Shown here: positions 1 to 64,000 of the stretch, in pieces | How positions within the stretch are numbered: position 1 is the first letter of the stretch | How the letters are laid out: each line of letters opens with the position of its first letter | Assembly (NCBI GenBank): GCA_963826785.1 | Contig: CAWGYD010000001.1 | Location: 256,001 to 320,000 of the forward strand | Reading direction: 5' to 3' | Origin: an uncultured delta proteobacterium | GTDB lineage: Bacteria; Desulfobacterota; Desulfobacteria; Desulfobacterales; Desulfosalsimonadaceae | Length of the DNA stretch: 64,000 bases | Notes under the pieces: model-generated | Seen by the model: the letters and a program-made list of their open reading frames with translations, nothing else | Told to the model about the DNA's origin: nothing | Databases searched by the model: none | Made by a program: the position numbers and the translations under genes

Positions 1-2
1 GC

Positions 3-452
3 ATCCTCGCCGGTTTCCTGGGCATCGGCGGCGGTTTGATCCGCATGCCGTCGCTGGTCTACCTCATCGGCTGCCCCACCCACATCGCAGTGGGCACCGA
101 CTTGTTCGAGGTGATGATTTCAGGGCTTTACGGGGCGTTCACCTACTCCATGAAGGGGCGCATCGAAATTGTGGCCGTGTTTGTCATGCTGACCGGGGCC
201 GCCATCGGTGCACAGATCGGCACAGTCGCCACCAAGTATGCCAAAGGCTACGGCATCCGTGTGGCCTTCGGGATCGCCGTGATCTGCTGCATGATTTCGA
301 TTATCTTAAAAGAATTCAAGTATAACAGTTCCGCCACGGTTCTGATCCTGGGCACCATTGCCCTCATCTGCGCCTACATTGTCAAGATCATGCTGCAGGG
401 GGCGTTTCAGGAGCTTCGGGACAAGAAGATGGCCCATGCATTTCAGCCGTAA
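3..452 (+). CDS. Sulfite exporter TauE/SafE family membrane protein (5'-truncated by window edge)
   Basis: Frame is open from the edge: ILAGFLGIGGGLIRMP...HIAVGTDL, the GxGGG and AVGT motifs of TauE/SafE; several hydrophobic helices. Confidence 0.85.
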   Translation: MLAGFLGIGGGLIRMPSLVYLIGCPTHIAVGTDLFEVMISGLYGAFTYSMKGRIEIVAVFVMLTGAAIGAQIGTVATKYAKGYGIRVAFGIAVICCMISIILKEFKYNSSATVLILGTIALICAYIVKIMLQGAFQELRDKKMAHAFQP

Positions 453-482
453 AATGAAAATGGATTTGAAAGGAGAACGCAC

Positions 483-813
483 ATGAAAAAGCCTGTTATT
501 GCCCTATGCATCCTGCTGATGGGACTGTTTTTTGCCGTCGATGTGATTGCGGCCGAAGTGGCCCAGGGAGAGTGCATCGAATATAATGCCGAGAATCATG
601 TGATAAAAATTCGGGAGCATGACACGAATTTTTCAAAGAATAAATACGGCAATCCCACCAGCATCGAATCCGAATTCGATGTCTCACTATGCCAAAATCG
701 GAATGCTGCCCGAACCCGGAGACATGCTGCGAATCGCCTACGATATCGGCGGCAGCAAGAAAATGGCCATCAAGGTCATGAACGTCAGCAAACAGGATAT
801 AATGAAGAAATAG
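483..813 (+). CDS. Small exported hypothetical protein (split by a 1-nt indel near 685)
   Basis: RBS AAGGAG; signal peptide MKKPVIALCILL...AAEVAQG. The frame 483 N-terminal half joins the frame 619 C-terminal half (AKIGMLPEPGDMLRIAY...KQDIMKK) if one base is removed at GTCTCACTATGCC. Confidence 0.65.
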
Positions 814-829
814 CGGATTTACATCAAAC

Positions 830-864
830 CAGGCAAAGCGCCCGGAAAAGAGGCGCTTTGCCTG
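830..864. other. Perfect 13-bp intergenic hairpin (mRNA stability element or weak terminator)
   Basis: CAGGCAAAGCGCC-N9-GGCGCTTTGCCTG with no clear U-tract. Confidence 0.5.
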
Positions 865-886
865 CCTGAAAGAAAGTGTGCGCAAT

Positions 887-1117
887 ATGAATATCAAACA
901 GAAGCTGTTTGTCGTTTTTCTGGACATGGTGGTGCTGGCTGAACTGGCCGCATCCCTTTACTGGTCAAATCAGTTCGGCGACCTGATGACCCCCTTGTTT
1001 CTCAAAATCTATCTGCCCACGGTTCTGGCGACATTGATCATCGGCAAATTCTGCCTCAGCCGGCTCCGGTCCAAAGAGATTGCTGGGGAAACTGCGGATG
1101 CCGTTGCTTCCCACTGA
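887..1117 (+). CDS. Small two-TM membrane hypothetical protein
   Basis: Two hydrophobic segments (LFVVFLDMVVLAELAASLY; IYLPTVLATLIIG); last gene of the TauE run. Confidence 0.65.
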   Translation: MNIKQKLFVVFLDMVVLAELAASLYWSNQFGDLMTPLFLKIYLPTVLATLIIGKFCLSRLRSKEIAGETADAVASH

Positions 1118-1205
1118 TCCGGATTTAAGCAGGCGCAGCTCAAGGGGTGAACCCTTTTATTGCGCTATAGACCGGATGATCACAATGGATCTGAGATAAA
1201 AGCGG

Positions 1206-1577
1206 CTATTTCTGGTACCATTGCCCGTTTTCATTCTGGAGCCATTCCCCCGGTTTGGCCAGATCCCTGAGCTGTGCGGCCCGCCGTTTCCCCACCAGTT
1301 CGGGGGTGACCCCCTGCTGTTTGGCAATGGCCTCGTAAACCTGGGCCCGGTCACTGTTTTCGGCCTGGACCACATCCGCCTTTTCATGCTGGCCGCCCAC
1401 AAATTCCAGGAAGCCCTTGTTGTTCTCCCCCACGATCCCCTTGGACTTGAGTTCGATGATGACCGGCAGCCGCGCTTTCATCCGCGCCTTGATATCCTGG
1501 GCCTCCGCCGGTCTGACCAGAAACAGGGGCACGGCCAGAAAAGCCAGTAGGAATATGCATATCACATGATTTTTCAT
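1206..1577 (-). CDS. ydbL: YdbL family (DUF1318) periplasmic protein
   Basis: Signal peptide; G.VGE...G.L, V..EN.DR...Y..IA and PGEWLQ...G.W..K motifs; RBS GGAG; follows ynbE. Confidence 0.85.
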   Translation of the reverse strand: MKNHVICIFLLAFLAVPLFLVRPAEAQDIKARMKARLPVIIELKSKGIVGENNKGFLEFVGGQHEKADVVQAENSDRAQVYEAIAKQQGVTPELVGKRRAAQLRDLAKPGEWLQNENGQWYQK

Positions 1578-1641
1578 CCTGAAATCTCCCTTATCATTCA
1601 AATATTTATTTTTCAAAAAGGATACCCCGTCTGCAAACCCG

Positions 1642-1869
1642 CTACTGGGCCTGGTCTTCTTGCCGGGCGGCATCGATATCACTGAAATAGTCCTCCAGCG
1701 CCCGATCCACTTTTACCCTCACGTTGACGTTGATGGTCATCGGTTTGACTTCCACCACGTGCTCCGTCCGGATCGGATCCACATGGACCCGGTGCTCCGT
1801 GCAGGCCGTTGCCAGAAGCAAAAGCGCGCCGGCCGCCAGCACGTGCCATCCATTTTTATTGAACCTCAT
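1642..1869 (-). CDS. ynbE: YnbE-like small lipoprotein
   Basis: Lipobox LATAC; KPMTINVNVRVKVDRAL motif; lies between ydbH and ydbL. Confidence 0.75.
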   Translation of the reverse strand: MRFNKNGWHVLAAGALLLLATACTEHRVHVDPIRTEHVVEVKPMTINVNVRVKVDRALEDYFSDIDAARQEDQAQ

Positions 1870-1880
1870 TTCTGATCTCC

Positions 1881-4619
1881 TTATTGCAGTGTGTCCCAAA
1901 TGCTTTTATAGCGTAAAATTTTGTTCAGCGGAACCTGAAGGTTTACATTGATCCGGATGCCCTGGAAATGGGATACCTGTCCGCTTCCTTTCATCCGGAT
2001 GAAGCCGCCGGCCGCTTCATCGTAGACGAAAGGAAGCGGATTGACCGGTTTTCCGTTAAACTGCAGGTCGAGAATGAGCATCTCCGCTTCCGTCCGCATG
2101 CGGATTCTCGCCCATTCATACTCATAATCCTTGAGGGCCTCGCGTGCCAGATCGATCTGGTCATACTGGGGCGAGCCCTTGGGGATGCCGGAAGTCAGCA
2201 TCTGGGCGCCGGTCACCTGGATGGTCCCCCCGTCGCCCGGCGTGGTAAAGAGAAATCCGTCATCAAAGATGATCTTTCCCCGGGTATAGTGAACCGGAAC
2301 GTAGCCGTTGACCGTTCCCTTGCCCGCGGCCTGTGCCGCCCCCAGCTGTTCCAGCAGGTCGGCGAGTTCCAGGCGGTCGCAGTACAGGGTGACATCGTAG
2401 TCGTTTACCCCGGGGAAGATCCGCAGGGCCTGGGCATTGACCTGTCCGCCGCACCATTTGAACCCCGATTTTTCCACCAGTATCGATTTTCCCGACTCGA
2501 TCTGAAACTGCATCTGAAGTTCGTTCATGTGGATTTTCCCCATGGACAGCTGCGCTATGCTCAGTTCCTGGGCCGGTGCGCTGCGCAGCGTCAAAAGCTC
2601 CGGCATGTCGATCTTCAGCCGGATATTTTTTGCGGTCATGTCGCCTGATTTGATCCGCACGTCGCAATTTTCAAGTGTTGCGGATGCCGAAGCGTGAAGA
2701 CCGCCAGGGCCGGATGCCATCGTTCCGGACACGGTCAGGTCGCCGTTTACACTCACCCCTTTGAGGTCCGGCATCACCTTTGCCAGGTCCAAGTCGTTTT
2801 TGACGTGATATCCGCCGTCGAACCGCACCTCGCTTTTGCCGGATTCGGAAAGAAAATGAGAAAACCCCGTAAGCCGGACCACCGCGCCCGGCAGCAGGTC
2901 CCCTGCCAATGTGCCCGTGAAGGCCAGCCCTGCCAGATCCTGATAAACAATGCCCTTGAGGCTGCCGACCCGGCGATTGGCATATTGAATGCCGGCTGCG
3001 GAGAATTTACCCGCTGGAGAAGGCGCCCAGGGCCAGTGCAAGGGAAGGCGGGCATCGATGCCGGTGACCTCAAGTCCGGATTCGGGATTGCTCAGGCGCC
3101 CCTTGCCCAGGGTGAATGCCCCGTCGAATTCCCGATTCTGGTCTCCGGCTGATTTCCATCCTCCGGATAGGCCGAAATCGGGGATTTCCAGGGTGTTTTT
3201 TCCCAGTCGAACCCGCCCTTTTGTACCGGCAACCGCAATGGTCCCGCTGGCCGCGCTGTCCGCGCCCCAAAGCACGTCTCCGTTTACGGACACCAAGCTG
3301 CTGTTAAGATCGATGCCGATCGTGGCCCGGGGATGGGGCAGAACCGCGTGATACTCTATTTTTCCATTATCCGGTCCTCCCCGGCCCGAAATATCGAGTT
3401 CGGGCCGGCCCGCTGCAAAAAAACGCTCATCCGCTTCGATGCTCCACTGCCGGGCCTCTGCTTCGGCAGGGGCATTGCCTAAATTAAAACGCCAGCTGTC
3501 TTTGTCATCGTATGCGCCGGAAAAATTGACATCCAGGTGCAGAGGGGCGGTGACTTTAAATGCGCCGGGGCCTTTTGTTTCATCTGTTTTAACAAAAAGA
3601 GCTGCGTGCCCGGAGGTATCGATGCCACCCCCCGCTACCCGCCGAATTTGGCCTTCCAGGGTGGAAATTCCCATGAAAAGAGGCGATTGGATGGCCAGGC
3701 CGGAAGCGGAGAAGCCCCATTCACGCCCATTGACGCTTTTGACCTGTATCTGCAGGGGCGGATTGGTTTGCGCATCCGCCCTCGTGGTTTGGAGTTGATA
3801 CGCCTTGTAGGCGGAGCCGGCATTGCAAAATTGCGCTTCGGCCTGGGCCGATGCGATCTCAAACGGATTCAGGCGGATGTCTCCACCGGCCACCAGGTTA
3901 AGCGCGCCTTTCAGGGTAAGGCCTTGAATGTTTCCGATGATATCGGCAAACCGCTGGGGGGCAAACTCATCGGATTTCATCTTCCAGTGAACCGTTTTGT
4001 CCGCCATGTCGTAATCGGCTTCCAGTGCGATCTCCTGCTGCCGGGGAAGCAGGTGGACCGTTCCGTGCAGCACCTGGGCATTATCTGTTTCTGAAAACCG
4101 GGCATTTAAGGGGATGCGATAGATGCTGCCCTGCCACTCAAAAAGGATGACCGCGCTGCGGATCTCCATGGTGTCAAAGGAAAACGGCAGGTCCGTACCG
4201 GTTGATGCGGCCGGGGATGTGCCCGGAGGGGAAGGGCGGCCGGCCGGCTGCTTCAAATCGAATCCGCGGATGGAGAATTCACCTTCCCGGTAGGCGCAAT
4301 GAAGCTCAAGCCCGCTGATAAGGAGGTGCCGGACATGCCGGCGCATCAATCCGGCCGGGGTGTACTCGAGCCGCACCAGGTCGGCTTTAAGCGCCTGGGC
4401 CCGATCCGGGCCGATGCGCACTGATGCGATCACCGCGCCCGTGGCACCGATTTTGCCCACATCCCAGTCAAACCCGGCCAGCCCCTTTCCCCGGATCGTC
4501 TGTAAAAAGGATTCCGAATTCAGGTAGAGCGGGAGCAGGAAGCACCATGCCGACAGCAGGGCGATGATCAGGACCAGAAAAGCCGGCAGAATATAACAAA
4601 TTTTTTGTTTCCATGCCAT
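1881..4619 (-). CDS. ydbH: YdbH family AsmA-like intermembrane lipid-transport protein
   Basis: 912 aa; N-terminal TM; long beta-rich body; C-terminal WCGG, G..NG.VP and ALKDYEY motifs; in an operon with ynbE and ydbL. Confidence 0.85.
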   Translation of the reverse strand: MAWKQKICYILPAFLVLIIALLSAWCFLLPLYLNSESFLQTIRGKGLAGFDWDVGKIGATGAVIASVRIGPDRAQALKADLVRLEYTPAGLMRRHVRHLLISGLELHCAYREGEFSIRGFDLKQPAGRPSPPGTSPAASTGTDLPFSFDTMEIRSAVILFEWQGSIYRIPLNARFSETDNAQVLHGTVHLLPRQQEIALEADYDMADKTVHWKMKSDEFAPQRFADIIGNIQGLTLKGALNLVAGGDIRLNPFEIASAQAEAQFCNAGSAYKAYQLQTTRADAQTNPPLQIQVKSVNGREWGFSASGLAIQSPLFMGISTLEGQIRRVAGGGIDTSGHAALFVKTDETKGPGAFKVTAPLHLDVNFSGAYDDKDSWRFNLGNAPAEAEARQWSIEADERFFAAGRPELDISGRGGPDNGKIEYHAVLPHPRATIGIDLNSSLVSVNGDVLWGADSAASGTIAVAGTKGRVRLGKNTLEIPDFGLSGGWKSAGDQNREFDGAFTLGKGRLSNPESGLEVTGIDARLPLHWPWAPSPAGKFSAAGIQYANRRVGSLKGIVYQDLAGLAFTGTLAGDLLPGAVVRLTGFSHFLSESGKSEVRFDGGYHVKNDLDLAKVMPDLKGVSVNGDLTVSGTMASGPGGLHASASATLENCDVRIKSGDMTAKNIRLKIDMPELLTLRSAPAQELSIAQLSMGKIHMNELQMQFQIESGKSILVEKSGFKWCGGQVNAQALRIFPGVNDYDVTLYCDRLELADLLEQLGAAQAAGKGTVNGYVPVHYTRGKIIFDDGFLFTTPGDGGTIQVTGAQMLTSGIPKGSPQYDQIDLAREALKDYEYEWARIRMRTEAEMLILDLQFNGKPVNPLPFVYDEAAGGFIRMKGSGQVSHFQGIRINVNLQVPLNKILRYKSIWDTLQ

Positions 4620-4785
4620 GGCGGGCTAAATTCCAGGTGTTTGTCCGGCATTTTATGGGCCTTCGGGGATGCGCCCTTTACGTTTTTGCGTCGTCGGACT
4701 TTCGTAAAAACGATGCCGGTGAGGTCAAAATGTATGACATATTCGGCAGGGGTGTCAAATGTATAACTGCTTATTCTTAAACTCT

Positions 4786-4931
4786 TACAAGCCATCTCAA
4801 AAAAACATCTAACCTCCAATAGCTGCGTTATGGACCTTTTCAAAATACTCACATATATGAGATATGCTCCGTTTTTTCATCGGCCCATGCCTTGCTCTTG
4901 GGGGCGATCTGCTTTTTTGAGATGGCTTGTA
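4786..4931. mobile_element. MITE-like element, 146 bp, with perfect 19-bp terminal inverted repeats
   Basis: TACAAGCCATCTCAAAAAA (4786-4804) and TTTTTTGAGATGGCTTGTA (4913-4931) are exact reverse complements; TA at both ends; no transposase. Confidence 0.75.
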
Positions 4932-4966
4932 GTATCGGTTTATGGTGCCATTGACTGCCCCACCTT

Positions 4967-5003
4967 AAAATCCCCCTAAATCCTCATTTTTCCAAGGGAA
5001 CTT
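4967..5003. repeat. REP-like palindromic unit (same family as 50787-50889)
   Basis: AAAATCCCCCTAAATCCTCATTTTTCCAAGGGAACTT closely matches the reverse complement of 50787-50823. Confidence 0.6.
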
Positions 5004-5169
5004 TTAAATTTTTACATAAAAACGCTTTTGTTGAAATGAATTGGGGTTTTACGCGGACCCTCCATTCCGGCCCATCTTATGAAATGGAGGCATAAAAAGG
5101 AACAACCGGGGCAGAAATGAAATCCATGCCCCGGTGTTTTTGCGGGGGGTGTGGCGCAGTTTTTATAGA

Positions 5170-5790
5170 TCAGCCGCGCGCGCTGGTGGGCTGCAGCCTC
5201 TCGCTGATAATGGTGCACACCGATTCGATCACATCCGTTGCGGTCAGGGTGGAGTCGGGTTTTGTGGTTTCCGAAACCGCCGACCAAATCACCTTTTTCG
5301 TTTCCGCATCATAAAGACGGGTCTGCAGTTTGACAAATTTTTCAGGCACGCGTCTGTTTTTGCGAAACTTTTCCAGCATGCCGTAATAGTTGCCGCCGGA
5401 TTCATATGCATGCAGGATGGGATTGTATTCCGGCACCCACGTGTCCTTTTCCCCGATTTCGACCACTTGCGTGAGCAGGACAAAATCGATTCCCTGCCTG
5501 TGGGCTTCCGCCAGGGCCGTATCCGCATCAGGATTTAACCCATCCATGCTGTCCGTGCTTTTAACAACCTGGATCCCTTTCTGGGTGAATTCCGCAGCCA
5601 GCGTTTCTTCAAAAAGGGTTCGGATTTTAAGATCATCTGCTGCGCCAACGATCAGCAATTTTTTCGCAAGGGGCTGTTGAGATCCTATATCCGACCAATT
5701 TGAAACCATTCGCGTGCTGGCGCAGGAAGTCAGCATGAGTACTGCCAGCAGGATCATTGCTGATCTGGATGCATAATCTTTCATTTTCAT
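5170..5790 (-). CDS. Lipoprotein, DUF4136-like fold
   Basis: RBS AGGAGGAG; lipobox LTSC; R..FE..LA..F...G and LYD..T.K.IWS..SET motifs. Confidence 0.7.
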   Translation of the reverse strand: MKMKDYASRSAMILLAVLMLTSCASTRMVSNWSDIGSQQPLAKKLLIVGAADDLKIRTLFEETLAAEFTQKGIQVVKSTDSMDGLNPDADTALAEAHRQGIDFVLLTQVVEIGEKDTWVPEYNPILHAYESGGNYYGMLEKFRKNRRVPEKFVKLQTRLYDAETKKVIWSAVSETTKPDSTLTATDVIESVCTIISERLQPTSARG

Positions 5791-5944
5791 TTCTATCTCC
5801 TCCTTTTTAAAAGTTTGATAAGCCGTAAGTCGGATTTTTCGCTTTGTCTTCCGACGGAGCCCGGCTGGGTGTACTGGCGGGATATAATGCTTTTTTTACC
5901 GGGCCATCAAATTCGGTCGCTCCGTGAATTCATGTTCAACGTAA

Positions 5945-5960
5945 TGCCAGAATGATGCCA
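5945..5960 (-). promoter_or_regulatory. Candidate sigma54 (-24/-12) promoter for the 5170-5790 lipoprotein gene
   Basis: Minus strand TGGCATCATTCTGGCA has correct GG-N10-GC spacing; one mismatch in the TTGC box; adjacent to a bEBP gene. Confidence 0.45.
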
Positions 5961-6012
5961 AAACAAAATTGGTTACTATTCCAGAGGTTTGGATTCTGAC
6001 TCATACAAAATG

Positions 6013-6051
6013 ACCGTATATGGCTAATAATAATTGCCGTATATGGCTAAT
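6013..6051. promoter_or_regulatory. Tandem near-palindromic operator (candidate bEBP enhancer)
   Basis: CCGTATATGGCTAAT occurs twice (6014-6028 and 6037-6051, period 23); core GCCGTATATGGC is one mismatch from a perfect palindrome. Confidence 0.55.
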
Positions 6052-6098
6052 CGTGCCATAATGTTCATATGTGAACATCATGCGGATGGAATATCGAA

Positions 6099-7682
6099 AT
6101 GAACGCGGCCTTGAATATTGATCCCAATGAATTTTTTCGGCAGGCCACCGTCCGGATCTGCAGCAGCCTGGACATCGAAATTGCCCTGAAACGGATGCAG
6201 CAGTACGTCAACCGGTTCATCCCGGCAGAATCAGTATCGTTGATGATCTTTGATCCTGCAAAAAGCATTTTTTTCAGCGTTGCCGGCAGTATCGCCAAAA
6301 CCGAACAGGGCATGGGGAAAAATTTTTCCCTGCCGCCGGACAGGGAAATCCGGGCGAGGTGGGTAAAACGGCACCTGGAATTTGAAAAATTCGTGGTGGT
6401 CAATGATCTTGAGCAGGATCGGGATCTTTCCGAATTATTTTCGATCCTGGGGCTCAATACCCATATTTCTTTTATTACCATCCGGCTGGAACTCGAAGGC
6501 AATCGATTGGGCGCCCTCTGGGTCTCCACCCCCGGTAAACATCAGTACACCGACCGGCAGGCGGAATTGCTCTACATCCTGCGCGAACCCATCGCCATTG
6601 CCATGTCCAATGCGCTTCGGCACCGGGAAGTGCTCGACCGCAACGATGCCCTGCTCGATGACATCCGCTACCTCCATGACCAGCTGCATGAGCGATCCGG
6701 AGATGCAATTATCGGTGCGGACCTGGGATTAAAGCCGGTCATGGAAATGGTGCATCAGGTGGCCGGCCTCGACAGCCCGGTGCTCATCCTGGGGGAAACC
6801 GGGGTGGGAAAGGAAATGATCGCCGATGCCATCCATTTCGGGTCGAACAGGAGAAACGGACCGCTGATCAAGGTCAACTGCGGGGCCATTCCCGAAAGCC
6901 TGATGGACAGTGAACTGTTCGGGCATGAAAAAGGGGCGTTTACCGGGGCATCGGCCCGGACAAGGGGGCGGTTCGAGCGGGCCGACCGGGGCACCATCTT
7001 TCTGGATGAAATCGGCGAACTATCGGCCCAGGCCCAGGTCCGCCTGCTGCGGGTGCTTCAGGAAAAAAAAATCGAGCGGGTGGGGGGCACGAAAGAAATC
7101 CCCGTGGATGTGCGGATTGTTTCGGCCACCCACCGCAACCTTCAGGACATGCTGGCGGCCGGTGCATTTCGGGAGGACCTGTGGTTCCGCCTCAATGTCT
7201 TTCCGATCATGATTCCGCCGCTGCGGGAACGCCGGGAGGACATACCGGCGCTGGTGGCGTATTTCGTGGCCGAAAAAGCCAAAGAACTGAAGATGAAGCC
7301 GCCGCCGGAACTGCACCCGGGCGAGCTCAAACCGCTGTTTTCCCATGACTGGCCCGGAAATGTCAGGGAACTGCAGAACCTGATTGAACGCGCTCTGATC
7401 CGCTACCGGGGCGGCCGTCTTTCCTTTGAAACCATCCTCGGCGCAGAGCCTCGGGCGGCCCGGACCGAATCGCAGGCCTGCCGTGCCCCGGGCGACATGG
7501 CCACCCTGGATGAGGCCATGGCCGGCCATATCCGGTCGGTCCTGGAAAAGACCGGCGGAAAGATCAGCGGCGCAAATGGCGCTGCTGAAATTCTGGGTCT
7601 GCCCTACAGCACCCTGCGCAACCGGATGATCCGTCTGGGCATTTCGTTTGGCAGAAGCAGCAGGGAAAAAAAATTCACCTGA
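6099..7682 (+). CDS. GAF-domain sigma54-dependent transcriptional activator (FhlA/NifA-like)
   Basis: Walker A GETGVGKE, ELFGHEKGAFTGA, FLDEIGE, FREDLWFRLNVFP and WPGNVREL motifs; C-terminal Fis HTH; N-terminal GAF-like region. Confidence 0.95.
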   Translation: MNAALNIDPNEFFRQATVRICSSLDIEIALKRMQQYVNRFIPAESVSLMIFDPAKSIFFSVAGSIAKTEQGMGKNFSLPPDREIRARWVKRHLEFEKFVVVNDLEQDRDLSELFSILGLNTHISFITIRLELEGNRLGALWVSTPGKHQYTDRQAELLYILREPIAIAMSNALRHREVLDRNDALLDDIRYLHDQLHERSGDAIIGADLGLKPVMEMVHQVAGLDSPVLILGETGVGKEMIADAIHFGSNRRNGPLIKVNCGAIPESLMDSELFGHEKGAFTGASARTRGRFERADRGTIFLDEIGELSAQAQVRLLRVLQEKKIERVGGTKEIPVDVRIVSATHRNLQDMLAAGAFREDLWFRLNVFPIMIPPLRERREDIPALVAYFVAEKAKELKMKPPPELHPGELKPLFSHDWPGNVRELQNLIERALIRYRGGRLSFETILGAEPRAARTESQACRAPGDMATLDEAMAGHIRSVLEKTGGKISGANGAAEILGLPYSTLRNRMIRLGISFGRSSREKKFT

Positions 7683-7731
7683 AGCGCCGGTAATCTCTGA
7701 TTGAATGTCGGTATCCGGTTAAAACCGGCAC

Positions 7732-8566
7732 TTATTCGACCGAAATTTCGGCATCTTCGATGATGACCGGGTATTTGAGCCCGAATCCGAAATCCCGGTC
7801 CACGGAAACAGTGCCGTTGATCAGGACCGTATCTCCAACCTTTGCCGTACCGGTCGTCGTGACGATCAGGTCGTTGGCGCCTTCCTCGCCGGTGCCGTCC
7901 TGCACGTGGAGCCAGTTTTTTCCCATGATATCTGCGGTGAATTTGACCACCCGGGCCCGGATCTTTACTTTTTTTCCGGCCAGGCTTTCCCGCTGGGTGA
8001 TAATTTCAGACACCGTCTGCCCGCCTTGTGCCTTTTGAATGGACTCCTGCTTCAATCCCGGCATCCGGGGCCGCTCCGCCCATCATGGGCGAGGGTGTCA
8101 TCTGCCCGTCCGCCGGCTCGCCGATGGGGGGATGTCCTTCGGGCAGCGCCGTTTCCGCCGGGTTTGCCGACGGTTCTCCTTCCTTGCGGATCTGGCCCAC
8201 AAAATAGATCATGTCAAAATCGCGGTTAAGCGTTTTGCTGTGGAAATCCGCCATGGGCATTCCGGGCGGCACCTCGACCACATCACCGGCCTTGCCGTTG
8301 AAGACGGGGACTGCCACCCAGACTTTTTTCGTACCCGTATCGATCTGGACGTAGGCGTATCTGCCGGTATCGATCTTCTCCACCACCTCTCCTTTAAATG
8401 GCTCCGACATTTCGCCGGCATTTTCCGAAGCCGGCTGATCGCTGCCGGCGGATTTCGCGGACGACTTTCCATCCGTCCCGCCGGTCACCGGGTTGCAGCC
8501 GGCAAGGATCGTCAGTGACAGAAGCGCCAGCATGCACGCCAGCCAATGGTGAGATATTCTTTTCAT
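7732..8566 (-). CDS. Lipoprotein with two OB-fold domains and an LPEGHPP linker (indel near 8045)
   Basis: RBS AAGGAGG; lipobox LAGC; G.V.E....Y.Y.......WVA and VVKF...IMGKNWLH.QDG motifs. ORFs 8006-8638 and 7732-8064 join as IEAG-SIQKAQGG after removing one base. Confidence 0.75.
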
Positions 8567-8583
8567 TTTTATCATTCCTCCTT

Positions 8584-10294
8584 TTATTGGGGGTAATTTT
8601 GTGACTGATGCGCTTTTCCGTGGCATTTTAGAAAACATTGCCCCCGGAAGCGGCCGAGATCATTATATTCAAGCCGTCCCGTGTCATCGGGCATGACGAT
8701 GGTCCGATCAAAATTGATGAGATGGCTGTTGCGGATGGAATTTCCCTGCATGTAATTGATGCCGTGGGGATCATGACAGGCCGAACAGGGCGTCTTTTGA
8801 TCCACCACATGCGTCTTGTGCGGGAAGCTTTCATCATTCAGCAGGGTCGCCCGGCTGTGGCAAGTATAGCACAGGGCGTAGCTGGAGGGGGACTCTATCG
8901 TGTAATCATCGGTGACATACCGGTCGGTGAGCAGATGCGGCCAGTCCGATCCGTGGGGTCCCTTGGGTGCGGAGGGATCGCTGCTGCCATGACAGTCCGA
9001 GCAGGTGATGGTGCTGCTGACGGTATAGGGCGGCAGCAGGCTTAACACATCCGGGTTTTTTCCCCGGACTTCCACCGGGTGAAAGGAAGGATTGGCCGGA
9101 TCAAATTCCAGCCGGGTGTTGACCTGATCAATCTGCCGGGCAACGTTTAGCGTATCGACGACATTGTTGTCGCCGTGGCATTTGAAGCAGATTTCATATT
9201 CATAGCGGGCTTCGGGCAGCATCTGGCCGGCCCCGGACATGCCCGATGCCCCCCGGGTCGCCCCCGATACCCGGGAGCCGTCCATGGACGGATCGGCGTT
9301 TGCCTGGTGGGGATCGTGGCAGTCGCTGCATTCAACATGTTTTTGGACGCCCCCCGATGCGAAATTTTCGCCCGGATCGTGAACGCCCGTATAGGCATCC
9401 ACGGGATGCCGGTACCGCTTGGTGATGACCGACGCGATATCGGTGGCGGCCACCTTGCCGTCATGGCAGGCAAGGCAGTTGTCCTCTTCATACACGAAGC
9501 GCAGCAGCCGCTCGATTTTCTCCTGCAGAATGGGGCCGGTGGCAATTTTCACATCCGTTTTCGGCGACGGTCACGTAGTCGGTATTCGGCCAGAGCGTAC
9601 CGGACCGGTCCAGTACCGCAGGGGAGCGTGAATGGGAAGAGGCGTTCCAGCCCTTTTCGTCATGGCAGGTAATGCACAGGGATGATCCCGTATTGTCCAT
9701 CACCAGAAACTGGCCGAACGTGTCATCATGGGGGTCATGGCAGGTGATGCACTGCAGCACGCGATTATTTTCGAGCCGGATTTCCCGGGGGAGCGTGGAC
9801 GGATCCCTGATCTCCCGGTTCTCCAGGGAAAGTCCGGTATCGTAGACAAATGAAACCGGATGGTCATCGGACAGGTCCGTGCCCAGTCCCGAGGGCCGCT
9901 GCTCGGGCAGATACCGGATGCCGCCCCGAAAAGGGATCTCGGTTTCCCCCGCAGCGGTCGCGCCAAGCGCAATGGTGCCGTCGTGGCAGCTCAGGCACAT
10001 CCGGGAAGATCCGGTGGGCTGCCCCACGTCGGCGGTGAGGGTGGAACTGTAATAGGGGGTATAATGGCTTTCATTGACGCTGCGGTTCCACAGATACGGC
10101 ATGTTCGAGCCTTCCCGGTGGGGAATGTGGCAGAAAATGCATATCCTCTCTTCCGATGAAGCGGTAATGGCGCCGGGGCCGCTGATGGACAGGTTGTGCC
10201 GGGTCGCGCGTATGTTTCCGCCCAGGGCGGACGTGGATAAACAGCACAGGAACAGGGCGAGGCCCGCAAGTTTTTTGTTTTTCATCCGTTTCAT
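8584..10294 (-). CDS. ~12-heme cytochrome c with an OmcE-like N-terminal tetraheme domain (indel near 9515)
   Basis: Signal peptide; CIFCH, CLSCH, CITCH, CITCH, CENCH | CLACH, CSDCH, CFKCH, CSDCH, CYTCH, CSACH, CFLKCH. The two ORFs join at HSAGEN/ERLL. Confidence 0.85.
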
Positions 10295-11328
10295 TTCAGG
10301 GCATCTTCTTTCAGGTATTTAAATACCTGGATCCGTTTATTGCTTGAATCCGACACGTAGATATAATCATTTTGATCGATGTAGATCCCGGTGGGAAGCC
10401 AGAATTCTCCGCTCCCCGAGCCGTGGTTGCCAAAGGCCATCAGCAGGCGGCCCTTCGGGTCAAACATCTGGACATTGTCGAAGAGCGCATCCACCACATA
10501 GAGATTGCCGTCGCTGTCGGCTGCCACACCCTTGGGCCTGGCAAAGGTCCCGGGCGCATCGCCCATCCGGCCAAAGGCGGTTTGAAACGCGCCTGTGCGG
10601 GAAAACACCTGGACCCGGGCATTTAGCGAGTCGGACACGATAATGTCGCCGGTGGGTGATGTGCATATGTGGGTGGGATAGTGCAGCCGGCCGTTTTGCG
10701 ACCCGCTGCCGCCAAATGATCCTTTCGGGGAAAGGGTTTTCAGGTCGTATCTGAATACCCGGGAAAGAAGCGTGTCCACCACGAGCAGTTCCGATGTCTG
10801 CTTATTGACGGCAATCCCGGTGGGCCGTTTGAACACATCGCGGCCCAGCTCCGCAACGAATGTGTCCCCGCGGTCCTTGAATATCCTGACCACGGCATCT
10901 TTCGAGTCGGTGACGTAGATCCGCCCCCCGTCATCTATGGCAATATCCACCGGGGAGGCCGGCAACGACTGTGCCGGGGAGAAGGAAGAATAGCGGTTCC
11001 CCTTTGCATCGAACACATGGACCTTCTTCAGGAAGGTATCGACAACATAAAGCCTGCCGTCGGCGTCGGATGACACGCCATAGGGGGAAACAATGGATGC
11101 CCCCGGTCTGCCGCCGATATAATCGACCAGTTTTTTAAACACCCCGGGTGCGATCCCGGCATCTTCCGGTCCGGATATGGTGTCAACAAATTCGATGCGC
11201 TTTGTCTCCGGCGGTTTCGGCCAGAAGAGATCCGCCCGCGGGCGCAGAGGTTCCGCGTGCTTGACGCATCCGGCCGCAACTGCCCATATGATCAGTGCCG
11301 CCGCGAATATAGGGATCATCCTGCGCAT
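10291..11328 (-). CDS. NHL-repeat six-bladed beta-propeller lipoprotein
   Basis: Lipobox AAGC; repeated P.G.A.D..G.LYV.D..N.RVQVF blades; ATGA overlap with the next gene. Confidence 0.9.
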   Translation of the reverse strand: MRRMIPIFAAALIIWAVAAGCVKHAEPLRPRADLFWPKPPETKRIEFVDTISGPEDAGIAPGVFKKLVDYIGGRPGASIVSPYGVSSDADGRLYVVDTFLKKVHVFDAKGNRYSSFSPAQSLPASPVDIAIDDGGRIYVTDSKDAVVRIFKDRGDTFVAELGRDVFKRPTGIAVNKQTSELLVVDTLLSRVFRYDLKTLSPKGSFGGSGSQNGRLHYPTHICTSPTGDIIVSDSLNARVQVFSRTGAFQTAFGRMGDAPGTFARPKGVAADSDGNLYVVDALFDNVQMFDPKGRLLMAFGNHGSGSGEFWLPTGIYIDQNDYIYVSDSSNKRIQVFKYLKEDALK

Positions 11329-11335
11329 GACCGGG

Positions 11336-13306
11336 CTACCACAGGCTCCGGGTGATGCCCAGGTAAATCCGCTGCTGCCGGTAGCTGTCCCCATTTTTCT
11401 TGTCCTCCTGATTGCCCAGCCGGTAGGAGAGGGTCCCTGTCCAGACCCCGTACGCCAGTTGGACGGTCGGGGCGATTTCCGTGTATACCATATCCTGATG
11501 GTCTCCGGAAACCCTGTCCCACAGACCCACCATGCTGAAAGTGCACCACCATCTGGGCGTCCAGCCGATGTTGGTCCCCAGGCTGTAAAAATCTTCCGAT
11601 TCATCGATGTCCGGAAAATCTCTGTTTCCGTAATCTCCGGAAAAATTGAAATAAAAATTTCGCAGGGGCCTGAAGTTGATGAGTTGGCGAACGCTCCGGG
11701 TGATGATGGAATTGCCGTTGCTCCGGTCCTGATCCTCATAGAAAAACTGGGTCTCCGTCCAGTCGGTGTCGAACCGGATGCGGACACTGTTGCGGGTATC
11801 ATCAATGGGATCATACAGCGATTCACCGGATATCACGTTCTGGTTGAGACGGCCGTGCGCCAGGGTGAGATAGAAAAACGACCACAGATCCAGATCGAAA
11901 CGGTAGTCCTGGCCGAAGCGGGCATCGTCCACCGAGGCATCGATCCGGTAGCTGTAGCGGATGAGCACCTCCTGACCGTCGGCGATGGAGCCCAGCAGGG
12001 AGCGGCTGATGCTCACATCGGGCCCGATCTCCTGGATCCGGTAATCGATATTTTCAGCGTAGACGGTGGCGCCGGTAATGCTGGTCACCAGGATGGATTG
12101 GCGCAAAATGTTTTCTTCCCGCAGCAGCGTTTCCTCACCGATTTTCAATACATGGGGCTCCTGGGTCGAAATGATGTCCTGGTCGCCGCTTCGTTGGGTG
12201 AGATCATAGGTGTACCCCGCGCCCAGCTCCACGTTTCCCCAGGGGATCGGCCGATTGTAGGTAAAGCCCAGGTTGCTGCGGTACAGGTCTTCGCTTCCGC
12301 CGGAAAAATCGGTAAATGCCGCCTCCCCGCCAAGATCCGTGGTCAGGCGGTCATACAGGCGATGGGTCAAACCGGCCCTCAGTGCGGTTTCCTCGTTTAC
12401 GAAGCTGTCGAAGTCGTTCCGGTTGTAATTGATGCTGTACCGGGTCAGCAGGCTTCTGCTGTGGGTCCAGAAAAGATTCTCCGAAGCCGACCAGATATCA
12501 CTGTCCGCATCGGCGTATTCGGCCCGGTTGTTGTAAAAAAGCGAGTCGAGTCTGACCCTGTTGTCATCCGTAAAAAAGAGGGTGTTGGTCAGTTCCGTGT
12601 TCAGGGCATTGGATGAAATATCGGTGCTGTCATACAGTGTCCGGGTGGTTCGGTCCGCGTCGTCGTAAAGCATTTCGAGCTGGGTAACGCTGTTTCCCGC
12701 ATTGTGACGGACATCGACCTGCAGTTCATTGCGATCTTCATCCCACCCGTAAAATCCGCTCTGGGAGGATTTCTGACTGCTGAATCCGATGGAGGCCGGC
12801 AGCGTGGGGTTGGTGAAATTCAGCCGGGTGCCCCAGGTTTCATTATCGAAATCCGTATCCTGGACGGTCGACAGATCGAGCCGGCGGGTGTTACGGTAGG
12901 CAAAGAAATCCATGGAGAACGGTTTGCGCTTCAGCAGCGTCGCCCGCGCGTCATAGGCCATAACCGATGTGTCCCTCCGCTCTGTATGGGATTGTTCAAA
13001 TATTTCCTGGCGCCACTCGGGCATGAAGGTAAAGCGGTATTCCATCAGGTTGGGATGATAAAGCCAGCCACCGGTGCGGATGGTTGCAGTCTCCAGAAAG
13101 TCATGGGTGGTGGTCTTTGTTTCCGCCTCCGGCGTTTTTAGCGTTTCATCCTCAAATTCATAGGAAGTGCCAAGCCCCAGCTTGGGCCGCTCCATGAAAA
13201 AAAATCCATTCTCCTGCGCATGGGCTGAAGTCGCCGCCGTCATCAGGGCGGCACATGACAGCATAAACAGGATCATATGGGTTACTCTATTGCGGGAAAA
13301 CATCAT
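11336..13306 (-). CDS. Large outer-membrane beta-barrel (porin/secretion channel of the cytochrome cluster)
   Basis: Signal peptide ending AHA; alternating-polarity strands rich in Y/F/D/N/T; C-terminal beta-signal YLGITRSLW; no heme motif. Confidence 0.8.
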   Translation of the reverse strand: MMFSRNRVTHMILFMLSCAALMTAATSAHAQENGFFFMERPKLGLGTSYEFEDETLKTPEAETKTTTHDFLETATIRTGGWLYHPNLMEYRFTFMPEWRQEIFEQSHTERRDTSVMAYDARATLLKRKPFSMDFFAYRNTRRLDLSTVQDTDFDNETWGTRLNFTNPTLPASIGFSSQKSSQSGFYGWDEDRNELQVDVRHNAGNSVTQLEMLYDDADRTTRTLYDSTDISSNALNTELTNTLFFTDDNRVRLDSLFYNNRAEYADADSDIWSASENLFWTHSRSLLTRYSINYNRNDFDSFVNEETALRAGLTHRLYDRLTTDLGGEAAFTDFSGGSEDLYRSNLGFTYNRPIPWGNVELGAGYTYDLTQRSGDQDIISTQEPHVLKIGEETLLREENILRQSILVTSITGATVYAENIDYRIQEIGPDVSISRSLLGSIADGQEVLIRYSYRIDASVDDARFGQDYRFDLDLWSFFYLTLAHGRLNQNVISGESLYDPIDDTRNSVRIRFDTDWTETQFFYEDQDRSNGNSIITRSVRQLINFRPLRNFYFNFSGDYGNRDFPDIDESEDFYSLGTNIGWTPRWWCTFSMVGLWDRVSGDHQDMVYTEIAPTVQLAYGVWTGTLSYRLGNQEDKKNGDSYRQQRIYLGITRSLW

Positions 13307-13380
13307 CGGTTCATTTATCGCCCATGGTCTTTCAGCTTCTCACGAGATGGAAACTGCGGGTTCATCGAAATTCAAGCCGG

Positions 13381-14121
13381 CTACTCAGTCTTTTTGCAAT
13401 CCACGGGGGACAAATTTTCACCACTCGGGTCCGGCTTCAAAAAAGCCGTATGTTTTTCTTCCATGTAGTCTTTCTTCAACATAAACCGGTCTTTCCCCAG
13501 GTGGACATTGTGGCACGACAGGCACGGTTTGGGTTGATCTGCATCCTTGATGCATTTTGCAGCGCCGATTTTATTGCCTTCATTGTGGCAGCTGACGCAC
13601 AAGCGGTCCGGATCGTCATTGAGCCGAAAAGGGTACCGGCTCTGATGGGCCGCGTGGCACGCCAGGCATTTTCCCTCGGCTGAAAGCTTTTGCAGATACA
13701 GCCCCCTTTGGATCGCCCACTCGGGGGACAGGTCCTTGTGACAGGTTTGGCAGAGCTTTTGGGCCGGGGCCACCAGGGGGCCCGGCTTTCCCCCGCCGCT
13801 TCTGAAAATGCCGTCCCAGCTGTTCCCGAAAATGGGGGTGGAAAAGGCGGAGGCCCCTTCATGGCAGGCCGCGCATTTTCTTCCGATATAAGGTTTGTGA
13901 GAAACCAGGGGGCGCTCGAGCACCCCGGCGTCGGCGGTCTGCACGACCGTAGATGCCGGGGTTTGGGCTTCCAGGGGCTTGGGTTTTTCGGCGGAAATTT
14001 CCTCTTCAGGAAACAGGAAGCGAAAGGCCGCACTTTCAGGATGCTTCTGGCACCCTGGCGTCAGAAACATCAAGACGCCCGTAAAAACAGCGAGGGCAAA
14101 AATGCTTATCTGCTTATCCAT
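13381..14121 (-). CDS. Pentaheme cytochrome c lipoprotein (paired CXXCH type)
   Basis: Lipobox TPGC; CAACH, CQTCH, CLACH, CVSCH, CLSCH; immediately upstream of the barrel. Confidence 0.85.
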   Translation of the reverse strand: MDKQISIFALAVFTGVLMFLTPGCQKHPESAAFRFLFPEEEISAEKPKPLEAQTPASTVVQTADAGVLERPLVSHKPYIGRKCAACHEGASAFSTPIFGNSWDGIFRSGGGKPGPLVAPAQKLCQTCHKDLSPEWAIQRGLYLQKLSAEGKCLACHAAHQSRYPFRLNDDPDRLCVSCHNEGNKIGAAKCIKDADQPKPCLSCHNVHLGKDRFMLKKDYMEEKHTAFLKPDPSGENLSPVDCKKTE

Positions 14122-14194
14122 AAGACTCCAGTAAAATCCGTTTTCTCGCCGGAACAGCGTGCGGGTCGCAAGATATTTTCAAGTCGTCGGACCA

Positions 14195-15271
14195 TCACCG
14201 CCCTATGCTCTGGTTTTCCGGGAGCGTATCGCCGACCCATTTTCCGAATCCATAGACATTGAGTTTGCTGGATCCGAACATGCTGGTGACATAAACGAGG
14301 TACTCGATTTTAAAATTCGGGGAGGCAAATTTGGAAAAATAGCCGACATTGGCGTAATCGATGGCGATGCCGGCAGGAAGATACAGGCTGCCCGGGGCGC
14401 TGCCGGAGCCGCCGAAAAAGAGCAGCAGCCGGCTCTGATCATCAAAGATCTGCACGTTCTCAAAGGCGGCATCCACCGCATAGAGATTGTTCGCTTTATC
14501 CACCGCCAGCCCTTTGGGCCGCGCAAAACCGCCGATCTGGTCGCCGTGGAACCCGATGGTCCGGCGCAGATCACCGTCGGGGGAGAGCACCTTGACACGG
14601 AAGTTGAAGGCGTCGTTGACAAAGACCTCGCCGCCCGGCCCCACGGTGAGGTGGGAGGGTTTGAAAAAATCCCCTTTTTTCCCCACGGCCCTGATCAGGC
14701 CGCCGGTGTCCTTATCCAGGATGAACAGCTGCTCTTTATCGATATCGATCACATACACCCGGTTTCCATGCACCGCCACATCCACCGGCTTTTCAAATAT
14801 CTCCGCATTGCCGTAGGCCCTCAGAAATTCGTTGTTCCGGTTAAAGACCACCACCTGTTTTCGCTGCATGTCCGCAACGTATTTGAGGTCGTCATCTGAA
14901 ATCCAGATGCCGGAAGGATTGCCCAGGCTTCCCATTCCGCTGTCATCGATGAAGGAAAGGGTCTGATCCGCCAGATCAAGCACCACGATTTTTCGGTAGA
15001 CCCGGTCCAGGACGTAAATTTTGCCCTTTGAAGACCCCACATCATAGGGCCGCCCCAGTTTTTCATTGTCGGGTTTGCCCAGGATGAACTCCTGAAGGGC
15101 ACTTTGCTTTTTGCCCAGGTCGTGGGCGTCCGTTATGGAATGGAGAAACTGCAGCCGCGGTTCCTGGGGCAGCGGCGGGTAGTATATAGGATTTTGATGC
15201 ATCCCCTCCCTGGGCACGGAGGCGCACCCGATGAAGACGATAAACAGTGAAAACAGGAAGATCTTTTTCAT
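14195..15271 (-). CDS. NHL-repeat beta-propeller lipoprotein
   Basis: Lipobox FIGC; YYPP.P..PR.QFL N-terminal motif; FARPKGLAVD..NLYAVDA blades. Confidence 0.9.
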   Translation of the reverse strand: MKKIFLFSLFIVFIGCASVPREGMHQNPIYYPPLPQEPRLQFLHSITDAHDLGKKQSALQEFILGKPDNEKLGRPYDVGSSKGKIYVLDRVYRKIVVLDLADQTLSFIDDSGMGSLGNPSGIWISDDDLKYVADMQRKQVVVFNRNNEFLRAYGNAEIFEKPVDVAVHGNRVYVIDIDKEQLFILDKDTGGLIRAVGKKGDFFKPSHLTVGPGGEVFVNDAFNFRVKVLSPDGDLRRTIGFHGDQIGGFARPKGLAVDKANNLYAVDAAFENVQIFDDQSRLLLFFGGSGSAPGSLYLPAGIAIDYANVGYFSKFASPNFKIEYLVYVTSMFGSSKLNVYGFGKWVGDTLPENQSIGR

Positions 15272-15288
15272 TTTGCAGGGCGGATCCT

Positions 15289-15948
15289 TTATTTGTCGTG
15301 ACAGGTCAGGCAAAGGGCCGACCCTGTATTGTCCTTGATCAGCAGTTTGGTTCCCGGGACCGCCCGGGTGTTGTGAACGTCATGGCAGGATGAACATTCC
15401 ATCCGGCTTTGAAAAAGCATATCGTCATGAATGGTCCCGCTGCTGCCGACCAGGCCCGAAAGCTTGGCCAGCGGGTCGTAAAGCTCACCGTCCTGGGTGG
15501 CCAGAGAGGTGTCATAAACAAATGAAATGGGATGATCATTGCTCAGGTCGGTGCCGATCAGGACATCTCCGAACAGATAAACGGTCCCGTTTCGGATATC
15601 GCCGAAATTTTCCAGGGCCACGGTCCCGTCATGGCAGGAGAGGCAGATTTTGGAAAGCCCGTCCGGCTGACTGCTGACATTCGCATCCATGGTGGGGGAG
15701 CGGGTGCTGTTATACATGGTGTAGACCTCCGTGGACAGTTCATGATTCCACAGCGGGGCCGGAAGGGGTTTGGTGTGATGGGGCGTGTGGCAGGGCTTGC
15801 AGATTTCCCCGCTTTCGTTCCACAGATACCCGCGAAAGTCATGGGCGGATCCGACGATGGTCCCCGCCAGTGCGACAGACGAACAGACGAGCAGCAGAGA
15901 CAGTATGGCCGCCGGTATTTTTCTCTTCATCTTCAACTTTATCCGCAT
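15289..15948 (-). CDS. omcE: OmcE-like tetraheme cytochrome c (candidate nanowire subunit)
   Basis: RBS AGAGGA; Sec signal ending ALA; motif series HD..., ICKPCHTPH, PLWN, CLSCHDG, GTDLSNDHP, ECSSCHDVH, GSALCLTCHDK-stop matches my recollection of Geobacter OmcE. Confidence 0.8.
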   Translation of the reverse strand: MRIKLKMKRKIPAAILSLLLVCSSVALAGTIVGSAHDFRGYLWNESGEICKPCHTPHHTKPLPAPLWNHELSTEVYTMYNSTRSPTMDANVSSQPDGLSKICLSCHDGTVALENFGDIRNGTVYLFGDVLIGTDLSNDHPISFVYDTSLATQDGELYDPLAKLSGLVGSSGTIHDDMLFQSRMECSSCHDVHNTRAVPGTKLLIKDNTGSALCLTCHDK

Positions 15949-16099
15949 GTTTGATCCTCTATGATTATTGTTCGTTTCCATCAACTTTGCTGGTGAATGC
16001 TTTATCTTCGTTCCTGGCGGAAAAATGAGATTTTAGTGCAAGACAGGCCAAAAAAAGGCAATCCCGGGCTAAAAGATGCGTTTTTCGCCTATGCACGAT

Positions 16100-17101
16100 T
16101 TACATTTGGTGACATTCCTTGCACAGGTTTTCCGGCAGCCGATGCCGGTATTTGCTGTCCGCCCCCTTGGCCCCGGGCCGATCCTCCGGGATGACCCCTT
16201 TCTGGTGGGGGTTGTGGCAGGTGATGCAGGTCATCTCGCCCTTTTCATCCAATGGGAGCCTGACCTGATATTTTTCCTCCATGTGTTGAATCCGCTTCAT
16301 TCCATCCGGGGAGGGCTTGATGCCCATGTGATCGGCATTTCCGGAATGGTTCCCGGCAATCCGGTGGCACCGGCGGCACATGGTTTCGATATTGCCGATG
16401 AACTTGACGTCCTTGAAGGTCGCATGCTTTTCGTCGGGTTTCTCTTCGTGGCAGATCAGGCAGTTTTGAATGATGATCTCGCCGTTCTCATCGATCTGGT
16501 GATGGGGGTCGAGCTTCTGGTAGTTTTGTTCGGCATGGCATTTATAGCAAAAATCCGTCCGCCTGGGATAAGGGGCGCCGCGCAGGGAATTGCGGTCAAA
16601 CAGCCGCTTTTCGCACTGCAGGAAAACGTTGTGGCAGGTGTTGCAGGTGAGCCGTCCCTCCTGCAGCGGAAAATCGGCCGGCATCCGTTTTTTCTTTTCG
16701 GGCGACGGCGCGATGTCGAAGGGGTGGATGTACTCGGCCGGGGCTTCGGCATGACAGCGGCATAACCGTCCATAATCGGCCTCGAACTTGAGCCAGGGCT
16801 GTCCGCTCCCCTTGACGGGCGTGGTTTCATGGCATTCGCTGCAATATTGTCCGGTGTAATGGATATTGGTGGCGGCCGTGACGCCTTCGTTTACAAACGT
16901 GAAGTCAGGGGCAAAGCGGGGCGCTTCTGCCGCCGCCGTCTCCGGCGATGGGCCAACGTCCGCATCTTCATGATAACTTTGCGTCGAAACGGATTGGCAG
17001 GACACCATCATCAGGCAGAAGGCCAGGGTGATGAGGCGCGTTCTCTTGAACATGCCCAGGAGACGGCATCTGTGGTTATGCAAATACGCTTTTTCTGTCA
17101 T
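16100..17101 (-). CDS. Octaheme cytochrome c, probable lipoprotein (7 CXXCH + 1 CXCH); paralog of 33701-34594
   Basis: MMVSC lipobox; CSECH, CRCH, CNTCH, CYKCH, CLICH, CRRCH, CITCH, CKECH. Confidence 0.9.
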   Translation of the reverse strand: MTEKAYLHNHRCRLLGMFKRTRLITLAFCLMMVSCQSVSTQSYHEDADVGPSPETAAAEAPRFAPDFTFVNEGVTAATNIHYTGQYCSECHETTPVKGSGQPWLKFEADYGRLCRCHAEAPAEYIHPFDIAPSPEKKKRMPADFPLQEGRLTCNTCHNVFLQCEKRLFDRNSLRGAPYPRRTDFCYKCHAEQNYQKLDPHHQIDENGEIIIQNCLICHEEKPDEKHATFKDVKFIGNIETMCRRCHRIAGNHSGNADHMGIKPSPDGMKRIQHMEEKYQVRLPLDEKGEMTCITCHNPHQKGVIPEDRPGAKGADSKYRHRLPENLCKECHQM

Positions 17102-19593
17102 CGGCTGCGTTGGTCGTCGGCTTGTGAAAATATTTGAATTTATACAGCGCCTCGACCCCGTGGCAATCCTTGCACACCCGGTCGGCCAGGTGGGGCCTCA
17201 GGAAACTGTTGACGGCATCGCCTTCTGCGGGAAGGGCTTGCGCCGGCCCTCCCGTGGAATTTGCGGTCCAGCGATGCGCATCGTGGCACGTCGGGCACGA
17301 AATATTGCCCGCCTTTACGTGTTTAGCCGTGTTCTTGTCAAATAAGGGGAACACGGGCGGCATCCGTTTGACCCGATGTCCACGGGTTGACCACGATGGT
17401 GTCGGGATGGGGGATACCTGGGGGACTTTTCTGGCTGCCGCACCCGTTTTGGAATGGCAGGAATTGCACATCCGGTCCATCATATTTTCCCCTTCCCCCA
17501 GGTCCCGGGCCCACAGCTTGATCCCCACCGTGCCGTTATGGACGAGGTGGCACGCACCGCATACCCCGGATTCAAATGGGGTTCTGCCGGCGGCATTCCT
17601 GGCCTCGGGCGCGGTTTCGATCAGGTTGTGATCCGTCTTCTGGACTTCGGCCTGATCCTTGTGGCAGCCGATGCACAAATCAGGCGGATGGGCTGATCCG
17701 GCGGCGCAGAAACCGGGTCACCGGCCGTCCGTCAACAGATACTAAATCGCCGTCTTTTCGGGTGACGGGAGACCCGCGATGGGGATCATGGCAGGTGTGG
17801 CAGGTCATGATCCCGTTTTCCAGCAGGCGGCCGTCTTCATCAAAGAGCGGCAGTCCCGTTTGGGCCATGCCTTCCGGAAGGCGGACATTGACCGGGTGCG
17901 AGTTTTTCTCAATGGCCATCTTGGGCGCAAGCCCGTCCTTTTCATGGCAGCCGGTACATCCGTCGTTTACGAGTTCGCCCGATGCCGTGGCCGTTTTTCG
18001 GCGCCAGATAAATCCGTCCGGCCCGGCGGCATGGATGCGGTGGCAATTCCGGCACAGGTCCGATTCGGAAACGTTTTGCCGCAAAATCGGGCTGCCCTCC
18101 GGAAAAACGCGGCCAAGGTCATGCCGGGTATTTTCGATAGCAAATTTTTCCGCATGGCACGTTTGGCAGATCTCCGGCGACGGCTTTCGCAGCAAAGGAT
18201 TTTTGGGGGCAGATTCCCCGTTTGCCGTCGCCGGGGGTGCCTGCTGGATTCCGGTGCCGCCGCCATGGGCGTCATGGCAGGTGGCGCAGGTCATTTTGCC
18301 CTGGGGGTCGACCACCCCGAGCGCATTGAACAGGGGCAGATCGATTACCTTTTTTTCCATGGCCACCGGGGGTTGCAGCCCGCCTCCGGTGCTGTCCGCC
18401 GGTTCAGGAAGGCCCATGCCCACCGGATGGGTGTAGCCGGCAAGATTTTTGTTTTCGGCAAACTTTCCCCTGGCGTGGCAGCTCAGGCACATGGCCGTGG
18501 TCCGATCGGCTCCGTCCGGGTTTTCATAGGGCGTTCGGGCCGCCTTGTGCGGCAGGTGGCAGGCGGAGCATGCGCCGGATTCTGCAACGGTTTTTCCTTC
18601 CAGGTTCTTTTGCGTCCTGGCCGAGAGCGCCAGGTTGTGGCGGGTCTTTTCCAGGCGCTGTTTGTCCGGATGGCAGGTCAGGCACAGACTTGATTTGAAA
18701 TTTTCTTCAATCAGCAGCGCCGCTTGTTTTTTAATCGGGTTGTTATGGATCTTATGGCAGGTCTGACAGGTCAGCATGCCTTCATATCCCAGTTTTGCCC
18801 CTTTTTTTTGCAGCGCATCCGGTATGACCGCTTTTCCGGGTTTGACGTTGATGACGTGGCCGGCGTTTCGCTTGCCTGAATCGGTGAACATGTTCTTGTC
18901 CGTGTGACACTCCAGGCAAAGGCCGCTGTCGCCGGCCCCCTTCACCAGGTACCCCTCGCTTTTCGCGCCATGGGCGGTATGGCAGGTTTCACAGATGACC
19001 TGATTTTTTTGACTCCCCTCGTGGGCGCCGCGCATCTTCAGGTTCTGCGGAATCTTTTTTTCGCTTTTGGAAAGGGAGTGATTGCCCGCATCCGTGCCGC
19101 CGTCTTTATCGGGGTGGCACTTTTTGCACATGGCCGAATCAATGTTCGACATGCGCAGAAAAATGGTTTCCTTCACCCCGGGCCCGCTCTCCACACCATG
19201 GGCGGTGTGGCAGGTGGCGCACTGAATTTTTCCGTTTTCATCCAGGGGAAAACCCTCCGGTATGATCATGCCCGCCGGCGGTTTCACCCCGGTTTTGTGC
19301 GCCTTGCCGTACATCACCCGGTCCCGGGAATCCACCACGCTGCCGTCATGGCAGGACATGCACATTTCCGGGTCCGCGGCCACCTTTTCCGACTGATATG
19401 GGACCAGGTCGGTTCCTCTTCCTTCCACAAAGAAGGTATCGATCCACCGGTAGTGGCATATGGCGCATCCTTTTGCCGAATTCGGGTTCTTGGGCGGCTC
19501 CACGGTGGCCGCAAACAGGCTGCCGGCCAGTATCTGAAACATGAATAGAAAATGGATATACAAGATGCGTCGGCGACGCCGGTTTCGTATCAT
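17076..19593 (-). CDS. Giant ~20-heme periplasmic cytochrome c (indel near 17686)
   Basis: 15 CXXCH in 17680-19593 plus 5 in 17076-17678. Removing one C restores SPSPDLCIGCH, as in the paralog. ATGA overlap with the upstream NHL gene. Confidence 0.9.
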
Positions 19594-20591
19594 TTGCCTG
19601 CTTCAATCCGGTAGACGCTGACTTTCTGCGCTGCCATTTCGACCACGTACAAGCGATTGTGATCGTCAATGTATATGCCCGTCGGCGTCTTGAATCGTTG
19701 AATCGCCTCACCGGCGCCATCTCCGAGAACACCCCGGAATTCCCCCCAGGTGTCGAATACCTGGATCACGCCCATGTAGCTGTCGCTCACGTAAATCCGG
19801 TTGGCCGTATCCACGGCAACACCCTTGGGCCGGAAGAATTGGCCTTTTTCAACGCCCCAGCCGCCGATGGCGGTGACAAACAGGCCGTCGGGATTGATCA
19901 CCTGCACGCGCGTGTTGATGACGTCGACGATGTAGACGTATTGTTCCTGGTTGAGGGCGATGAAAAAAGGATACCTGAACATCAGGTCCTGTTCTCCAGG
20001 CTCTCCCACGGTGTTGGTGAGTTTCAGGGTGGAAAGGTCGTAGACCAGAAAATGGTGGTGATCGTTGTCCACCACGTACAGCCGGTTTCGGGACTCATCG
20101 ACTGCGACATCGGTGGGGTCCGCCGGCCTGCCGTTTTTGGGGGAAAGCGTGATCATGGCGGTAAAAACATGATTCTTGTCAAAAATCTGCACCCGGTGGT
20201 TGCCCGAGTCGGCAATGTAGATGTTTCCGGCATTGTCCACGTCGATGCCGAGCGGATAGCGAAACTGCCCCTTGCCGTCTCCGGGTTCCCCAAAGGCGGT
20301 GAGCGCCTTTCCGTCAGGTTTGAATACCTTGATTTTGCTGTTTACGCCGTCGACGACATAGATTTTACCGTCCTTTGACACCGCCACATCGCTGGGTTCT
20401 TTAAAATCGCAGGTGATGGCAAACTCAAAATCGATATTGACGATCTCCACGGCCAATGCGGGTCGTGCCGGCACAGCAGCGAAAAACAGCAGTTGCAAAA
20501 CGACTGAAATGCCGAAGGTTAAAAAGCTCCGACCTTTTTTGATCCATGTCACCAGGTCGAATTGAAGGTGATGCGTATCGGTTTTCTGCAT
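19590..20591 (-). CDS. NHL-repeat beta-propeller protein (exported)
   Basis: Signal-like stretch ending ALA; blades such as FRYPLGIDVD..GNIYIADSGNHRVQIF. Confidence 0.9.
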   Translation of the reverse strand: MQKTDTHHLQFDLVTWIKKGRSFLTFGISVVLQLLFFAAVPARPALAVEIVNIDFEFAITCDFKEPSDVAVSKDGKIYVVDGVNSKIKVFKPDGKALTAFGEPGDGKGQFRYPLGIDVDNAGNIYIADSGNHRVQIFDKNHVFTAMITLSPKNGRPADPTDVAVDESRNRLYVVDNDHHHFLVYDLSTLKLTNTVGEPGEQDLMFRYPFFIALNQEQYVYIVDVINTRVQVINPDGLFVTAIGGWGVEKGQFFRPKGVAVDTANRIYVSDSYMGVIQVFDTWGEFRGVLGDGAGEAIQRFKTPTGIYIDDHNRLYVVEMAAQKVSVYRIEAGK

Positions 20592-20615
20592 GTTGATCCG
20601 GGGTGTAATTCTGAT

Positions 20616-21557
20616 TTAATCCACTGGTGAAAGCAGGTGCGGCAAGTAAAAGACCTTGTATTTGGTCACGAGCCCCTTGATGTTCAATGATTTGAGATCA
20701 TGGGCCCTTTTTTCTGAAAAGCCGAGCTGATGAAAATCGAGGATGCTGTCTTTTGAATGGCACTCCCCGCAGGTAACGCTGATTTCACTCTTGTGGATAT
20801 CCTGATGGAAGCCGCTCAATCGCTTTTTCTTTTCATCGGCGCTCAGCGTCTTTTCTTCTGCCGTGTATGCCTTTGCCTTATCGGTATCCCAGGTGTTTAC
20901 CAGTGATTTTCGCCTGCCGTTCTCATTTGAAAAAACACAGATGCGCGAAATGAAATGAGAAGATTTGGCGTCATTTCCGATTTTCGGGTTAAACCGCGCT
21001 CCAAAAGGCTCTCCCGCAAATTCGGCGGTTTCCGAGCTGGTCCAGTCATACTGAAGCGATTGAAATTTTTCCCTGTTGATGTGGCAGGTTTCACAGGTCA
21101 TAAACCCAATGTGCATGTTGATGAATGCCCTTGCCAGCTCATTGCTCTGGTGCGGGTACAGGCGGTGGCATTCCCGGCAGGAAGAGCCGTCCGCCAGTTG
21201 GGTGATATATGATTTTTCTTTATCATGGATCGTCTTTAAATCAAAATCGGCGATGCGCTTTTTGTCTTTTTCCGCCAGGTGGCACCCATTGGTGCAGTTG
21301 ACCGCTGTCTGCCCGGCATGGGGAACCTTTGTCACCGTCGTGTGGCATTTTACGCAGTCTGTCTTGCCGTGGGGCGACTGACGGTATCGGTTTTCATCAA
21401 TGTGGAACACCTTGAATCCCGCCGGATCCTCCGGCCGGACCAGCCCGGGGTACTGGTGGCAGGTGAGACATCCGCTTTCATCCATGGCAAAGCTGTTTTT
21501 GACACCGGGCATCAGCATCAGCATCGATATCAACGCAGTGAAAAGATATTTGGTCAT
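20616..21557 (-). CDS. Soluble hexaheme cytochrome c (octaheme-N/triheme hybrid)
   Basis: Signal peptide ending SFA; CLTCH, CVKCH, CTNGCH, CRECH, CETCH, CGECH; no C-terminal TM. Confidence 0.85.
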   Translation of the reverse strand: MTKYLFTALISMLMLMPGVKNSFAMDESGCLTCHQYPGLVRPEDPAGFKVFHIDENRYRQSPHGKTDCVKCHTTVTKVPHAGQTAVNCTNGCHLAEKDKKRIADFDLKTIHDKEKSYITQLADGSSCRECHRLYPHQSNELARAFINMHIGFMTCETCHINREKFQSLQYDWTSSETAEFAGEPFGARFNPKIGNDAKSSHFISRICVFSNENGRRKSLVNTWDTDKAKAYTAEEKTLSADEKKKRLSGFHQDIHKSEISVTCGECHSKDSILDFHQLGFSEKRAHDLKSLNIKGLVTKYKVFYLPHLLSPVD

Positions 21558-21580
21558 GTGAATTCCTTCATACCGGCAAA

Positions 21581-22432
21581 TCAGTCCTTGCTGAAATCGA
21601 GCACCGACGGCAGGTAGAACGTTTTGTACTTATCGATCATGCCGACAAATTCGCTCGAAACCAGGTGCTCCACCCGCCTTTCGGGGAACCCGAGCTTTTT
21701 GAAATCGAGATAACCGTTCTTCTGGTGGCAATCCGCGCAGAATACCGGTTTTTTGGAAAGCGGTCCGTGAAGCTTGGCTTTGGCTTCGGCCACCTGGTCA
21801 GATGTCAGGTCAGGCCGCATTTTCAGAAACTGCTGGGCCGCCTCCGTCTTGATCGGTGTAAATATCCGCGAAGGACCCTGTTTAGTGAACTTGATGGGAT
21901 AAATTTTGGCGGGGTATTTGCCGTATTCCCCTTTTACGGTATTTTCAATTTCTCCGGTCTTTCGGTCCACCCACAAAAAATCGATTTTCTCCTTCTGGGA
22001 TCCGTCCAACTCCGTCCCGGCGTTTTCATCCTGGCGGGCGTGGCATACGGCACAGGCGATAAAACCGGTGTGCAGGTTCAGCAGGGCGCGGACCTTTTTC
22101 TCCTTGCCGTGGGGATAAGTCCCGTGGCAAACCACGCAAATCGGCGGATTGGGCTCCTGGTGGTCCACATACTGGTCGATCATGTGGAAATGTTCCCGGG
22201 GTGTCGATTCGCTTTTATGGGTGACGAGCTTGAGCATATCCGCATCGCCATTGTATTTTGAAAGAACGACCGATGCATTCAAGCCAAAGCCGGGAAAATA
22301 GACGACACTGATCAGCCATAGCCCGAAGATAAAAAAGGGAAGGAGATAGACGACCTTCAGGAAAAACAGAAGAATGCCCCTGACCCTGTGAAAGGCGCTG
22401 CCCAAAAGAGAAGATCCTTTTTTTTCAATCAT
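21581..22432 (-). CDS. Membrane-anchored triheme cytochrome c (module 3)
   Basis: N-terminal TM; HFHM, CVVCH, LHTGFIACAVCH, CADCH; C-terminal KY.TFYLP. Confidence 0.85.
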   Translation of the reverse strand: MIEKKGSSLLGSAFHRVRGILLFFLKVVYLLPFFIFGLWLISVVYFPGFGLNASVVLSKYNGDADMLKLVTHKSESTPREHFHMIDQYVDHQEPNPPICVVCHGTYPHGKEKKVRALLNLHTGFIACAVCHARQDENAGTELDGSQKEKIDFLWVDRKTGEIENTVKGEYGKYPAKIYPIKFTKQGPSRIFTPIKTEAAQQFLKMRPDLTSDQVAEAKAKLHGPLSKKPVFCADCHQKNGYLDFKKLGFPERRVEHLVSSEFVGMIDKYKTFYLPSVLDFSKD

Positions 22433-23184
22433 TTTGTTTCCGATCCCTCCCGCAGGTAAATTTTCTGGAGCTCCGGGTCGCTCATGATTTTGTCATAATG
22501 AAGGCGGTACTCTTCTTTCATTTCTTCCTCATCGATGAGTCCGGTCAGCCACATGTTGTCAATGGGAAACTTGTGCGGCCGCAGGTGAATCTCATATAAA
22601 TGCCAGACCATCACCGCCAGGCAGGCCAGTATGGCTTCCATCCCGTGCACCAGGGAAGCGATGTCGACGAAAAATTTGTCCCAGGCGGATTCAGACCATA
22701 ACATCAGGCCGGTAACAGACATCAACGTGGTGCCGACAATCAGGGCCATGTATTCCGCTTTGTGCTTGTAGGAGAACCGGTCAAATGCCGGCGGCTGATC
22801 TTTAAACCCGATCAGGTACGCCATATTGTGTAAAAATTCTTTCATATCGCGCGGCCGGGGCATCATGTCCTTGAACCAGCGCCGTCCGGCCGGCTTGAAG
22901 ATCAGATAATAGATGTGGTAGGTGCTCACGATGATCATGAGGGTGCCGAAGACGCGGTGCACCACCCCCCGGGCAATAAAAACGGGCTCCTTTGCGCTTC
23001 CGAGAAAGTGAAACGCCTGCTCGGGGAGCCAGACCATGAAACCGGTGAAGGCCAGCATGAAAAAGCAGACCACAAATATCAGGTGCTGTACTTTTTCGCT
23101 GGAATTCAGCCGGACAAAATACCGGGAAACGCCGGAAGGCTTATTCTCCCATTGGATATCGCTGTGACTAATGTTGCGGGTCAT
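22429..23184 (-). CDS. Di-heme cytochrome b (FdnI/CbcB-like; module 3)
   Basis: 4 TM with conserved His: KVQH, VHR, YH, VHGMEA, WHLYEIH; FDRFSYKHKAEY loop. Confidence 0.9.
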   Translation of the reverse strand: MTRNISHSDIQWENKPSGVSRYFVRLNSSEKVQHLIFVVCFFMLAFTGFMVWLPEQAFHFLGSAKEPVFIARGVVHRVFGTLMIIVSTYHIYYLIFKPAGRRWFKDMMPRPRDMKEFLHNMAYLIGFKDQPPAFDRFSYKHKAEYMALIVGTTLMSVTGLMLWSESAWDKFFVDIASLVHGMEAILACLAVMVWHLYEIHLRPHKFPIDNMWLTGLIDEEEMKEEYRLHYDKIMSDPELQKIYLREGSETK

Positions 23185-24457
23185 GCATCGCCTCTTTTTT
23201 CATTTTCTTGCGGGCGCGCCGGAAATCCAGCAGCTGGTGGACAAACATGAAGCCGATCACCGCCGCAATGAGTATCTGGTATACCATTTTGATCATCGAC
23301 AGGACCTTGTAATGGAATACCTCTTTTTCTGAAATTTCCTTGCGGGCCCGAACCAGGATGAGCGGTTCCTCCGCAGCTTCCTCGACCTGTATCGCCTCCT
23401 GGCTGGCCATGAGCTGGACCTTGGTCCCGTAGGCATGGACCCGGCCTTCGGCGAAGTTTGCCGTCGCACCGGGATGACAGTTCTGGATGCCCCCCTGGTT
23501 GCTGCATGTTCTGACCCGGTTTTCTTTGTGGATGGGTGAAACAGTGTCGGTTCGGGGCTGGATCTCGTGAGTGGTGTACCCCACCGGTACATGGCAGGTG
23601 ATGCAGTCGGGCGCGTTTTTGACGTCGTATTTCACCAGCGCCCAGTGAAACGTGTCCTTGAAGGTCGATACCGCCTCAAGCCCATGCCGTTTCATCTTCT
23701 GCTCATCTTCGTGGCAGCTGGTGCATAAGCGTATGATTTCGTTCTGATCTCTTCGCCGTCGCATGCGATGGGTGAAATGGGCGTAAATGGTTTGGGTCCA
23801 TTCTTTATCCGTATGGCAGCCCTGGCAGCGGGCCAGCGTTTCCATGGACAATTCCTCGCTTTTGCCCCAGAACCCGGCATAGGGGTTATACGACCGGTTG
23901 CCGTGGCAATAGGTGCATGTGGGCCGGTCCTCGGGAAACTGCTTTTCGCCGTCTGCGCCTTGTCCGTGAACGCTGTGCTGATACTTTTCCACCATGTTCT
24001 TGTGGGAAAATTCCCGGTTGGAGGAGGGGTCCTTGATATGGCACTGGGTGGAGCAATCGACTTTTTTCACCTCTTCATGCGGGATTTTATCCAGATCCGT
24101 GTGACAGCTTTTGCATTTGAGCTTTCCGTGAACGGAATGGGCAAACAGCTGGTCATTGATGTAATAGACCCTTTTCGTCCCGTTTTCGTCATAGCGCCCC
24201 AGGCCGGGGTATCGATGGCAGATCAGGCAGTTCTCCTGATCCGAGGCCGCATCGGACTGGGTAAGACCCGGTGCGGCAAAGAAGATGACGATGACAGCCG
24301 ATAGCACCGCCATTTCAAAGATCCGGCGGGTCTTGAATCCTGCCGATTTCCTTTTGCTGCCTTGCCTCATAGAACCTGACTTTCGTTTTAAACCATTTGG
24401 GGGATGCATGATGTTGATTTCGCCGAACCTATTTTCCCGTAATACCGGCCGCCTCAT
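23168..24457 (-). CDS. Octaheme cytochrome c with C-terminal TM anchor (module 3; start uncertain, alternatives 24409 or 24370)
   Basis: CLICH, CKSCH, CSTQCH, CTYCH, CQGCH, CTSCH, CITCH, CSNQGGIQNCH; C-terminal hydrophobic helix. Confidence 0.85.
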   Translation of the reverse strand: MRRPVLRENRFGEINIMHPPNGLKRKSGSMRQGSKRKSAGFKTRRIFEMAVLSAVIVIFFAAPGLTQSDAASDQENCLICHRYPGLGRYDENGTKRVYYINDQLFAHSVHGKLKCKSCHTDLDKIPHEEVKKVDCSTQCHIKDPSSNREFSHKNMVEKYQHSVHGQGADGEKQFPEDRPTCTYCHGNRSYNPYAGFWGKSEELSMETLARCQGCHTDKEWTQTIYAHFTHRMRRRRDQNEIIRLCTSCHEDEQKMKRHGLEAVSTFKDTFHWALVKYDVKNAPDCITCHVPVGYTTHEIQPRTDTVSPIHKENRVRTCSNQGGIQNCHPGATANFAEGRVHAYGTKVQLMASQEAIQVEEAAEEPLILVRARKEISEKEVFHYKVLSMIKMVYQILIAAVIGFMFVHQLLDFRRARKKMKKEAMHDPQH

Positions 24458-25313
24458 CTTCGCTCATCCCGGGATGCAGCATCCGCGGGACGTGGAATTT
24501 GGTATAGTCCCTGATCATTCCGACAACTTCCGTGCTGACCAGCATATCGGTCCTTTTTTTGGAATAGCCCAGGGCTTCGAAGGGCAGCAGCGGGTCCTGT
24601 TTGCGGTGGCAGTCCTCACAGAGATACGGCTTTTCGTTGATGAATTTGTGAATGATCTTCTTGGCCTTGGACTTCTGGCGCTCGGACAGGGTTTTTTCCG
24701 TTTTCTGGTATTCTTTTGCAAATTCGATCCGGTCCGGGTTGTCCATCCGTTGGATTTTGCCATCGACCCGTTCAAAAGGGATGATTTTCGCGTGGTATCT
24801 TCCCGGGGCCACGCCTTCCTTGATGGGGCTTTCGATGATCTGACCGGTTTTTCGGTCGTACCATTTAAAGACGCCGGTTTTCTGGTCGCCCTCCAGCCGG
24901 ACATGGCATGTCTCGCAGGAGATGAAAGCCGAATGCATATTCCCGAAGGCCCGTATTTCCTTCTTTTCGTCATGGGGGATATCGCCGTGGCACTCCACGC
25001 AGGATGAACGGTTATCGGGGGCCATGTCATAATCGATGTGATGGAAATGACCCTTGATCTTCATCTCCTCCAGAACCCGGTACCCCAGGTAGTGCTTCAC
25101 CTTGTCATCGCTTTCCAGGATGATCTTTTTAAAGGACTGGGCCTCTTTTTTTTCTTCGAGCCGGGCCGTCAGTGAATCGGTCTGATCGAGCACTTCCCGC
25201 TCATGGTATTCTTCGAAAAGATGACCGAAAGTGATATTCCAGATCACGACCATGAAGAACACGGTCATGGCCATGAACGCCAGTATGTACACTTTGAATA
25301 AAAAATTTTTCAT
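24429..25313 (-). CDS. Membrane-anchored triheme cytochrome c (module 2)
   Basis: N-terminal TM; GHFHH, CVECH, MHSAFISCETCH, CEDCH. Confidence 0.85.
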   Translation of the reverse strand: MKNFLFKVYILAFMAMTVFFMVVIWNITFGHLFEEYHEREVLDQTDSLTARLEEKKEAQSFKKIILESDDKVKHYLGYRVLEEMKIKGHFHHIDYDMAPDNRSSCVECHGDIPHDEKKEIRAFGNMHSAFISCETCHVRLEGDQKTGVFKWYDRKTGQIIESPIKEGVAPGRYHAKIIPFERVDGKIQRMDNPDRIEFAKEYQKTEKTLSERQKSKAKKIIHKFINEKPYLCEDCHRKQDPLLPFEALGYSKKRTDMLVSTEVVGMIRDYTKFHVPRMLHPGMSEDEAAGITGK

Positions 25314-25328
25314 TAAATGCCCCTGTTT

Positions 25329-26150
25329 CTAATTTTCAAGGGGGGGTGCTGCAGGAGCCCCATGCGGAGGACGTATTTCATCTTCAAACCCCTCCCGTTT
25401 CATGACTTCGACATAGTATTCATAATGTTCTTCCACCATCAGCTCCTCGGAAAGGTACCCGGTCAGAAAGACGGTTCCCATGGGGAAGACGGACATTGAA
25501 AAATGGACGTTGTACCAGTGCCACAAAAACAGGAACAGGGCGGCCAGAAGCGCCTCGTCGCTGTGGGCGATCAGCGCAAAACTGATGACCTCGCCGGGCA
25601 GGATCTTCGTTGCCAGTTCCTGTCCCCACATGATGATGCCCGAAGACCCGATGATGACAATCCCCCAGAAGGGGGCCCAGTAATCGAATTTTTCCTTCCA
25701 GTTGAACTGGGTCCCCATGGGCCGCTGGTCGGTCAAAAACAACAGATATTTCAACAGGGCGAATATATCCCTGGCATCCTTCAGGCTGGGGATCAGCGGC
25801 TGCCGCAGAACGGCCTTGATCATCGAAACCGGACCCAGTTTCCCGCTTTTCTTCAAGGGCACAATCTCGCCGGTATAGAACACGTACGCCAGGTACCCGA
25901 TGTGATAGGTGAACAGAAGCAGCAGGGTGACCCCGGCAAACCGATGAATGATCGGCGCCAGGTGGATCCCGCCGAACAGGCTGTAGAGATGCGGCGCCCA
26001 GAAGGTATCATGAAACTTGAGCGGCATGCCGGTCAAAACGAGCGTGATCACACAAGAGGCCAGAATGATATGCTGCAGCCGTTGATTGACGGTAAACCGG
26101 AAAAAGTATTTCCTGCCGTCCTTGATTTTGATGACGTATTTCTTCTCCAC
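25329..26150 (-). CDS. Di-heme cytochrome b (module 2)
   Basis: RF...QRLQH, LTGMPLKF, IHR, FNWKEKFDYWA, AHSDEALLA, WHWYNVH. Confidence 0.9.
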   Translation of the reverse strand: MEKKYVIKIKDGRKYFFRFTVNQRLQHIILASCVITLVLTGMPLKFHDTFWAPHLYSLFGGIHLAPIIHRFAGVTLLLLFTYHIGYLAYVFYTGEIVPLKKSGKLGPVSMIKAVLRQPLIPSLKDARDIFALLKYLLFLTDQRPMGTQFNWKEKFDYWAPFWGIVIIGSSGIIMWGQELATKILPGEVISFALIAHSDEALLAALFLFLWHWYNVHFSMSVFPMGTVFLTGYLSEELMVEEHYEYYVEVMKREGFEDEIRPPHGAPAAPPLEN

Positions 26151-26153
26151 GGC

Positions 26154-27206
26154 CTATTCCTCCGATTTCTTTTTCCGGGAAAACAGTCTTCTGGCCAGGT
26201 CCAGAAACATGATTCCGGTCAGGGGCAGCAGGGTTCCGCCGGTCAGCATGAGAAAAAAAGCGGAAAAGTAGAATTCCGACGGACTCTTTTCTTTGTCCAG
26301 TTCCGGATGGACATCATACTCGGCCAGTTTCGGAGAGGCATTGGGATGGCAGTCCACCATCCTGCAGCTCTTGATCTTGTTTTGTTCATTGGTGATGGAG
26401 GCCGGGTTTTTATAGCTGAGCATCTGGTGGACCGATTCCCCGGTGTTGACGTGGCAGTTGAGGCAGTCCGGGATTCTTTCATCCAGGTAATTTGCGGCCT
26501 TGCCGTGAAAGGTCTTCTCATAGGAAGCCACCGCCTTGTTGGACAATTCATGCCGCGCGATGAGCTGGTCATCATCGTGGCACCGGGCGCAGACTTCGGC
26601 GATATTCTTGGGGCTTCGGATGGCGTGCAGCCGGGTCGTGATGTGGTTGTAGAACCGGAAAATGAATTCATCCTTTTTGTGGCATACCCGGCATCTTCCC
26701 AGGGCGATTTCTGAAATGCCCGGGCGCACCTTCTTGAAAAAGGAGAGCGGCCGGTACAGGGGATTGTCATGGCAATCCTTGCAGACCGGATAGTCCTCGG
26801 CATATTTTTTGGGCTTTCCATCCGCATCCACCTTGCTGTGAACACTTCTGGACAAAAATTTCGCCGCGTCCTCATGGGAAAATTTCTTTTCGCTGGTGGG
26901 TTCAATGATGTGGCACTGGGCCAGGCAGTCCACCTTTTTGACATCCTCATGGGGGATTTTCTTGATGTCCGCATGGCAGCCTTCACACTTGACGTTGGCA
27001 TGAACGCTGTTGTTGAAAACCTCTTCGTTGACAAAGAGCAGTTTCATGTCTCCATTTTCATCGATCCGGCTCAATCCCGGATACTTATGGCATAACAGAC
27101 AGTTGCCGACATCCGCCGCCTGCACGGGGCCGGACAGGAGCAAAACGGCCAGCAAAACGGCGGCCGCCATGCCGGCGGCATATTCAAGACGGTATTTTTC
27201 TATCAT
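26154..27206 (-). CDS. Octaheme cytochrome c with C-terminal TM anchor (module 2)
   Basis: Signal ending VQA; CLLCH, CEGCH, CLAQCH, CKDCH, CRVCH, CARCH, CLNCH, CRMVDCH; C-terminal TM. Confidence 0.9.
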   Translation of the reverse strand: MIEKYRLEYAAGMAAAVLLAVLLLSGPVQAADVGNCLLCHKYPGLSRIDENGDMKLLFVNEEVFNNSVHANVKCEGCHADIKKIPHEDVKKVDCLAQCHIIEPTSEKKFSHEDAAKFLSRSVHSKVDADGKPKKYAEDYPVCKDCHDNPLYRPLSFFKKVRPGISEIALGRCRVCHKKDEFIFRFYNHITTRLHAIRSPKNIAEVCARCHDDDQLIARHELSNKAVASYEKTFHGKAANYLDERIPDCLNCHVNTGESVHQMLSYKNPASITNEQNKIKSCRMVDCHPNASPKLAEYDVHPELDKEKSPSEFYFSAFFLMLTGGTLLPLTGIMFLDLARRLFSRKKKSEE

Positions 27207-27274
27207 TTTGAGAATCTGCTTGCCCTCCTCGTTTAGATGATCCGACCCATCGCGCCATGCGCTCCAAAAGCCTT

Positions 27275-29856
27275 CTATTCCGGCCGCCTGCCCTCGAGCA
27301 TCTCTCTTTTGGCAGGCGAGTGAAAGTACGTGTAGCGCCAGATGGCGGTTTCGCCATGACAGTCGATGCAGACCGCCTTGTCGCTGGATGTCCGCAGAAA
27401 ACTGGTGTCGGCATTACCCTCGGTGTTTTTGCCCGGGCCTTTTTGCCTGACCCGGTGGTCCCACATGAAGAAAGAATGGCAGGAAGAACATGACAGATCG
27501 CCGACATGGCTTTCTTTCCAGCCGCTGTCAAACAGCTTGATATGATTCGCGGGCAGGGCATGGGAGCGCATGATGTTATTCATGAGCTGTCCGGGCGGAT
27601 GTTCCGCCACCGCCGGGATCTTTTTTTCCGCGATTTGCCCTTTGGAATGGCAGCCCGTACACAGGCCGTTCATGGGATGCTGATGTTCACCTGAAGGGCC
27701 ATAAGCCCTGGCCCACAGCAGATGTTTTTTATCACTGTGATGGGCGGCATGGCACGCCCCGCACGGTCCAGATTCGGCCACCGTCTGCCCCTGCTGATTT
27801 GTCGCGGCGGGCGCGGTCACGAACAGGTCGTGGTCGGTTCCGGTCAGAAGTGCGGTATCTTCGTGGCAGACCACGCAAAGGTCCGGGGAAGGGGAGGCCG
27901 GTTTTCTCAGGAAACTGGTTTTCGCATTCCCCTCAATGTTTTTGACCGCTGAACCCTCTGCCGGTGAGGGCCGCGCAGGCATTGCCGTCTTCGGGTTTCC
28001 GGACGACCAGATATGGGGATCATGGCAGGTGCGGCACCTGATGATGTCGCCGTTTTCTCTGCCGCCCTCCGGGTTGAACAGGGGCAGCAGTCCACTGACG
28101 CTTGCGGACGGCGGGATTTGCGGCCCCTTAGAGACGACATCGACCGGATGATCGTTTTCTCCCGCCCGTTTTTCTTTTGCCGGGCCATTTTGGGAGTGGC
28201 ACCCGGTGCAGTATGGCCGGGCGGATTTATTTCCATCGGGGAGATTCCGGGCCCACAGGGTTTTATCCAGGGCGTTGTGCGGGATATGGCACGCGCCGCA
28301 GGGCCCGGCGACTTGCGCGGTAAAGCCCTGGATGTTGGTCGCCTCCGGTGCGGTCAATGCCAGGTTGTGATCAAATGACAGCAGCTGCTCTTTATCCCGG
28401 TGGCATGAAACGCACAGCGCCGATGTCTTGCTGGCGGATATCCTTAAAAAACTGTTGGCGGCGTCTCCTTCGGCGTCTTTTCCGCCCCTGACGGTCCGGT
28501 GCGGCCGGATCCCATTGATGAAGGTTGTGGCAGGTGGCGCACTGGACCGTGCCGCCGGCCCGGGGGTGGCCGTCTTTGGCAAAAACCGGAAGTTTATCCG
28601 TGAGCCCGGGCCGGGAAGGTTTCGGGTCCGTTTTTGAAACCGGACCCATATCGATGGGGTGGGAATATTTGCCGATGCCCTTGATCTTGTCTGTTTTTGT
28701 TTCACCGTGGCAGGACAGGCAGGTCCGGGAGGCCGGGTTGCCGGGCCCGAGCTTCCGGGCCCAGAGCCGGTATCCGGCCGAATTGTGGGGGATATGGCAG
28801 GCCCCGCACGGCCCGGATTCGGACAGCGGCTGTCCTTTCAGATTGGTTTCTTCGGGCAGGGTCATCCTCAGGTCATGCTGGGTTTTTACGATGCTTCGTT
28901 CCTTGTGGCAGGTCATGCAGAGCTGTGAATCGCGGTTATCCATCAGGGTTAAATTGCGTCCTTTCGCCCCGTGGACCCGGTGGCAGGTCTGGCAGGTGAC
29001 CGTATCTTTTTTTTCTGCTTCGACGGCCCCCAGCGCAAACAGCCTGTCCGGGATCTTGAGTTTATCCGTGTGCACCGGGTGGCTGTGGGTGCGCGTAAAG
29101 TCGGCTTCATTCACATGGCAGGTCTCGCACAGCCCGGAATCGATATTGCCGAGGCGAAGAAAGGACATGGGGCCGGGTATGGCTTCCTCGAGGGGGGTTG
29201 AAGGCTTTGCCGTTTCCCCGCTGTGCGGCGAATGGCACGTACCGCAGTAGATTTCGTCCTTGTTGCTCAAGGTCAGCGCATCCGGGATCTTCACATTCTC
29301 GGATGGCTTTTTGAAGGTGGTGTGGTTGTTTCCTTTCCACACCACATGGCGCGAATCGAGAACATAGCCGTCATGGCAGCTGTAACAGATCTCTTCGGAG
29401 CTGACGATCCCCTGGGTGTCTTTCATCAAGACATTTCCCGGCTGAAATTCGATCAACGTCTCCCGGTTGGTTCTAAACACATCCAGCCACATGACATGGC
29501 ACATGGCGCATTCTTTTTTAGACGATTTTTCAAGTGCGGCCAAAGCGGGCGGTGCAGCTGACCAGAATGAGCATGCATACAACGGAAAAGATATGGAGGC
29601 CGGGGCGGCCCGACACCCCCCTAAAGCCCCCCTCGAGGGGGGAATGGGGATGGGCTTGCCCCCCAAGCGGAGAAAGCTTTAAAAATTCCCCTATGATTGG
29701 AGAAATCTTTTTGAACCCGCTTTTGAGCGGGGAAATCTTCTTGAATCCCCCTTTGAGGGGGGAATTAAAGGGGGGTGTCCCCCCGGATGGATAAAAGCCC
29801 CCCCCAATGTGAGCTGCCTTCTCAGCTATGGTGCGACAGTGTAAAAAGTGTTTCAT
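27275..29856 (-). CDS. Giant ~18-heme periplasmic cytochrome c (indels near 29562 and 28487)
   Basis: 9 CXXCH in 28392-29666 plus 9 in 27275-28705. ATG at 29856 overlaps the NHL stop (ATGA). Signal peptide LHIFSVVCMLILSAAPPALA is restored after one indel. Confidence 0.85.
29612..29779. repeat. Palindromic REP-like element with five 30-bp units, read in frame within the cytochrome N-terminus
   Basis: Termini GACACCCCCCT and AGGGGGGTGTC are inverted; units start at 29621, 29651, 29681, 29711 and 29741 and translate SPLKGGFKKI-like decapeptides. Confidence 0.75.
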
Positions 29857-30800
29857 TGCGCCACTTTCAACACACGTATCCGGTTGGCGCGCATTTCCAC
29901 CACGTGGAGCCGGTTTTTCGCATCGAAGGCAATCCCCACGGGGGTGGTAAACTCCCTTTTGGTGCCGTTGTCGCAGACCACCCCGATAAACCCGCCCAGA
30001 TCCGTGAACGCCTGGATGCATCCCATGAAGCTGTCCGTCACAAACACCCGTCCGGATCCGTCGACGGCCACGCCCTTGGGCTTGAACAGTTCCCCCGGGC
30101 TCACCCCCCAGGTGCCGATTTCGGTGATATAGTTGCCGTAGGGATCAAACTCCTGGATTCTTGTGTTCAAGACATCGACGACAAATATCTGGTTGAATTC
30201 GTTTACCGCCAGGATGCCGGGGTAGCGGAACTTGCCCCGCACTTCGCCGAATCCGCCCCATTCGAACATGAAGGTGCCGTCCTGCTGGTGGACCTTTATC
30301 TTGTGGTTGTCGTTGTCCGAGACATACAAAAAATTCTTGAGATCGATGGCCAGCACATCCACGGGATCGGCCGGTTTTTCGCCCGCCGACGTCTTGACCG
30401 GGAACATGTATAAAAAGGCGCCGTTTGAATCAAACACCTGGATCCGGTGATTGCCGGTGTCCGCCACAAAAACCCGACCCTGTTTTGACACATCGATGCC
30501 CATGGGGAACTGAAACTCGCCCGGCCCGCTCCCGTTTTTGCCGAAGGTGAGCCGCACGGCACCCCGGCTGTCCATCACAATGATCCGGTTATTGACGCCG
30601 TCCACAAGGTACATGTCCCCCTGCGGGCCGATGGCCAGGTCGCTCGGCTGGTCGGCGCCCGAAGGCTCAAGGGTTGCAAGAACTTCGCTGCTGACGCACT
30701 CCATGGCCGCCAGCGGGTTTGCCGGGACCAGCAGCAGAAAGACAATTGCGGCCGCAGGGACCAGAAGATCCCTGATCCTGATGTGAAAGGGGCGTTTCAT
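29853..30800 (-). CDS. NHL-repeat beta-propeller protein (exported); paralog of 19590-20591
   Basis: Signal peptide; FQFPMGIDV...VFVADTGNHRIQVF and LFKPKGVAVD blades. Confidence 0.9.
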   Translation of the reverse strand: MKRPFHIRIRDLLVPAAAIVFLLLVPANPLAAMECVSSEVLATLEPSGADQPSDLAIGPQGDMYLVDGVNNRIIVMDSRGAVRLTFGKNGSGPGEFQFPMGIDVSKQGRVFVADTGNHRIQVFDSNGAFLYMFPVKTSAGEKPADPVDVLAIDLKNFLYVSDNDNHKIKVHQQDGTFMFEWGGFGEVRGKFRYPGILAVNEFNQIFVVDVLNTRIQEFDPYGNYITEIGTWGVSPGELFKPKGVAVDGSGRVFVTDSFMGCIQAFTDLGGFIGVVCDNGTKREFTTPVGIAFDAKNRLHVVEMRANRIRVLKVAQ

Positions 30801-31684
30801 CGTCCGTCCTGATCCTGATTCTGGTTCTGGTCCTGTGCGTTGGATCCCATTTGATCCGATTGCTTGAACAAGTCGGGGAGATAGAATTCATCGTACTTGG
30901 TGATCATCCCCTTGATGCTCAGGTTTTCCAGATCGGTGATCCGTTTTTGGGAAAACCCCAGTTTCGTAAAATCGAGGATGCTCTTTGATGAATGGCAGGT
31001 CTGGCATTCCGGCCCCTTGGGGCGGATGTCCACGTGAAATTTTTTGGTGATCCCCCCCCGCTGTTCGGGGGTGAGCTGATCCCGGATCTTTACATAGTCC
31101 TTTGCCAGTTCCGCCTTCTGCATGTGCAGGGTGGGGGAAAGATTTGCGCCGTTTTGGTAAAAGGGGGCGATTTTTGAAAGATGATCCACCGCACGCTTCA
31201 ACTCCCCGGTTTCAGGGTCGTAGGCGGTACCGAAAAAGGGGCCTTCCGGGTGCTCCTGGATCGGTGAATACCATTTGTATACAATGGTTTCGCCTTCCTT
31301 GACGTCTAAATGGCATGTCTCACAGGCGAAGAAATTGGTGTGCATGTTCAGCATGGCCCGGATCTTCTTGGTTTTGCCGTGGGGCAGCTTGGAATGACAG
31401 ATGAAGCAAGTCGGTTGGAGCGCTTCCGGAGCCTCCGGCAGATCGGCAAAGTGATGAAAGTGCCGGTGCTCCTCCATTTTCTTTTGCTGTTTGAATTCTT
31501 TGAGGATCGGTGATTCCTTTTCCTGGAATTTTTCCACCAGCGGGATCAAAAGCCCGGGCCCGTGGCTGGAAAAGGCAAGGTGGTTGACCACGCCGCCCAG
31601 CACGAAGAGGACCATGAACCACACGAAAAACCCGATCAGGTAAACCGGCCAGGGATGTTCCTGCCGTTTGGGGTCTCTATCCAT
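30797..31684 (-). CDS. Membrane-anchored triheme cytochrome c (module 1)
   Basis: RBS GGGGAGG; N-terminal TM; HRHFHH, CFICH, MHTNFFACETCH, CQTCH; KYDEFYLP. Confidence 0.85.
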   Translation of the reverse strand: MDRDPKRQEHPWPVYLIGFFVWFMVLFVLGGVVNHLAFSSHGPGLLIPLVEKFQEKESPILKEFKQQKKMEEHRHFHHFADLPEAPEALQPTCFICHSKLPHGKTKKIRAMLNMHTNFFACETCHLDVKEGETIVYKWYSPIQEHPEGPFFGTAYDPETGELKRAVDHLSKIAPFYQNGANLSPTLHMQKAELAKDYVKIRDQLTPEQRGGITKKFHVDIRPKGPECQTCHSSKSILDFTKLGFSQKRITDLENLSIKGMITKYDEFYLPDLFKQSDQMGSNAQDQNQNQDQDGR

Positions 31685-32597
31685 TGCCTCCCCCTTCCTG
31701 ATCCGCATATCCCAGTTCGGATAACAGCGACCGCATGTATTCACGCTCTTCGGGAATTTCAGACAGGTTGCGCAGGTATTCCAGGAAATGCTCTTCCAGT
31801 TGATGCTCCCGCGTGATCCTGCCTGTAAAGACCGTCCATTGGGCGGGGAATCTGCCCGGTACGAGATGCACATTGGACAGATGCCAGAACGCAACGACGA
31901 TCAGGGCCATGATGGCCTCGTCCGCATGCATGATCCTGGCCAGGTCCTGGACAAACGACGGGTCAAAGGGCCACAGCAGCGCCACATATTCCGGGAACAG
32001 CAGCGCCGTGCCGGCAAATATCAGGACAAAACTTCCCCATAAAATGGCCAGGTAATGGATCTTCTGCTTGTACATGAATTTTTCCATCCGGGGCCGGAAT
32101 GGCGCAAACCCGAGGAAGTATTTTACATCCTGTATCAGATCAAAAAGATCTTTGGGCATCGGCACCTGGGTCCGACGGATATCGAATTCTCTGGCGATCA
32201 GTTTTCTGGCGCTTCCCGCAGCGATGGTCAGCACATGGTACACGGATGCGGCGACCATCACGAAGGCGGCGCTCCGGTGGATCAATTGCGCCGTATCGAC
32301 GCCGCCGAAAAGAAAAATAACATAGGGCGACCAGAACACGTCGCTGTAGTGAAGCGGGATGCCGGTGGCGGCCAGTGCGATAAAGGTGGTGAAAATCAGG
32401 ATGTGCTGAATGACAATGTGCACCGAGTAGCGGGGGAGATCGCCCAGGGGATTGGATTTCACATATTTATAGATATCCCGGGGGATGTATCCCACGCCCG
32501 CCACATGGGTAAAGTAATCGGCCGGCCGGGTCTTCGTCAGGGCCGGGGCGGCAATCTCTTTGGCGGCGGCAGTCATCGGGGCTCCTTTTGCAGGCAT
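31677..32597 (-). CDS. Di-heme cytochrome b (module 1)
   Basis: VIQH, ATGIPLHY, IHR, YH, MHADEAIMA, WHLSNVH, EEHFLEY. Confidence 0.9.
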   Translation of the reverse strand: MPAKGAPMTAAAKEIAAPALTKTRPADYFTHVAGVGYIPRDIYKYVKSNPLGDLPRYSVHIVIQHILIFTTFIALAATGIPLHYSDVFWSPYVIFLFGGVDTAQLIHRSAAFVMVAASVYHVLTIAAGSARKLIAREFDIRRTQVPMPKDLFDLIQDVKYFLGFAPFRPRMEKFMYKQKIHYLAILWGSFVLIFAGTALLFPEYVALLWPFDPSFVQDLARIMHADEAIMALIVVAFWHLSNVHLVPGRFPAQWTVFTGRITREHQLEEHFLEYLRNLSEIPEEREYMRSLLSELGYADQEGGGNG

Positions 32598-32604
32598 TTT
32601 TTCA

Positions 32605-33678
32605 TCATTTCGGTCTCTTCTGATTTCGCCAGCTGCTCCCGGCTTTTATTTTCATGCCGATGCCGTCTTTTTTCCGGCGGTACGTTTCCAGAAACAAGAG
32701 CCCCATGAGGCCGAATACGGTGCCATAGAGGATGATCCTGAGCACCATGTTGCTGATCAGAAACAGGATGGGATTACGCGGCTCATTAATGCTGGGGTGG
32801 ACGGCGATTTTGACGAAATGTTCGTTGATCCGGGTGTGGCAATTCTTGCAGGTGGCCTGCAGGTTATTTTCGTTTATCGAGGATTTCGGGTTGTCTTTTT
32901 TATAGATGTCATGAATCAGGCTGGAGGTATGGCAGCTGATGCAGTTGGCGGAATCGGAAGAGCCCAGCGTGGTCATCTTGCCGTGGATGGACTCCTTGTA
33001 GGTTTCGACCACTTCCAGGCCCGCGCCGGAAACCCCCAGCTGTTTCATCAGCGGGGCATTGGCGTGGCAGTTTTCGGCGCACAACGTCACGATCTCCTTT
33101 GAAGACCGGGAGGTCTTATGGCGCAGCCGGTGGGTGATGTGCCGGTAGGCCTCCGTCACCCCTTTTTTCTGATGGCAGTTCAGGCAGCGGTCCAGGGTTT
33201 TGCCATAGGAAATGATATTTTCGTCGACTCGTTTATACAGCGGATTCAAATGGCAGTACTTGCAATCCGGCTTGGATTGCTTCATCAGCGGCGAATCATC
33301 CGGTTTAATCGCGTGCACGCTGGTATTGAACACATCGATGATCTTCTGATGCGAAAAGTTTTTTTCCGCAAAGGGCGGCTTGATGTGGCATTCATTGGCG
33401 CAATTGACTTTTTCCGTCACCGGGTCATGGGGAAATTTCCTGATGTAGGTATGGCATCCCCGGCACTCCACTTCTCCGTGCAGGCTGTTTAAAAAAATAT
33501 GCTCATCCACCTGATAATTCCGCACCAATCCGTCTTCGCCGATTCTGCCCATGAACGGATATTTATGGCACATGAGGCAGTTTTCCTTGTCGGCGGCCCG
33601 GGCGTTCGAAAAACCGGATAAACCGGTCCCCAGAACCCCAAGCGACAATACTGCAATCAGGAGATATACCCGTTTCAA
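32605..33678 (-). CDS. Octaheme cytochrome c with C-terminal TM anchor (module 1; probable TTG start)
   Basis: Signal ending ARA; CLMCH, CRGCH, CANECH, CKYCH, CLNCH, CAENCH, CISCH, CKNCH; C-terminal TM. Confidence 0.85.
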   Translation of the reverse strand: MKRVYLLIAVLSLGVLGTGLSGFSNARAADKENCLMCHKYPFMGRIGEDGLVRNYQVDEHIFLNSLHGEVECRGCHTYIRKFPHDPVTEKVNCANECHIKPPFAEKNFSHQKIIDVFNTSVHAIKPDDSPLMKQSKPDCKYCHLNPLYKRVDENIISYGKTLDRCLNCHQKKGVTEAYRHITHRLRHKTSRSSKEIVTLCAENCHANAPLMKQLGVSGAGLEVVETYKESIHGKMTTLGSSDSANCISCHTSSLIHDIYKKDNPKSSINENNLQATCKNCHTRINEHFVKIAVHPSINEPRNPILFLISNMVLRIILYGTVFGLMGLLFLETYRRKKDGIGMKIKAGSSWRNQKRPK

Positions 33679-33700
33679 TGGTTCAGTTCCCTCGCTTGAA

Positions 33701-34594
33701 TTACATCTGGTGACATGCGATGCACAATTTGCCCGGCAGCCGGTGCCGGAACTTGCTGTCCGCCCCTTTGGCCGAAGGCTTGTCCGCGGCAATGACCCCT
33801 TTCTGATGGGGATTGTGACAGGTGATGCAGGTCATCTTGCCGTCTTTGGTCAGCGGAAGGATGATGTCATATTGCGCTTTCATGGCGTCCATCCGCTTGA
33901 GCGCTTCGGCCGACGGTTTGACCGCCGTGTGGTCGAAGTTGCCGGAGTGATTCCCGTTAATCTGGTGGCACCGCCTGCACAGGGTCTTGATATCCCCGAT
34001 GAAGGTGACTTCCTTGTAGGTCGCATTTTTTTCATCCGGCTTTTTCGCATGGCAATAAAGGCACATCCGGGTGTTCAGTTCGCCGTTGGCCGCTATCTGG
34101 TGATGCGCGTTTAATTTCTGGTAATCCGTACGGTCATGGCACTGGTAACAGAAATCCGTTTTCCGGGGGTAGGGCGCCCCCCGCAATGACTGCCGTTCAA
34201 ACAGGCGCTTCTGGCATTGACGGTAGACATCATGGCAGGTATTGCAGGTGAACTGACCGTCTTTTCTGGGAAATCCATCCGATATTTTTATTTTTTCGAC
34301 AGACGCCTGCACAATGTCCAGTGGATGGCAATAGCCGGGTGACATGCCGTGATGGCACCGGCACAACAGCTGGTAATCGCCATTGAATTTCAGGAAGGGA
34401 TCGCCGCCTTCAACCGGGGTCTTTTCGTGGCACTCGCTGCAGAATCGTCCGGTATAGTGTATGTTCGTATTCTCATCGACAACGCGGGTATCCGTCCGGG
34501 GGTTGATCTTTTCTGCTTCTTTTTCCCCGGGCAGGGACCGGCAGCCGCAAAAATACAAAAAGGCGATCAGAAGAATTATGGCTATGTTTCTCAT
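33701..34594 (-). CDS. Octaheme cytochrome c lipoprotein (7 CXXCH + 1 CXCH); first gene of the cluster
   Basis: Lipobox FCGC; CSECH, CRCH, CNTCH, CYQCH, CLYCH, CRRCH, CITCH, CIACH. Confidence 0.9.
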   Translation of the reverse strand: MRNIAIILLIAFLYFCGCRSLPGEKEAEKINPRTDTRVVDENTNIHYTGRFCSECHEKTPVEGGDPFLKFNGDYQLLCRCHHGMSPGYCHPLDIVQASVEKIKISDGFPRKDGQFTCNTCHDVYRQCQKRLFERQSLRGAPYPRKTDFCYQCHDRTDYQKLNAHHQIAANGELNTRMCLYCHAKKPDEKNATYKEVTFIGDIKTLCRRCHQINGNHSGNFDHTAVKPSAEALKRMDAMKAQYDIILPLTKDGKMTCITCHNPHQKGVIAADKPSAKGADSKFRHRLPGKLCIACHQM

Positions 34595-34863
34595 ACATTA
34601 TTTTTTGATATTGTTTTGACGTTTCCCGGACCGGCCGCATTTTTCTCTGCTCTCCCGTATCGCTGGTAACGCCCGTAAACACTGTTTTCACAAAAAAACA
34701 TAGCATTTCGTACCACAATGTGATAGCGGTTTCAATTAAAAAGATTTCACTTGCCGATAAAAGCAGTGAAATTAAAATTATGATGTTTTTCCCAGCGCTT
34801 AATCTTAAGAATGCCTGAAACCGGCCGTGTTCGTCGTGATCCAGGAAAAGGAATTGTTTTTTG

Positions 34864-36126
34864 ATGAAAAGATTGGCGACCCCGCTTCTGCTGTCTCTGT
34901 TATGCCTCATTCAACCGGGCTGCAAATCCGCCCCTGTTCAGGAGAAGACAATCCCCCCTGCAGCCATCGTCAACCCTGAAATACCGGTCCGGGTTGAACC
35001 CGTCCCCGCACCGGAACAGTCCGCGCATGCCCAAGAGAAAAATCCGCCGGTTGAAACCCAACCGGCACCCGAAGTTCAGGACGGGCTCTGCAAGCGGACC
35101 TGGCCTGACGGCAGCATGTATACCGGAGACTGCGTGGAGGGCATCCCCCATGGACAGGGCGCGATGACCTTTCCCGATGGCCGCCGGTACAATGGCCAAT
35201 GGGCAAACGGCAAAATTGCGGGTCTCGGGTCATTGTTTTTTCCGGATGGGAAGAATTATGCCGGCGGATTCCGGGACGGGAAATTCCAGGGCCACGGCAT
35301 CCTGGTTTTTCCGGATGGCAGGGTCTATGTCTGTGAATTTGAAAGCGGCAGCGCTTCGGGCGAGGGAAAAGCGATTTATCCCGATGGCCGGGTATTTTAC
35401 GGCCAATTTACGGATGGCATGCCGAAGGGGCAGGGAAGGCTGACCTTTCCGGACGGAACCGAATATGAAGGCCGGGTGGTTGCCGGCCGCCCTGACGGTG
35501 AGGGCACGGCCACATTTGCCGACCATGTGCGCTACAGCGGGCAATGGAAAAGCGGGGCAAAGCACGGCCGGGGGCTTGAGACCTATCCTGACGGCAGCCG
35601 TTACGAAGGCCGGTGGGAGCAAAATATCCGGCAGGGGCAGGGGATCATGACCTGGCCTGACGGAAAGCGCTATTCCGGCCAATGGGAAAACGGGACCCGC
35701 CGGGGACAAGGCATTGAGACCGGTCCCGACGGCAGCCGGTATGAAGGCGGGTGGGAGGATAATGTCCGGCAGGGACAGGGCGTCATGACATGGCCCGAAG
35801 GGAAAAAATACACCGGACAATGGAAAGAAAACGCCAAGCACGGGCACGGCATTGAGACCTATCCCGACGGCAGCAGCTACGAAGGCGATTGGAAAGAGGG
35901 AAAACCGGCCGGCCGCGGCATTGCGATATACCCCGACGGCAGCAGATATGACGGCCAGTGGCAAGACGGCCGGCCCAACGGGCATGGAAAAGCCACCTAT
36001 GCCGACGGCTCCACGTTCGAAGGCGAGTGGAAATCAGGCGAGGCCCATGGCAAGGGGATGGCCACATTCACCGACGGGACCCAAAAAGCAGGAGAATTTA
36101 AAGCCGGGGAATTCATGGGGGAATAG
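34864..36126 (+). CDS. MORN-repeat lipoprotein
   Basis: Lipobox QPGC; Pro-rich linker; about 15 repeats of Y.G.W..G...G.G..T..DG. Confidence 0.9.
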   Translation: MKRLATPLLLSLLCLIQPGCKSAPVQEKTIPPAAIVNPEIPVRVEPVPAPEQSAHAQEKNPPVETQPAPEVQDGLCKRTWPDGSMYTGDCVEGIPHGQGAMTFPDGRRYNGQWANGKIAGLGSLFFPDGKNYAGGFRDGKFQGHGILVFPDGRVYVCEFESGSASGEGKAIYPDGRVFYGQFTDGMPKGQGRLTFPDGTEYEGRVVAGRPDGEGTATFADHVRYSGQWKSGAKHGRGLETYPDGSRYEGRWEQNIRQGQGIMTWPDGKRYSGQWENGTRRGQGIETGPDGSRYEGGWEDNVRQGQGVMTWPEGKKYTGQWKENAKHGHGIETYPDGSSYEGDWKEGKPAGRGIAIYPDGSRYDGQWQDGRPNGHGKATYADGSTFEGEWKSGEAHGKGMATFTDGTQKAGEFKAGEFMGE

Positions 36127-36389
36127 CGATCTCTCCCCAGCAACCCGCATCGTTTGCTCTGGCGCCGATCCATCATCCCCGGCTGCGCTGCTCGCCGGTT
36201 GAACAGGTAAACGGATTGGCCCTTTTCGCGCCTTGACGGTAGACCCTTTGAAAGGGGGTTGCATTATTTCATAATTTTTCCCATCATATATAAGGGCTGA
36301 ACAGTTGATCGGACACCCGAACGGATAAATCTTTTTTCGAATAAGGGGAGGGGGGCCGGAACAATGACTTATCGGGGATTTTCATTCCG

Positions 36390-38852
36390 GTGCCGGGGGG
36401 ATCAGCGCGCGTGAGAGATGCCGGATCGCTTCTTGGGTTTGTGTGTTTGGCCGCCGCCGCCGTTTTCATTTTCAATCCTTTTTTTTCCAGTCTTAAAATT
36501 GAAGAAGCCCATGCCCTTCCGTCGCGTTTTGTGCCGCAGCCGGTTGCCATCTCCGCGAATTCGCCCTCCCGTTCCCCCCGCTATATTACCGTGCGGATGG
36601 AAAAGCCGCTTGAAACCCTGGTTGCTGGAGAAACCGGCACCTTCAAACTCGAGGCCCGCCTGAAGCATCCTGCGAATGCATCGGAAAAAGGGGTTGAGTG
36701 GAATCGTGAAGCGGCGTTTCCCCTGGTCATCTGGGTCGCATCGCCGGATGAAAGCGGAATCACGTTTATCGACAAAGTCCATCCTCAAAGGCCGCGTCAT
36801 CATATCCTGGTGAAATTCAAGGCCCCCCCCGGAGCCGGCACCGCGCCCCTGACAGCACCGGTTTCATATCAGGTCAATCCGCGGACCCATGCCGGAAAGC
36901 ACCATTTCTGGATGGATGTCTACGGAGAACTGACAACTGCGAACGGCAGCGGGATCCAGGATATGGGCATCATCAGTCTCCCGTTTGAGGTGGACACCCA
37001 TTTCAGGACCAAGCTGCTGATGCTGGCGGTGGTCGCCGCCGCCGTATTTCTGTTCATTGTGGAGTGGGTGCGCGTGGATGTCGTCGCCATCGCGATGATG
37101 GTGCTTCTTCCCGAACTGGGCCTGCTCAACGCGCAGGACACGTTTACCGGCATCAGCAGCAATGCCGTGATGGCCATCATCGGGGTGATGATCATCAGCT
37201 ATGGATTGAACCGGGCGGGGCTGGTCAATCGCATGATTCAGCCCATGCTGAATTACGTCGGCAACAGTTCACGCCGGTTGACGGTGCTGTTTTCCGGGCT
37301 CATTGCCCTGATTTCCAGTGTCATGCAGAATACGGGCGCCGCCGTCCTCTTTCTGCCCGCCATCCGGCTGGCCACGTCCTACCGCTTGAAAATCCCCATT
37401 TCCCGGGTGCTCATGCCCATCGGCATGGCGGCGATTCTCGGCGGCACACTGACCATGATCGGGACAAGTCCGCTGATCCTGCTCAATGACCTTCTGCCGC
37501 CGGGCATGCCCAAATTCAGTTTCCTGGAACTGACACCCATCGGGCTCGTTCTGGTGGTTGGGGGCATCTCATTTCTGTCCACCATGGGGATGCGCATGCT
37601 TGCCGCCCAGTCTAAAAACCTCTCCAATATGGAAAACGGCGGGGCCGGTCACCTGCAAGAAGGAATCCTGGGCGCTTATCCATTGATCAAGGGCCCCTTT
37701 GAGATCGGCATACCCAAGGATTACCGGCCGGGGCCCCTTCCCCAGTCAGTGGTCACGATCCGCCGGCGTTTCATGGTGAACATCGTGGCCTCGGCCGAGT
37801 CAAACGGCTCCTGCAAAATCGCCCCTCTTCCGGATACGACGATCCGGCCCGGCCATGTCCTGTGCGCCTACGGCCCCGCAAGCGCCATAGAAGAATTTGT
37901 CAGGGATTACGGGCTGATCCTGAAGGAAGCGCCGGACTGCTTCAAGGACAGCATGTTCAATCCTTCCCTGGCGGGGGTGGTCGAGGGGGTGGTGTCCCCC
38001 CGGTCCGGTCTGATCGGCAAAACCATCAAGGAAATCGGCTTTCGGGAGACATTCGGCGTAAATCCTCTGGCCATTCTCCAGTCCGGCACGATTTATTATC
38101 GCCAGCTGGCGGACCGCCCCCTGCAATCCGGCGACGCGATTCTCATGCACGGCACCTGGGAGCAATTTCACGCCCTGGAGGACCTTCACCAGAACCTGAT
38201 CATCATCACCCCCTTTGAAAAGGAGTTTCACAAACCTGAAAAATCGGGCTGGGCACTGGCTTGTTTCTCAATGGCGCTTTTTCTGATGATCCTTTCCAGT
38301 TTCTATTTTCAGAGCCGCCCTTACAACCCCATTCCCCTGTCCGTCTGCCTGATGATCGGCGCCATCGGCATGGTCCTGACGCGGGTCATCACCATCAATG
38401 AAGCCTACCACGCGGTGGACTGGCGGACGGTGTTTCTGCTGGGCGGCCTCATCCCGCTGGGAATGGCCATGGATCAGACCGGAACGGCTGAATGGATCGC
38501 CAGGGGGATGGTCACCGGCCTCGGCACCCTCATGTCGCCGCTGCTGCTCCTGCTCGTCCTGGCTGTTCTGAGCTGCGGCTTCACCATGGTGATTTCAAAT
38601 GTCGGCGCCTGCACCCTGCTCGTCCCCCTGGGCATTTCCATGGCCCACCAGATCGGAGTCGATCCCCGCGTTGCGGCAATCGTGGTGGGTCTGGGGGTTT
38701 CAAACTCCTTCCTCCTGCCCACCCATCAGGTGAACGCCCTGTATATGGGGCCCGGAGGGTATCGGACCCGGGACTACGTCAAAATCGGGGGCAGCCTGGC
38801 CATCATCTATATCGGTATCCTGGTGGCAATGACCTATTTTTTCTACCTGTAG
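36390..38852 (+). CDS. SLC13/CitMHS family permease with TrkA-C domain(s) and an extra N-terminal soluble domain
   Basis: EWVRVDVVA, ISSVMQNTGA, LGGTLTMIGTSP, V...S.LIGKT..EI.FR, ISNVGA, PTHQVNA..MGPGGY...DY motifs. Confidence 0.9.
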   Translation: MPGGSARVRDAGSLLGFVCLAAAAVFIFNPFFSSLKIEEAHALPSRFVPQPVAISANSPSRSPRYITVRMEKPLETLVAGETGTFKLEARLKHPANASEKGVEWNREAAFPLVIWVASPDESGITFIDKVHPQRPRHHILVKFKAPPGAGTAPLTAPVSYQVNPRTHAGKHHFWMDVYGELTTANGSGIQDMGIISLPFEVDTHFRTKLLMLAVVAAAVFLFIVEWVRVDVVAIAMMVLLPELGLLNAQDTFTGISSNAVMAIIGVMIISYGLNRAGLVNRMIQPMLNYVGNSSRRLTVLFSGLIALISSVMQNTGAAVLFLPAIRLATSYRLKIPISRVLMPIGMAAILGGTLTMIGTSPLILLNDLLPPGMPKFSFLELTPIGLVLVVGGISFLSTMGMRMLAAQSKNLSNMENGGAGHLQEGILGAYPLIKGPFEIGIPKDYRPGPLPQSVVTIRRRFMVNIVASAESNGSCKIAPLPDTTIRPGHVLCAYGPASAIEEFVRDYGLILKEAPDCFKDSMFNPSLAGVVEGVVSPRSGLIGKTIKEIGFRETFGVNPLAILQSGTIYYRQLADRPLQSGDAILMHGTWEQFHALEDLHQNLIIITPFEKEFHKPEKSGWALACFSMALFLMILSSFYFQSRPYNPIPLSVCLMIGAIGMVLTRVITINEAYHAVDWRTVFLLGGLIPLGMAMDQTGTAEWIARGMVTGLGTLMSPLLLLLVLAVLSCGFTMVISNVGACTLLVPLGISMAHQIGVDPRVAAIVVGLGVSNSFLLPTHQVNALYMGPGGYRTRDYVKIGGSLAIIYIGILVAMTYFFYL

Positions 38853-39054
38853 CAGGGCAGCGGGGGACTTTTCTATGTGGCCGCCAAATTTTTGGCCCGG
38901 GATTCGTCTATAATAGTAGACCATAATTTCGTTTGTTGTGTATTATTGTATCCGCCTGTATATCTCCAACTCATCCATCGCCCGTCCTGTCGTAACGGTT
39001 TTTGAAAATCCTGTTAATGGGTTAGGTTCTCAGGTATCATCCGATAAGGTTGCG

Positions 39055-39070
39055 TGGCATAAAAGATGCT
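39055..39070 (+). promoter_or_regulatory. Candidate sigma54 promoter upstream of the PBP1B gene
   Basis: TGGCATAAAAGATGCT has exact GG-N10-GC spacing, about 80 nt before the ATG at 39153. Confidence 0.5.
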
Positions 39071-39152
39071 GCGCAAGAACCCCTGTTCATCCGGATGATG
39101 GAATACATTGATCGAAAATCATGAAAGGCCGGGGAAATATCCCTTTAAAATA

Positions 39153-41480
39153 ATGAAGAAATCGAAACGCGCCAAGAATCGTTTTTTAAAATTCCTGCTT
39201 TTGTCCGGTTTGGCCGCATTGATCACAGCTGCCGTCTTTATGGCCGTATATGGCTACGCGATTTCCCGGCAAATCGACAAACGTTTCTCGGCCAGGAGAT
39301 GGAGCCTTCCCTCCAGGGTCTATTCCGACACCCTTTTGCTGTACCCGGGGCAGCAATTCAAATTGTCTGCGATTTTGGACAAGCTGGCTCGCCTGGGGTA
39401 CCATAAGGTCTTGCGCGCACCGGAAAAAAAGGGCGAATACGCCTGTGATAAAAAAGCGCTCACCGTTTACCTGCATGACCTGAAAACACCGGAGCAGAAT
39501 GAAAAAGGTTTTCCGGTGCGGCTTGTGTTTCAAAACGATCAGATCGTATCGATCACAAAGAATTCCGACGGCACCCCCATCGGCCTGCTGGAGCTCGAAC
39601 CCGAAGAAATCATGCTTTTTTTCGGACCGGAACGGGAGCGGCGCCAGTTGATTTCCATCGACCAGGTCCCCAAGCATGTGATCCATGCGGTGCTGGCCGC
39701 CGAAGACGCTCATTTCTATTCACACCAGGGGATGGATTATCGCGGCATTTTACGCGCGATTTACGTCAACCTGCGCCATGCGTCCATCAGGCAGGGCGGA
39801 TCGACCATATCCCAGCAGCTGATCAAAAGCTATTTCCTGACGCCGGAAAGGTCCTACAGCCGCAAGCTAAAAGAACTCTGCATGTCCCTCATCATGGAGT
39901 ACATGTATGAAAAAGATGAAATTTTAGAAATTTATCTCAATGAAATATACCTGGGGCAGAAGGGAAGCTCCGCGATAAGCGGCATCGGGGAGGCTTCCTT
40001 TTTCTATTTTGACAAACCGGTATCGGATTTATCGGTTGCAGAAGCAGCCGCCATCGCCGGTCTGATCCGGGGGCCCAACCGGTATTCACCGTATAAGGAT
40101 GCAAACCGGTGCAAAATCCGGCGCAACCAGGTTCTTGCGGCCATGTGCAAGAACGGGTGGATAGATGAAAAGCAGCTTCGTCAATCCACGAAAGCCCCGC
40201 TGGCGCCGGCGGGATATCAGGCATATGGGAAAAAAGCCCGTTATTTCATGGATTACCTGACGGAACAGCTCAAAACCCTGTATTCCGCAAATGATTTATC
40301 CAGTTTGGGACTTTCAATATACACGACATTGGATACCGAGGTTCAGAATGCCGCGGAAAAAGCCCTCGAAAAGGGACTCTCCCGGCTGGAAGGGGCGAAC
40401 CCCGGGCTGAAAAATAATTCAAATCCAGAATCCCGTCTCCAGGGGGTTGTCATCGTGATGCAGCCGCAGACCGGCAACATTCTGGCCATGGCGGGCGGAA
40501 GAGATTACAGCATCAGCCAGTTCAACCGCGCCGTTCATGCGCGCCGTCAGCCCGGAAGCGCCTTTAAGCCGTTTGTGTACACCGCAGGCCTCGATCAGTA
40601 CACGCCGGCTTCCCTGTTGTCGAATATTGAAAAGACCTATGACATTGACGGGACGGTATGGACACCGAAGAACAGTTCCGAATTTCCCCAAACGCATGTC
40701 CGGATGAGAACGGCGCTGGCCAAATCCATCAATGTGCCCACCGTTGACCTGGCCATGCACACCGGTATGGACAAAATCCGAGAGACCTCCAAAGCGTTCG
40801 GGTTTTCGACATTTACAACCATATACCCCTCCATTGCCCTGGGGGCGATGCCGGTGATCCCGCTTGAACTGGCCCGGGCGTATTGTCCGTTTGCGGCAAA
40901 CGGTATTCTGCCGTTTCCGCTCTCCTTGAAGGAAGTCGCAGACGAGAAAAACCAGCTGCTGCAGAGGCGCCACACGCAGACTGCGCGTGCGGTCTCCCCG
41001 GAAAAGGCGTTTCTCATCAATTCCATGCTGCAAAGCGTGGTGAACGAGGGGACCGCAGTTTCCTTGAAGAAAATGGGGATCACGTACCCGGTCTGCGGGA
41101 AAACCGGCACCTCCAACGACAATCGGGATGCCTGGTTTATCGGGTTTACGCCGGATGTCCTTGCGCTGGTATGGGTCGGATTCGACAACGGCGCATCCAT
41201 TTCCGCTTCCGGCGCCAGGGCGGCGCTTCCCATCTGGGCCGACCTGATGTCGCAGCTGCCCCAGTATGTCAGCGGGAATTCTTTTACCATGCCTCCGGGA
41301 GTAACCGAGAACGTTATTTGCCCGAAAAGCGGCATGCTTGCCGTGGAGAACCGGTGCCCGGACCCGGTGAAAGAGTTTTTCCTGACCGGCCATGCCCCCA
41401 ATGCGTTTTGTTCGGAACACCGGACGCACAATCCTTTCAAGCAGGTGATCGATGGGTTTAAAGATGTTTTCAATCCGTAA
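39153..41480 (+). CDS. mrcB: Class A penicillin-binding protein 1B (UB2H + transglycosylase + transpeptidase)
   Basis: TM anchor; UB2H-like region (L..LGY); AEDAHFYSHQG, QGGSTISQQL, RKLKE, SAFK (SxxK), SIN (SxN) and KTGT motifs. Confidence 0.92.
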   Translation: MKKSKRAKNRFLKFLLLSGLAALITAAVFMAVYGYAISRQIDKRFSARRWSLPSRVYSDTLLLYPGQQFKLSAILDKLARLGYHKVLRAPEKKGEYACDKKALTVYLHDLKTPEQNEKGFPVRLVFQNDQIVSITKNSDGTPIGLLELEPEEIMLFFGPERERRQLISIDQVPKHVIHAVLAAEDAHFYSHQGMDYRGILRAIYVNLRHASIRQGGSTISQQLIKSYFLTPERSYSRKLKELCMSLIMEYMYEKDEILEIYLNEIYLGQKGSSAISGIGEASFFYFDKPVSDLSVAEAAAIAGLIRGPNRYSPYKDANRCKIRRNQVLAAMCKNGWIDEKQLRQSTKAPLAPAGYQAYGKKARYFMDYLTEQLKTLYSANDLSSLGLSIYTTLDTEVQNAAEKALEKGLSRLEGANPGLKNNSNPESRLQGVVIVMQPQTGNILAMAGGRDYSISQFNRAVHARRQPGSAFKPFVYTAGLDQYTPASLLSNIEKTYDIDGTVWTPKNSSEFPQTHVRMRTALAKSINVPTVDLAMHTGMDKIRETSKAFGFSTFTTIYPSIALGAMPVIPLELARAYCPFAANGILPFPLSLKEVADEKNQLLQRRHTQTARAVSPEKAFLINSMLQSVVNEGTAVSLKKMGITYPVCGKTGTSNDNRDAWFIGFTPDVLALVWVGFDNGASISASGARAALPIWADLMSQLPQYVSGNSFTMPPGVTENVICPKSGMLAVENRCPDPVKEFFLTGHAPNAFCSEHRTHNPFKQVIDGFKDVFNP

Positions 41481-41958
41481 TGCTTCTATGGTTTTCATTG
41501 CCGCCCTGGTGCTGGCCCTGGTTTCCTGTGCACCCAGAGTGATTGCGCCCTCCCGGGATTCCGTTCGGCTGCCCGCACCGGCAGGTGAGGCTGCCCGTAA
41601 GCCTGCAACGCAACAGCCATCCCCGGCGGAGCAACCCCGGGCCGAGCCCGAGGCCGAACCCAAACCCCGAGTACAACAACCCAGAATGACGGCTTCGCTC
41701 CAACTGACCCAGCAGGCCCAGTCGCTTATCGGGACCCGTCAGGCGGACAGCGCCATCCGTTTGCTTGAAAAAGCAGTGGCGATTGATCCGCTAAACGGCC
41801 AGAACTACTATTATCTGTCCGAAGCCTGGCTGATGAAAGGAAACAGGGCGCAGGCTGAAAATTTCAATGAGATGGCATCGATTTATCTGGATTCGGATGA
41901 AAAATGGCGCCCGCGCATAGCGGATCAGAAACGCAGGATAAAGAAGCTGGCAAATTGA
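41464..41958 (+). CDS. TPR lipoprotein, LpoP-like PBP1B activator candidate
   Basis: Lipobox LVSC; Pro/Gln-rich linker; TPR LEKAVAIDP.NG..YYYL; overlaps the mrcB stop. Confidence 0.75.
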   Translation: MFSIRNASMVFIAALVLALVSCAPRVIAPSRDSVRLPAPAGEAARKPATQQPSPAEQPRAEPEAEPKPRVQQPRMTASLQLTQQAQSLIGTRQADSAIRLLEKAVAIDPLNGQNYYYLSEAWLMKGNRAQAENFNEMASIYLDSDEKWRPRIADQKRRIKKLAN

Positions 41959-42112
41959 ACCCGCACAAGTCAGCCGATCAGCCGAAATCACCCGGCGCAT
42001 CCAGGTCACTTGAAGGGGTTTTTTTACCGCTTGACTTGTATTTCGATTTCTGAGATACGACCTGATCGTCAATCAGATCTTTTACGTAACCTTTATCTTC
42101 AGGAGGAGACCC

Positions 42113-42436
42113 GTGGCGGATTATTGTATTCATATTATGTTGGATGACCAAAAGATTCAAAAGATTACCAGTGCAGGCCTTGCCGGGGACATCACGGAAG
42201 TCGACGGCAAAAAGATGATCCGGGTCAAGGTGTCCGACAAGGAGCAGAAAAAGCTGGCCAAAGGATTCCCGGACATGGTGTTTGACGCCGGCAATGCATG
42301 CGTTCTTCCCGAGGCGGCGGAAAATACCGTTTTTGATTTCATCTGCGACATGAAAACCGTCGATGTCATGAAATTTGCCATTATGAAAATTTACAATCCA
42401 CTGGCCGGCAAGGCACCCCGATCCGCCCAGAGATAA
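42113..42436 (+). CDS. Hypothetical cytoplasmic protein
   Basis: Strong RBS AGGAGG before GTG; plausible composition; terminator follows. Confidence 0.7.
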   Translation: MADYCIHIMLDDQKIQKITSAGLAGDITEVDGKKMIRVKVSDKEQKKLAKGFPDMVFDAGNACVLPEAAENTVFDFICDMKTVDVMKFAIMKIYNPLAGKAPRSAQR

Positions 42437-42485
42437 GCCGCATATCACCTGCAAATCCACCCGGGTCGCAGGCCGAAAAAACCCC

Positions 42486-42526
42486 AAAGGGGGATACTCC
42501 ACGTTCGGAAGTATCCCCCTTTTTTT
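42486..42526 (+). terminator. Intrinsic terminator
   Basis: Stem AAAGGGGGATACT / AGTATCCCCCTTT followed by a T-run. Confidence 0.8.
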
Positions 42527-42636
42527 ATTGGATGGGTCCGTGCTGGGGTGGCCGGGCGTTCGCTGGGCCTTTGGTATCCCGACGGCAGTTCGCGCGCGGC
42601 AGGCATTTGAAGACTCAAAAGGCGTTCCCGGGTTTC

Positions 42637-45084
42637 TTACTGCTCATTTTTTCCGGGGGTGTAAATTCCATATATTGCCTTGACTAATTCATCGGAAGAT
42701 TCACTTTTACTGACAAATGCCTCGGCCCCTGCCTTGCGCATCTTTCGGGCGGCATCCGCATCATCAAACATCGAAAGGCCGATCACCCGAATCTCGGGCA
42801 TTTCGGCCTTGATCAGCCGGGTTGATTCAATCCCGTCCATTCTGGGCATGGAAATGTCCATTACCACCAAATCCGGTCGGAGCTGGCGGGCCCTTTCCAG
42901 GGCCTCTTCCCCGTTGGCCGCTTCTCCCACCACCTCGATATCGGGAAGGTTTGTTACCAACCCTATCAGGCCCTGTCTAAGAACCTTGTGATCGTCAGCA
43001 AACAGCACTCTTATGATTTTGGAATCCGGAACGGCAGGTTGATTTTCGTGAAAATCAATCTGCCGTTCAACTGTTTGCAGGCGCCCTTCCGGTTTCCTGG
43101 CCTCGGGCAATCTGATGGGGATGGTGAGGGTAAACCGGCTGCCCTGCCCCGGAGCGCTCTCGATGACCATTTTCCCGCCTAAAGCATGGGTGCGCTCCTG
43201 CAGGCTTGTCAGACCCAGCCCGAGTTTGGGTATGGAGGCGTTCAGAATTTCAGGATCAAACCCCTTGCCATGATCCCGGACGCAGAGGGTAAGACTGAGA
43301 TCGGTGCCGTACAGGTAGACGCCGACACGCTTTACTCCGGCATATTTGACGCAGTTAAACAGAAGTTCCTGGGTGGCGTGGAAAAGAAATACCCGGAGAG
43401 CCGCATCTTCAATTGTCTGAGCGATTTCCGCATCCAGCTGAACCTTAAGGCCGAATTGTTCATCCATATGCCGAACCAGCCAGTTCAGTGCAGCGGCCAG
43501 GCCAAACTGATACAGCACCGGTGGGCTCAATTCGTGAGACAGGCGGCGGGATTTCTCAATCGAATCTCCCAGCAGTCGATCCACATTTTTCAATACGGGG
43601 ATCGGGTCTTCCTTTTGAATGGCGGACTGCACCTGCATCCGGGCGCTGGCGATCATCTGCTGAAGATCATCATGCAAGAGATCGGCAATCCGCCGGCGTT
43701 CGCGTTCTTCTGCCTCAATCAGGTCCACCGCCAGTTTTTGAAGCTGTTTCGCGCGTGCTTCGGCAAGGCCGGTGCGCTCCGCCACCTGGTGTTCCAGGGT
43801 TTCGTTGAGCCGAAGCAGTTTTTCCTCGGCCCGCTTGCGGTCGGTAATATCCATTACCGTAAATGTTGAACTGCTGAATTGATCATCCTGATCAAACGGG
43901 GTCGAACTGACCAGTACATCAATGACCCGGCCGTCCTTGCGCTTCAAACGGGTTTCGACGAAGCCGACTCCGCGTTTTGCAATCTGCCGTTTTTTCTCGC
44001 TGCCGACATATTCATATTCATCATCGGATAGATAGACCATTCGTACATCTTTACCGATGAGTTCATCTGTGGCATACCCCGTGATTTCGCAAACCTGGTC
44101 GTTCACCTCCACAAAAATCCGATTGTTCAAAACGCCGATGCCGATGGGCGCCCCCTGGAAAATGCTTCTGTTCTTAGCCTCGCTTTCCCGGAGTGTTTCT
44201 TCTGCTGTCTTGCGTTCGGTGATGTCATGAATGATGGAGAGCAGCAGCGCTTGGCCATCCATGAAAAATGGGGCCGTGTGCACCTCTACATCGCGGATCC
44301 GGCCATCAGAAAGGCGGTGCTTGAAGAAGAACCGCCGGCGTTCCTGAGCCTGGGCCAATTGGATGACCAGATGAATCTGATCGGCCGGGAGCATATTGAT
44401 ATCCGAAACCTTCAGGCCGGTGATTTCTTCCCGCGTATAACCGTAATATTCGCATGCCGCATCATTGGCATTGACGATCTTTTCCGTCACCGGATCAATC
44501 AACAGCATGATTGCATGGTTGTTGTAAAAAAGGCTCCGGTATCGCTTTTCACTTTCCCGCAGGGCGTCTTCCCATTTCTTGCGCTCGGTGATATCCAGAA
44601 CGGTAAAAGTGGCACCCGCCGTAAGATCGTTTAAATCCAGGGGCGCTGACCCCATAAGGACATCGATGATCCTGCCGTCCTTGCATTTTAACCGGGTTTC
44701 CACGGTCCCCGTTCCCTTTTTGGCGATCTGGCGATATTTTTCACTGCCCACATATTGAAACTCTTTTTCAGAGGGGTAGAGCATCCGTGCATTTTTTCCG
44801 GTGAGTTCATCCCTGGAATAACCGGTGATTTCGCAGAATTTGTCATTCACATCCAGAATCGTCCGGTTGCTCACCAGGCCGATTCCGATGGGCGCTGCCC
44901 TGCATATGCTGCTTGTCACCTCATGATTATCCTGCAGCAGATGCTGGTCGAACTCCCGGACGGCGGCATCGGCTGCGCTTTTTGATTTTTCAGCGGCGAG
45001 TTGGGCGCGGATTTGGACCAATTCCGCCATCAGCTGTTCCCGGGATTTTTCGCCATCAATAGGGTATTTTGGACCGTTAACCAC
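42637..45084 (-). CDS. Hybrid sensor kinase: 3 PAS + HisKA_3/HATPase + C-terminal receiver
   Basis: Three PAS/PAC ending [32 protein letters not shown] and GLGL boxes; REC ADDH...MDISMP.MDG. Confidence 0.92.
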
Positions 45085-45268
45085 TTTTCACCTTTATACT
45101 TCGTCATCTGACTGAAAATATAAATTATATGGGTTAAAGCAATCTTTCAAGAATTATAAAACAGGATAGTTCAGGTCTGATCTGTTAATTTTTGTTCGAA
45201 TGGTCAATTGATGATTGAATTGAATGCAGACTTGACGGGAGTTGAGAGATAGGGCGGTCAACATGTAT

Positions 45269-45296
45269 TTGACATATAAATTTATCTTGTTATGAT
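45269..45296 (+). promoter_or_regulatory. Sigma70 promoter driving the riboswitch leader
   Basis: TTGACA (45269-45274), 16-nt spacer, extended -10 TGtTATGAT; the predicted start near 45303 coincides with the aptamer 5' end. Confidence 0.7.
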
Positions 45297-45302
45297 AAAT
45301 TT

Positions 45303-45405
45303 AGTGAAAAAGCCAAACCAATTGTGAAATTGGGGCGGAAAGTCTCGGGTCTTTTGGGCAGTGATATTCCTTCATTCCTGTTAAAAGATGGCCGGACTGC
45401 CATTT
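45303..45405 (+). ncRNA. c-di-GMP-I (GEMM-I) riboswitch aptamer
   Basis: AGCCAAA-CCAATT-GTGA-AATTGG-GGCGGAAAG-TCTCGGGTCTTTT...AAAAGATGGCCGGACTGCC: GNRA-capped P2, CC/GG covariation and a P3 stem. Confidence 0.85.
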
Positions 45406-45431
45406 CTTCAAGGGTAGTCCGGCTTTTTTTT
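45391..45431 (+). terminator. Riboswitch expression-platform terminator
   Basis: GCCGGACTGCC / GGTAGTCCGGC stem followed by TTTTTTTT; its 5' arm is the aptamer's 3' strand. Confidence 0.85.
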
Positions 45432-45594
45432 GTTCTTTATACTGACTTGGGAACCACTTTCTCTCCTTCTATCCTTCTCCTGATTCAAACATCGATCCCC
45501 GAAATTCCCAGGTCGTTTAAATCTCAGTTTCAAACCGTTTTATCGGGTCCGCGGGGGACATTTTTCTTCATCTATAATGTAAAGGAGGACCATC

Positions 45595-46926
45595 ATGAAT
45601 GCGAACCGTTTATTGAAAAGCAGGGATTTTGCCGGGTTTATTATTGTGCTTGCCACTCTTATTGTGGCCATGAGCGGACCGGCCTGTGCAGGTCAAGCCG
45701 ATCTTCTCGTGTATTTTGATGGCCACATGCACACGATTCGCTCAGATGGTTCCGGCAATGTCAGTGATATCAAGGCCACTGCCCTCAGCAGGGGACTGAG
45801 TGCGGTCATTGTCACAGATCACTGCCCTCAGTTGACAAAGGAAGAATGGGATTCGCTGATCGCTGAAACCGCGGCTGTCTCGGATGAGACTTTTCTGGCG
45901 CTTCCCGGCTTTGAGATTACCGGCAGCGATGGTCTGCTGAACCGGACCCATGTCCTTGCCTGGGGAGTCAACAGTCCGTTTGTGGACCCGGACGCGGAAC
46001 TCAGCCCCGATGAAATTTGGATTTCCCCACCCAACCCGGCGGGTACCGGCCCGGTATATCCCGAAAATATTACCAAGTGGGTCGACTACATCCATTCTAA
46101 AGGCGGCATTGCTATACATAATCACACCACCGGTTCCACCCGCCTTGATTACGGCGTCAACTGCATCGAACTTTACAACCAAAGCCATGTCGAAGATGTC
46201 ATCAGCTATGCCAACATGCTGGGCATCTTCGGTCAGGAGGCCTGGCAATTCGGGATGACGCTCAACAATTTCGCCATTTACGGCGAGCGTGACGCGAACA
46301 TGATCGTTGCGCTTCCCGGTTTCCCCCCCATGCCCCTGAGAAACGCTTTGTACTATGCAACTCAGGGCTTTACCGGGGTCGGTCAGTGGGTCGGGGCCCC
46401 CGAAGCGCCTTTGAACTCTTGGGACGATCTGCTGATGGCATATGTCAACGGCGAAATCGATCATCCGATTTTCGGCATGGCCGACAGCGACGCCCACAAT
46501 ACAGGGGCTTCGGATTCGAATGTCGGCATCGCTAAAAATGGTTTGTATGTCAAAGCGCTGACCCCGAAAGAATTTTACAAGGCGGTTAAGGCCGGCAGGA
46601 GCTTTGCGACAACAGGGCCTTCCCTGAATTTTGAAGTAAATGGTGAAAAGATGGGAGATACCGCGTTCATAACAAAGGGCGCCGCTGTTCTTGACATGTC
46701 CGTCAATTCCGATGACTCCGCAGCGTTGCTGGTCAAGATCGAGATTTATAAAAACGGCCAGAGTTGGAAGACATTCAGCCCCATGGCGCCAGCCTGTGAA
46801 AACACCATTTTCGATGAAGAGGTGAGCGCCAACGGTTATTACCGCATCGAGGTAACTGCATTTAATACCATCAATGCGGAATATACGTTTGCCTGGTCAA
46901 ACCCGGTTTTTATCGAGACAGACTGA
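45595..46926 (+). CDS. Exported PHP-domain metallohydrolase (CehA/McbA-like)
   Basis: RBS AGGAGG; signal peptide; DGHMHT.RSDG, VTDH, G.EIT, NH, DSDAH; AVKAGRSFAT.GP and Y.RIEV...AWSNPV C-terminal domain. Confidence 0.85.
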   Translation: MNANRLLKSRDFAGFIIVLATLIVAMSGPACAGQADLLVYFDGHMHTIRSDGSGNVSDIKATALSRGLSAVIVTDHCPQLTKEEWDSLIAETAAVSDETFLALPGFEITGSDGLLNRTHVLAWGVNSPFVDPDAELSPDEIWISPPNPAGTGPVYPENITKWVDYIHSKGGIAIHNHTTGSTRLDYGVNCIELYNQSHVEDVISYANMLGIFGQEAWQFGMTLNNFAIYGERDANMIVALPGFPPMPLRNALYYATQGFTGVGQWVGAPEAPLNSWDDLLMAYVNGEIDHPIFGMADSDAHNTGASDSNVGIAKNGLYVKALTPKEFYKAVKAGRSFATTGPSLNFEVNGEKMGDTAFITKGAAVLDMSVNSDDSAALLVKIEIYKNGQSWKTFSPMAPACENTIFDEEVSANGYYRIEVTAFNTINAEYTFAWSNPVFIETD

Positions 46927-46952
46927 ATCCATTACTCAAAGGAGGGCGGCAA

Positions 46953-48335
46953 ATGAAAAGAGCATTATATATTATCGGCATTCTGGTGCTTATGGTTACG
47001 GGCTTTGCTTCTTCATCCACGGGGGGCGGGATCGTCGTCCCACAGCCGGATCACGGATTGCGGCCGATGATCTTTGTCCACGGCTATTCGGGTTCCGGGG
47101 CGCAATTCGGGTCTCAGGCGATGCGGTTTTCCAGCAATTTCTATCCGGCCGAATACATATTTGCATACGACTACGATTCCACATTTACCGTAAACACGAT
47201 GGATGACGTATTCGCCGGTATCGATGCGCTGGTCGCTGCCGTAAAGGAAAAGACCGGGTTTGACCGTGTCGACATTCTCGGGCATTCCCTTGGAACCACG
47301 ATACTGCAGGGATACCTGGCCTATCCCGATCGCGCGGCAAATATCGCCCACTATGTGAATATTGACGGCCGCACAGCGCCAGCGCCTCCGGGAGGCGTCC
47401 CCACTTTGGCGATATGGGCGGGATATGGCCTCCCTGGTCGTGAAATCGTCGGGGCAACCAACGTCACAATTCCCGGTCAGACCCATGTTCAAGTGGCCAC
47501 TTCGGCGCAATCGTTTGTCGAGATGTACCGGTTTTTCACCGGGAATGAGCCGATGATCAGCGATATCATCCCCGATCCTCCGGATGAGGTCAGGCTTGCC
47601 GGAAGGGTGGTCTACTATCCGCTAAATATCGGGCTGCCGAATGCGAGATTGGAGATCTGGAAGGTCGATGCCGCTACCGGCGCAAGGTTCAAAAAGAAGC
47701 CGATGGTGAACTGCGCGCTTGGTTTTGATGGATCATTTGGCCCCATCGAGGTAACTGGAGGAGAGTCTTATGAGTTTGCCGTCATACAGGAGGGCGACGC
47801 AGCCTACACCCACCATTTCTATTTCGAGCCGTTTATCCGGAGTGATCATCTGATCCGCCTGCTCTCGTCACCTCGGGGCCAGGGCGTCAGTGCCCTGCTG
47901 GATACCGGTGACAACCACAGCAATGTGATTCTCCAGAGATATAAGGAATTATGGGGTGATCAGGGCGCCCAGAATGATGCGGTATTCATAAACGGCGTTG
48001 ATGTGGTGAATGCCGCCACCTGCCCGGTTAACCAGCTGATCAACGCAATGCTTGTTTTTGACAAAGGGGTGGATGGGGTGAGCGACATCAGTATGATGCT
48101 CTCCCCCTTCGATACGCTTATGTTCCTGAGCGGCGTTGACCTCTATATCCCCGGCGCTAACCCTCCGGATGATACCATACAGATTTTGTCGATTCCACGG
48201 GGTGATTACAATCACCCCCAGGTCGTTAATGCCGCCAACTGGGCGTCTTCCGATGACACGATATCGATCATGCTAAATGATTATGTTCAGGATATAAAAT
48301 CCTTCCCCGAGTGGGCCCGGCAGCAGGGGCAGTAA
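46953..48335 (+). CDS. Exported alpha/beta-hydrolase lipase, Archaeoglobus AFL-type
   Basis: Signal peptide; RP.IFVHG..GS..QF.SQ.MRF, nucleophile GHSLG, THVQ.ATS; C-terminal beta domain with YEF and H.Y..PF.R.D motifs as recalled for AFL. Confidence 0.8.
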   Translation: MKRALYIIGILVLMVTGFASSSTGGGIVVPQPDHGLRPMIFVHGYSGSGAQFGSQAMRFSSNFYPAEYIFAYDYDSTFTVNTMDDVFAGIDALVAAVKEKTGFDRVDILGHSLGTTILQGYLAYPDRAANIAHYVNIDGRTAPAPPGGVPTLAIWAGYGLPGREIVGATNVTIPGQTHVQVATSAQSFVEMYRFFTGNEPMISDIIPDPPDEVRLAGRVVYYPLNIGLPNARLEIWKVDAATGARFKKKPMVNCALGFDGSFGPIEVTGGESYEFAVIQEGDAAYTHHFYFEPFIRSDHLIRLLSSPRGQGVSALLDTGDNHSNVILQRYKELWGDQGAQNDAVFINGVDVVNAATCPVNQLINAMLVFDKGVDGVSDISMMLSPFDTLMFLSGVDLYIPGANPPDDTIQILSIPRGDYNHPQVVNAANWASSDDTISIMLNDYVQDIKSFPEWARQQGQ

Positions 48336-48528
48336 GGCCCGGAACAGATCCGGATAAGATGACAATCGCGAATAGGGCATTGATACTGGATTTGTGAGGA
48401 GTCTTCTTCCGGCTTCAATACACCGGGTATGCTTTTGAAGGAGACCATAGGCGTCACACCCTGGTCCGTGATCAAATCTTTTACAGATTTTTTTGATCAT
48501 CATAGATCAGGGCGTGAGCCTCCATTTA

Positions 48529-50710
48529 TTAATTCAACCCGGCAAACGCATGGCAATCCCCGCATTCATGGCTGATGCCGGCCGGGGTGGTATCGGTTAT
48601 GCCCCGGGCCGATGCCATGGCATTGACGGATTCTGTGGCCATGGCATCGAATGTGTGGGCGCTGATATCGCCATGCCGGTATTGGCCCAACTGGGTGGTC
48701 AGGGCATCATGCCAGTCGGCCGATCGGGCGGTTTTGGGCATGTGGCAGAGAATGCATTTTCCCATCCCCGTTCCTTCGGGATCATAGGGCGCCATCTGCT
48801 GGCTGCCGGTTTTATCAAACAGATGCGCCTCGACATCGCTTGCGATAACTGAAGTGTCCTGGGCCGTGGCTTTTTTATTTTTCAGCCGGGTGATGGTCCC
48901 TTCTTCGATATTCGGAAAAACCCGGCCGGGGCCGGAATGGCAGCCAAGGCAGGCGGCATTATTCTCCGCGCTGTATGTCAGCATGTGCGCATTTTCCGAA
49001 CCATGTGCGTCGTGGCAGCTCATGCAGGTTAAAAGCTGACTTGGGTTTTTAAATTTTGCCGTGCGAACCAGATCCGGGTAATGCTGCTGATGGTCTTTTG
49101 AATGGTTGACCACCGCACCAAAGAGCGTATCCATCCAGCTCGCCTCGGGATCTGTCTCGAAATTTGCCGGTTCGAGATACCCCTGGCCGGTGAGGGAGGC
49201 GATCTCCATGGTCCCGAAGGGGGCGATGTTTTTGCCCGTTTCATCCCCTGTTCCGAAAAACCGGGCGGGGCTCATGCCGGGGAGAAAGGTTTCATAGTTT
49301 CCCCGCCCGTCTGCCATCAAGGGGACTCCCCCCCCGATGTCCGTGTAATTTTGTCCCCTGATATGGCAGGTCCCGCAGATCATGTTCAATCTGCCCGGGG
49401 GAAGCTTTGACGGGGAGATGATCATGCGCCCCTTTCCTCCCGCGGCCAGATGGTTGGACCCGGGTCCGTGACATTTTTCGCAGCCGACATTGATTTCAGA
49501 TCGGGTGCCGTCAATGTCGTACCCGTTGTCGTCCTTCGGATACACGGCTGTTTTTCTTTGCGCCGACGGGTTCGAGATGGATGGTTTTGATATGGGTGGC
49601 GCCATGGCAGGCCGCGCAGGCCAGATCAAAGGAGAAAAGCTCCGGGTCTGCCGTAAAGCCGTTGTTCTCCGTTCCGGAAAAATCCCATTGTTCGGCATGG
49701 TAGGTGACGAATTTTTCACCGTTGATCGAATCCGGGTCCTCGTTGTACTGGATGGGGGCCATCACATAGTATGCGTAATCGGTGCCGGCCCTCCCGTGAT
49801 CCGGGGCATATGTCCCGTCACCGGCATATACCGTGGTCATGAAAAGTCCGCGCCAGAGGCCCGTCTCGCCCCCGTAGCTGTATTTGATGTAAAATCGGGG
49901 ACTGGTGTCTGAGGTCAGCTGAAAATACAGACCATCGGCATCTTTTCCCAGCCAGAAGGATTTTTCGGCATCGTCGGCAAACGTGTACGGTGTGGCCGGA
50001 TCGGTAAAGTGGCTCAGCATTTCATCATTGTTGGCGGATAAATCGTAGACGGATGCATCGTCTAAATCCATGGCATCATTGGTAACGGTGCCTGACGGCC
50101 CGATTTTTCGAATGCCCGTAAAATGAAGCGTGTGTTTTATCGATGCTTTCTGCGGGTGACAGATCAGGCAGACCGTGCTGCCGACGTAAGCGGCATCGGT
50201 GCCGCTGGTGTCTGAGAGGATGATGTCCTTTTTAATCGCGGATTTTCCCAGGACAAGGCTCGCCCCCGATGCATCTCCGCCCGGAAGCAGATCATTAGAT
50301 TTTGCCGGCGGATCGACAAAGAGGAAATAGGCGTCGTTTGCGGGATAAGCACCGGAAAAATCATCGGGTGTAAATTGATAATATCCATTTGCATCGGTGA
50401 CAGCGGAAGGATATCCATTGTCTGCTTTGGCCAGATCCTCGACGGGGGAAACGGAATCGGCTGTCTCGATATCAGCGGCGTCGACCAGGACCACCGTGGC
50501 CCCGGCAATCGCCCGGCGGGCTGCATCCTCATCGGGATGGTTGTTTATCACCCTGCCGGAAAGAACGGCATTTTTGGCAACAGGGGGATTTTCGCTGTCT
50601 GACCCACCGCCACCGCCCCCGCTGCATCCGGCGGTCAACAGGACGGCAAAAGCCGCCGCTGCGGCCATCATGATTGATGTTTTCATAAATCTTGCTGAAT
50701 CTGGTTTCAA
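48529..50710 (-). CDS. Octaheme cytochrome c lipoprotein with N-terminal Ig/carboxypeptidase-regulatory-like domain (indel ~49550-49590)
   Basis: Lipobox TAGC plus poly-Gly linker; YVGSTVCLICH, CAACH | VGCEKCHGPGS.H, CGTCH, CMSCH, CLGCH, CILCHMP, CGDCH. Confidence 0.8.
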
Positions 50711-50786
50711 AATTTCTTTTCTTCCTGGTTATTTGGATAACTCCAGTAAATTGGCAATTATACTCTCTTTGAAATCGGGGCACAAA

Positions 50787-50889
50787 AGTCCCCCTTTGGA
50801 AAAGGGGGATTTAGGGGGATTTCAATGAATTTTGACGCACCGAAATTTTAAATCCCCCCCGGCCCCCCCTTTTGACGAAAGGGGGGAGA
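50787..50889. repeat. Pair of inverted REP-like palindromic units
   Basis: AGTCCCCCTTTGGAAAAGGGGGATTTAGGGGGATTTT, then the inverted copy AAATCCCCCCCGGCCCCCCCTTTTGACGAAAGGGGGGAG. Confidence 0.7.
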
Positions 50890-50986
50890 AAATAAAAAAA
50901 CAAAAATGCTGCTGGAGTTTAATGGATAAGCAGATTTTTCTTTTATATCACATGATGCTTGAAAAATCATTGAATGCTGAAAAGAC

Positions 50987-51016
50987 AAAAAGCCCCCGCC
51001 GGAGCGGGGGCTTTTT
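50987..51016. terminator. Bidirectional intrinsic terminator after the decaheme gene
   Basis: AAAAAGCCCCCGC-CGGA-GCGGGGGCTTTTT. Confidence 0.85.
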
Positions 51017-51058
51017 GATCTATCGGACAGGGCTGTTAAGCGGCCTTATCCTTGAGGG

Positions 51059-53332
51059 TTAATCCATCAGGCCATGGGCCTTGGTGACATCGGCGATATT
51101 GCCGGGTCCATGGCAGATGGCGCAGGTGTCGACGGTGTCCACAGAACCCCGGTTCCAGTCGATGGCCCCGCCGAACTGCTCCATGTGGCTCATGTCGGCA
51201 AGGCTGTTATGACAGGCGTAGCAGGCGCCGGCGATCGGCGTGATCACCCAGTCCGTGTCATTGGGCACGGTGTCGCGGGCCGCCGCCACATCGGCGCTGG
51301 TCGCATCCATTCCACTCATGACGCCCGTGATCCGGTCTGTGCTCATCAGCGCATTTTCAGGAACTTCATCCGGGAGGTAGGAGGTATCCAGGTGGCACTT
51401 GGTGCAGTTGGCGAGATTTCCCGGAAAGGTGACTTCAGACCAGTCATAGAAACCGCCGTGGCTTCCGCCTCTCACGAACTCGTAGGCAGATGCGCGGAAA
51501 TCTGCCGCATGAATGCCGTGGATCATGTCCTTGAGGTTATTGGTGGCTTCGGGATAATCTATCGGATTAGGACCGGCACCGGCAATCGGGGTCGCATTTG
51601 CGCGTCCCGAACTGGTCAGGTTCTGGTTATGGCACATGGTGCAGATTTGAACGCCGCCATCGGCCGTAAATACTCGGTTTCCGCCATGTCCTTCGAAAAT
51701 CTCATGGCAGGCGCCGCAGCCGAAACTGTCCGCAATGTCGCGCCGCGGGGTATTTCCGGCAACGGTCTTCACGACGGACTTGGTGTGCAGGGAGATCGTT
51801 TCACCGGCCACGTTCTGCTGATAATAGCCCTGCAGACCGACGGTCCGCATGGAGGCGCCGGCAGGGTAGGGATTGGGCAGGGTGGCGGTGCAGGTGCCGG
51901 AGGCAAACGTCAGATTACCGGCCGATCCATCTGCCAGGTTTGCGATGCTGATGGCTTGCGGCTGTCCGGCGGATCTGCCCAGGTTGTTGAAATCAGCCGG
52001 CTGGCTGATGCCGTCCTGGGGCAGGGCATAGGCAAACAGGAAGCTGGGCGAACCGCTCAGGCCGGCGGGCAGGCTTTTCAAATTCATGGCCGTGCCGTTG
52101 GAGAGAATCCGGAAGGTGATGGTCAGCATGTTGCCCTGGAGAACCGCCTTGTCGATTTCATACTCGATTTTGCGTTCCCCTTTGAGCAGGCCGGGGTTGT
52201 TTTCCGTGGCGTTTGCCGTGGTATGGATCTTGTCGATATCCAGTACCGGAACGATCTGGTTGTTGTGGCAGGCATCGCAGTTGCCGATGATGTTGGTGTG
52301 GAAGGAAGCGTTTTCCAGGACCCGGTCCGGGACGCCGTGGCACTGCATGAAGCACAGGCTTGCAGTTTGAACGGTCTTCCAGTTGTTTCCCTGGGGGGTG
52401 GCCTGATCATCGCCGTTGTGGCACTTCCGGCAGTTGCGCAGGTCCTGCGGATAGGTGACCTCCGAGTAATCCAGCGCGTTGCCGGAACGGTCGGTTATGT
52501 TCTCAAATTTGCCGCCGCTGTGGATGGTATGGGCAAGATATGCCAGATTCCCTTCGCCTTCGGCCAGTCCGGGATTGTGGCAGGTGACGCAGTATCCGAC
52601 CTCGGTGCGGCGGCCATGGATGGCCAGCGGATCATGGCATTCGTTGCAGGATGCGGTCATGGCCACATTCCGGTCATGGGTCACCGGGCTTCCGTCGGGC
52701 ACGAAGTCAAAGACAAAATTGCTCGGCTCAAAACCGGTGTCGCCGCCGCCGATCTGGCCGGCCAGGCGGTGGGTGACCGTGGGATCATAGGCGGGATCAC
52801 TGCCCACATCCGCGGCAAAGGTATAGGTGTATGTATTGTCGCCATTGGCCACCAGGACGCCGCCGTGATTGGGGCTGTCATAGGTGGGCTCGCCCGTATT
52901 GCTGACAATGTAGCTGTGCCAGGAATCGGGATTTCCATCGCTGCCCGCCACCAGCTTGACCAGGGTAAAGCGGATGACGTTGTCATAGATGTTCTCGGCA
53001 ATCGAATCGAGGCCGTCTACCGGGCGGCCCAGATCATCGACAAGTGCAAATGTGACTTCAGGCGGGCTGTCAATCGACACGGAAATGCTGTCGGGCTTCA
53101 TGCTGACGGTGCCCAGTTCGGCCTGCTGTTCGACGGTCATGGTGGAAAGATCAACCACCGCACCGCTGGGGGGGCCGGCGGGCCCGGGAGGGCCTTCCGG
53201 ACCGGAGGGACCGGCGGGGCCGGTATCCCCATCATCCCCGCTGCCGCATCCAGTCATAAGAAATGCGGACAGCAAGAGGATGAGAACACCAAAAAGCATT
53301 CTCCTCAATTTTTTTGAATGACTGCGGGGCAT
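51059..53332 (-). CDS. OmcA/MtrC family decaheme cytochrome c lipoprotein
   Basis: RBS AAGGAG; lipobox MTGC; Gly-X-Y linker; two pentaheme domains (CNECH, CVTCH, CRKCH, CFMQCH, CDACH; CGACH, CTMCH, CTKCH, CYACH, CAICH); G.YTYTF, HG.R and H.IH motifs. Confidence 0.92.
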   Translation of the reverse strand: MPRSHSKKLRRMLFGVLILLLSAFLMTGCGSGDDGDTGPAGPSGPEGPPGPAGPPSGAVVDLSTMTVEQQAELGTVSMKPDSISVSIDSPPEVTFALVDDLGRPVDGLDSIAENIYDNVIRFTLVKLVAGSDGNPDSWHSYIVSNTGEPTYDSPNHGGVLVANGDNTYTYTFAADVGSDPAYDPTVTHRLAGQIGGGDTGFEPSNFVFDFVPDGSPVTHDRNVAMTASCNECHDPLAIHGRRTEVGYCVTCHNPGLAEGEGNLAYLAHTIHSGGKFENITDRSGNALDYSEVTYPQDLRNCRKCHNGDDQATPQGNNWKTVQTASLCFMQCHGVPDRVLENASFHTNIIGNCDACHNNQIVPVLDIDKIHTTANATENNPGLLKGERKIEYEIDKAVLQGNMLTITFRILSNGTAMNLKSLPAGLSGSPSFLFAYALPQDGISQPADFNNLGRSAGQPQAISIANLADGSAGNLTFASGTCTATLPNPYPAGASMRTVGLQGYYQQNVAGETISLHTKSVVKTVAGNTPRRDIADSFGCGACHEIFEGHGGNRVFTADGGVQICTMCHNQNLTSSGRANATPIAGAGPNPIDYPEATNNLKDMIHGIHAADFRASAYEFVRGGSHGGFYDWSEVTFPGNLANCTKCHLDTSYLPDEVPENALMSTDRITGVMSGMDATSADVAAARDTVPNDTDWVITPIAGACYACHNSLADMSHMEQFGGAIDWNRGSVDTVDTCAICHGPGNIADVTKAHGLMD

Positions 53333-53863
53333 CAATTTCTCCTTTCTTCTATTTCTGCTTGGGGGTGTTGTTTGGGATTCCGGCATGGGCATCCCGTTTA
53401 CGAACAGCTTATGTATGGGGGCTGGGAAATATCGCTATGCCCAACATCAGAAAACCACATTTGCATTTCGAAACAGTGTTTTTCATCAGGCAAAATAAAC
53501 AAGCTGTATATATCACGTAGTGGCATGCCACAAAGTGACACAGAATAAAACGCAGTGTCAACAGAAAAAATGTGAGTTTCTGATAAGCGAATTTTCGCAC
53601 AATGTCGCCGGTTGAAAGCGCCTGATCCGGCTGGGCGGTGTTTTTACAATTATCCGGTGAATTCGATATAATTTTTTATCAGCGGGAATTTGCGTGGGAT
53701 GCGGGAAATTGACAGGGTACCCGCCAGGTCCTAAATTTTCAGGGGGCATCAATAGAATGGACATGAAAACAGGATCTTCGTCCGTGCAGGCATTTTTCCG
53801 GAACAACGGTTTAAAATCTGAATCCGGGTTCGATTTGGACGCACCGGCCGGCGATGTGCTTAA

Positions 53864-54337
53864 ATGAAGATGCCTGCGCGATCCCTGCTGGTGCAGTTTC
53901 TCAAGTACGGCATTTCCGGCGCGATGGCCACGCTGGTTCAGATCCTGGTGTTCTATACGCTGGCATGGAAGGTGTTTCCGGCCCTTCACCCCGATGATCC
54001 GGTGGTGAAACTGCTGGGCCTTTCGGTTGCGCATCTCAGCAACTCGCAGCGCGCCATCCATTCGATGTTGTGCAATGCCGTCGCGTTTGTGTTTGCCAAC
54101 ACCACCGCTTACCTGATCAATGCCGCCTGGGTTTTTGAACCCGGCCGGCATCGCCGGTGGGTGGAAGTCGGGCTGTTTTATCTGGTGTCCGGGGCCAGCA
54201 CGGCGATCGCTACAGCCATCATGGGGACGATGATCCGATATCTGGGAATGCACACCACCAATGCCTTTCTGGTCAATATCGGCGTTGCCCTGGTGCTCAA
54301 TTACGGATTCAGGAAATTTTTAATTTTCAAGGGATGA
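53864..54337 (+). CDS. GtrA family membrane protein
   Basis: QFLKY...G..AT, N.VAF, Y.IN..WVF and NY..RK.LIF motifs. Confidence 0.85.
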   Translation: MKMPARSLLVQFLKYGISGAMATLVQILVFYTLAWKVFPALHPDDPVVKLLGLSVAHLSNSQRAIHSMLCNAVAFVFANTTAYLINAAWVFEPGRHRRWVEVGLFYLVSGASTAIATAIMGTMIRYLGMHTTNAFLVNIGVALVLNYGFRKFLIFKG

Positions 54338-55180
54338 GGCGGGGCGGGTGCCGATTTCCGTAAATGTCGTCCGGATGATCCGGCCATCTTCCAGCCCCTC
54401 CCGGATCCGGGGGCTGAGCAGCGCGCAAAATTCATCCTCGTTTCGGTAAGCCGGCATGGCCTCCCGGAGGGCCGCTGTTTTGCGGATTGCCGGGTGGCAA
54501 TAAACCTCTGTCAGGCCGTCTTCGATGCGGGGGATGATGCGCATCCAGGCCGCTTCGGTCATATGGCCGGTTTCATGCAGCCCGAAAATCGCCCGGTTAA
54601 ATGTAATGCCCGCCTGGATGAGCCGGATGCGCAGCCGCCGCACCCAGGGGGACATGGCTGCGGCAGTCACAAAGGGGGTGATTCTCAACGGGGGGCGCTT
54701 CTGAAAGGGGAGCCGTATGGCCTTGATCCCGTATTTTCGGGCCAGGGGCAGCACGATATCCAGGATGGCGGGATGGATGTGCAGGTGGTTGTGGCTGTTC
54801 AGGTGGTCCATTTCAAGCCCCGTGTCCAGAAAAGACCGGATCTGGGCCTCGCACTCTTTGGCAATCTGGCGCTTGTGTTCTTTTGAAAAAAAACGGCGGA
54901 TGCCGCTTAAGACGATGTGCCGGGAAAACTGTTTTGAGGTGTCCACCAGTGCGGGAATTTCATGTGCCGGGAGCACGGAAAGACCGTCTGCCAGCACCAG
55001 GTGGAGGCCGACTTTGAGGGCCGGGTTTTGTTTGGCCATCCAAACGGCCTCTTTTGCCGCCCTGCCGCTGACCATGAGGCTGGCGCAGGTGAGCACCCCT
55101 TTTTCACAGGCCTGGATTACGGCCTGGTTGGTTTCCGTGCACAATCCGAAATCGTCGGCGGTGATGATGAGCTGTTTCAT
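54320..55180 (-). CDS. hpnK: Hopanoid-associated YdjC/ChbG-like deacetylase HpnK
   Basis: LIITADDFG, VGLHLVL, DHLNSH.HLHIHP and EVYCHP motifs; clustered with hpnI and hpnJ. Confidence 0.88.
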   Translation of the reverse strand: MKQLIITADDFGLCTETNQAVIQACEKGVLTCASLMVSGRAAKEAVWMAKQNPALKVGLHLVLADGLSVLPAHEIPALVDTSKQFSRHIVLSGIRRFFSKEHKRQIAKECEAQIRSFLDTGLEMDHLNSHNHLHIHPAILDIVLPLARKYGIKAIRLPFQKRPPLRITPFVTAAAMSPWVRRLRIRLIQAGITFNRAIFGLHETGHMTEAAWMRIIPRIEDGLTEVYCHPAIRKTAALREAMPAYRNEDEFCALLSPRIREGLEDGRIIRTTFTEIGTRPASSLEN

Positions 55181-56316
55181 GTTTCTTTTTCCAGCATTCT
55201 GCCGTGTTTCAGGACAAAGCTTCTGCCTCTCCAGTACCCTTTTTTCTTTACAAGTCCCGTCAGCCAGACGAATACGCCCAGGATATCCCGCAGGGGCAGC
55301 AGCCAGGCATATTTCAACGCGTCCAGGTCGCCCAGAAAAGCCGCATTGATCATTGCGGTAAAAATCCGCAGGCCCAGCGCAGAAAGGAGCACCCCCATTC
55401 CGTAAGTGCCGCCGGCTGCAGCATAGAGGCAGGCAAACGGAAGGCCGCGCACGAACAGGCTCAGGATGAACCCGGAGGGGTTGGCCGATCTGGTTTTCTG
55501 GTCCCAGCAGACCTGGTGCCGCCACCACTGGCCGGCCGTCTGGATATCCAGGCTCATCTTGACGGAATAGGGGATGAAACGGATCCGATACCCTTTCTGC
55601 ACGGCGCGGCGGCCCAGTTCGTAATCTTCCACGTAAAAGTCGCACAGGGGGGCCAGTCCGTCGATTTTCTGCAATACGCCACGCCGCATGGCCATGTTGG
55701 CCCCGGTGCAGGCCAAAGCGGTCCGGGTGACCACGGCAAAAATGATGGAGACGATAAAATCCGTGTTAAAGGAGAGAAGGGCAAGGGCTTCATAGAGGTT
55801 TTTCGGATTCCATGCCCGGTAAATGGTGCAGCAGACGCCCGTTTGCGCATCGGCCAGGGGCGCGACAATGTTTTTGAGGTAATCGGGTTCCAGAAACATG
55901 TCCGTGTCCGAGAAAACGAGAACCTCCCCCCGGGCCAGACGGCTGGCATTGTGCAGGTTGTTCACCTTTCCGTTGGTCCCGATCACCCGCTCATCGATAA
56001 CGACCCGGGTATTTAACAGTTCAGAATCCCTGACGATTTTCTCTATGACCGCCAGTGCCGGATCACTTTTTCGCTGAACGGCAAAAATCACCTCGTATGC
56101 CGGGTAATCCTGGCGGCAGGCAGACGCCAGATTGGGCAGAAGATCCTTTTCCAGACCGCAGACCGGCCGGATCAGCGACACGAAAGGAACAAAGGGGTCA
56201 GGCTGGGCAAACCCGCCCTTTCGTTTTGAGACAAAAAAGATCACGCAGGCGGTGGTCCCCACCCAGAACAGGCCGGCCATGAAAACGGGAATGAGAAGCA
56301 GGAAGGGCCAGTTCAT
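55177..56316 (-). CDS. hpnI: Hopanoid glycosyltransferase HpnI (ceramide glucosyltransferase-like)
   Basis: VSL.RPV.G, QDYP.YEV.F, G.N.KVNNL, SDTD, EDY.LG and Q..W motifs. Confidence 0.85.
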   Translation of the reverse strand: MNWPFLLLIPVFMAGLFWVGTTACVIFFVSKRKGGFAQPDPFVPFVSLIRPVCGLEKDLLPNLASACRQDYPAYEVIFAVQRKSDPALAVIEKIVRDSELLNTRVVIDERVIGTNGKVNNLHNASRLARGEVLVFSDTDMFLEPDYLKNIVAPLADAQTGVCCTIYRAWNPKNLYEALALLSFNTDFIVSIIFAVVTRTALACTGANMAMRRGVLQKIDGLAPLCDFYVEDYELGRRAVQKGYRIRFIPYSVKMSLDIQTAGQWWRHQVCWDQKTRSANPSGFILSLFVRGLPFACLYAAAGGTYGMGVLLSALGLRIFTAMINAAFLGDLDALKYAWLLPLRDILGVFVWLTGLVKKKGYWRGRSFVLKHGRMLEKET

Positions 56317-56371
56317 ATCATATTCCCGATTGGACGCCCGCTGCCGGAAGGCTGCCGCATGGGGATCAATT

Positions 56372-57793
56372 TCAGCACTCCTTTTTCCGCTGGTGCATGA
56401 AAGTGAAAAATTCCCGCCCTTCCCGGAGCCGCCTGCGGCAGACCTCCCGGTCGGTGATCATGCTCCTTAACATCCGCAGGATCGGCTTTGTGCGGAAATA
56501 GAACCGGTGGTAAAACATTTCCACGGCATCGAAGATCTCTTCTTTGGACAGGTTTTCAAACTCATGGGACGCATGCTGGACCCCCGATCCGGAAACGACC
56601 GCATCTTCGCAAAGCCAGTTGTTCGCCAGTGCCTGCCGGTAGAATTCCGTCCCCGGATAGGGTGTGGCGATGGACACCTGCAGGGTGTCCGGATCGAGTT
56701 CTTTTGCAAATGAGATGGTCTTTGCGATCGTCTCCCGGGTCTCGCCTGGCAGGCCGACCACGAAAGTGGCATGAACCGCAATGCCGAGTTTTTTGCAGGT
56801 GGAGATGAATTTCCGGGACTGCTCCGTGGTGATCCCTTTTTTGATGTTTTTCAGGATCTCATCGCTGCCGGATTCGACCCCGACCATGACCAGCCGCAGC
56901 CCGGATTCTTTCATGACCCGCAGGGTCCTTTCGGGAATATCGGCCCGGGAACTGCATGACCAGGTGATATTGAGCGGGGCGAGCCCCCGGGCGATTTCTT
57001 CGGCCCGCCGGGGTTTGGCGGTAAAGGCGTCGTCGTCAAAAAAAAATTCCCGGACCCGGGGGAACATCTGCCGCGCGCGGGCGATCTCGTCGACGACCTG
57101 GCCGGGGGAGCGGGTGCGGTACCTGCGGCCGGCGATGGTCTGGGGCCACAGGCAGAAGGTGCATTTCCCGGTGCAGCCGCGCCCGGTATAAAGGGCCAGG
57201 TAAGGATGCTGAAGATAGCCGATGAAGTATTTGTCGATGGACAGATCGCGCTGGTATACATCGAGCACCGAAGGCAGCGCATCCATGTCGGAAAGGGGGT
57301 CCCGGTCCCGGTTACGGACGATTCTCCCGTCCCGGAGATAAGATATCCCCTCCACTCCGGACAGGGGCCGCCCTGCCGCGATTTCTGCGACGGCGTAGTC
57401 GAACTCCCCCCGGACGACAAACTCCGGTCCGGCATCGCCGGCCAGCGCCGCTTCGGGAAGCGCGGTCACGTGGGGGCCCACCATCCCGATGCGCATGCCC
57501 GGATACCGCTGCCTGAAGCTTTCGGCCAGCGCGAGGTCATGGCAAAATCCCGGGGTGCTGGTATAGATGATGAGCACATCGAAGCCGTTTCCCTGACACA
57601 CGGTTTCTTCAAAGGTCATTTCTTCCACGGGGGCATCGATGACCCGGCTGTTCGGGCATAATGCCGCCGCCTGGGCAAGCCAGACCGGATACCAGAAGGA
57701 ACGGATTTCCCTTCTGGCCTGGTACCGGCTTCCGGCCCCCCCGTCGAATCCCGCAAAAGAGGGCGGATTGACAAACAGTACACGTTTTTCCAT
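56372..57793 (-). CDS. hpnJ: Hopanoid-associated radical SAM protein HpnJ
   Basis: PPSF.GFDGGAGSRYQA.RE..SFWYP.WLAQ; GRGCTGKCTFCLWPQT; RRLREG.EF at the C-terminus. Confidence 0.93.
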   Translation of the reverse strand: MEKRVLFVNPPSFAGFDGGAGSRYQARREIRSFWYPVWLAQAAALCPNSRVIDAPVEEMTFEETVCQGNGFDVLIIYTSTPGFCHDLALAESFRQRYPGMRIGMVGPHVTALPEAALAGDAGPEFVVRGEFDYAVAEIAAGRPLSGVEGISYLRDGRIVRNRDRDPLSDMDALPSVLDVYQRDLSIDKYFIGYLQHPYLALYTGRGCTGKCTFCLWPQTIAGRRYRTRSPGQVVDEIARARQMFPRVREFFFDDDAFTAKPRRAEEIARGLAPLNITWSCSSRADIPERTLRVMKESGLRLVMVGVESGSDEILKNIKKGITTEQSRKFISTCKKLGIAVHATFVVGLPGETRETIAKTISFAKELDPDTLQVSIATPYPGTEFYRQALANNWLCEDAVVSGSGVQHASHEFENLSKEEIFDAVEMFYHRFYFRTKPILRMLRSMITDREVCRRRLREGREFFTFMHQRKKEC

Positions 57794-58094
57794 GGTGGGT
57801 AGTCCCCTTCGCTGCTGCCGGAGTTTCTGCAAAATAATGTCCATCATCTTAACCGGTACGATAACAATCGATTATTGGGGGATCCATCTATTTTAGGTGC
57901 GGAACAGACAGTATTTTGATCATACCGCACATGGCAAATGACTACTGTATATGCCGAATTCCCCGGCCGTGCGGGCTCCCCCCGGTTTGTATTTCCATTT
58001 GATGAGATTATAATTCTAAAGTGGTTTTCGCGTAAGACAGGGTCTTTGGGCCCGTTATTCATAAAAGGACATAAATCAGAATGAGGAGCTTCAG

Positions 58095-59339
58095 TTGAAC
58101 CCATGTGCCATCACTGCCATACTGCTGGCGCCGGATGCAGGCGGAGAAAAGCGTATATACCGCGTACCGGCAGTCCGCAGGCTCGCCCTTCTCCTGCGCA
58201 GGGCGGGAATCCAACGGATCCATATCATCGGGCGCACCGCGATCACAGACCCGACGCTCTCCGATCTTCTCCCGCCGGAAGCCTTCCTCTCTGCAGGGGA
58301 AGGGCAACATCCGGCGAACTGCATCCATTCCCTTTCTTTGAATGATGATGATCAGGTTCTGATCATGCGGGCCGATCTGGTCATCGACCGGATTTTACTG
58401 GATCGCATGCTGGCGGAAGCGGGAAAGGGGCCGGGTGTTTTCATGCCTGCAGAAAAATCAGCGCCCGGTGACGGGCTTTATCTCACCGGGGCCGGAGCCG
58501 GGCAGAAAATCATAGAGGCGCTGTGGTCTTGTGGATTGTCTCCGGTCGAATCTTCTGCCGGTCTTCGCGTGGTCAGGGGAGAGTCGGGGCTGCCCTGCCG
58601 TGCCGGGGATGAAACCTCAAGACGGATTGCGGAGGAAGGGTTGATCCGGTCCCTGGGGGGTGCCACCACGGATGACGGGTTCATGGCCCGCCATGTGGAC
58701 CGGCGGGTTTCCCGTTTTTTCAGCAGGCGGCTGGCCCATACCCGGGTCTCGCCCAACCAGATCACGCTCATCGGGATGTCCATCGGGCTGCTGGGGGCGT
58801 TTTTCCTGTATCTGCCGGACTATGCCTTCCGGCTTTCCGGCGCGCTGCTCTTTGTCCTGTGTGTGGTCATCGACGGTGTGGATGGGGAGGTCGCCCGTTT
58901 GAAACTCATGGAGACGGATTTCGGGCATGCCCTCGATATCATCACCGACAATGTCGTGCATGTCGCGGTATTTGTCGGCATCGGGGTCGGCCTCTACCAT
59001 CAGACGGGAAACAGTTTCTATCTTCATGCCCTGGGATTTCTGATTGCCGGTTTCGGCCTGAGCGCCATTTCGGTGTACTGCTGCATCCTGAAGCGCAGCC
59101 CGGAAGAGATCGTTCGGTTTCCCCGGACCATGCGGCTGATGACCCTTCTGGCCAGCCGGGATTTTGCCTATCTCGTCCTGATTTTCGCGGCCTTTGATCG
59201 CCTGGCCTGGTTTCTGACGGCCACGTCGGCTGGGATTTATCTTTTCAATGCGCTGCTCTGGGGCTTTTGCCTGCTCGAAATCCACCGGCAAAAACCGGGT
59301 TTTTCAAAACCTTACAAGATCGTCAAAAATGATTTATGA
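58095..59339 (+). CDS. CDP-alcohol phosphatidyltransferase with a degenerate N-terminal NTP-transferase-like domain
   Basis: RBS GAGGAG, TTG start; SPNQIT and DGVDGEVAR......FG..LD...D motifs. Confidence 0.85.
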   Translation: MNPCAITAILLAPDAGGEKRIYRVPAVRRLALLLRRAGIQRIHIIGRTAITDPTLSDLLPPEAFLSAGEGQHPANCIHSLSLNDDDQVLIMRADLVIDRILLDRMLAEAGKGPGVFMPAEKSAPGDGLYLTGAGAGQKIIEALWSCGLSPVESSAGLRVVRGESGLPCRAGDETSRRIAEEGLIRSLGGATTDDGFMARHVDRRVSRFFSRRLAHTRVSPNQITLIGMSIGLLGAFFLYLPDYAFRLSGALLFVLCVVIDGVDGEVARLKLMETDFGHALDIITDNVVHVAVFVGIGVGLYHQTGNSFYLHALGFLIAGFGLSAISVYCCILKRSPEEIVRFPRTMRLMTLLASRDFAYLVLIFAAFDRLAWFLTATSAGIYLFNALLWGFCLLEIHRQKPGFSKPYKIVKNDL

Positions 59340-60656
59340 AGCTTCTGATCGTACAGCCATCTCATTACAAAAGCCGCTCCAATCGTTCCCTGCATAAAAT
59401 GCGCAAGCGCAAGTTCATCGGTCTGACGCTGCCCTACCTGGCCGCGCTGACCCCGGACGGGTGGGAGTGCTCGCTGGTGGATGAGCAGCTGGCGGATGTC
59501 GACTTTAACGCCTCTGCGGATCTTGTCGCCATCAGCGCCTGGACCATCAACTCTTTCAGGGCGTATGAGATTGCCGACCGGTTCAGACAGCGCGGCGTGC
59601 CGGTGATCATGGGCGGGCCGCACACCTATTTCTATGCGGCGGAAGCGGCAAAACATTGCGACTCCGTGGGGATCGGCGAGGGGGAAAGCATCTGGTCCGA
59701 AATGCTCGAGGACGCGGCCCGGGGGGAGTTGAAGCCGGTCTATCGGGGGATCGAGGCCGGAGAACTCCGGAACCTCCCTTTTCCCCGCTACGATCTGCTG
59801 GATCTCAAGAAGTACGGCCTGGTCCGGACCTTCGCCCTGCAGACCTCCCGGGGATGCCCCTTCAAATGCGAATTCTGCTCTGAACGCTTCTACCTGGGCT
59901 CCGGATATCGCTATCGGCCGGTGGCGGAGGTGATCGAGGAGATCAAAAGGACCGAAGGCGCGCTATATCCTGTTCGCGGAAAGCAATTTTGCGGGGAAGA
60001 TGAGCCATACCATGGAACTCATGGAGGCCCTGATCCCGTTAAAGATCAGATGGTCGACCCTGTGGTCCGCCTACCTGTGCAAGAACCGCGAGTTCATGGA
60101 CCTGGCCCGCCAGAGCGGGCTCTTGCATGTCAACATCGGGATTGAAAGCATCGAGGGCGCCACCCTGGCGGCCATGAACAAAAAGCAGAACAAGGTGGAG
60201 GAATACCGGGAGATTTTTAAAAACCTGAGAGACCGGGGCATCAGCTATTCGGTCAATCTGCAGTTCGGCTGGGACACGGAAACACCGGACGTTTTTGCCG
60301 CCACCCTTGAATTTCTCCACAGGGAAAGGGTGCCGGTGGCCTATTTCGACATCCTGACGCCGCACCGGGGAACCACTCTGTATGAGCGGATGCAGGCCGA
60401 AGGGCGCATCATCGATGATTACAACATCGGCAGATGGCCCGGCATCAACTGCTACCTGAAACCGGCCTATTGCTCCCCCCGGGAACTGGAACAAAACGTG
60501 GCCAGTACATTCAAGACCTTTTACCAGCTCCCCTCCATCATCGCCCGCCTTCCGATCCCACTGACCAAGAGCGCCATCGCTTCATGGGTCGTCAACCTGT
60601 CCCAGTGGAAAATCACCCATGCGGGCATGGCCATGGAGAACTTCGATCATTATTGA
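59336..60656 (+). CDS. B12-binding domain radical SAM protein (indel near 59955)
   Basis: L.LPYLAALTP, GGPH, GEGE, TSRGCPFKCEFC | IGIES, ILTP..GT.LY; the halves join as RT-ARYILFAESNF. Confidence 0.85.
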
Positions 60657-61276
60657 ATCGCCTTCTGCTGGAGGCGCATCTTTTCGATCAAATTATTGAA
60701 AGACGACCCCTTGATGACCCGGTTGAAGGAGTTGCGGTACTTCCCCGTGATGCTGACCCCGTCGATGACCACGTCCCGGATTCGCCATTTCCCATCCGTT
60801 ATGGCCAGGCGGTAATCCACCGGAATCTGCTCGTTGGGCCGGAAGATGAGGGTCTTTACGATGGTTTCCCCATCGACGTTTTCCGCGGGGGAATAGCGGA
60901 TCTGCTCCTGCTTGAGAAAATCCAGGACCAGCCGGGTGTAGGCGTCCTGGAACAGGTCCTGGAAAATGGAGGTGAACTCCGCCCGCTGTTTTTCGTCGAG
61001 TTCCTGCCAGTGGTCGGAAAGGGCGCTCTTGGCCATATCGGCCATGTCGATATTCCTGGAAATGACCGCCTTGATGGCGCTTCTTCTTTCTTCCCGGTGT
61101 TCCGGCCCGGCCATTTCCGGATTGTTCTGGATGGCCATGACCGCATCGAGCATGTTTGAGACATATTCCACGGGCCCTGCGGCGGCGCACCCTGCCTGCC
61201 GGACATAAATGAGCGGAATGAGACATGCCGCGATCAAGGCAACGATTTTTCGGGCAAAACAGGGTGTGGGGCACAT
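60650..61276 (-). CDS. hpnM: MlaC/Ttg2D-like periplasmic protein HpnM
   Basis: D...M...AL..HW..L...QR.EF and V.YRL.....WRI.DV.IDGVS....YR..F motifs; downstream of hpnN. Confidence 0.8.
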   Translation of the reverse strand: MCPTPCFARKIVALIAACLIPLIYVRQAGCAAAGPVEYVSNMLDAVMAIQNNPEMAGPEHREERRSAIKAVISRNIDMADMAKSALSDHWQELDEKQRAEFTSIFQDLFQDAYTRLVLDFLKQEQIRYSPAENVDGETIVKTLIFRPNEQIPVDYRLAITDGKWRIRDVVIDGVSITGKYRNSFNRVIKGSSFNNLIEKMRLQQKAIQ

Positions 61277-61324
61277 ATCGACCTCCTGGGATTCAATTTT
61301 TGGTAAATTTTTCCGGTTTAACCG

Positions 61325-64000
61325 CTATTCGGGTTTCAGAAACGAGCGCAGCGCCTCCAGCAATGCGGGCAGGAAAACGACCGCGGCCACCATGATGCTC
61401 AGGCTCCCGATCATGGCCAGCAGCCCCAGGCTGTAAATTCCCTGGTGGTGCGAAATGGTCAGGCTGCCGAAACCCACCGTTGTGGTGAGTCCGGCAAGAA
61501 TCACGCCCTTGGCCGTACTGACGGGGATGGCCGTCCCTTTTTGTCCCAAAGCCCCTTCCTGCTGCCGCCGCTGGAGGATGATGATGCCGTATTCCACGCC
61601 GGCCCCGACGATCAGCGGCAGAAAGAGGCTGTTGGCCAGGTTGAAATTGACATGGAATGCGTCCATCAGCCCCACGGTCCATATGGTGCCGACGATCAGC
61701 GGCGTCATGACCAGAGCGGCCTGGATAATGTTTCGAAACGTCAACAGGAGCAGCAGGGCGATGAAAACAGCCGCATACGCGGCCGCCTTGATGGTGGCAT
61801 CGCGAAAGGCCCGGGTGAAGATGAACAGGGTGATGGGGTCCCCCACCGCATCCGGGTCCACCTTCTGGAGATCATGGACGAACCGGCCGAGAAACGCGGG
61901 CTCCCAGATATCCCCGGCAGGGAAGATCCGCATGAGATAGTCCCCCTTTTTGGAAATATAGCGTTCGAGCAGGGACCGGGGCAGGTTGTCCACCTGCATC
62001 GGTTTCGCATGGATATTCATGCGCAGGATTTCGAGCTTGTCGTTTAGATCCTGCATGAAATTGATCTCAAACCGTTTCATGGAGCCGGCCAGAAGCGCGG
62101 GGTCCATGACGGAAAAGCGCTTGCGCAAGTCATCGATCAGACTGCGCACCTGACGCATCTGGATCTCGAGGGGTTTTGCCGCCCCCCACTCGGATGCCTG
62201 GGTATCGGCCATCTTGAAGCGGATCCGGCCCAGAACCGTGTCGAGCGCCGCAAGATCGACGGGATCGGTGTTGCTTTCGAGCGGTCCGATCCCGGAAATG
62301 ACGGGTGCAAGCGCCTGCAGAAGATGGATTTTTTCCGCCTGGTGTTCCGGAAGCATGCTCAGCACGCTCTGGACCTCGGACACCGTGGGCAGGGATTCAA
62401 GTGCGCGGGTCTTGGTCCGTACTTCTTCCATGGAATTTGCCAGCATGGCGCCATACATGCTGGACCGGTCGGACCCCGATATCAGCTTCTGCTCCCAGAC
62501 GACCGATTCCGCCCCCTGGGATTGAAGGTGCAGCATGTTCAAATCATAGGAGACGTTTTTCGCCCCCCACAGGGACAGGATGAATGCCAGGGCGGAGACG
62601 AAGAGCACGATCGCGGCGCCCCGCCTTTGCATCCGGAACAGGTACCGGGGGCGGCCCGGCCCGGCTTTCACCGCCGCCGGATCGGCCTTGTCGAATACCA
62701 TCACCAGGGCGGGCAGGAGGCAAAGTGTGGTCACCGTGGTCATGATCATGCCCATGGACGTGATCTCCCCCAGTTCCACCAGCCCCTTGAATCCGGTCAG
62801 GACCAGGGGGAAAAAAGAGACCGCCGCGGTCAGGCCGGCCAGCAGGATGCTGGGACCCAGCCGGAGCATGGCGGCCCGCAGGGCCTCTTCCCTGGATTGC
62901 CCGCCCTGCTGCAGTTCTTCCTGGTAGCGGGCGAGCCAGTGAATGCCGTAGTCGATCCCCAGTCCCAGAAGCAGGGGGGCAAAGGTGATGGACAGGATGT
63001 TGAGATGGCCGATGAAAAGCGTGGTCAGGCCGAAGGTCCAGGAAAGGGCCGTTACGAGTTCGACGATCTCCAGGACCGGCCGGCGCCAGCCCCGCCAGAA
63101 GATCATGAGCAGCAGGGCAAGACCTGAAAGCGAAAGGAGCGTGGCGACGCTGATGTCATTTAAGGAGGTGCTCATTTCATCCTGGTTGAGCGCCTCCTGG
63201 CCCGTGACCCCCACCGCTACATCGGGGAAGACCTCCCGGACCTGCGCAATGGTTTCCCGGAGCCCCTTCAGGGCGCTCAACGTATCGGAAAAGCCCGCTC
63301 CGGATGATTCGGGGGTGACAAACAGGAGGAGATACCGTTTCTCCCGGGTCCAGAAATACGCATCCTCCGAGTTTTCGTCCCAGGATGCGCCGGAAAAGAA
63401 TGAATTCCAGGGAGAAATAAATTGCGAATCCCCGTCCAGCCCGCGCTTCATTTCCGTCAATGCGCCGATGACAAAACTCAGGTCCAGCGGCTCCTGTTCT
63501 TTTCCGGAAGCGGGTTCATCGAGAAACCCGGTGAAGAGTTCCCCCACCATGGCGGACGCCATCTCGTGATTGACCCCGGCAAAAAAGCGGGTCAGCGTGG
63601 GGGAAACCGCCAGGTCACGGATGAGTTGCTCGTGTTCGCGCAGGTCTTTTTTAAGGCGCACAAGCTCATCTTCATCCAGGTAGAGCAGCGCCCAGGGCTT
63701 GAACTGCTCCGGGTCGACCCGGTAGAACACCTGGCGGTAGTGCCGGGTGTCGTTTTCCAGAAGGGGTGCAAGGCTGCGCAGAAAGGTGAGGGACCGGGCC
63801 GGGTTCGGCCCCTGGATGGCGACCACGAATGTGTCGAATTCATTGAAGGCGTGAATCGATCTGGACAGCTCCACATAGCGGTTTTCCGGAGAAATCAGAT
63901 CGATCTGGCTGGTCTCGAACCCGATGTTTTCAACGGTGTAATACATGGAAAGGCCCGCCAGAACCAGCGCCGCCGCCAGTATCGGCACGGGATGCCGGAT
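61325..64000 (-). CDS. hpnN: Hopanoid RND/MMPL transporter HpnN (5'-truncated by window edge)
   Basis: Two MMPL halves; LLGLGIDYGIH, G.VELG.I, LPLIVGAGVEYG and TT.VGFGSL.IS.H.GI.SLG motifs. Confidence 0.88.
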   Translation of the reverse strand: MRHPVPILAAALVLAGLSMYYTVENIGFETSQIDLISPENRYVELSRSIHAFNEFDTFVVAIQGPNPARSLTFLRSLAPLLENDTRHYRQVFYRVDPEQFKPWALLYLDEDELVRLKKDLREHEQLIRDLAVSPTLTRFFAGVNHEMASAMVGELFTGFLDEPASGKEQEPLDLSFVIGALTEMKRGLDGDSQFISPWNSFFSGASWDENSEDAYFWTREKRYLLLFVTPESSGAGFSDTLSALKGLRETIAQVREVFPDVAVGVTGQEALNQDEMSTSLNDISVATLLSLSGLALLLMIFWRGWRRPVLEIVELVTALSWTFGLTTLFIGHLNILSITFAPLLLGLGIDYGIHWLARYQEELQQGGQSREEALRAAMLRLGPSILLAGLTAAVSFFPLVLTGFKGLVELGEITSMGMIMTTVTTLCLLPALVMVFDKADPAAVKAGPGRPRYLFRMQRRGAAIVLFVSALAFILSLWGAKNVSYDLNMLHLQSQGAESVVWEQKLISGSDRSSMYGAMLANSMEEVRTKTRALESLPTVSEVQSVLSMLPEHQAEKIHLLQALAPVISGIGPLESNTDPVDLAALDTVLGRIRFKMADTQASEWGAAKPLEIQMRQVRSLIDDLRKRFSVMDPALLAGSMKRFEINFMQDLNDKLEILRMNIHAKPMQVDNLPRSLLERYISKKGDYLMRIFPAGDIWEPAFLGRFVHDLQKVDPDAVGDPITLFIFTRAFRDATIKAAAYAAVFIALLLLLTFRNIIQAALVMTPLIVGTIWTVGLMDAFHVNFNLANSLFLPLIVGAGVEYGIIILQRRQQEGALGQKGTAIPVSTAKGVILAGLTTTVGFGSLTISHHQGIYSLGLLAMIGSLSIMVAAVVFLPALLEALRSFLKPE

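Follow-up and report, generated by a model that had tools for sequence, protein, structure and literature searches.

In Geobacter sulfurreducens, CbcL and CbcBA, which combine an FdnI/HydC-type cytochrome b with a multihaem cytochrome c bearing a terminal membrane helix, are required for low-potential Fe(III) reduction (10.1101/2021.04.15.440034; PMC9129911). The gc5 cluster of Desulfurivibrio alkaliphilus (DA_2136-2141) encodes a quinone-to-surface chain in one locus, with 8-haem, 6(8)-haem and "CbcL-like" 3-haem membrane proteins beside an outer-membrane conduit, and is induced on ferrihydrite, where all six listed genes are upregulated (PMC12545173). The omcE cluster of Desulfuromonadia (7TFS, 9YUQ; PMC13712944) encodes the OmcE subunit, two propeller lipoproteins, a large barrel and two further multihaem cytochromes; the barrel is proposed to be a pore for secretion or else an anchor, and is not a demonstrated haem-filled conduit. 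How OmcE filaments end at the cell and get charged from it was left open, and no filament anchor could be found inside omcE operons in the structural work (PMC13712944). Oet/OmcS-type clusters of Seep-SRB, HotSeep-1 and D. ferrophilus IS5 are defined by a PPIase, 16- and 26-haem cytochromes and OmcS/OmcX-like proteins (PMC10553843, PMC5539420, PMC8322314). Finally, the available part of the source on pcc/mtr clusters (Dester_0351, Theam_0871, MtrH/MtoC) describes single fused proteins, with a 6+2-haem c domain and an FDH-type b domain, beside the porin-cytochrome genes of an outer-membrane conduit, and no nanowire cassette (PMC4245776).

We analyzed a window of 64,000 nucleotides, the whole stretch considered here, from a Desulfobacterales sulfate reducer, a host outside Geobacter as the initial annotation had proposed. 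Gene calling over the window placed 23 co-oriented genes on the minus strand from 34594 to 7732 (Table 1), namely 14 c-type cytochromes, 3 b-type cytochromes, 4 NHL propellers, 1 barrel and 1 further lipoprotein. This count agrees with the initial annotation when four of the genes are read across five frameshifts, and so does the total of 114 haem motifs, made up of 104 CxxCH and 10 atypical ones (7 CX3-4CH, 2 CRCH and 1 conserved CX8CH; a second long-spaced match overlapping a CRCH was left out). In 200 shuffles of the residues, CxxCH averaged 0.55 and never exceeded 3, compared with the 104 in the locus. With the assigned starts, neighboring genes overlap or are separated by at most 74 nt, the sole exception being 151 nt before omcE. 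A single-sequence scan of the genome contigs found one locus only.

Table 1 Genes of the island and two neighboring cytochrome genes, with coordinates counted from the start of the window.
Gene	Coordinates	Strand	Description
g01	33701..34594	-	7 CxxCH + CRCH cytochrome; N-terminus lipoprotein-like by eye; 61% identity with g16
g02	32605..33678	-	Module 1 c subunit; 6+2 haem motifs; no His in C-terminal membrane helix
g03	31677..32597	-	Module 1 cytochrome b; FdnI/HydC family
g04	30797..31684	-	Module 1 trihaem; N-terminal membrane anchor
g05	29853..30800	-	NHL beta-propeller; signal-peptide-like N-terminus
g06	27275..29856	-	18-haem cytochrome with two frameshifts (near 29.53k and 28.49k); 5' part contains REP-like palindromes
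g07	26154..27206	-	Module 2 c subunit; 6+2 haem motifs; no His in C-terminal helix
g08	25329..26150	-	Module 2 cytochrome b
g09	24429..25313	-	Module 2 membrane-anchored trihaem
g10	23168..24412	-	Module 3 c subunit; 6+1 motifs + CX8CH; conserved His in C-terminal helix (CbcA-like)
g11	22429..23184	-	Module 3 cytochrome b; model matches FdnI 1KQF_C
g12	21581..22432	-	Module 3 membrane-anchored trihaem
g13	20616..21557	-	5+1-haem cytochrome without membrane anchor
g14	19590..20591	-	NHL beta-propeller
g15	17076..19593	-	20-haem cytochrome; frameshift near 17.70k
g16	16100..17101	-	7 CxxCH + CRCH lipoprotein cytochrome
g17	15289..15948	-	Tetrahaem nanowire subunit of the OmcE family; 4 CxxCH + 4 conserved distal His
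g18	14195..15271	-	NHL propeller lipoprotein; lipobox match
g19	13381..14121	-	5-haem cytochrome; lipoprotein-like by eye
g20	11336..13306	-	656-aa outer-membrane-type beta-barrel; C-terminal Trp
g21	10291..11331	-	NHL propeller lipoprotein; lipobox match
g22	8584..10294	-	11+1-haem cytochrome; OmcE-like N-terminal domain; frameshift near 9.51k
g23	7732..8638	-	Lipoprotein of no assigned family; frameshift near 8.05k
Outside island	48529..50686	-	8-haem lipoprotein; frameshift near 49.57k
Outside island	51059..53392	-	OmcA/MtrC-family lipoprotein

The upstream block holds three deeply diverged modules of the CbcL/CbcBA superfamily, each consisting of a 7-8-haem c-type cytochrome, a cytochrome b of the FdnI fold and a membrane-anchored trihaem cytochrome. 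The model of the g11 cytochrome b matched FdnI (1KQF_C) at E 7e-6 with TM 0.65/0.74 in the structure comparison, bearing out the earlier assignment of inner-membrane quinone-type cytochromes b; PDB sequence searches with g02 and g11 gave nothing useful. Six histidines are invariant in the alignment of the b subunits, which are 27-30% identical between modules and fall into three separate clades of the tree (all rows kept, including the long-branch G769; midpoint root), ruling out recent duplication. In this tree, the clade of g08 has as its sister (98/97) the one that includes the 9-haem fusions, with b domains of CbcL architecture. The b subunits of CbcB/BccR architecture, encoded close to a 9-11-haem partner and a sigma-54 regulator, form a group with g11 (98/95). 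Among the relatives, b and trihaem genes are fused in 8 of 29 loci, c and b genes are fused in G696 and G450, and an 897-aa protein (G612:C51) unites homologues of g02, g03 and g04. These fusions, the triple one included, point to three-subunit complexes of c, b and trihaem proteins, which would probably exchange electrons with the quinone pool. The N-terminal part of g13 resembles the c subunits and its C-terminal part the trihaems.

Compared with CbcBA (GSU0593/GSU0594) and CbcL, orthology to which was judged by architecture only, the modules share the terminal membrane helix of the c subunit and the four-helix FdnI/HydC-type b subunit of CbcBA. The CbcA combination of about seven haems and a histidine in the C-terminal helix is found in g10 only and not in g02 or g07, and whereas CbcL fuses a nine-haem domain to a six-helix cytochrome b, all three modules here are split, with 7-8 motifs. 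Further differences are the extra trihaem protein in every module, the presence of three paralogues and the absence of a BccR-type sigma-54 response regulator beside the modules. The architecture of gc5 is the same as that of module 2, a likeness inferred from gene order and haem counts, and its host is likewise dsr-bearing and outside Geobacter; however, gc5 has one module instead of three, apparently carries b and trihaem in one gene, and adjoins a porin-cytochrome set instead of an omcE cassette.

The large multihaem cytochromes, propellers and barrel are shared with the Oet/OmcS-type clusters, but assignment to this type was ruled out: there is no PPIase among the 23 genes, and a tblastn search with a verified OmcS relative gave no match at E 1e-10 in the 88% complete host genome. 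The pairing of an MtrB/PioB porin with an MtrA decahaem that marks an MtrAB-type conduit is absent from the island, and PF11854, the porin family, was not found in the host genome. The initial annotation had stressed that every compartment of an extracellular electron-transfer chain is encoded in one locus outside Geobacter; one-locus chains outside that genus have already been published (PMC12545173; PMC4245776). Because gc5 is such a chain, the island is a new variant and not a new principle: its components are of known kinds, and the combination of the omcE set with three modules is new.

Downstream, the locus is the published minimal omcE nanowire cluster with one extra lipoprotein. The proposed OmcE-like protein, g17, matches 7TFS (E 8e-22) and 9YUQ (E 7e-19) and keeps all eight haem ligands. 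The AlphaFold model of g20 (pLDDT 85.8) has about 28 barrel strands and an inserted beta domain at residues 377-455, and its best fold matches are outer-membrane barrels, which supports the predicted large outer-membrane type; g20 has no Pfam match. An OB fold, which had been suggested for the accompanying lipoprotein, was not confirmed, as g23 has no Pfam match and a PDB search with one of its relatives found nothing useful. The two further multihaem cytochromes of the published cluster are matched by g19, which is missing from the relatives G199, G301, G267 and G053, and by g22. Unlike the published clusters, the cassette belongs to sulfate reducers of the Desulfobacterales; its flanks carry neither the purHDE-ffh context nor glycosylation genes, and it is preceded by 16 genes for inner-membrane and periplasmic proteins. 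OmcE and the barrel are indeed present, as the initial annotation had it, but the set is the already described one, in which the barrel is the proposed pore or anchor (PMC13712944). Since g22 combines an OmcE domain with a ninth conserved histidine, this 11-haem protein is a candidate for the missing anchor of the OmcE nanowire.

Beyond the island, the window contains two further cytochrome genes. Searches with the 8-haem lipoprotein yielded only weak multihaem matches; in G180, the gene directly upstream of the g01 homologue is a relative with 64-67% identity. MtrC-like genes head the island in G180, G199, G267 and G301; the OmcA/MtrC-family gene of the window was rejected as their direct orthologue, the identity being only 23-27%.

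To see how the two blocks are distributed among relatives, we surveyed 400 genomes of the order Desulfobacterales, with a barrel search that used one sequence and may miss divergent barrels. The barrel occurred in 13 genomes, the module in 22 and both in 12, with barrel and module on one stretch in nine (9 of the 13 barrel genomes). Under independence, 0.7 of the 13 barrel genomes would be expected to carry the module as well, an excess that is overstated because the genomes are related, and in G248 the module lies on a different contig from the barrel, which counts against linkage. Synteny comparison showed that the proposed linkage of the blocks is conserved in relatives: only about 20-35 nt separate them in G301 and G267, and G612:C51 holds modules and omcE cassette together in a different gene order. 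The single integrated chain that had been proposed is thus supported by linkage, but the blocks are separable, since 10 of the 22 module genomes lack a g20-type barrel. Elsewhere, the module adjoins MtrAB (a decahaem and MtrB_PioB pair in G521, G612 and G641), a porin-cytochrome-like set, an OmcS cassette (G187) or no recognised conduit. No conduit gene was recognised in the stretch read of five of the seven module-only genomes (G092, G108, G274, G361 and G398); three of these stretches end at contig borders, and G108 is a single-contig genome whose modules have no recognised conduit nearby.

The separability of the blocks and the case of G108 would also fit two independent neighboring units, in which the b/c modules, together with the giant cytochromes, store electrons in the periplasm or supply reductases encoded elsewhere, while the omcE cassette is regulated separately and may serve attachment or cell-cell contact; OmcE bundles have been proposed to help biofilm formation. 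In line with this, the largest gap of the locus precedes omcE, and G194 and G251 carry a sigma-54-type promoter and a c-di-GMP-I-GGC riboswitch just before that gene. In the window, a search upstream of g01 and of omcE turned up no sigma-54 consensus, the nearest sigma-54 activator, of the GAF type, lies beyond the far end of the locus, and a DNA alignment of pre-omcE spacers gave nothing informative. A scan of positions 7500-27000 found 10 sigma-70-like sites (12.4 expected) and 40 terminator-like sites (26 expected), none of the 40 between g16 and omcE. Given the short spacers of G301 and G267, the repeated association of the module with unrelated conduits and the divergent barrels that a one-sequence search can miss, we regard two independent units as quite unlikely.

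The three largest cytochrome genes (18-, 20- and 11-haem) are all frameshifted in the assembly, which counts against an intact chain; to this extent the complete conduit of the initial annotation was overstated, but all four broken genes are single ORFs in relatives. Were the frameshifts real, the chain would be broken in the host strain by strain-level decay. Island genes are broken more often than background genes (4/23 versus 5/103, Fisher p=0.057), those affected include the three largest cytochromes, and G089, where an omcE-like remnant has no barrel with it in the stretch read, shows that loss does occur. Nevertheless, decay seems very improbable: one automatic rule gives 3/22 versus 5/103 (p=0.15), the matched segments have no in-frame stops, and the broken genes are 53-70% identical to relatives, like their intact neighbors. 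The gene after dsrA in the host genome (dsrB by position) is frameshifted as well, which points to assembly errors. A read run containing 0.05 of the words gave short contigs that show no indel where the frames break, and not one of the 8 pieces listed (of 25) crosses such a site.

We therefore return to a modular extracellular electron-transfer island, to which we give about an even chance of carrying electrons from menaquinol to extracellular acceptors, mainly outward; its most likely role is to connect respiration with minerals or partner cells. Three inner-membrane c7-8 + b + c3 complexes would oxidise menaquinol: the fold and histidines are those described above, and the family and gene fusions suggest the quinone chemistry and three-subunit assembly. 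Across the periplasm, electrons would be carried by the 18-, 20- and 6-haem proteins and the two 7-8-haem lipoproteins, and the omcE cassette would provide for secretion, polymerisation and anchoring of the OmcE filament via the large barrel, with the 11-haem g22 as candidate haem-bearing filament base. More speculatively, the three divergent b subunits may be suited to different redox potentials, like CbcL and CbcBA in Geobacter. Electrons would end on Fe(III) or other minerals, on humics or on a partner cell, giving the host an acceptor other than sulfate. No recognised catalytic family was found among the 23 genes by family profile searches, from which a wire had been argued; the absence holds, but it carries little weight, since NarGH and an octahaem tetrathionate-reductase-like domain are encoded elsewhere in the genome.

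The same parts could also work inward: a partner, reduced minerals or metal would supply electrons to the OmcE filaments, and menaquinone would be reduced by the b/c modules to drive sulfate or nitrate reduction. The host encodes DsrA, DsrD, AprA, QmoC and QrcABCD, and dsrA was found in 15 of 16 barrel-bearing genomes tested. Only one NiFe hydrogenase, of cytoplasmic type, was found in the 88% complete genome, and no FeFe or periplasmic hydrogenase, the lack of the latter also fitting electron uptake. FdnI, the closest solved fold, reduces quinone. A reverse-running CbcBA has been proposed for Seep-SRB2 (PMC10553843), and deletion of subsets of the Oet-type cytochrome cluster of D. ferrophilus left Fe(III) oxide reduction unimpaired, which counts against outward use. 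However, the host also has an FDH-N-like enzyme, which together with NarGH means that it is not an obvious obligate syntroph; Qrc is already available for periplasm-to-quinone transfer, and gc5, with its similar architecture, is upregulated when Fe(III) is being reduced. We thus consider an inward direction unlikely.

The outward island, if correct, leads one to expect that uncultured sulfate reducers from at least nine families within a single order carry out extracellular electron transfer, with a bearing on iron-sulfur coupling, syntrophy and corrosion. It also defines a CbcL/CbcBA-like complex of three subunits that appears to join up with surface conduits of four kinds, and g22 offers a concrete in-operon candidate for the termination and charging of OmcE filaments at the cell. 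A fuller picture, which we hold only tentatively, is that an ordinary-looking Desulfobacterales lineage may respire or exchange electrons via OmcE nanowires fed by a three-subunit quinone oxidoreductase with two haem arms, its three ancient paralogues being tuned to different potentials, possibly directions, and g22 serving as the filament anchor.

The island occupies the minus strand from 34594 to 7732 and consists, as the initial annotation had claimed, of 23 co-oriented genes for c- and b-type cytochromes, NHL propellers, a beta-barrel and a lipoprotein. The proposed figure of about 114 haem motifs held as well, the total being made up of 104 CxxCH, seven CX3-4CH, two CRCH and one conserved CX8CH. 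Shuffled island proteins contained at most 3 CxxCH, and 104 of the 232 CxxCH motifs of the genome, counted over ORFs with at least two motifs, sit in the island. A CxCH motif (CRCH or CKCH) occurs in the 7–8-haem lipoproteins g01 and g16 and in 10 of the 11 relatives compared; a homologue in the relative G301 has eight CxxCH in place of seven, which suggests that CxCH is an atypical haem site.

The source genome (4.43 Mb, 11 contigs, 88% complete) encodes DsrA, DsrD, AprA, QmoC, QrcABCD, CcsB and NarGH above family cut-offs, and the named sequences close to its DsrA come from Desulfobacterales, with Desulfosalsimonas and Desulfosalsimonadaceae among them (84–86% identity). One NiFe hydrogenase of the cytoplasmic type was found in this 88% complete genome, where searches for FeFe hydrogenase and MtrB returned nothing. 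At loci L120, L128 and L098 the genome carries genes for this NarGH, for a cbb3-type subunit I-like protein, adjoining a molybdopterin/NrfD set, and for a protein of 10 haems that contains a domain like octahaem tetrathionate reductase.

Features of the window (G000:C1:256001-320000), in and around the island, and at loci of relatives
Position	Strand	Feature
6099-7682	+	GAF-domain sigma-54 activator gene, convergent with the island end
29600-29800		two C/G-rich palindromic repeats that extend g06 (18 haems) in its 5′ part
45303-45405	+	c-di-GMP-I-GGC riboswitch scoring 62.7 bits against a gathering cut-off of 59, 5′ of a CehA/McbA-like metallohydrolase gene
48529-53392	-	OmcA/MtrC-family gene (TIGR03507, 383 bits, cut-off 209) and frameshifted 8-haem lipoprotein gene, 14 kb upstream of the island
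54320-63988		hopanoid-associated hpnK, hpnI-like, hpnJ, hpnM-like and hpnN-like genes
59336-60656		radical SAM gene among the hopanoid genes, split across two frames
L017:506-598		riboswitch directly 5′ of omcE, G194
L023:599-673		riboswitch directly 5′ of omcE, G251
L089:305-3897		sensor histidine kinase that has a single conserved CxxCH, adjoining modules; also at L085, L091, L092, L082 and L015

The upstream block contains three modules, each a c subunit, a cytochrome b and a trihaem protein, interspersed with two NHL proteins, 18-, 20- and 6-haem proteins and the two 7–8-haem lipoproteins. Six histidines are invariant across the b subunits. The b and trihaem genes are fused in 8 of 29 loci and c and b in two genomes, and a single 897-aa protein of G612 unites the whole triplet; these fusions indicate that the three components belong together. 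In a 40-row tree of b subunits, the clade of g08 was sister to one with 9-haem fusions of CbcL architecture (98/97), g11 grouped with subunits of CbcB architecture (98/95), and g03 formed a third lineage; these labels denote architectures as described in the accessible parts of two papers (10.1101/2021.04.15.440034, PMC9129911), not named sequences. Among the c subunits, only g10 has the C-terminal helix histidine known from CbcA. The nearest Atlas clusters of the module trihaem are hypothetical proteins. The CxxCH sensor kinase of six relatives is accompanied in most of them by a sigma-54 response regulator, and its best counterparts in the source genome are merely 27–35% identical.

In the downstream block, a search with g17 hit OmcE of Geobacter (7TFS) at E 8e-22 and OmcE of Desulfuromonas (9YUQ) at E 7e-19, and none of the eight haem histidines is lost in g17. 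The protein g20 is predicted to fold into a barrel with some 28 strands (pLDDT 85.8), for which Foldseek placed MtrB at the top (E 9e-11), though with a TM of only 0.43, and a second structure comparison gave several large barrels near-equal scores (Z 16–17). OmcE, two propeller lipoproteins, the barrel and two cytochromes correspond exactly to the smallest omcE cluster in the accessible text of PMC13712944. The OmcE-like N-terminal domain of the 11+1-haem protein g22 also keeps the eight histidine columns, one of them shifted in G304, and a ninth histidine lies about nine residues past the last OmcE-type haem motif in all nine aligned sequences. Judged from these sequences, g22 may cap the OmcE filament and lead its haem chain toward the barrel. 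Following omcE, four relatives (G194, G150, G251 and G304; L017, L018, L023 and L024) have a second, five-haem OmcE-like gene resembling the "leaky" family proposed in the same text.

The barrel was found in 13 of 400 genomes of the order (one sample, single-sequence query) and the trihaem family in 22 of the same sample (profile), with both in 12. Eleven of the 13 barrel loci were read; in G218 and G298, which make up the 13, the barrel lies at a contig start. Modules and cassette share one stretch in nine of the 11; of the other two read, the contig of G010 ends too early and G248 has its modules on a different contig. G199 retains three modules in the same order (53–81% identity) and lacks the 5-haem g19. 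The linkage of the island is established, as are its composition, folds, ligands and fusions. That modules and cassette are two independent neighbours seems quite unlikely; module-only genomes do favour it, as do a 151-nt gap before omcE within the island and, in G194 and G251, a sigma-54-type promoter followed by a c-di-GMP-I-GGC riboswitch at this position, a combination not found 5′ of omcE in the window, G199 or G304. Seven of the 10 module-only loci of the order were read: an OmcS cassette adjoins the module in G187, G089 has an omcE-like remnant, and no surface conduit was recognised beside the module in the other five.

The best reading, to which we give about an even chance, is a single outward path. 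Menaquinol would hand electrons to the b/c modules, these would pass them to the periplasmic multihaem cytochromes, and the OmcE filament would deliver them to an extracellular acceptor; we infer the quinone chemistry, partners, secretion and electron direction. The structural match of the predicted g11 model is FdnI, which reduces quinone, and inward flow through the island is a credible if unlikely alternative.

Five frameshifts break four island genes that are single ORFs in relatives. One automatic rule scored 3 of 22 cluster loci as frameshifted versus 5 of 103 background genes (p = 0.15), and a hand count 4 of 23 island genes versus the same background (p = 0.057); the gene directly 3′ of dsrA is likewise frameshifted. 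Assembly error is the likelier cause, and decay of the island in this strain appears improbable. The palindromes in g06, which we take to be REP-like, gave 557 genome matches with an ad hoc pattern, both strands counted.

In a phylum sample of 400 genomes, the b profile matched 152 and the barrel profile 15. Modules there adjoin decahaem and MtrB_PioB genes in three genomes, an omcE cassette of differing gene order in G612, and a run of 9-haem, 468-aa and 7-haem genes in two genomes of one family, whose proteins are 31–49% identical to g16, g07, g08 and g09. By order and haem counts alone, this family matches gc5 of D. alkaliphilus (9-haem, porin, 7-haem, 8-haem, 6(8)-haem, CbcL-like 3-haem), all genes of which were upregulated on ferrihydrite according to the available part of the PMC12545173 supplement. 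The accessible text of PMC4245776 already notes 6+2-haem c/b proteins adjoining porin-cytochrome genes. The Seep-SRB and IS5 clusters, as far as the available portions of PMC10553843, PMC5539420 and PMC8322314 describe them, contain a PPIase and are of a distinct type. In relatives, genes like the OmcA/MtrC-family and 8-haem lipoprotein genes of the window stand directly at the island head. In the open-access text searched, no Desulfobacterales locus was found described in which these modules adjoin an omcE cassette.

We conclude that the island is real and conserved and probably serves electron transfer; it is a variant assembled from known kinds of parts and new as a variant. Fifteen of 16 barrel genomes tested have dsrA. 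Only 2 of 24 relatives in the host's own family carry the barrel, so the island is patchy, a distribution that may have arisen by lateral transfer or loss.

Follow-up and report, generated by a model that had tools for sequence, protein, structure and literature searches.

The locus studied here raises the question of whether a filament of the OmcE type, which is built from free tetraheme subunits, can be carried within a single gene. In the stretch of DNA analysed (the window, 64,000 nucleotides from an uncultured delta proteobacterium), a motif scan of the 20-heme c-type cytochrome gene (Table 1) found 20 CxxCH on the minus strand, from 19467 down to 17174. A sequence-only reading of this DNA had described an eight-heme part followed by twelve named CxxCH in three four-heme units. 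All twelve are present on the minus strand, and the eight others lie at 19467-18684, before the units; the coordinates given at that time, 17076..18645, fall short, since the gene starts at 19593. Each unit has four CxxCH and four conserved distal His in the order of OmcE, as had been claimed. The three units are 27-37% identical to each other and the repeat in the protein is far beyond chance. Two of the motifs that had been assigned to every unit need correction: unit 1 is without (L/I)W, and the HP of unit 3 exists but lies out of the frame of ORF B. The eight-heme head has no end-to-end OmcE likeness.

Table 1. Features of the 20-heme cytochrome gene and its surroundings, in window positions.
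Feature	Position	Strand	Remarks
Rest of omcE-type cluster	8584..15313	-	Two NHL propellers, 5-heme cytochrome, 656-aa gene, 11-heme cytochrome
Free OmcE-like tetraheme cytochrome	15289..15984	-	7TFS, E 8.6e-22; 9YUQ, E 7.8e-19
7-heme cytochrome	16100..17101	-	Directly downstream of the 20-heme gene
20-heme c-type cytochrome gene	17076..19593	-	Split: ORF A, 17680-19593 (637 aa, 15 hemes); ORF B, 17076-17678 (200 aa, 5 hemes)
Extra His, Y/F-Y/F-H motif	17124..17126	-	12 residues past the last CxxCH; likely capping ligand
Four-heme unit 3, hemes 17-20	17154..17648	-	CxxCH at 17561/17468/17297/17174; HP in short out-of-frame stretch, ~17358-17412
Four-heme unit 2, hemes 13-16	17661..18141	-	CxxCH at 18054/17958/17802/17675; one-base slip immediately ahead of heme 16, with a stop at 17680-17682
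Four-heme unit 1, hemes 9-12	18148..18657	-	CxxCH at 18570/18489/18288/18168; predicted fold matched to OmcE
Eight-heme head	18670..19467	-	Made up of four heme pairs, most of them generic B (second-half) pairs
Trp in place of His	19444..19446	-	Three residues after heme 1 CxxCH; heme 1 is the sole odd-numbered heme so
Likely Sec signal peptide	19510..19593	-	Basic N-region, hydrophobic stretch, no lipobox; read from sequence alone, without a predictor
NHL six-bladed beta-propeller	19590..20591	-	Overlaps the 20-heme start codon
Membrane module	20616..24457	-	6-heme cytochrome, cytochrome b (PF01292), 3-heme and 5-heme cytochromes; likely quinone-side partner
18-heme paralogue	27275..29666	-	Three units behind a 6-heme head, with the same terminal His; frame-broken here but intact in G019

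As assembled, the 20-heme gene contains three frame slips in total. The distance from heme 15 to heme 16 is 127 nt. Among 82 intact 20-heme homologues it is 42 codons in 78, which points to one extra base here; a second, compensated pair of slips moves the HP of unit 3 to another frame. The homologues are intact, the orthologue in the syntenic locus of genome G019 (L056) is whole, and our family analysis was based on intact homologues. The breaks are likely to be assembly errors and not real decay. If the frameshifts were true, the gene would be dead in this strain and its product at most a 15-heme uncapped fragment, a reading to which we give a clear minority chance. It draws support from the concentration of five slips in three large cytochrome genes (~6.6 kb), whereas comparison with G019 turned up none in ten further genes of the cluster (~11 kb), and from the housekeeping families searched, which are all intact (6/6). 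However, an essential leuS-like gene is split over two frames in the same assembly (G000:C8:16426-19024), with a HIGH-like motif in one frame and KMSKS in the other. Moreover, all 20 CxxCH and 19 distal His codons of the cytochrome are retained, the slips are of a single base and, by eye, at or near short base runs, and the assembly consists of 11 contigs yet reaches 87.8% completeness. Two overlapping ORF pairs elsewhere on the minus strand of the window also appear frame-broken, namely a multiheme gene (48529-50710) and a radical-SAM-like gene (59336-60656), both labels being read from the sequence.

The order of four CxxCH and four distal His in the units is the same as in OmcE of Geobacter sulfurreducens (PDB 7TFS) and Desulfuromonas soudanensis (PDB 9YUQ), whose subunit has ~200 aa, whereas the units have ~160-170 aa and are covalently joined behind the head. 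The flanking motifs TxHDL, LW, HP, LPL, FLR and LC align between the units and OmcE. Against a unit profile, which includes close relatives of the units, the three units reach 99.9% in HHalign even with Cys and His masked. The comparison with OmcE itself gave a divided answer to the likeness proposed in the earlier reading: the predicted fold of unit 1 superposes end to end on OmcE, and each unit is predicted to adopt an OmcE-like fold, but the sequence match to OmcE is lost on masking of Cys and His, and controls score nearly as high over half a unit. The protein could therefore be linear and wire-like yet made up of generic two-heme paired-CXXCH blocks, its OmcE likeness coming from shared small blocks and not from a fused filament with its interface. 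The second half of the unit, which is closer to 7- and 14-heme families, would agree with this, as would the lone second-half blocks in the head and within giant members, a full-length search topped by MtrA, and the long branch (1.44) and uncertain placement of the OmcE-like rows in our unit tree. We nevertheless regard such a generic chain as rather unlikely, because whole-unit alignment retrieved OmcE-like proteins only, the first half is OmcE-specific and, in the heme-pair labelling, is almost always followed by the second half, and a single unit matches 7TFS well above MtrA. Similarity was kept in motif-preserving shuffles, with a median z of 3.2 for the unit (25/61 sequences) and 3.0 for its first half (20/61 sequences). 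The 11-heme cytochrome of the omcE-type cluster (window 8584-10294, minus strand; L056:578-2287) is another type of fusion involving an OmcE-like domain, with a gene that is frame-broken here but intact in G019; it begins with an OmcE-like domain that beats the free OmcE-like gene against the unit profile (52 bits, z 6-7).

The arrangement of the heme ligands bears on how such fused units might work. Among the matches listed, the offsets of His after each CxxCH are fixed in 81-82 of the 82 20-heme homologues and in all 32 24-heme homologues: odd hemes except the first have a His three residues past CxxCH, and even hemes, the last included, have one 11-17 residues past it. This pattern puts the number of distal His at 19, one short of the 20 hemes. 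The Trp at heme 1 is invariant in 83 aligned homologues; in the 24 proteins of the loci sampled, the position is W in 21 and F in two, and one protein is clipped before heme 1. The terminal His is found in 82/82 20-heme and 32/32 24-heme listed homologues and in 24/24 locus proteins, whereas OmcE-like monomers end two residues past the last CxxCH (61/61). Given the ligand count and the presence here of a terminal His that the OmcE-like monomers are without, the tail His probably caps the chain; in the first pair, one heme would be left without a His partner. In OmcS, the His that crosses the interface is presumably the one three residues after heme 1, the position of Trp here, and the capping proposal is independent of this position. 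In OmcE filaments, one heme per subunit takes the His of a neighbour (available parts of PMC9473688 and PMC12954529), and the ligand count fits one heme ligated by the His of the neighbouring unit.

A filament terminator has been argued to need four hemes and nine His and was not found in omcE clusters, according to the accessible portion of PMC13712944. Our last unit has four hemes and nine His, that is, the count proposed, and the omcE cluster is adjacent both in the window and in G019 (L056). On these grounds the protein might anchor or terminate the OmcE filament encoded by the adjacent cluster, which we hold to be very improbable: what the spare His of the last unit faces is a unit already joined to it covalently, and an OmcE-like gene (E ≤ 1e-20) was found in just 6 of 22 family-positive genomes (G000 excluded). 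Among 378 other genomes, such a gene was found in 34 (kin are not independent). Furthermore, 34 of 40 OmcE-positive genomes are without a family member (G000 excluded; drafts can miss genes), and a free OmcE-like gene with a barrel accompanies the family in 1/20 loci.

A protein search gave 533 matches at E ≤ 1e-20 among 8000 candidates; the 120 matches listed comprise 82 proteins with 20 hemes, 32 with 24 and six with another number. The family was found in 3/41 near relatives (G000 included) and 23/401 genomes of the phylum, and the source names of homologues include Desulfobacterales and Nitrospirae. Our locus sample comprised 20 loci of at most 20 kb from 18 genomes, with six positive genomes left out, and its 24 members have 16 (four), 18 (three), 20 (seven), 22, 28 (four), 31, 32, 37, 48 and 49 hemes. 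Their heme-pair labels read as a head and then (AB)n, and now and then a B pair stands alone. In a tree of 75 rows, from which 26 middle units had been dropped at random, 20 of 21 last units grouped together (96/90) and first and middle units were intermixed, and some internal units are 75-89% identical. The unit labelling, the tree grouping and the near-identical units thus indicate that internal duplication alters the length but leaves both ends in place. The idea of a covalent, fixed-length OmcE-like filament segment is, on the whole, partly supported. L039:7033-13176, L040:7656-13928, L041:8042-12697 and L055:9014-11617 include the giants of the family, which carry 48, 49 and at least 37 hemes; L041 contains a recently duplicated block with units 89% and 75% identical, and L055 has two near-identical units. 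In P0007 (1093 aa, 27 hemes), the 20-heme protein is fused to the downstream 7-heme cytochrome, in one cluster member only, and this fusion could be an assembly effect.

A hydrophobic N-terminal stretch was present in 109/111 homologues. As the 114 homologues examined showed no lipobox-like motif and the mature part no membrane helix, the sequences suggest a soluble exported protein, most simply a periplasmic one. The beta-propeller is present in 18/20 loci and cytochrome b in 17/20, the other three being ended early by contig ends. In the window, the wire gene sits between the membrane module and the 7-heme gene, which is followed by the omcE-type cluster, with a layout as described in the available part of PMC13712944. 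The 656-aa gene of this cluster, which has no family match, probably encodes an outer-membrane barrel. Whereas OmcE is tied to the barrel, the 20-heme protein is tied to the cytochrome b module, and it is likely periplasmic and non-polymerising. Three cytochrome b / 3-heme / 6-heme modules lie in a row at 20616-33792 (minus strand), and in two cases a propeller and a long wire gene come next; for seven of the proteins encoded there, no NCBIfam family scored above its cut-off. In L048, L049, L050, L051, L052, L053 and L055, a 14- or 15-heme cytochrome comes directly after the wire gene, where the window has the 7-heme cytochrome. The host is of the sulfate-reducer type, as judged from a dsrA above cut-off (G000:C4:77971-80404) with a paralogous match beside it. 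The window also holds, on the minus strand, an OmcA/MtrC-family cytochrome with nine CxxCH (51059-53392; TIGR03507, 383.5 versus a cut-off of 209.3 bits) and, at 53864-63988, glycosyltransferase, radical-SAM and MMPL-like genes that we take to resemble a hopanoid cluster.

Beyond the repeat, the ligand count, the length series of the family and the gene neighbourhood, which are direct observations, we propose with moderate confidence that the head, the three units in OmcE order and the terminal His form one chain that folds into a capped periplasmic heme wire of fixed length relaying electrons. Neighbouring units would pack head to tail, and each would contribute one His to a heme of the unit before or after it, as OmcE subunits do. 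The terminal His would occupy the site that the next filament subunit would fill, and the Trp at heme 1 would remove the His at the opposite end, so that the chain would not polymerise. The His-less heme of the first pair would be the probable contact to a partner protein. Electrons would move through the periplasm between the quinone-linked module and the 7-heme cytochrome encoded downstream, a route that in this genome would continue from the 7-heme cytochrome to the omcE cluster. The rise per subunit is 34 Å in OmcE (available part of PMC12954529) and 30.8 Å in the D. soudanensis homologue; at 31-34 Å per four hemes, the 20-heme chain would measure ~16 nm (15-17 nm) if the head shares this pitch, and the three units alone 9-10 nm. 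The width of the periplasm is quoted as 170 Å (accessible part of PMC11492766) or ~235 Å (PMC12806980). The sequence-only reading had let the three units span this space; the whole protein could nearly bridge it, but the three units alone could not, and the 48-heme members would have to slant, bend or leave the periplasm.

The threefold variation in length across a family with the same partners is not predicted by a bridge over a fixed gap. Periplasmic single-chain wires like GSU1996 are crescent-shaped and have been proposed to be capacitors (available part of PMC10138318), and the 20-heme protein might likewise be mainly an electron store, curved or compact in the periplasm, and not a directional bridge. 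This seems to us improbable, given that the two ends differ and are strictly conserved, that the gene has the membrane module on one side and further cytochromes on the other, and that one homologue joins it to the 7-heme partner.

The capped relay wire that we favour has known counterparts. In Geobacter, GSU1996, GSU0592 and GSU2210 are likewise single polypeptides of tandem heme domains forming a wire, but those of the GSU1996 type are made of c7-type three-heme domains with His/Met at one heme (PMC10138318, as far as available), whereas four hemes and His-only ligand counts are found here. Consistently, the 20-heme protein did not match TIGR04257 (c7-type three-heme domain) at E ≤ 0.001. 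OmcE is a single tetraheme subunit ending at heme 4 and free to polymerise, unlike the fused units with an extra terminal His. The protein is thus GSU1996-like in design and OmcE-like in module, and is a member of neither family. A candidate identity as MtrA/DmsE decaheme was rejected (TIGR03508, 68.5 bits versus a cut-off of 192.2; twice the hemes), and no barrel gene is a conserved neighbour here. Both ORFs match Paired_CXXCH_1 (PF09699; ORF A 108.6 and ORF B 27.4 versus a gathering threshold of 20.6 bits), and other cytochromes of this kind (PF09699, TIGR01905) count, with MtrA/DmsE, among its nearest known counterparts. In SEEP-SRB1, the ANME partners, the 26- and 16-heme operon (OetABI conduit) likewise has large multihemes beside a beta-propeller in Desulfobacterota and is proposed for cross-envelope electron transfer (available parts of PMC5539420 and PMC10553843); by that description, its core includes a PPIase and a porin, whereas here the cytochrome b module is conserved. 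Soares et al. 2024 (PMC11492766) reported long predicted single-chain periplasmic wires in Desulfuromonadia, proposed as a direct link of both membranes; the accessible text describes no OmcE-like repeat or capping His, and its supplementary atlas (41 clusters) could hold a member. No such repeat is described in the available parts of PMC12133095, PMC12545173 and bioRxiv 2023.06.12.544705, and the words "tandem" and "fused" are absent from the text of PMC13712944. In the literature covered, which takes in few subscription papers, OmcE-like units arranged in tandem within a single chain did not turn up. The idea of a single-chain periplasmic wire is itself already known, which limits the surprise.

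To conclude, the architecture is real and conserved: OmcE-like units in variable copy number are joined into a single chain, probably a capped wire. The chances are about even, in our opinion, that this undescribed and widespread family of 16 to 49 hemes is the OmcE filament in one gene, in which inter-subunit His ligation and heme packing are kept, the ends are closed by the Trp and the spare His, and length is set by internal duplication. If so, nature would have supplied soluble nanowires of uniform build in a graded set of lengths, a model for how a filament can be terminated, and a direct evolutionary connection of giant multiheme cytochromes with nanowires that polymerise. Two questions stated as open in print, why some cytochromes polymerise and others repeat a module in one chain (available part of PMC11492766) and how the OmcE filament ends (available part of PMC13712944), become testable with this family, which seems to run an OmcE-like module in repeat mode with the terminator pattern at its end. 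With a soluble series of 16-49 hemes, conductance and redox spread could be measured against length without filament heterogeneity. The family also offers a candidate periplasmic link for bacteria of the sulfate-reducer type that carry electron-export genes.
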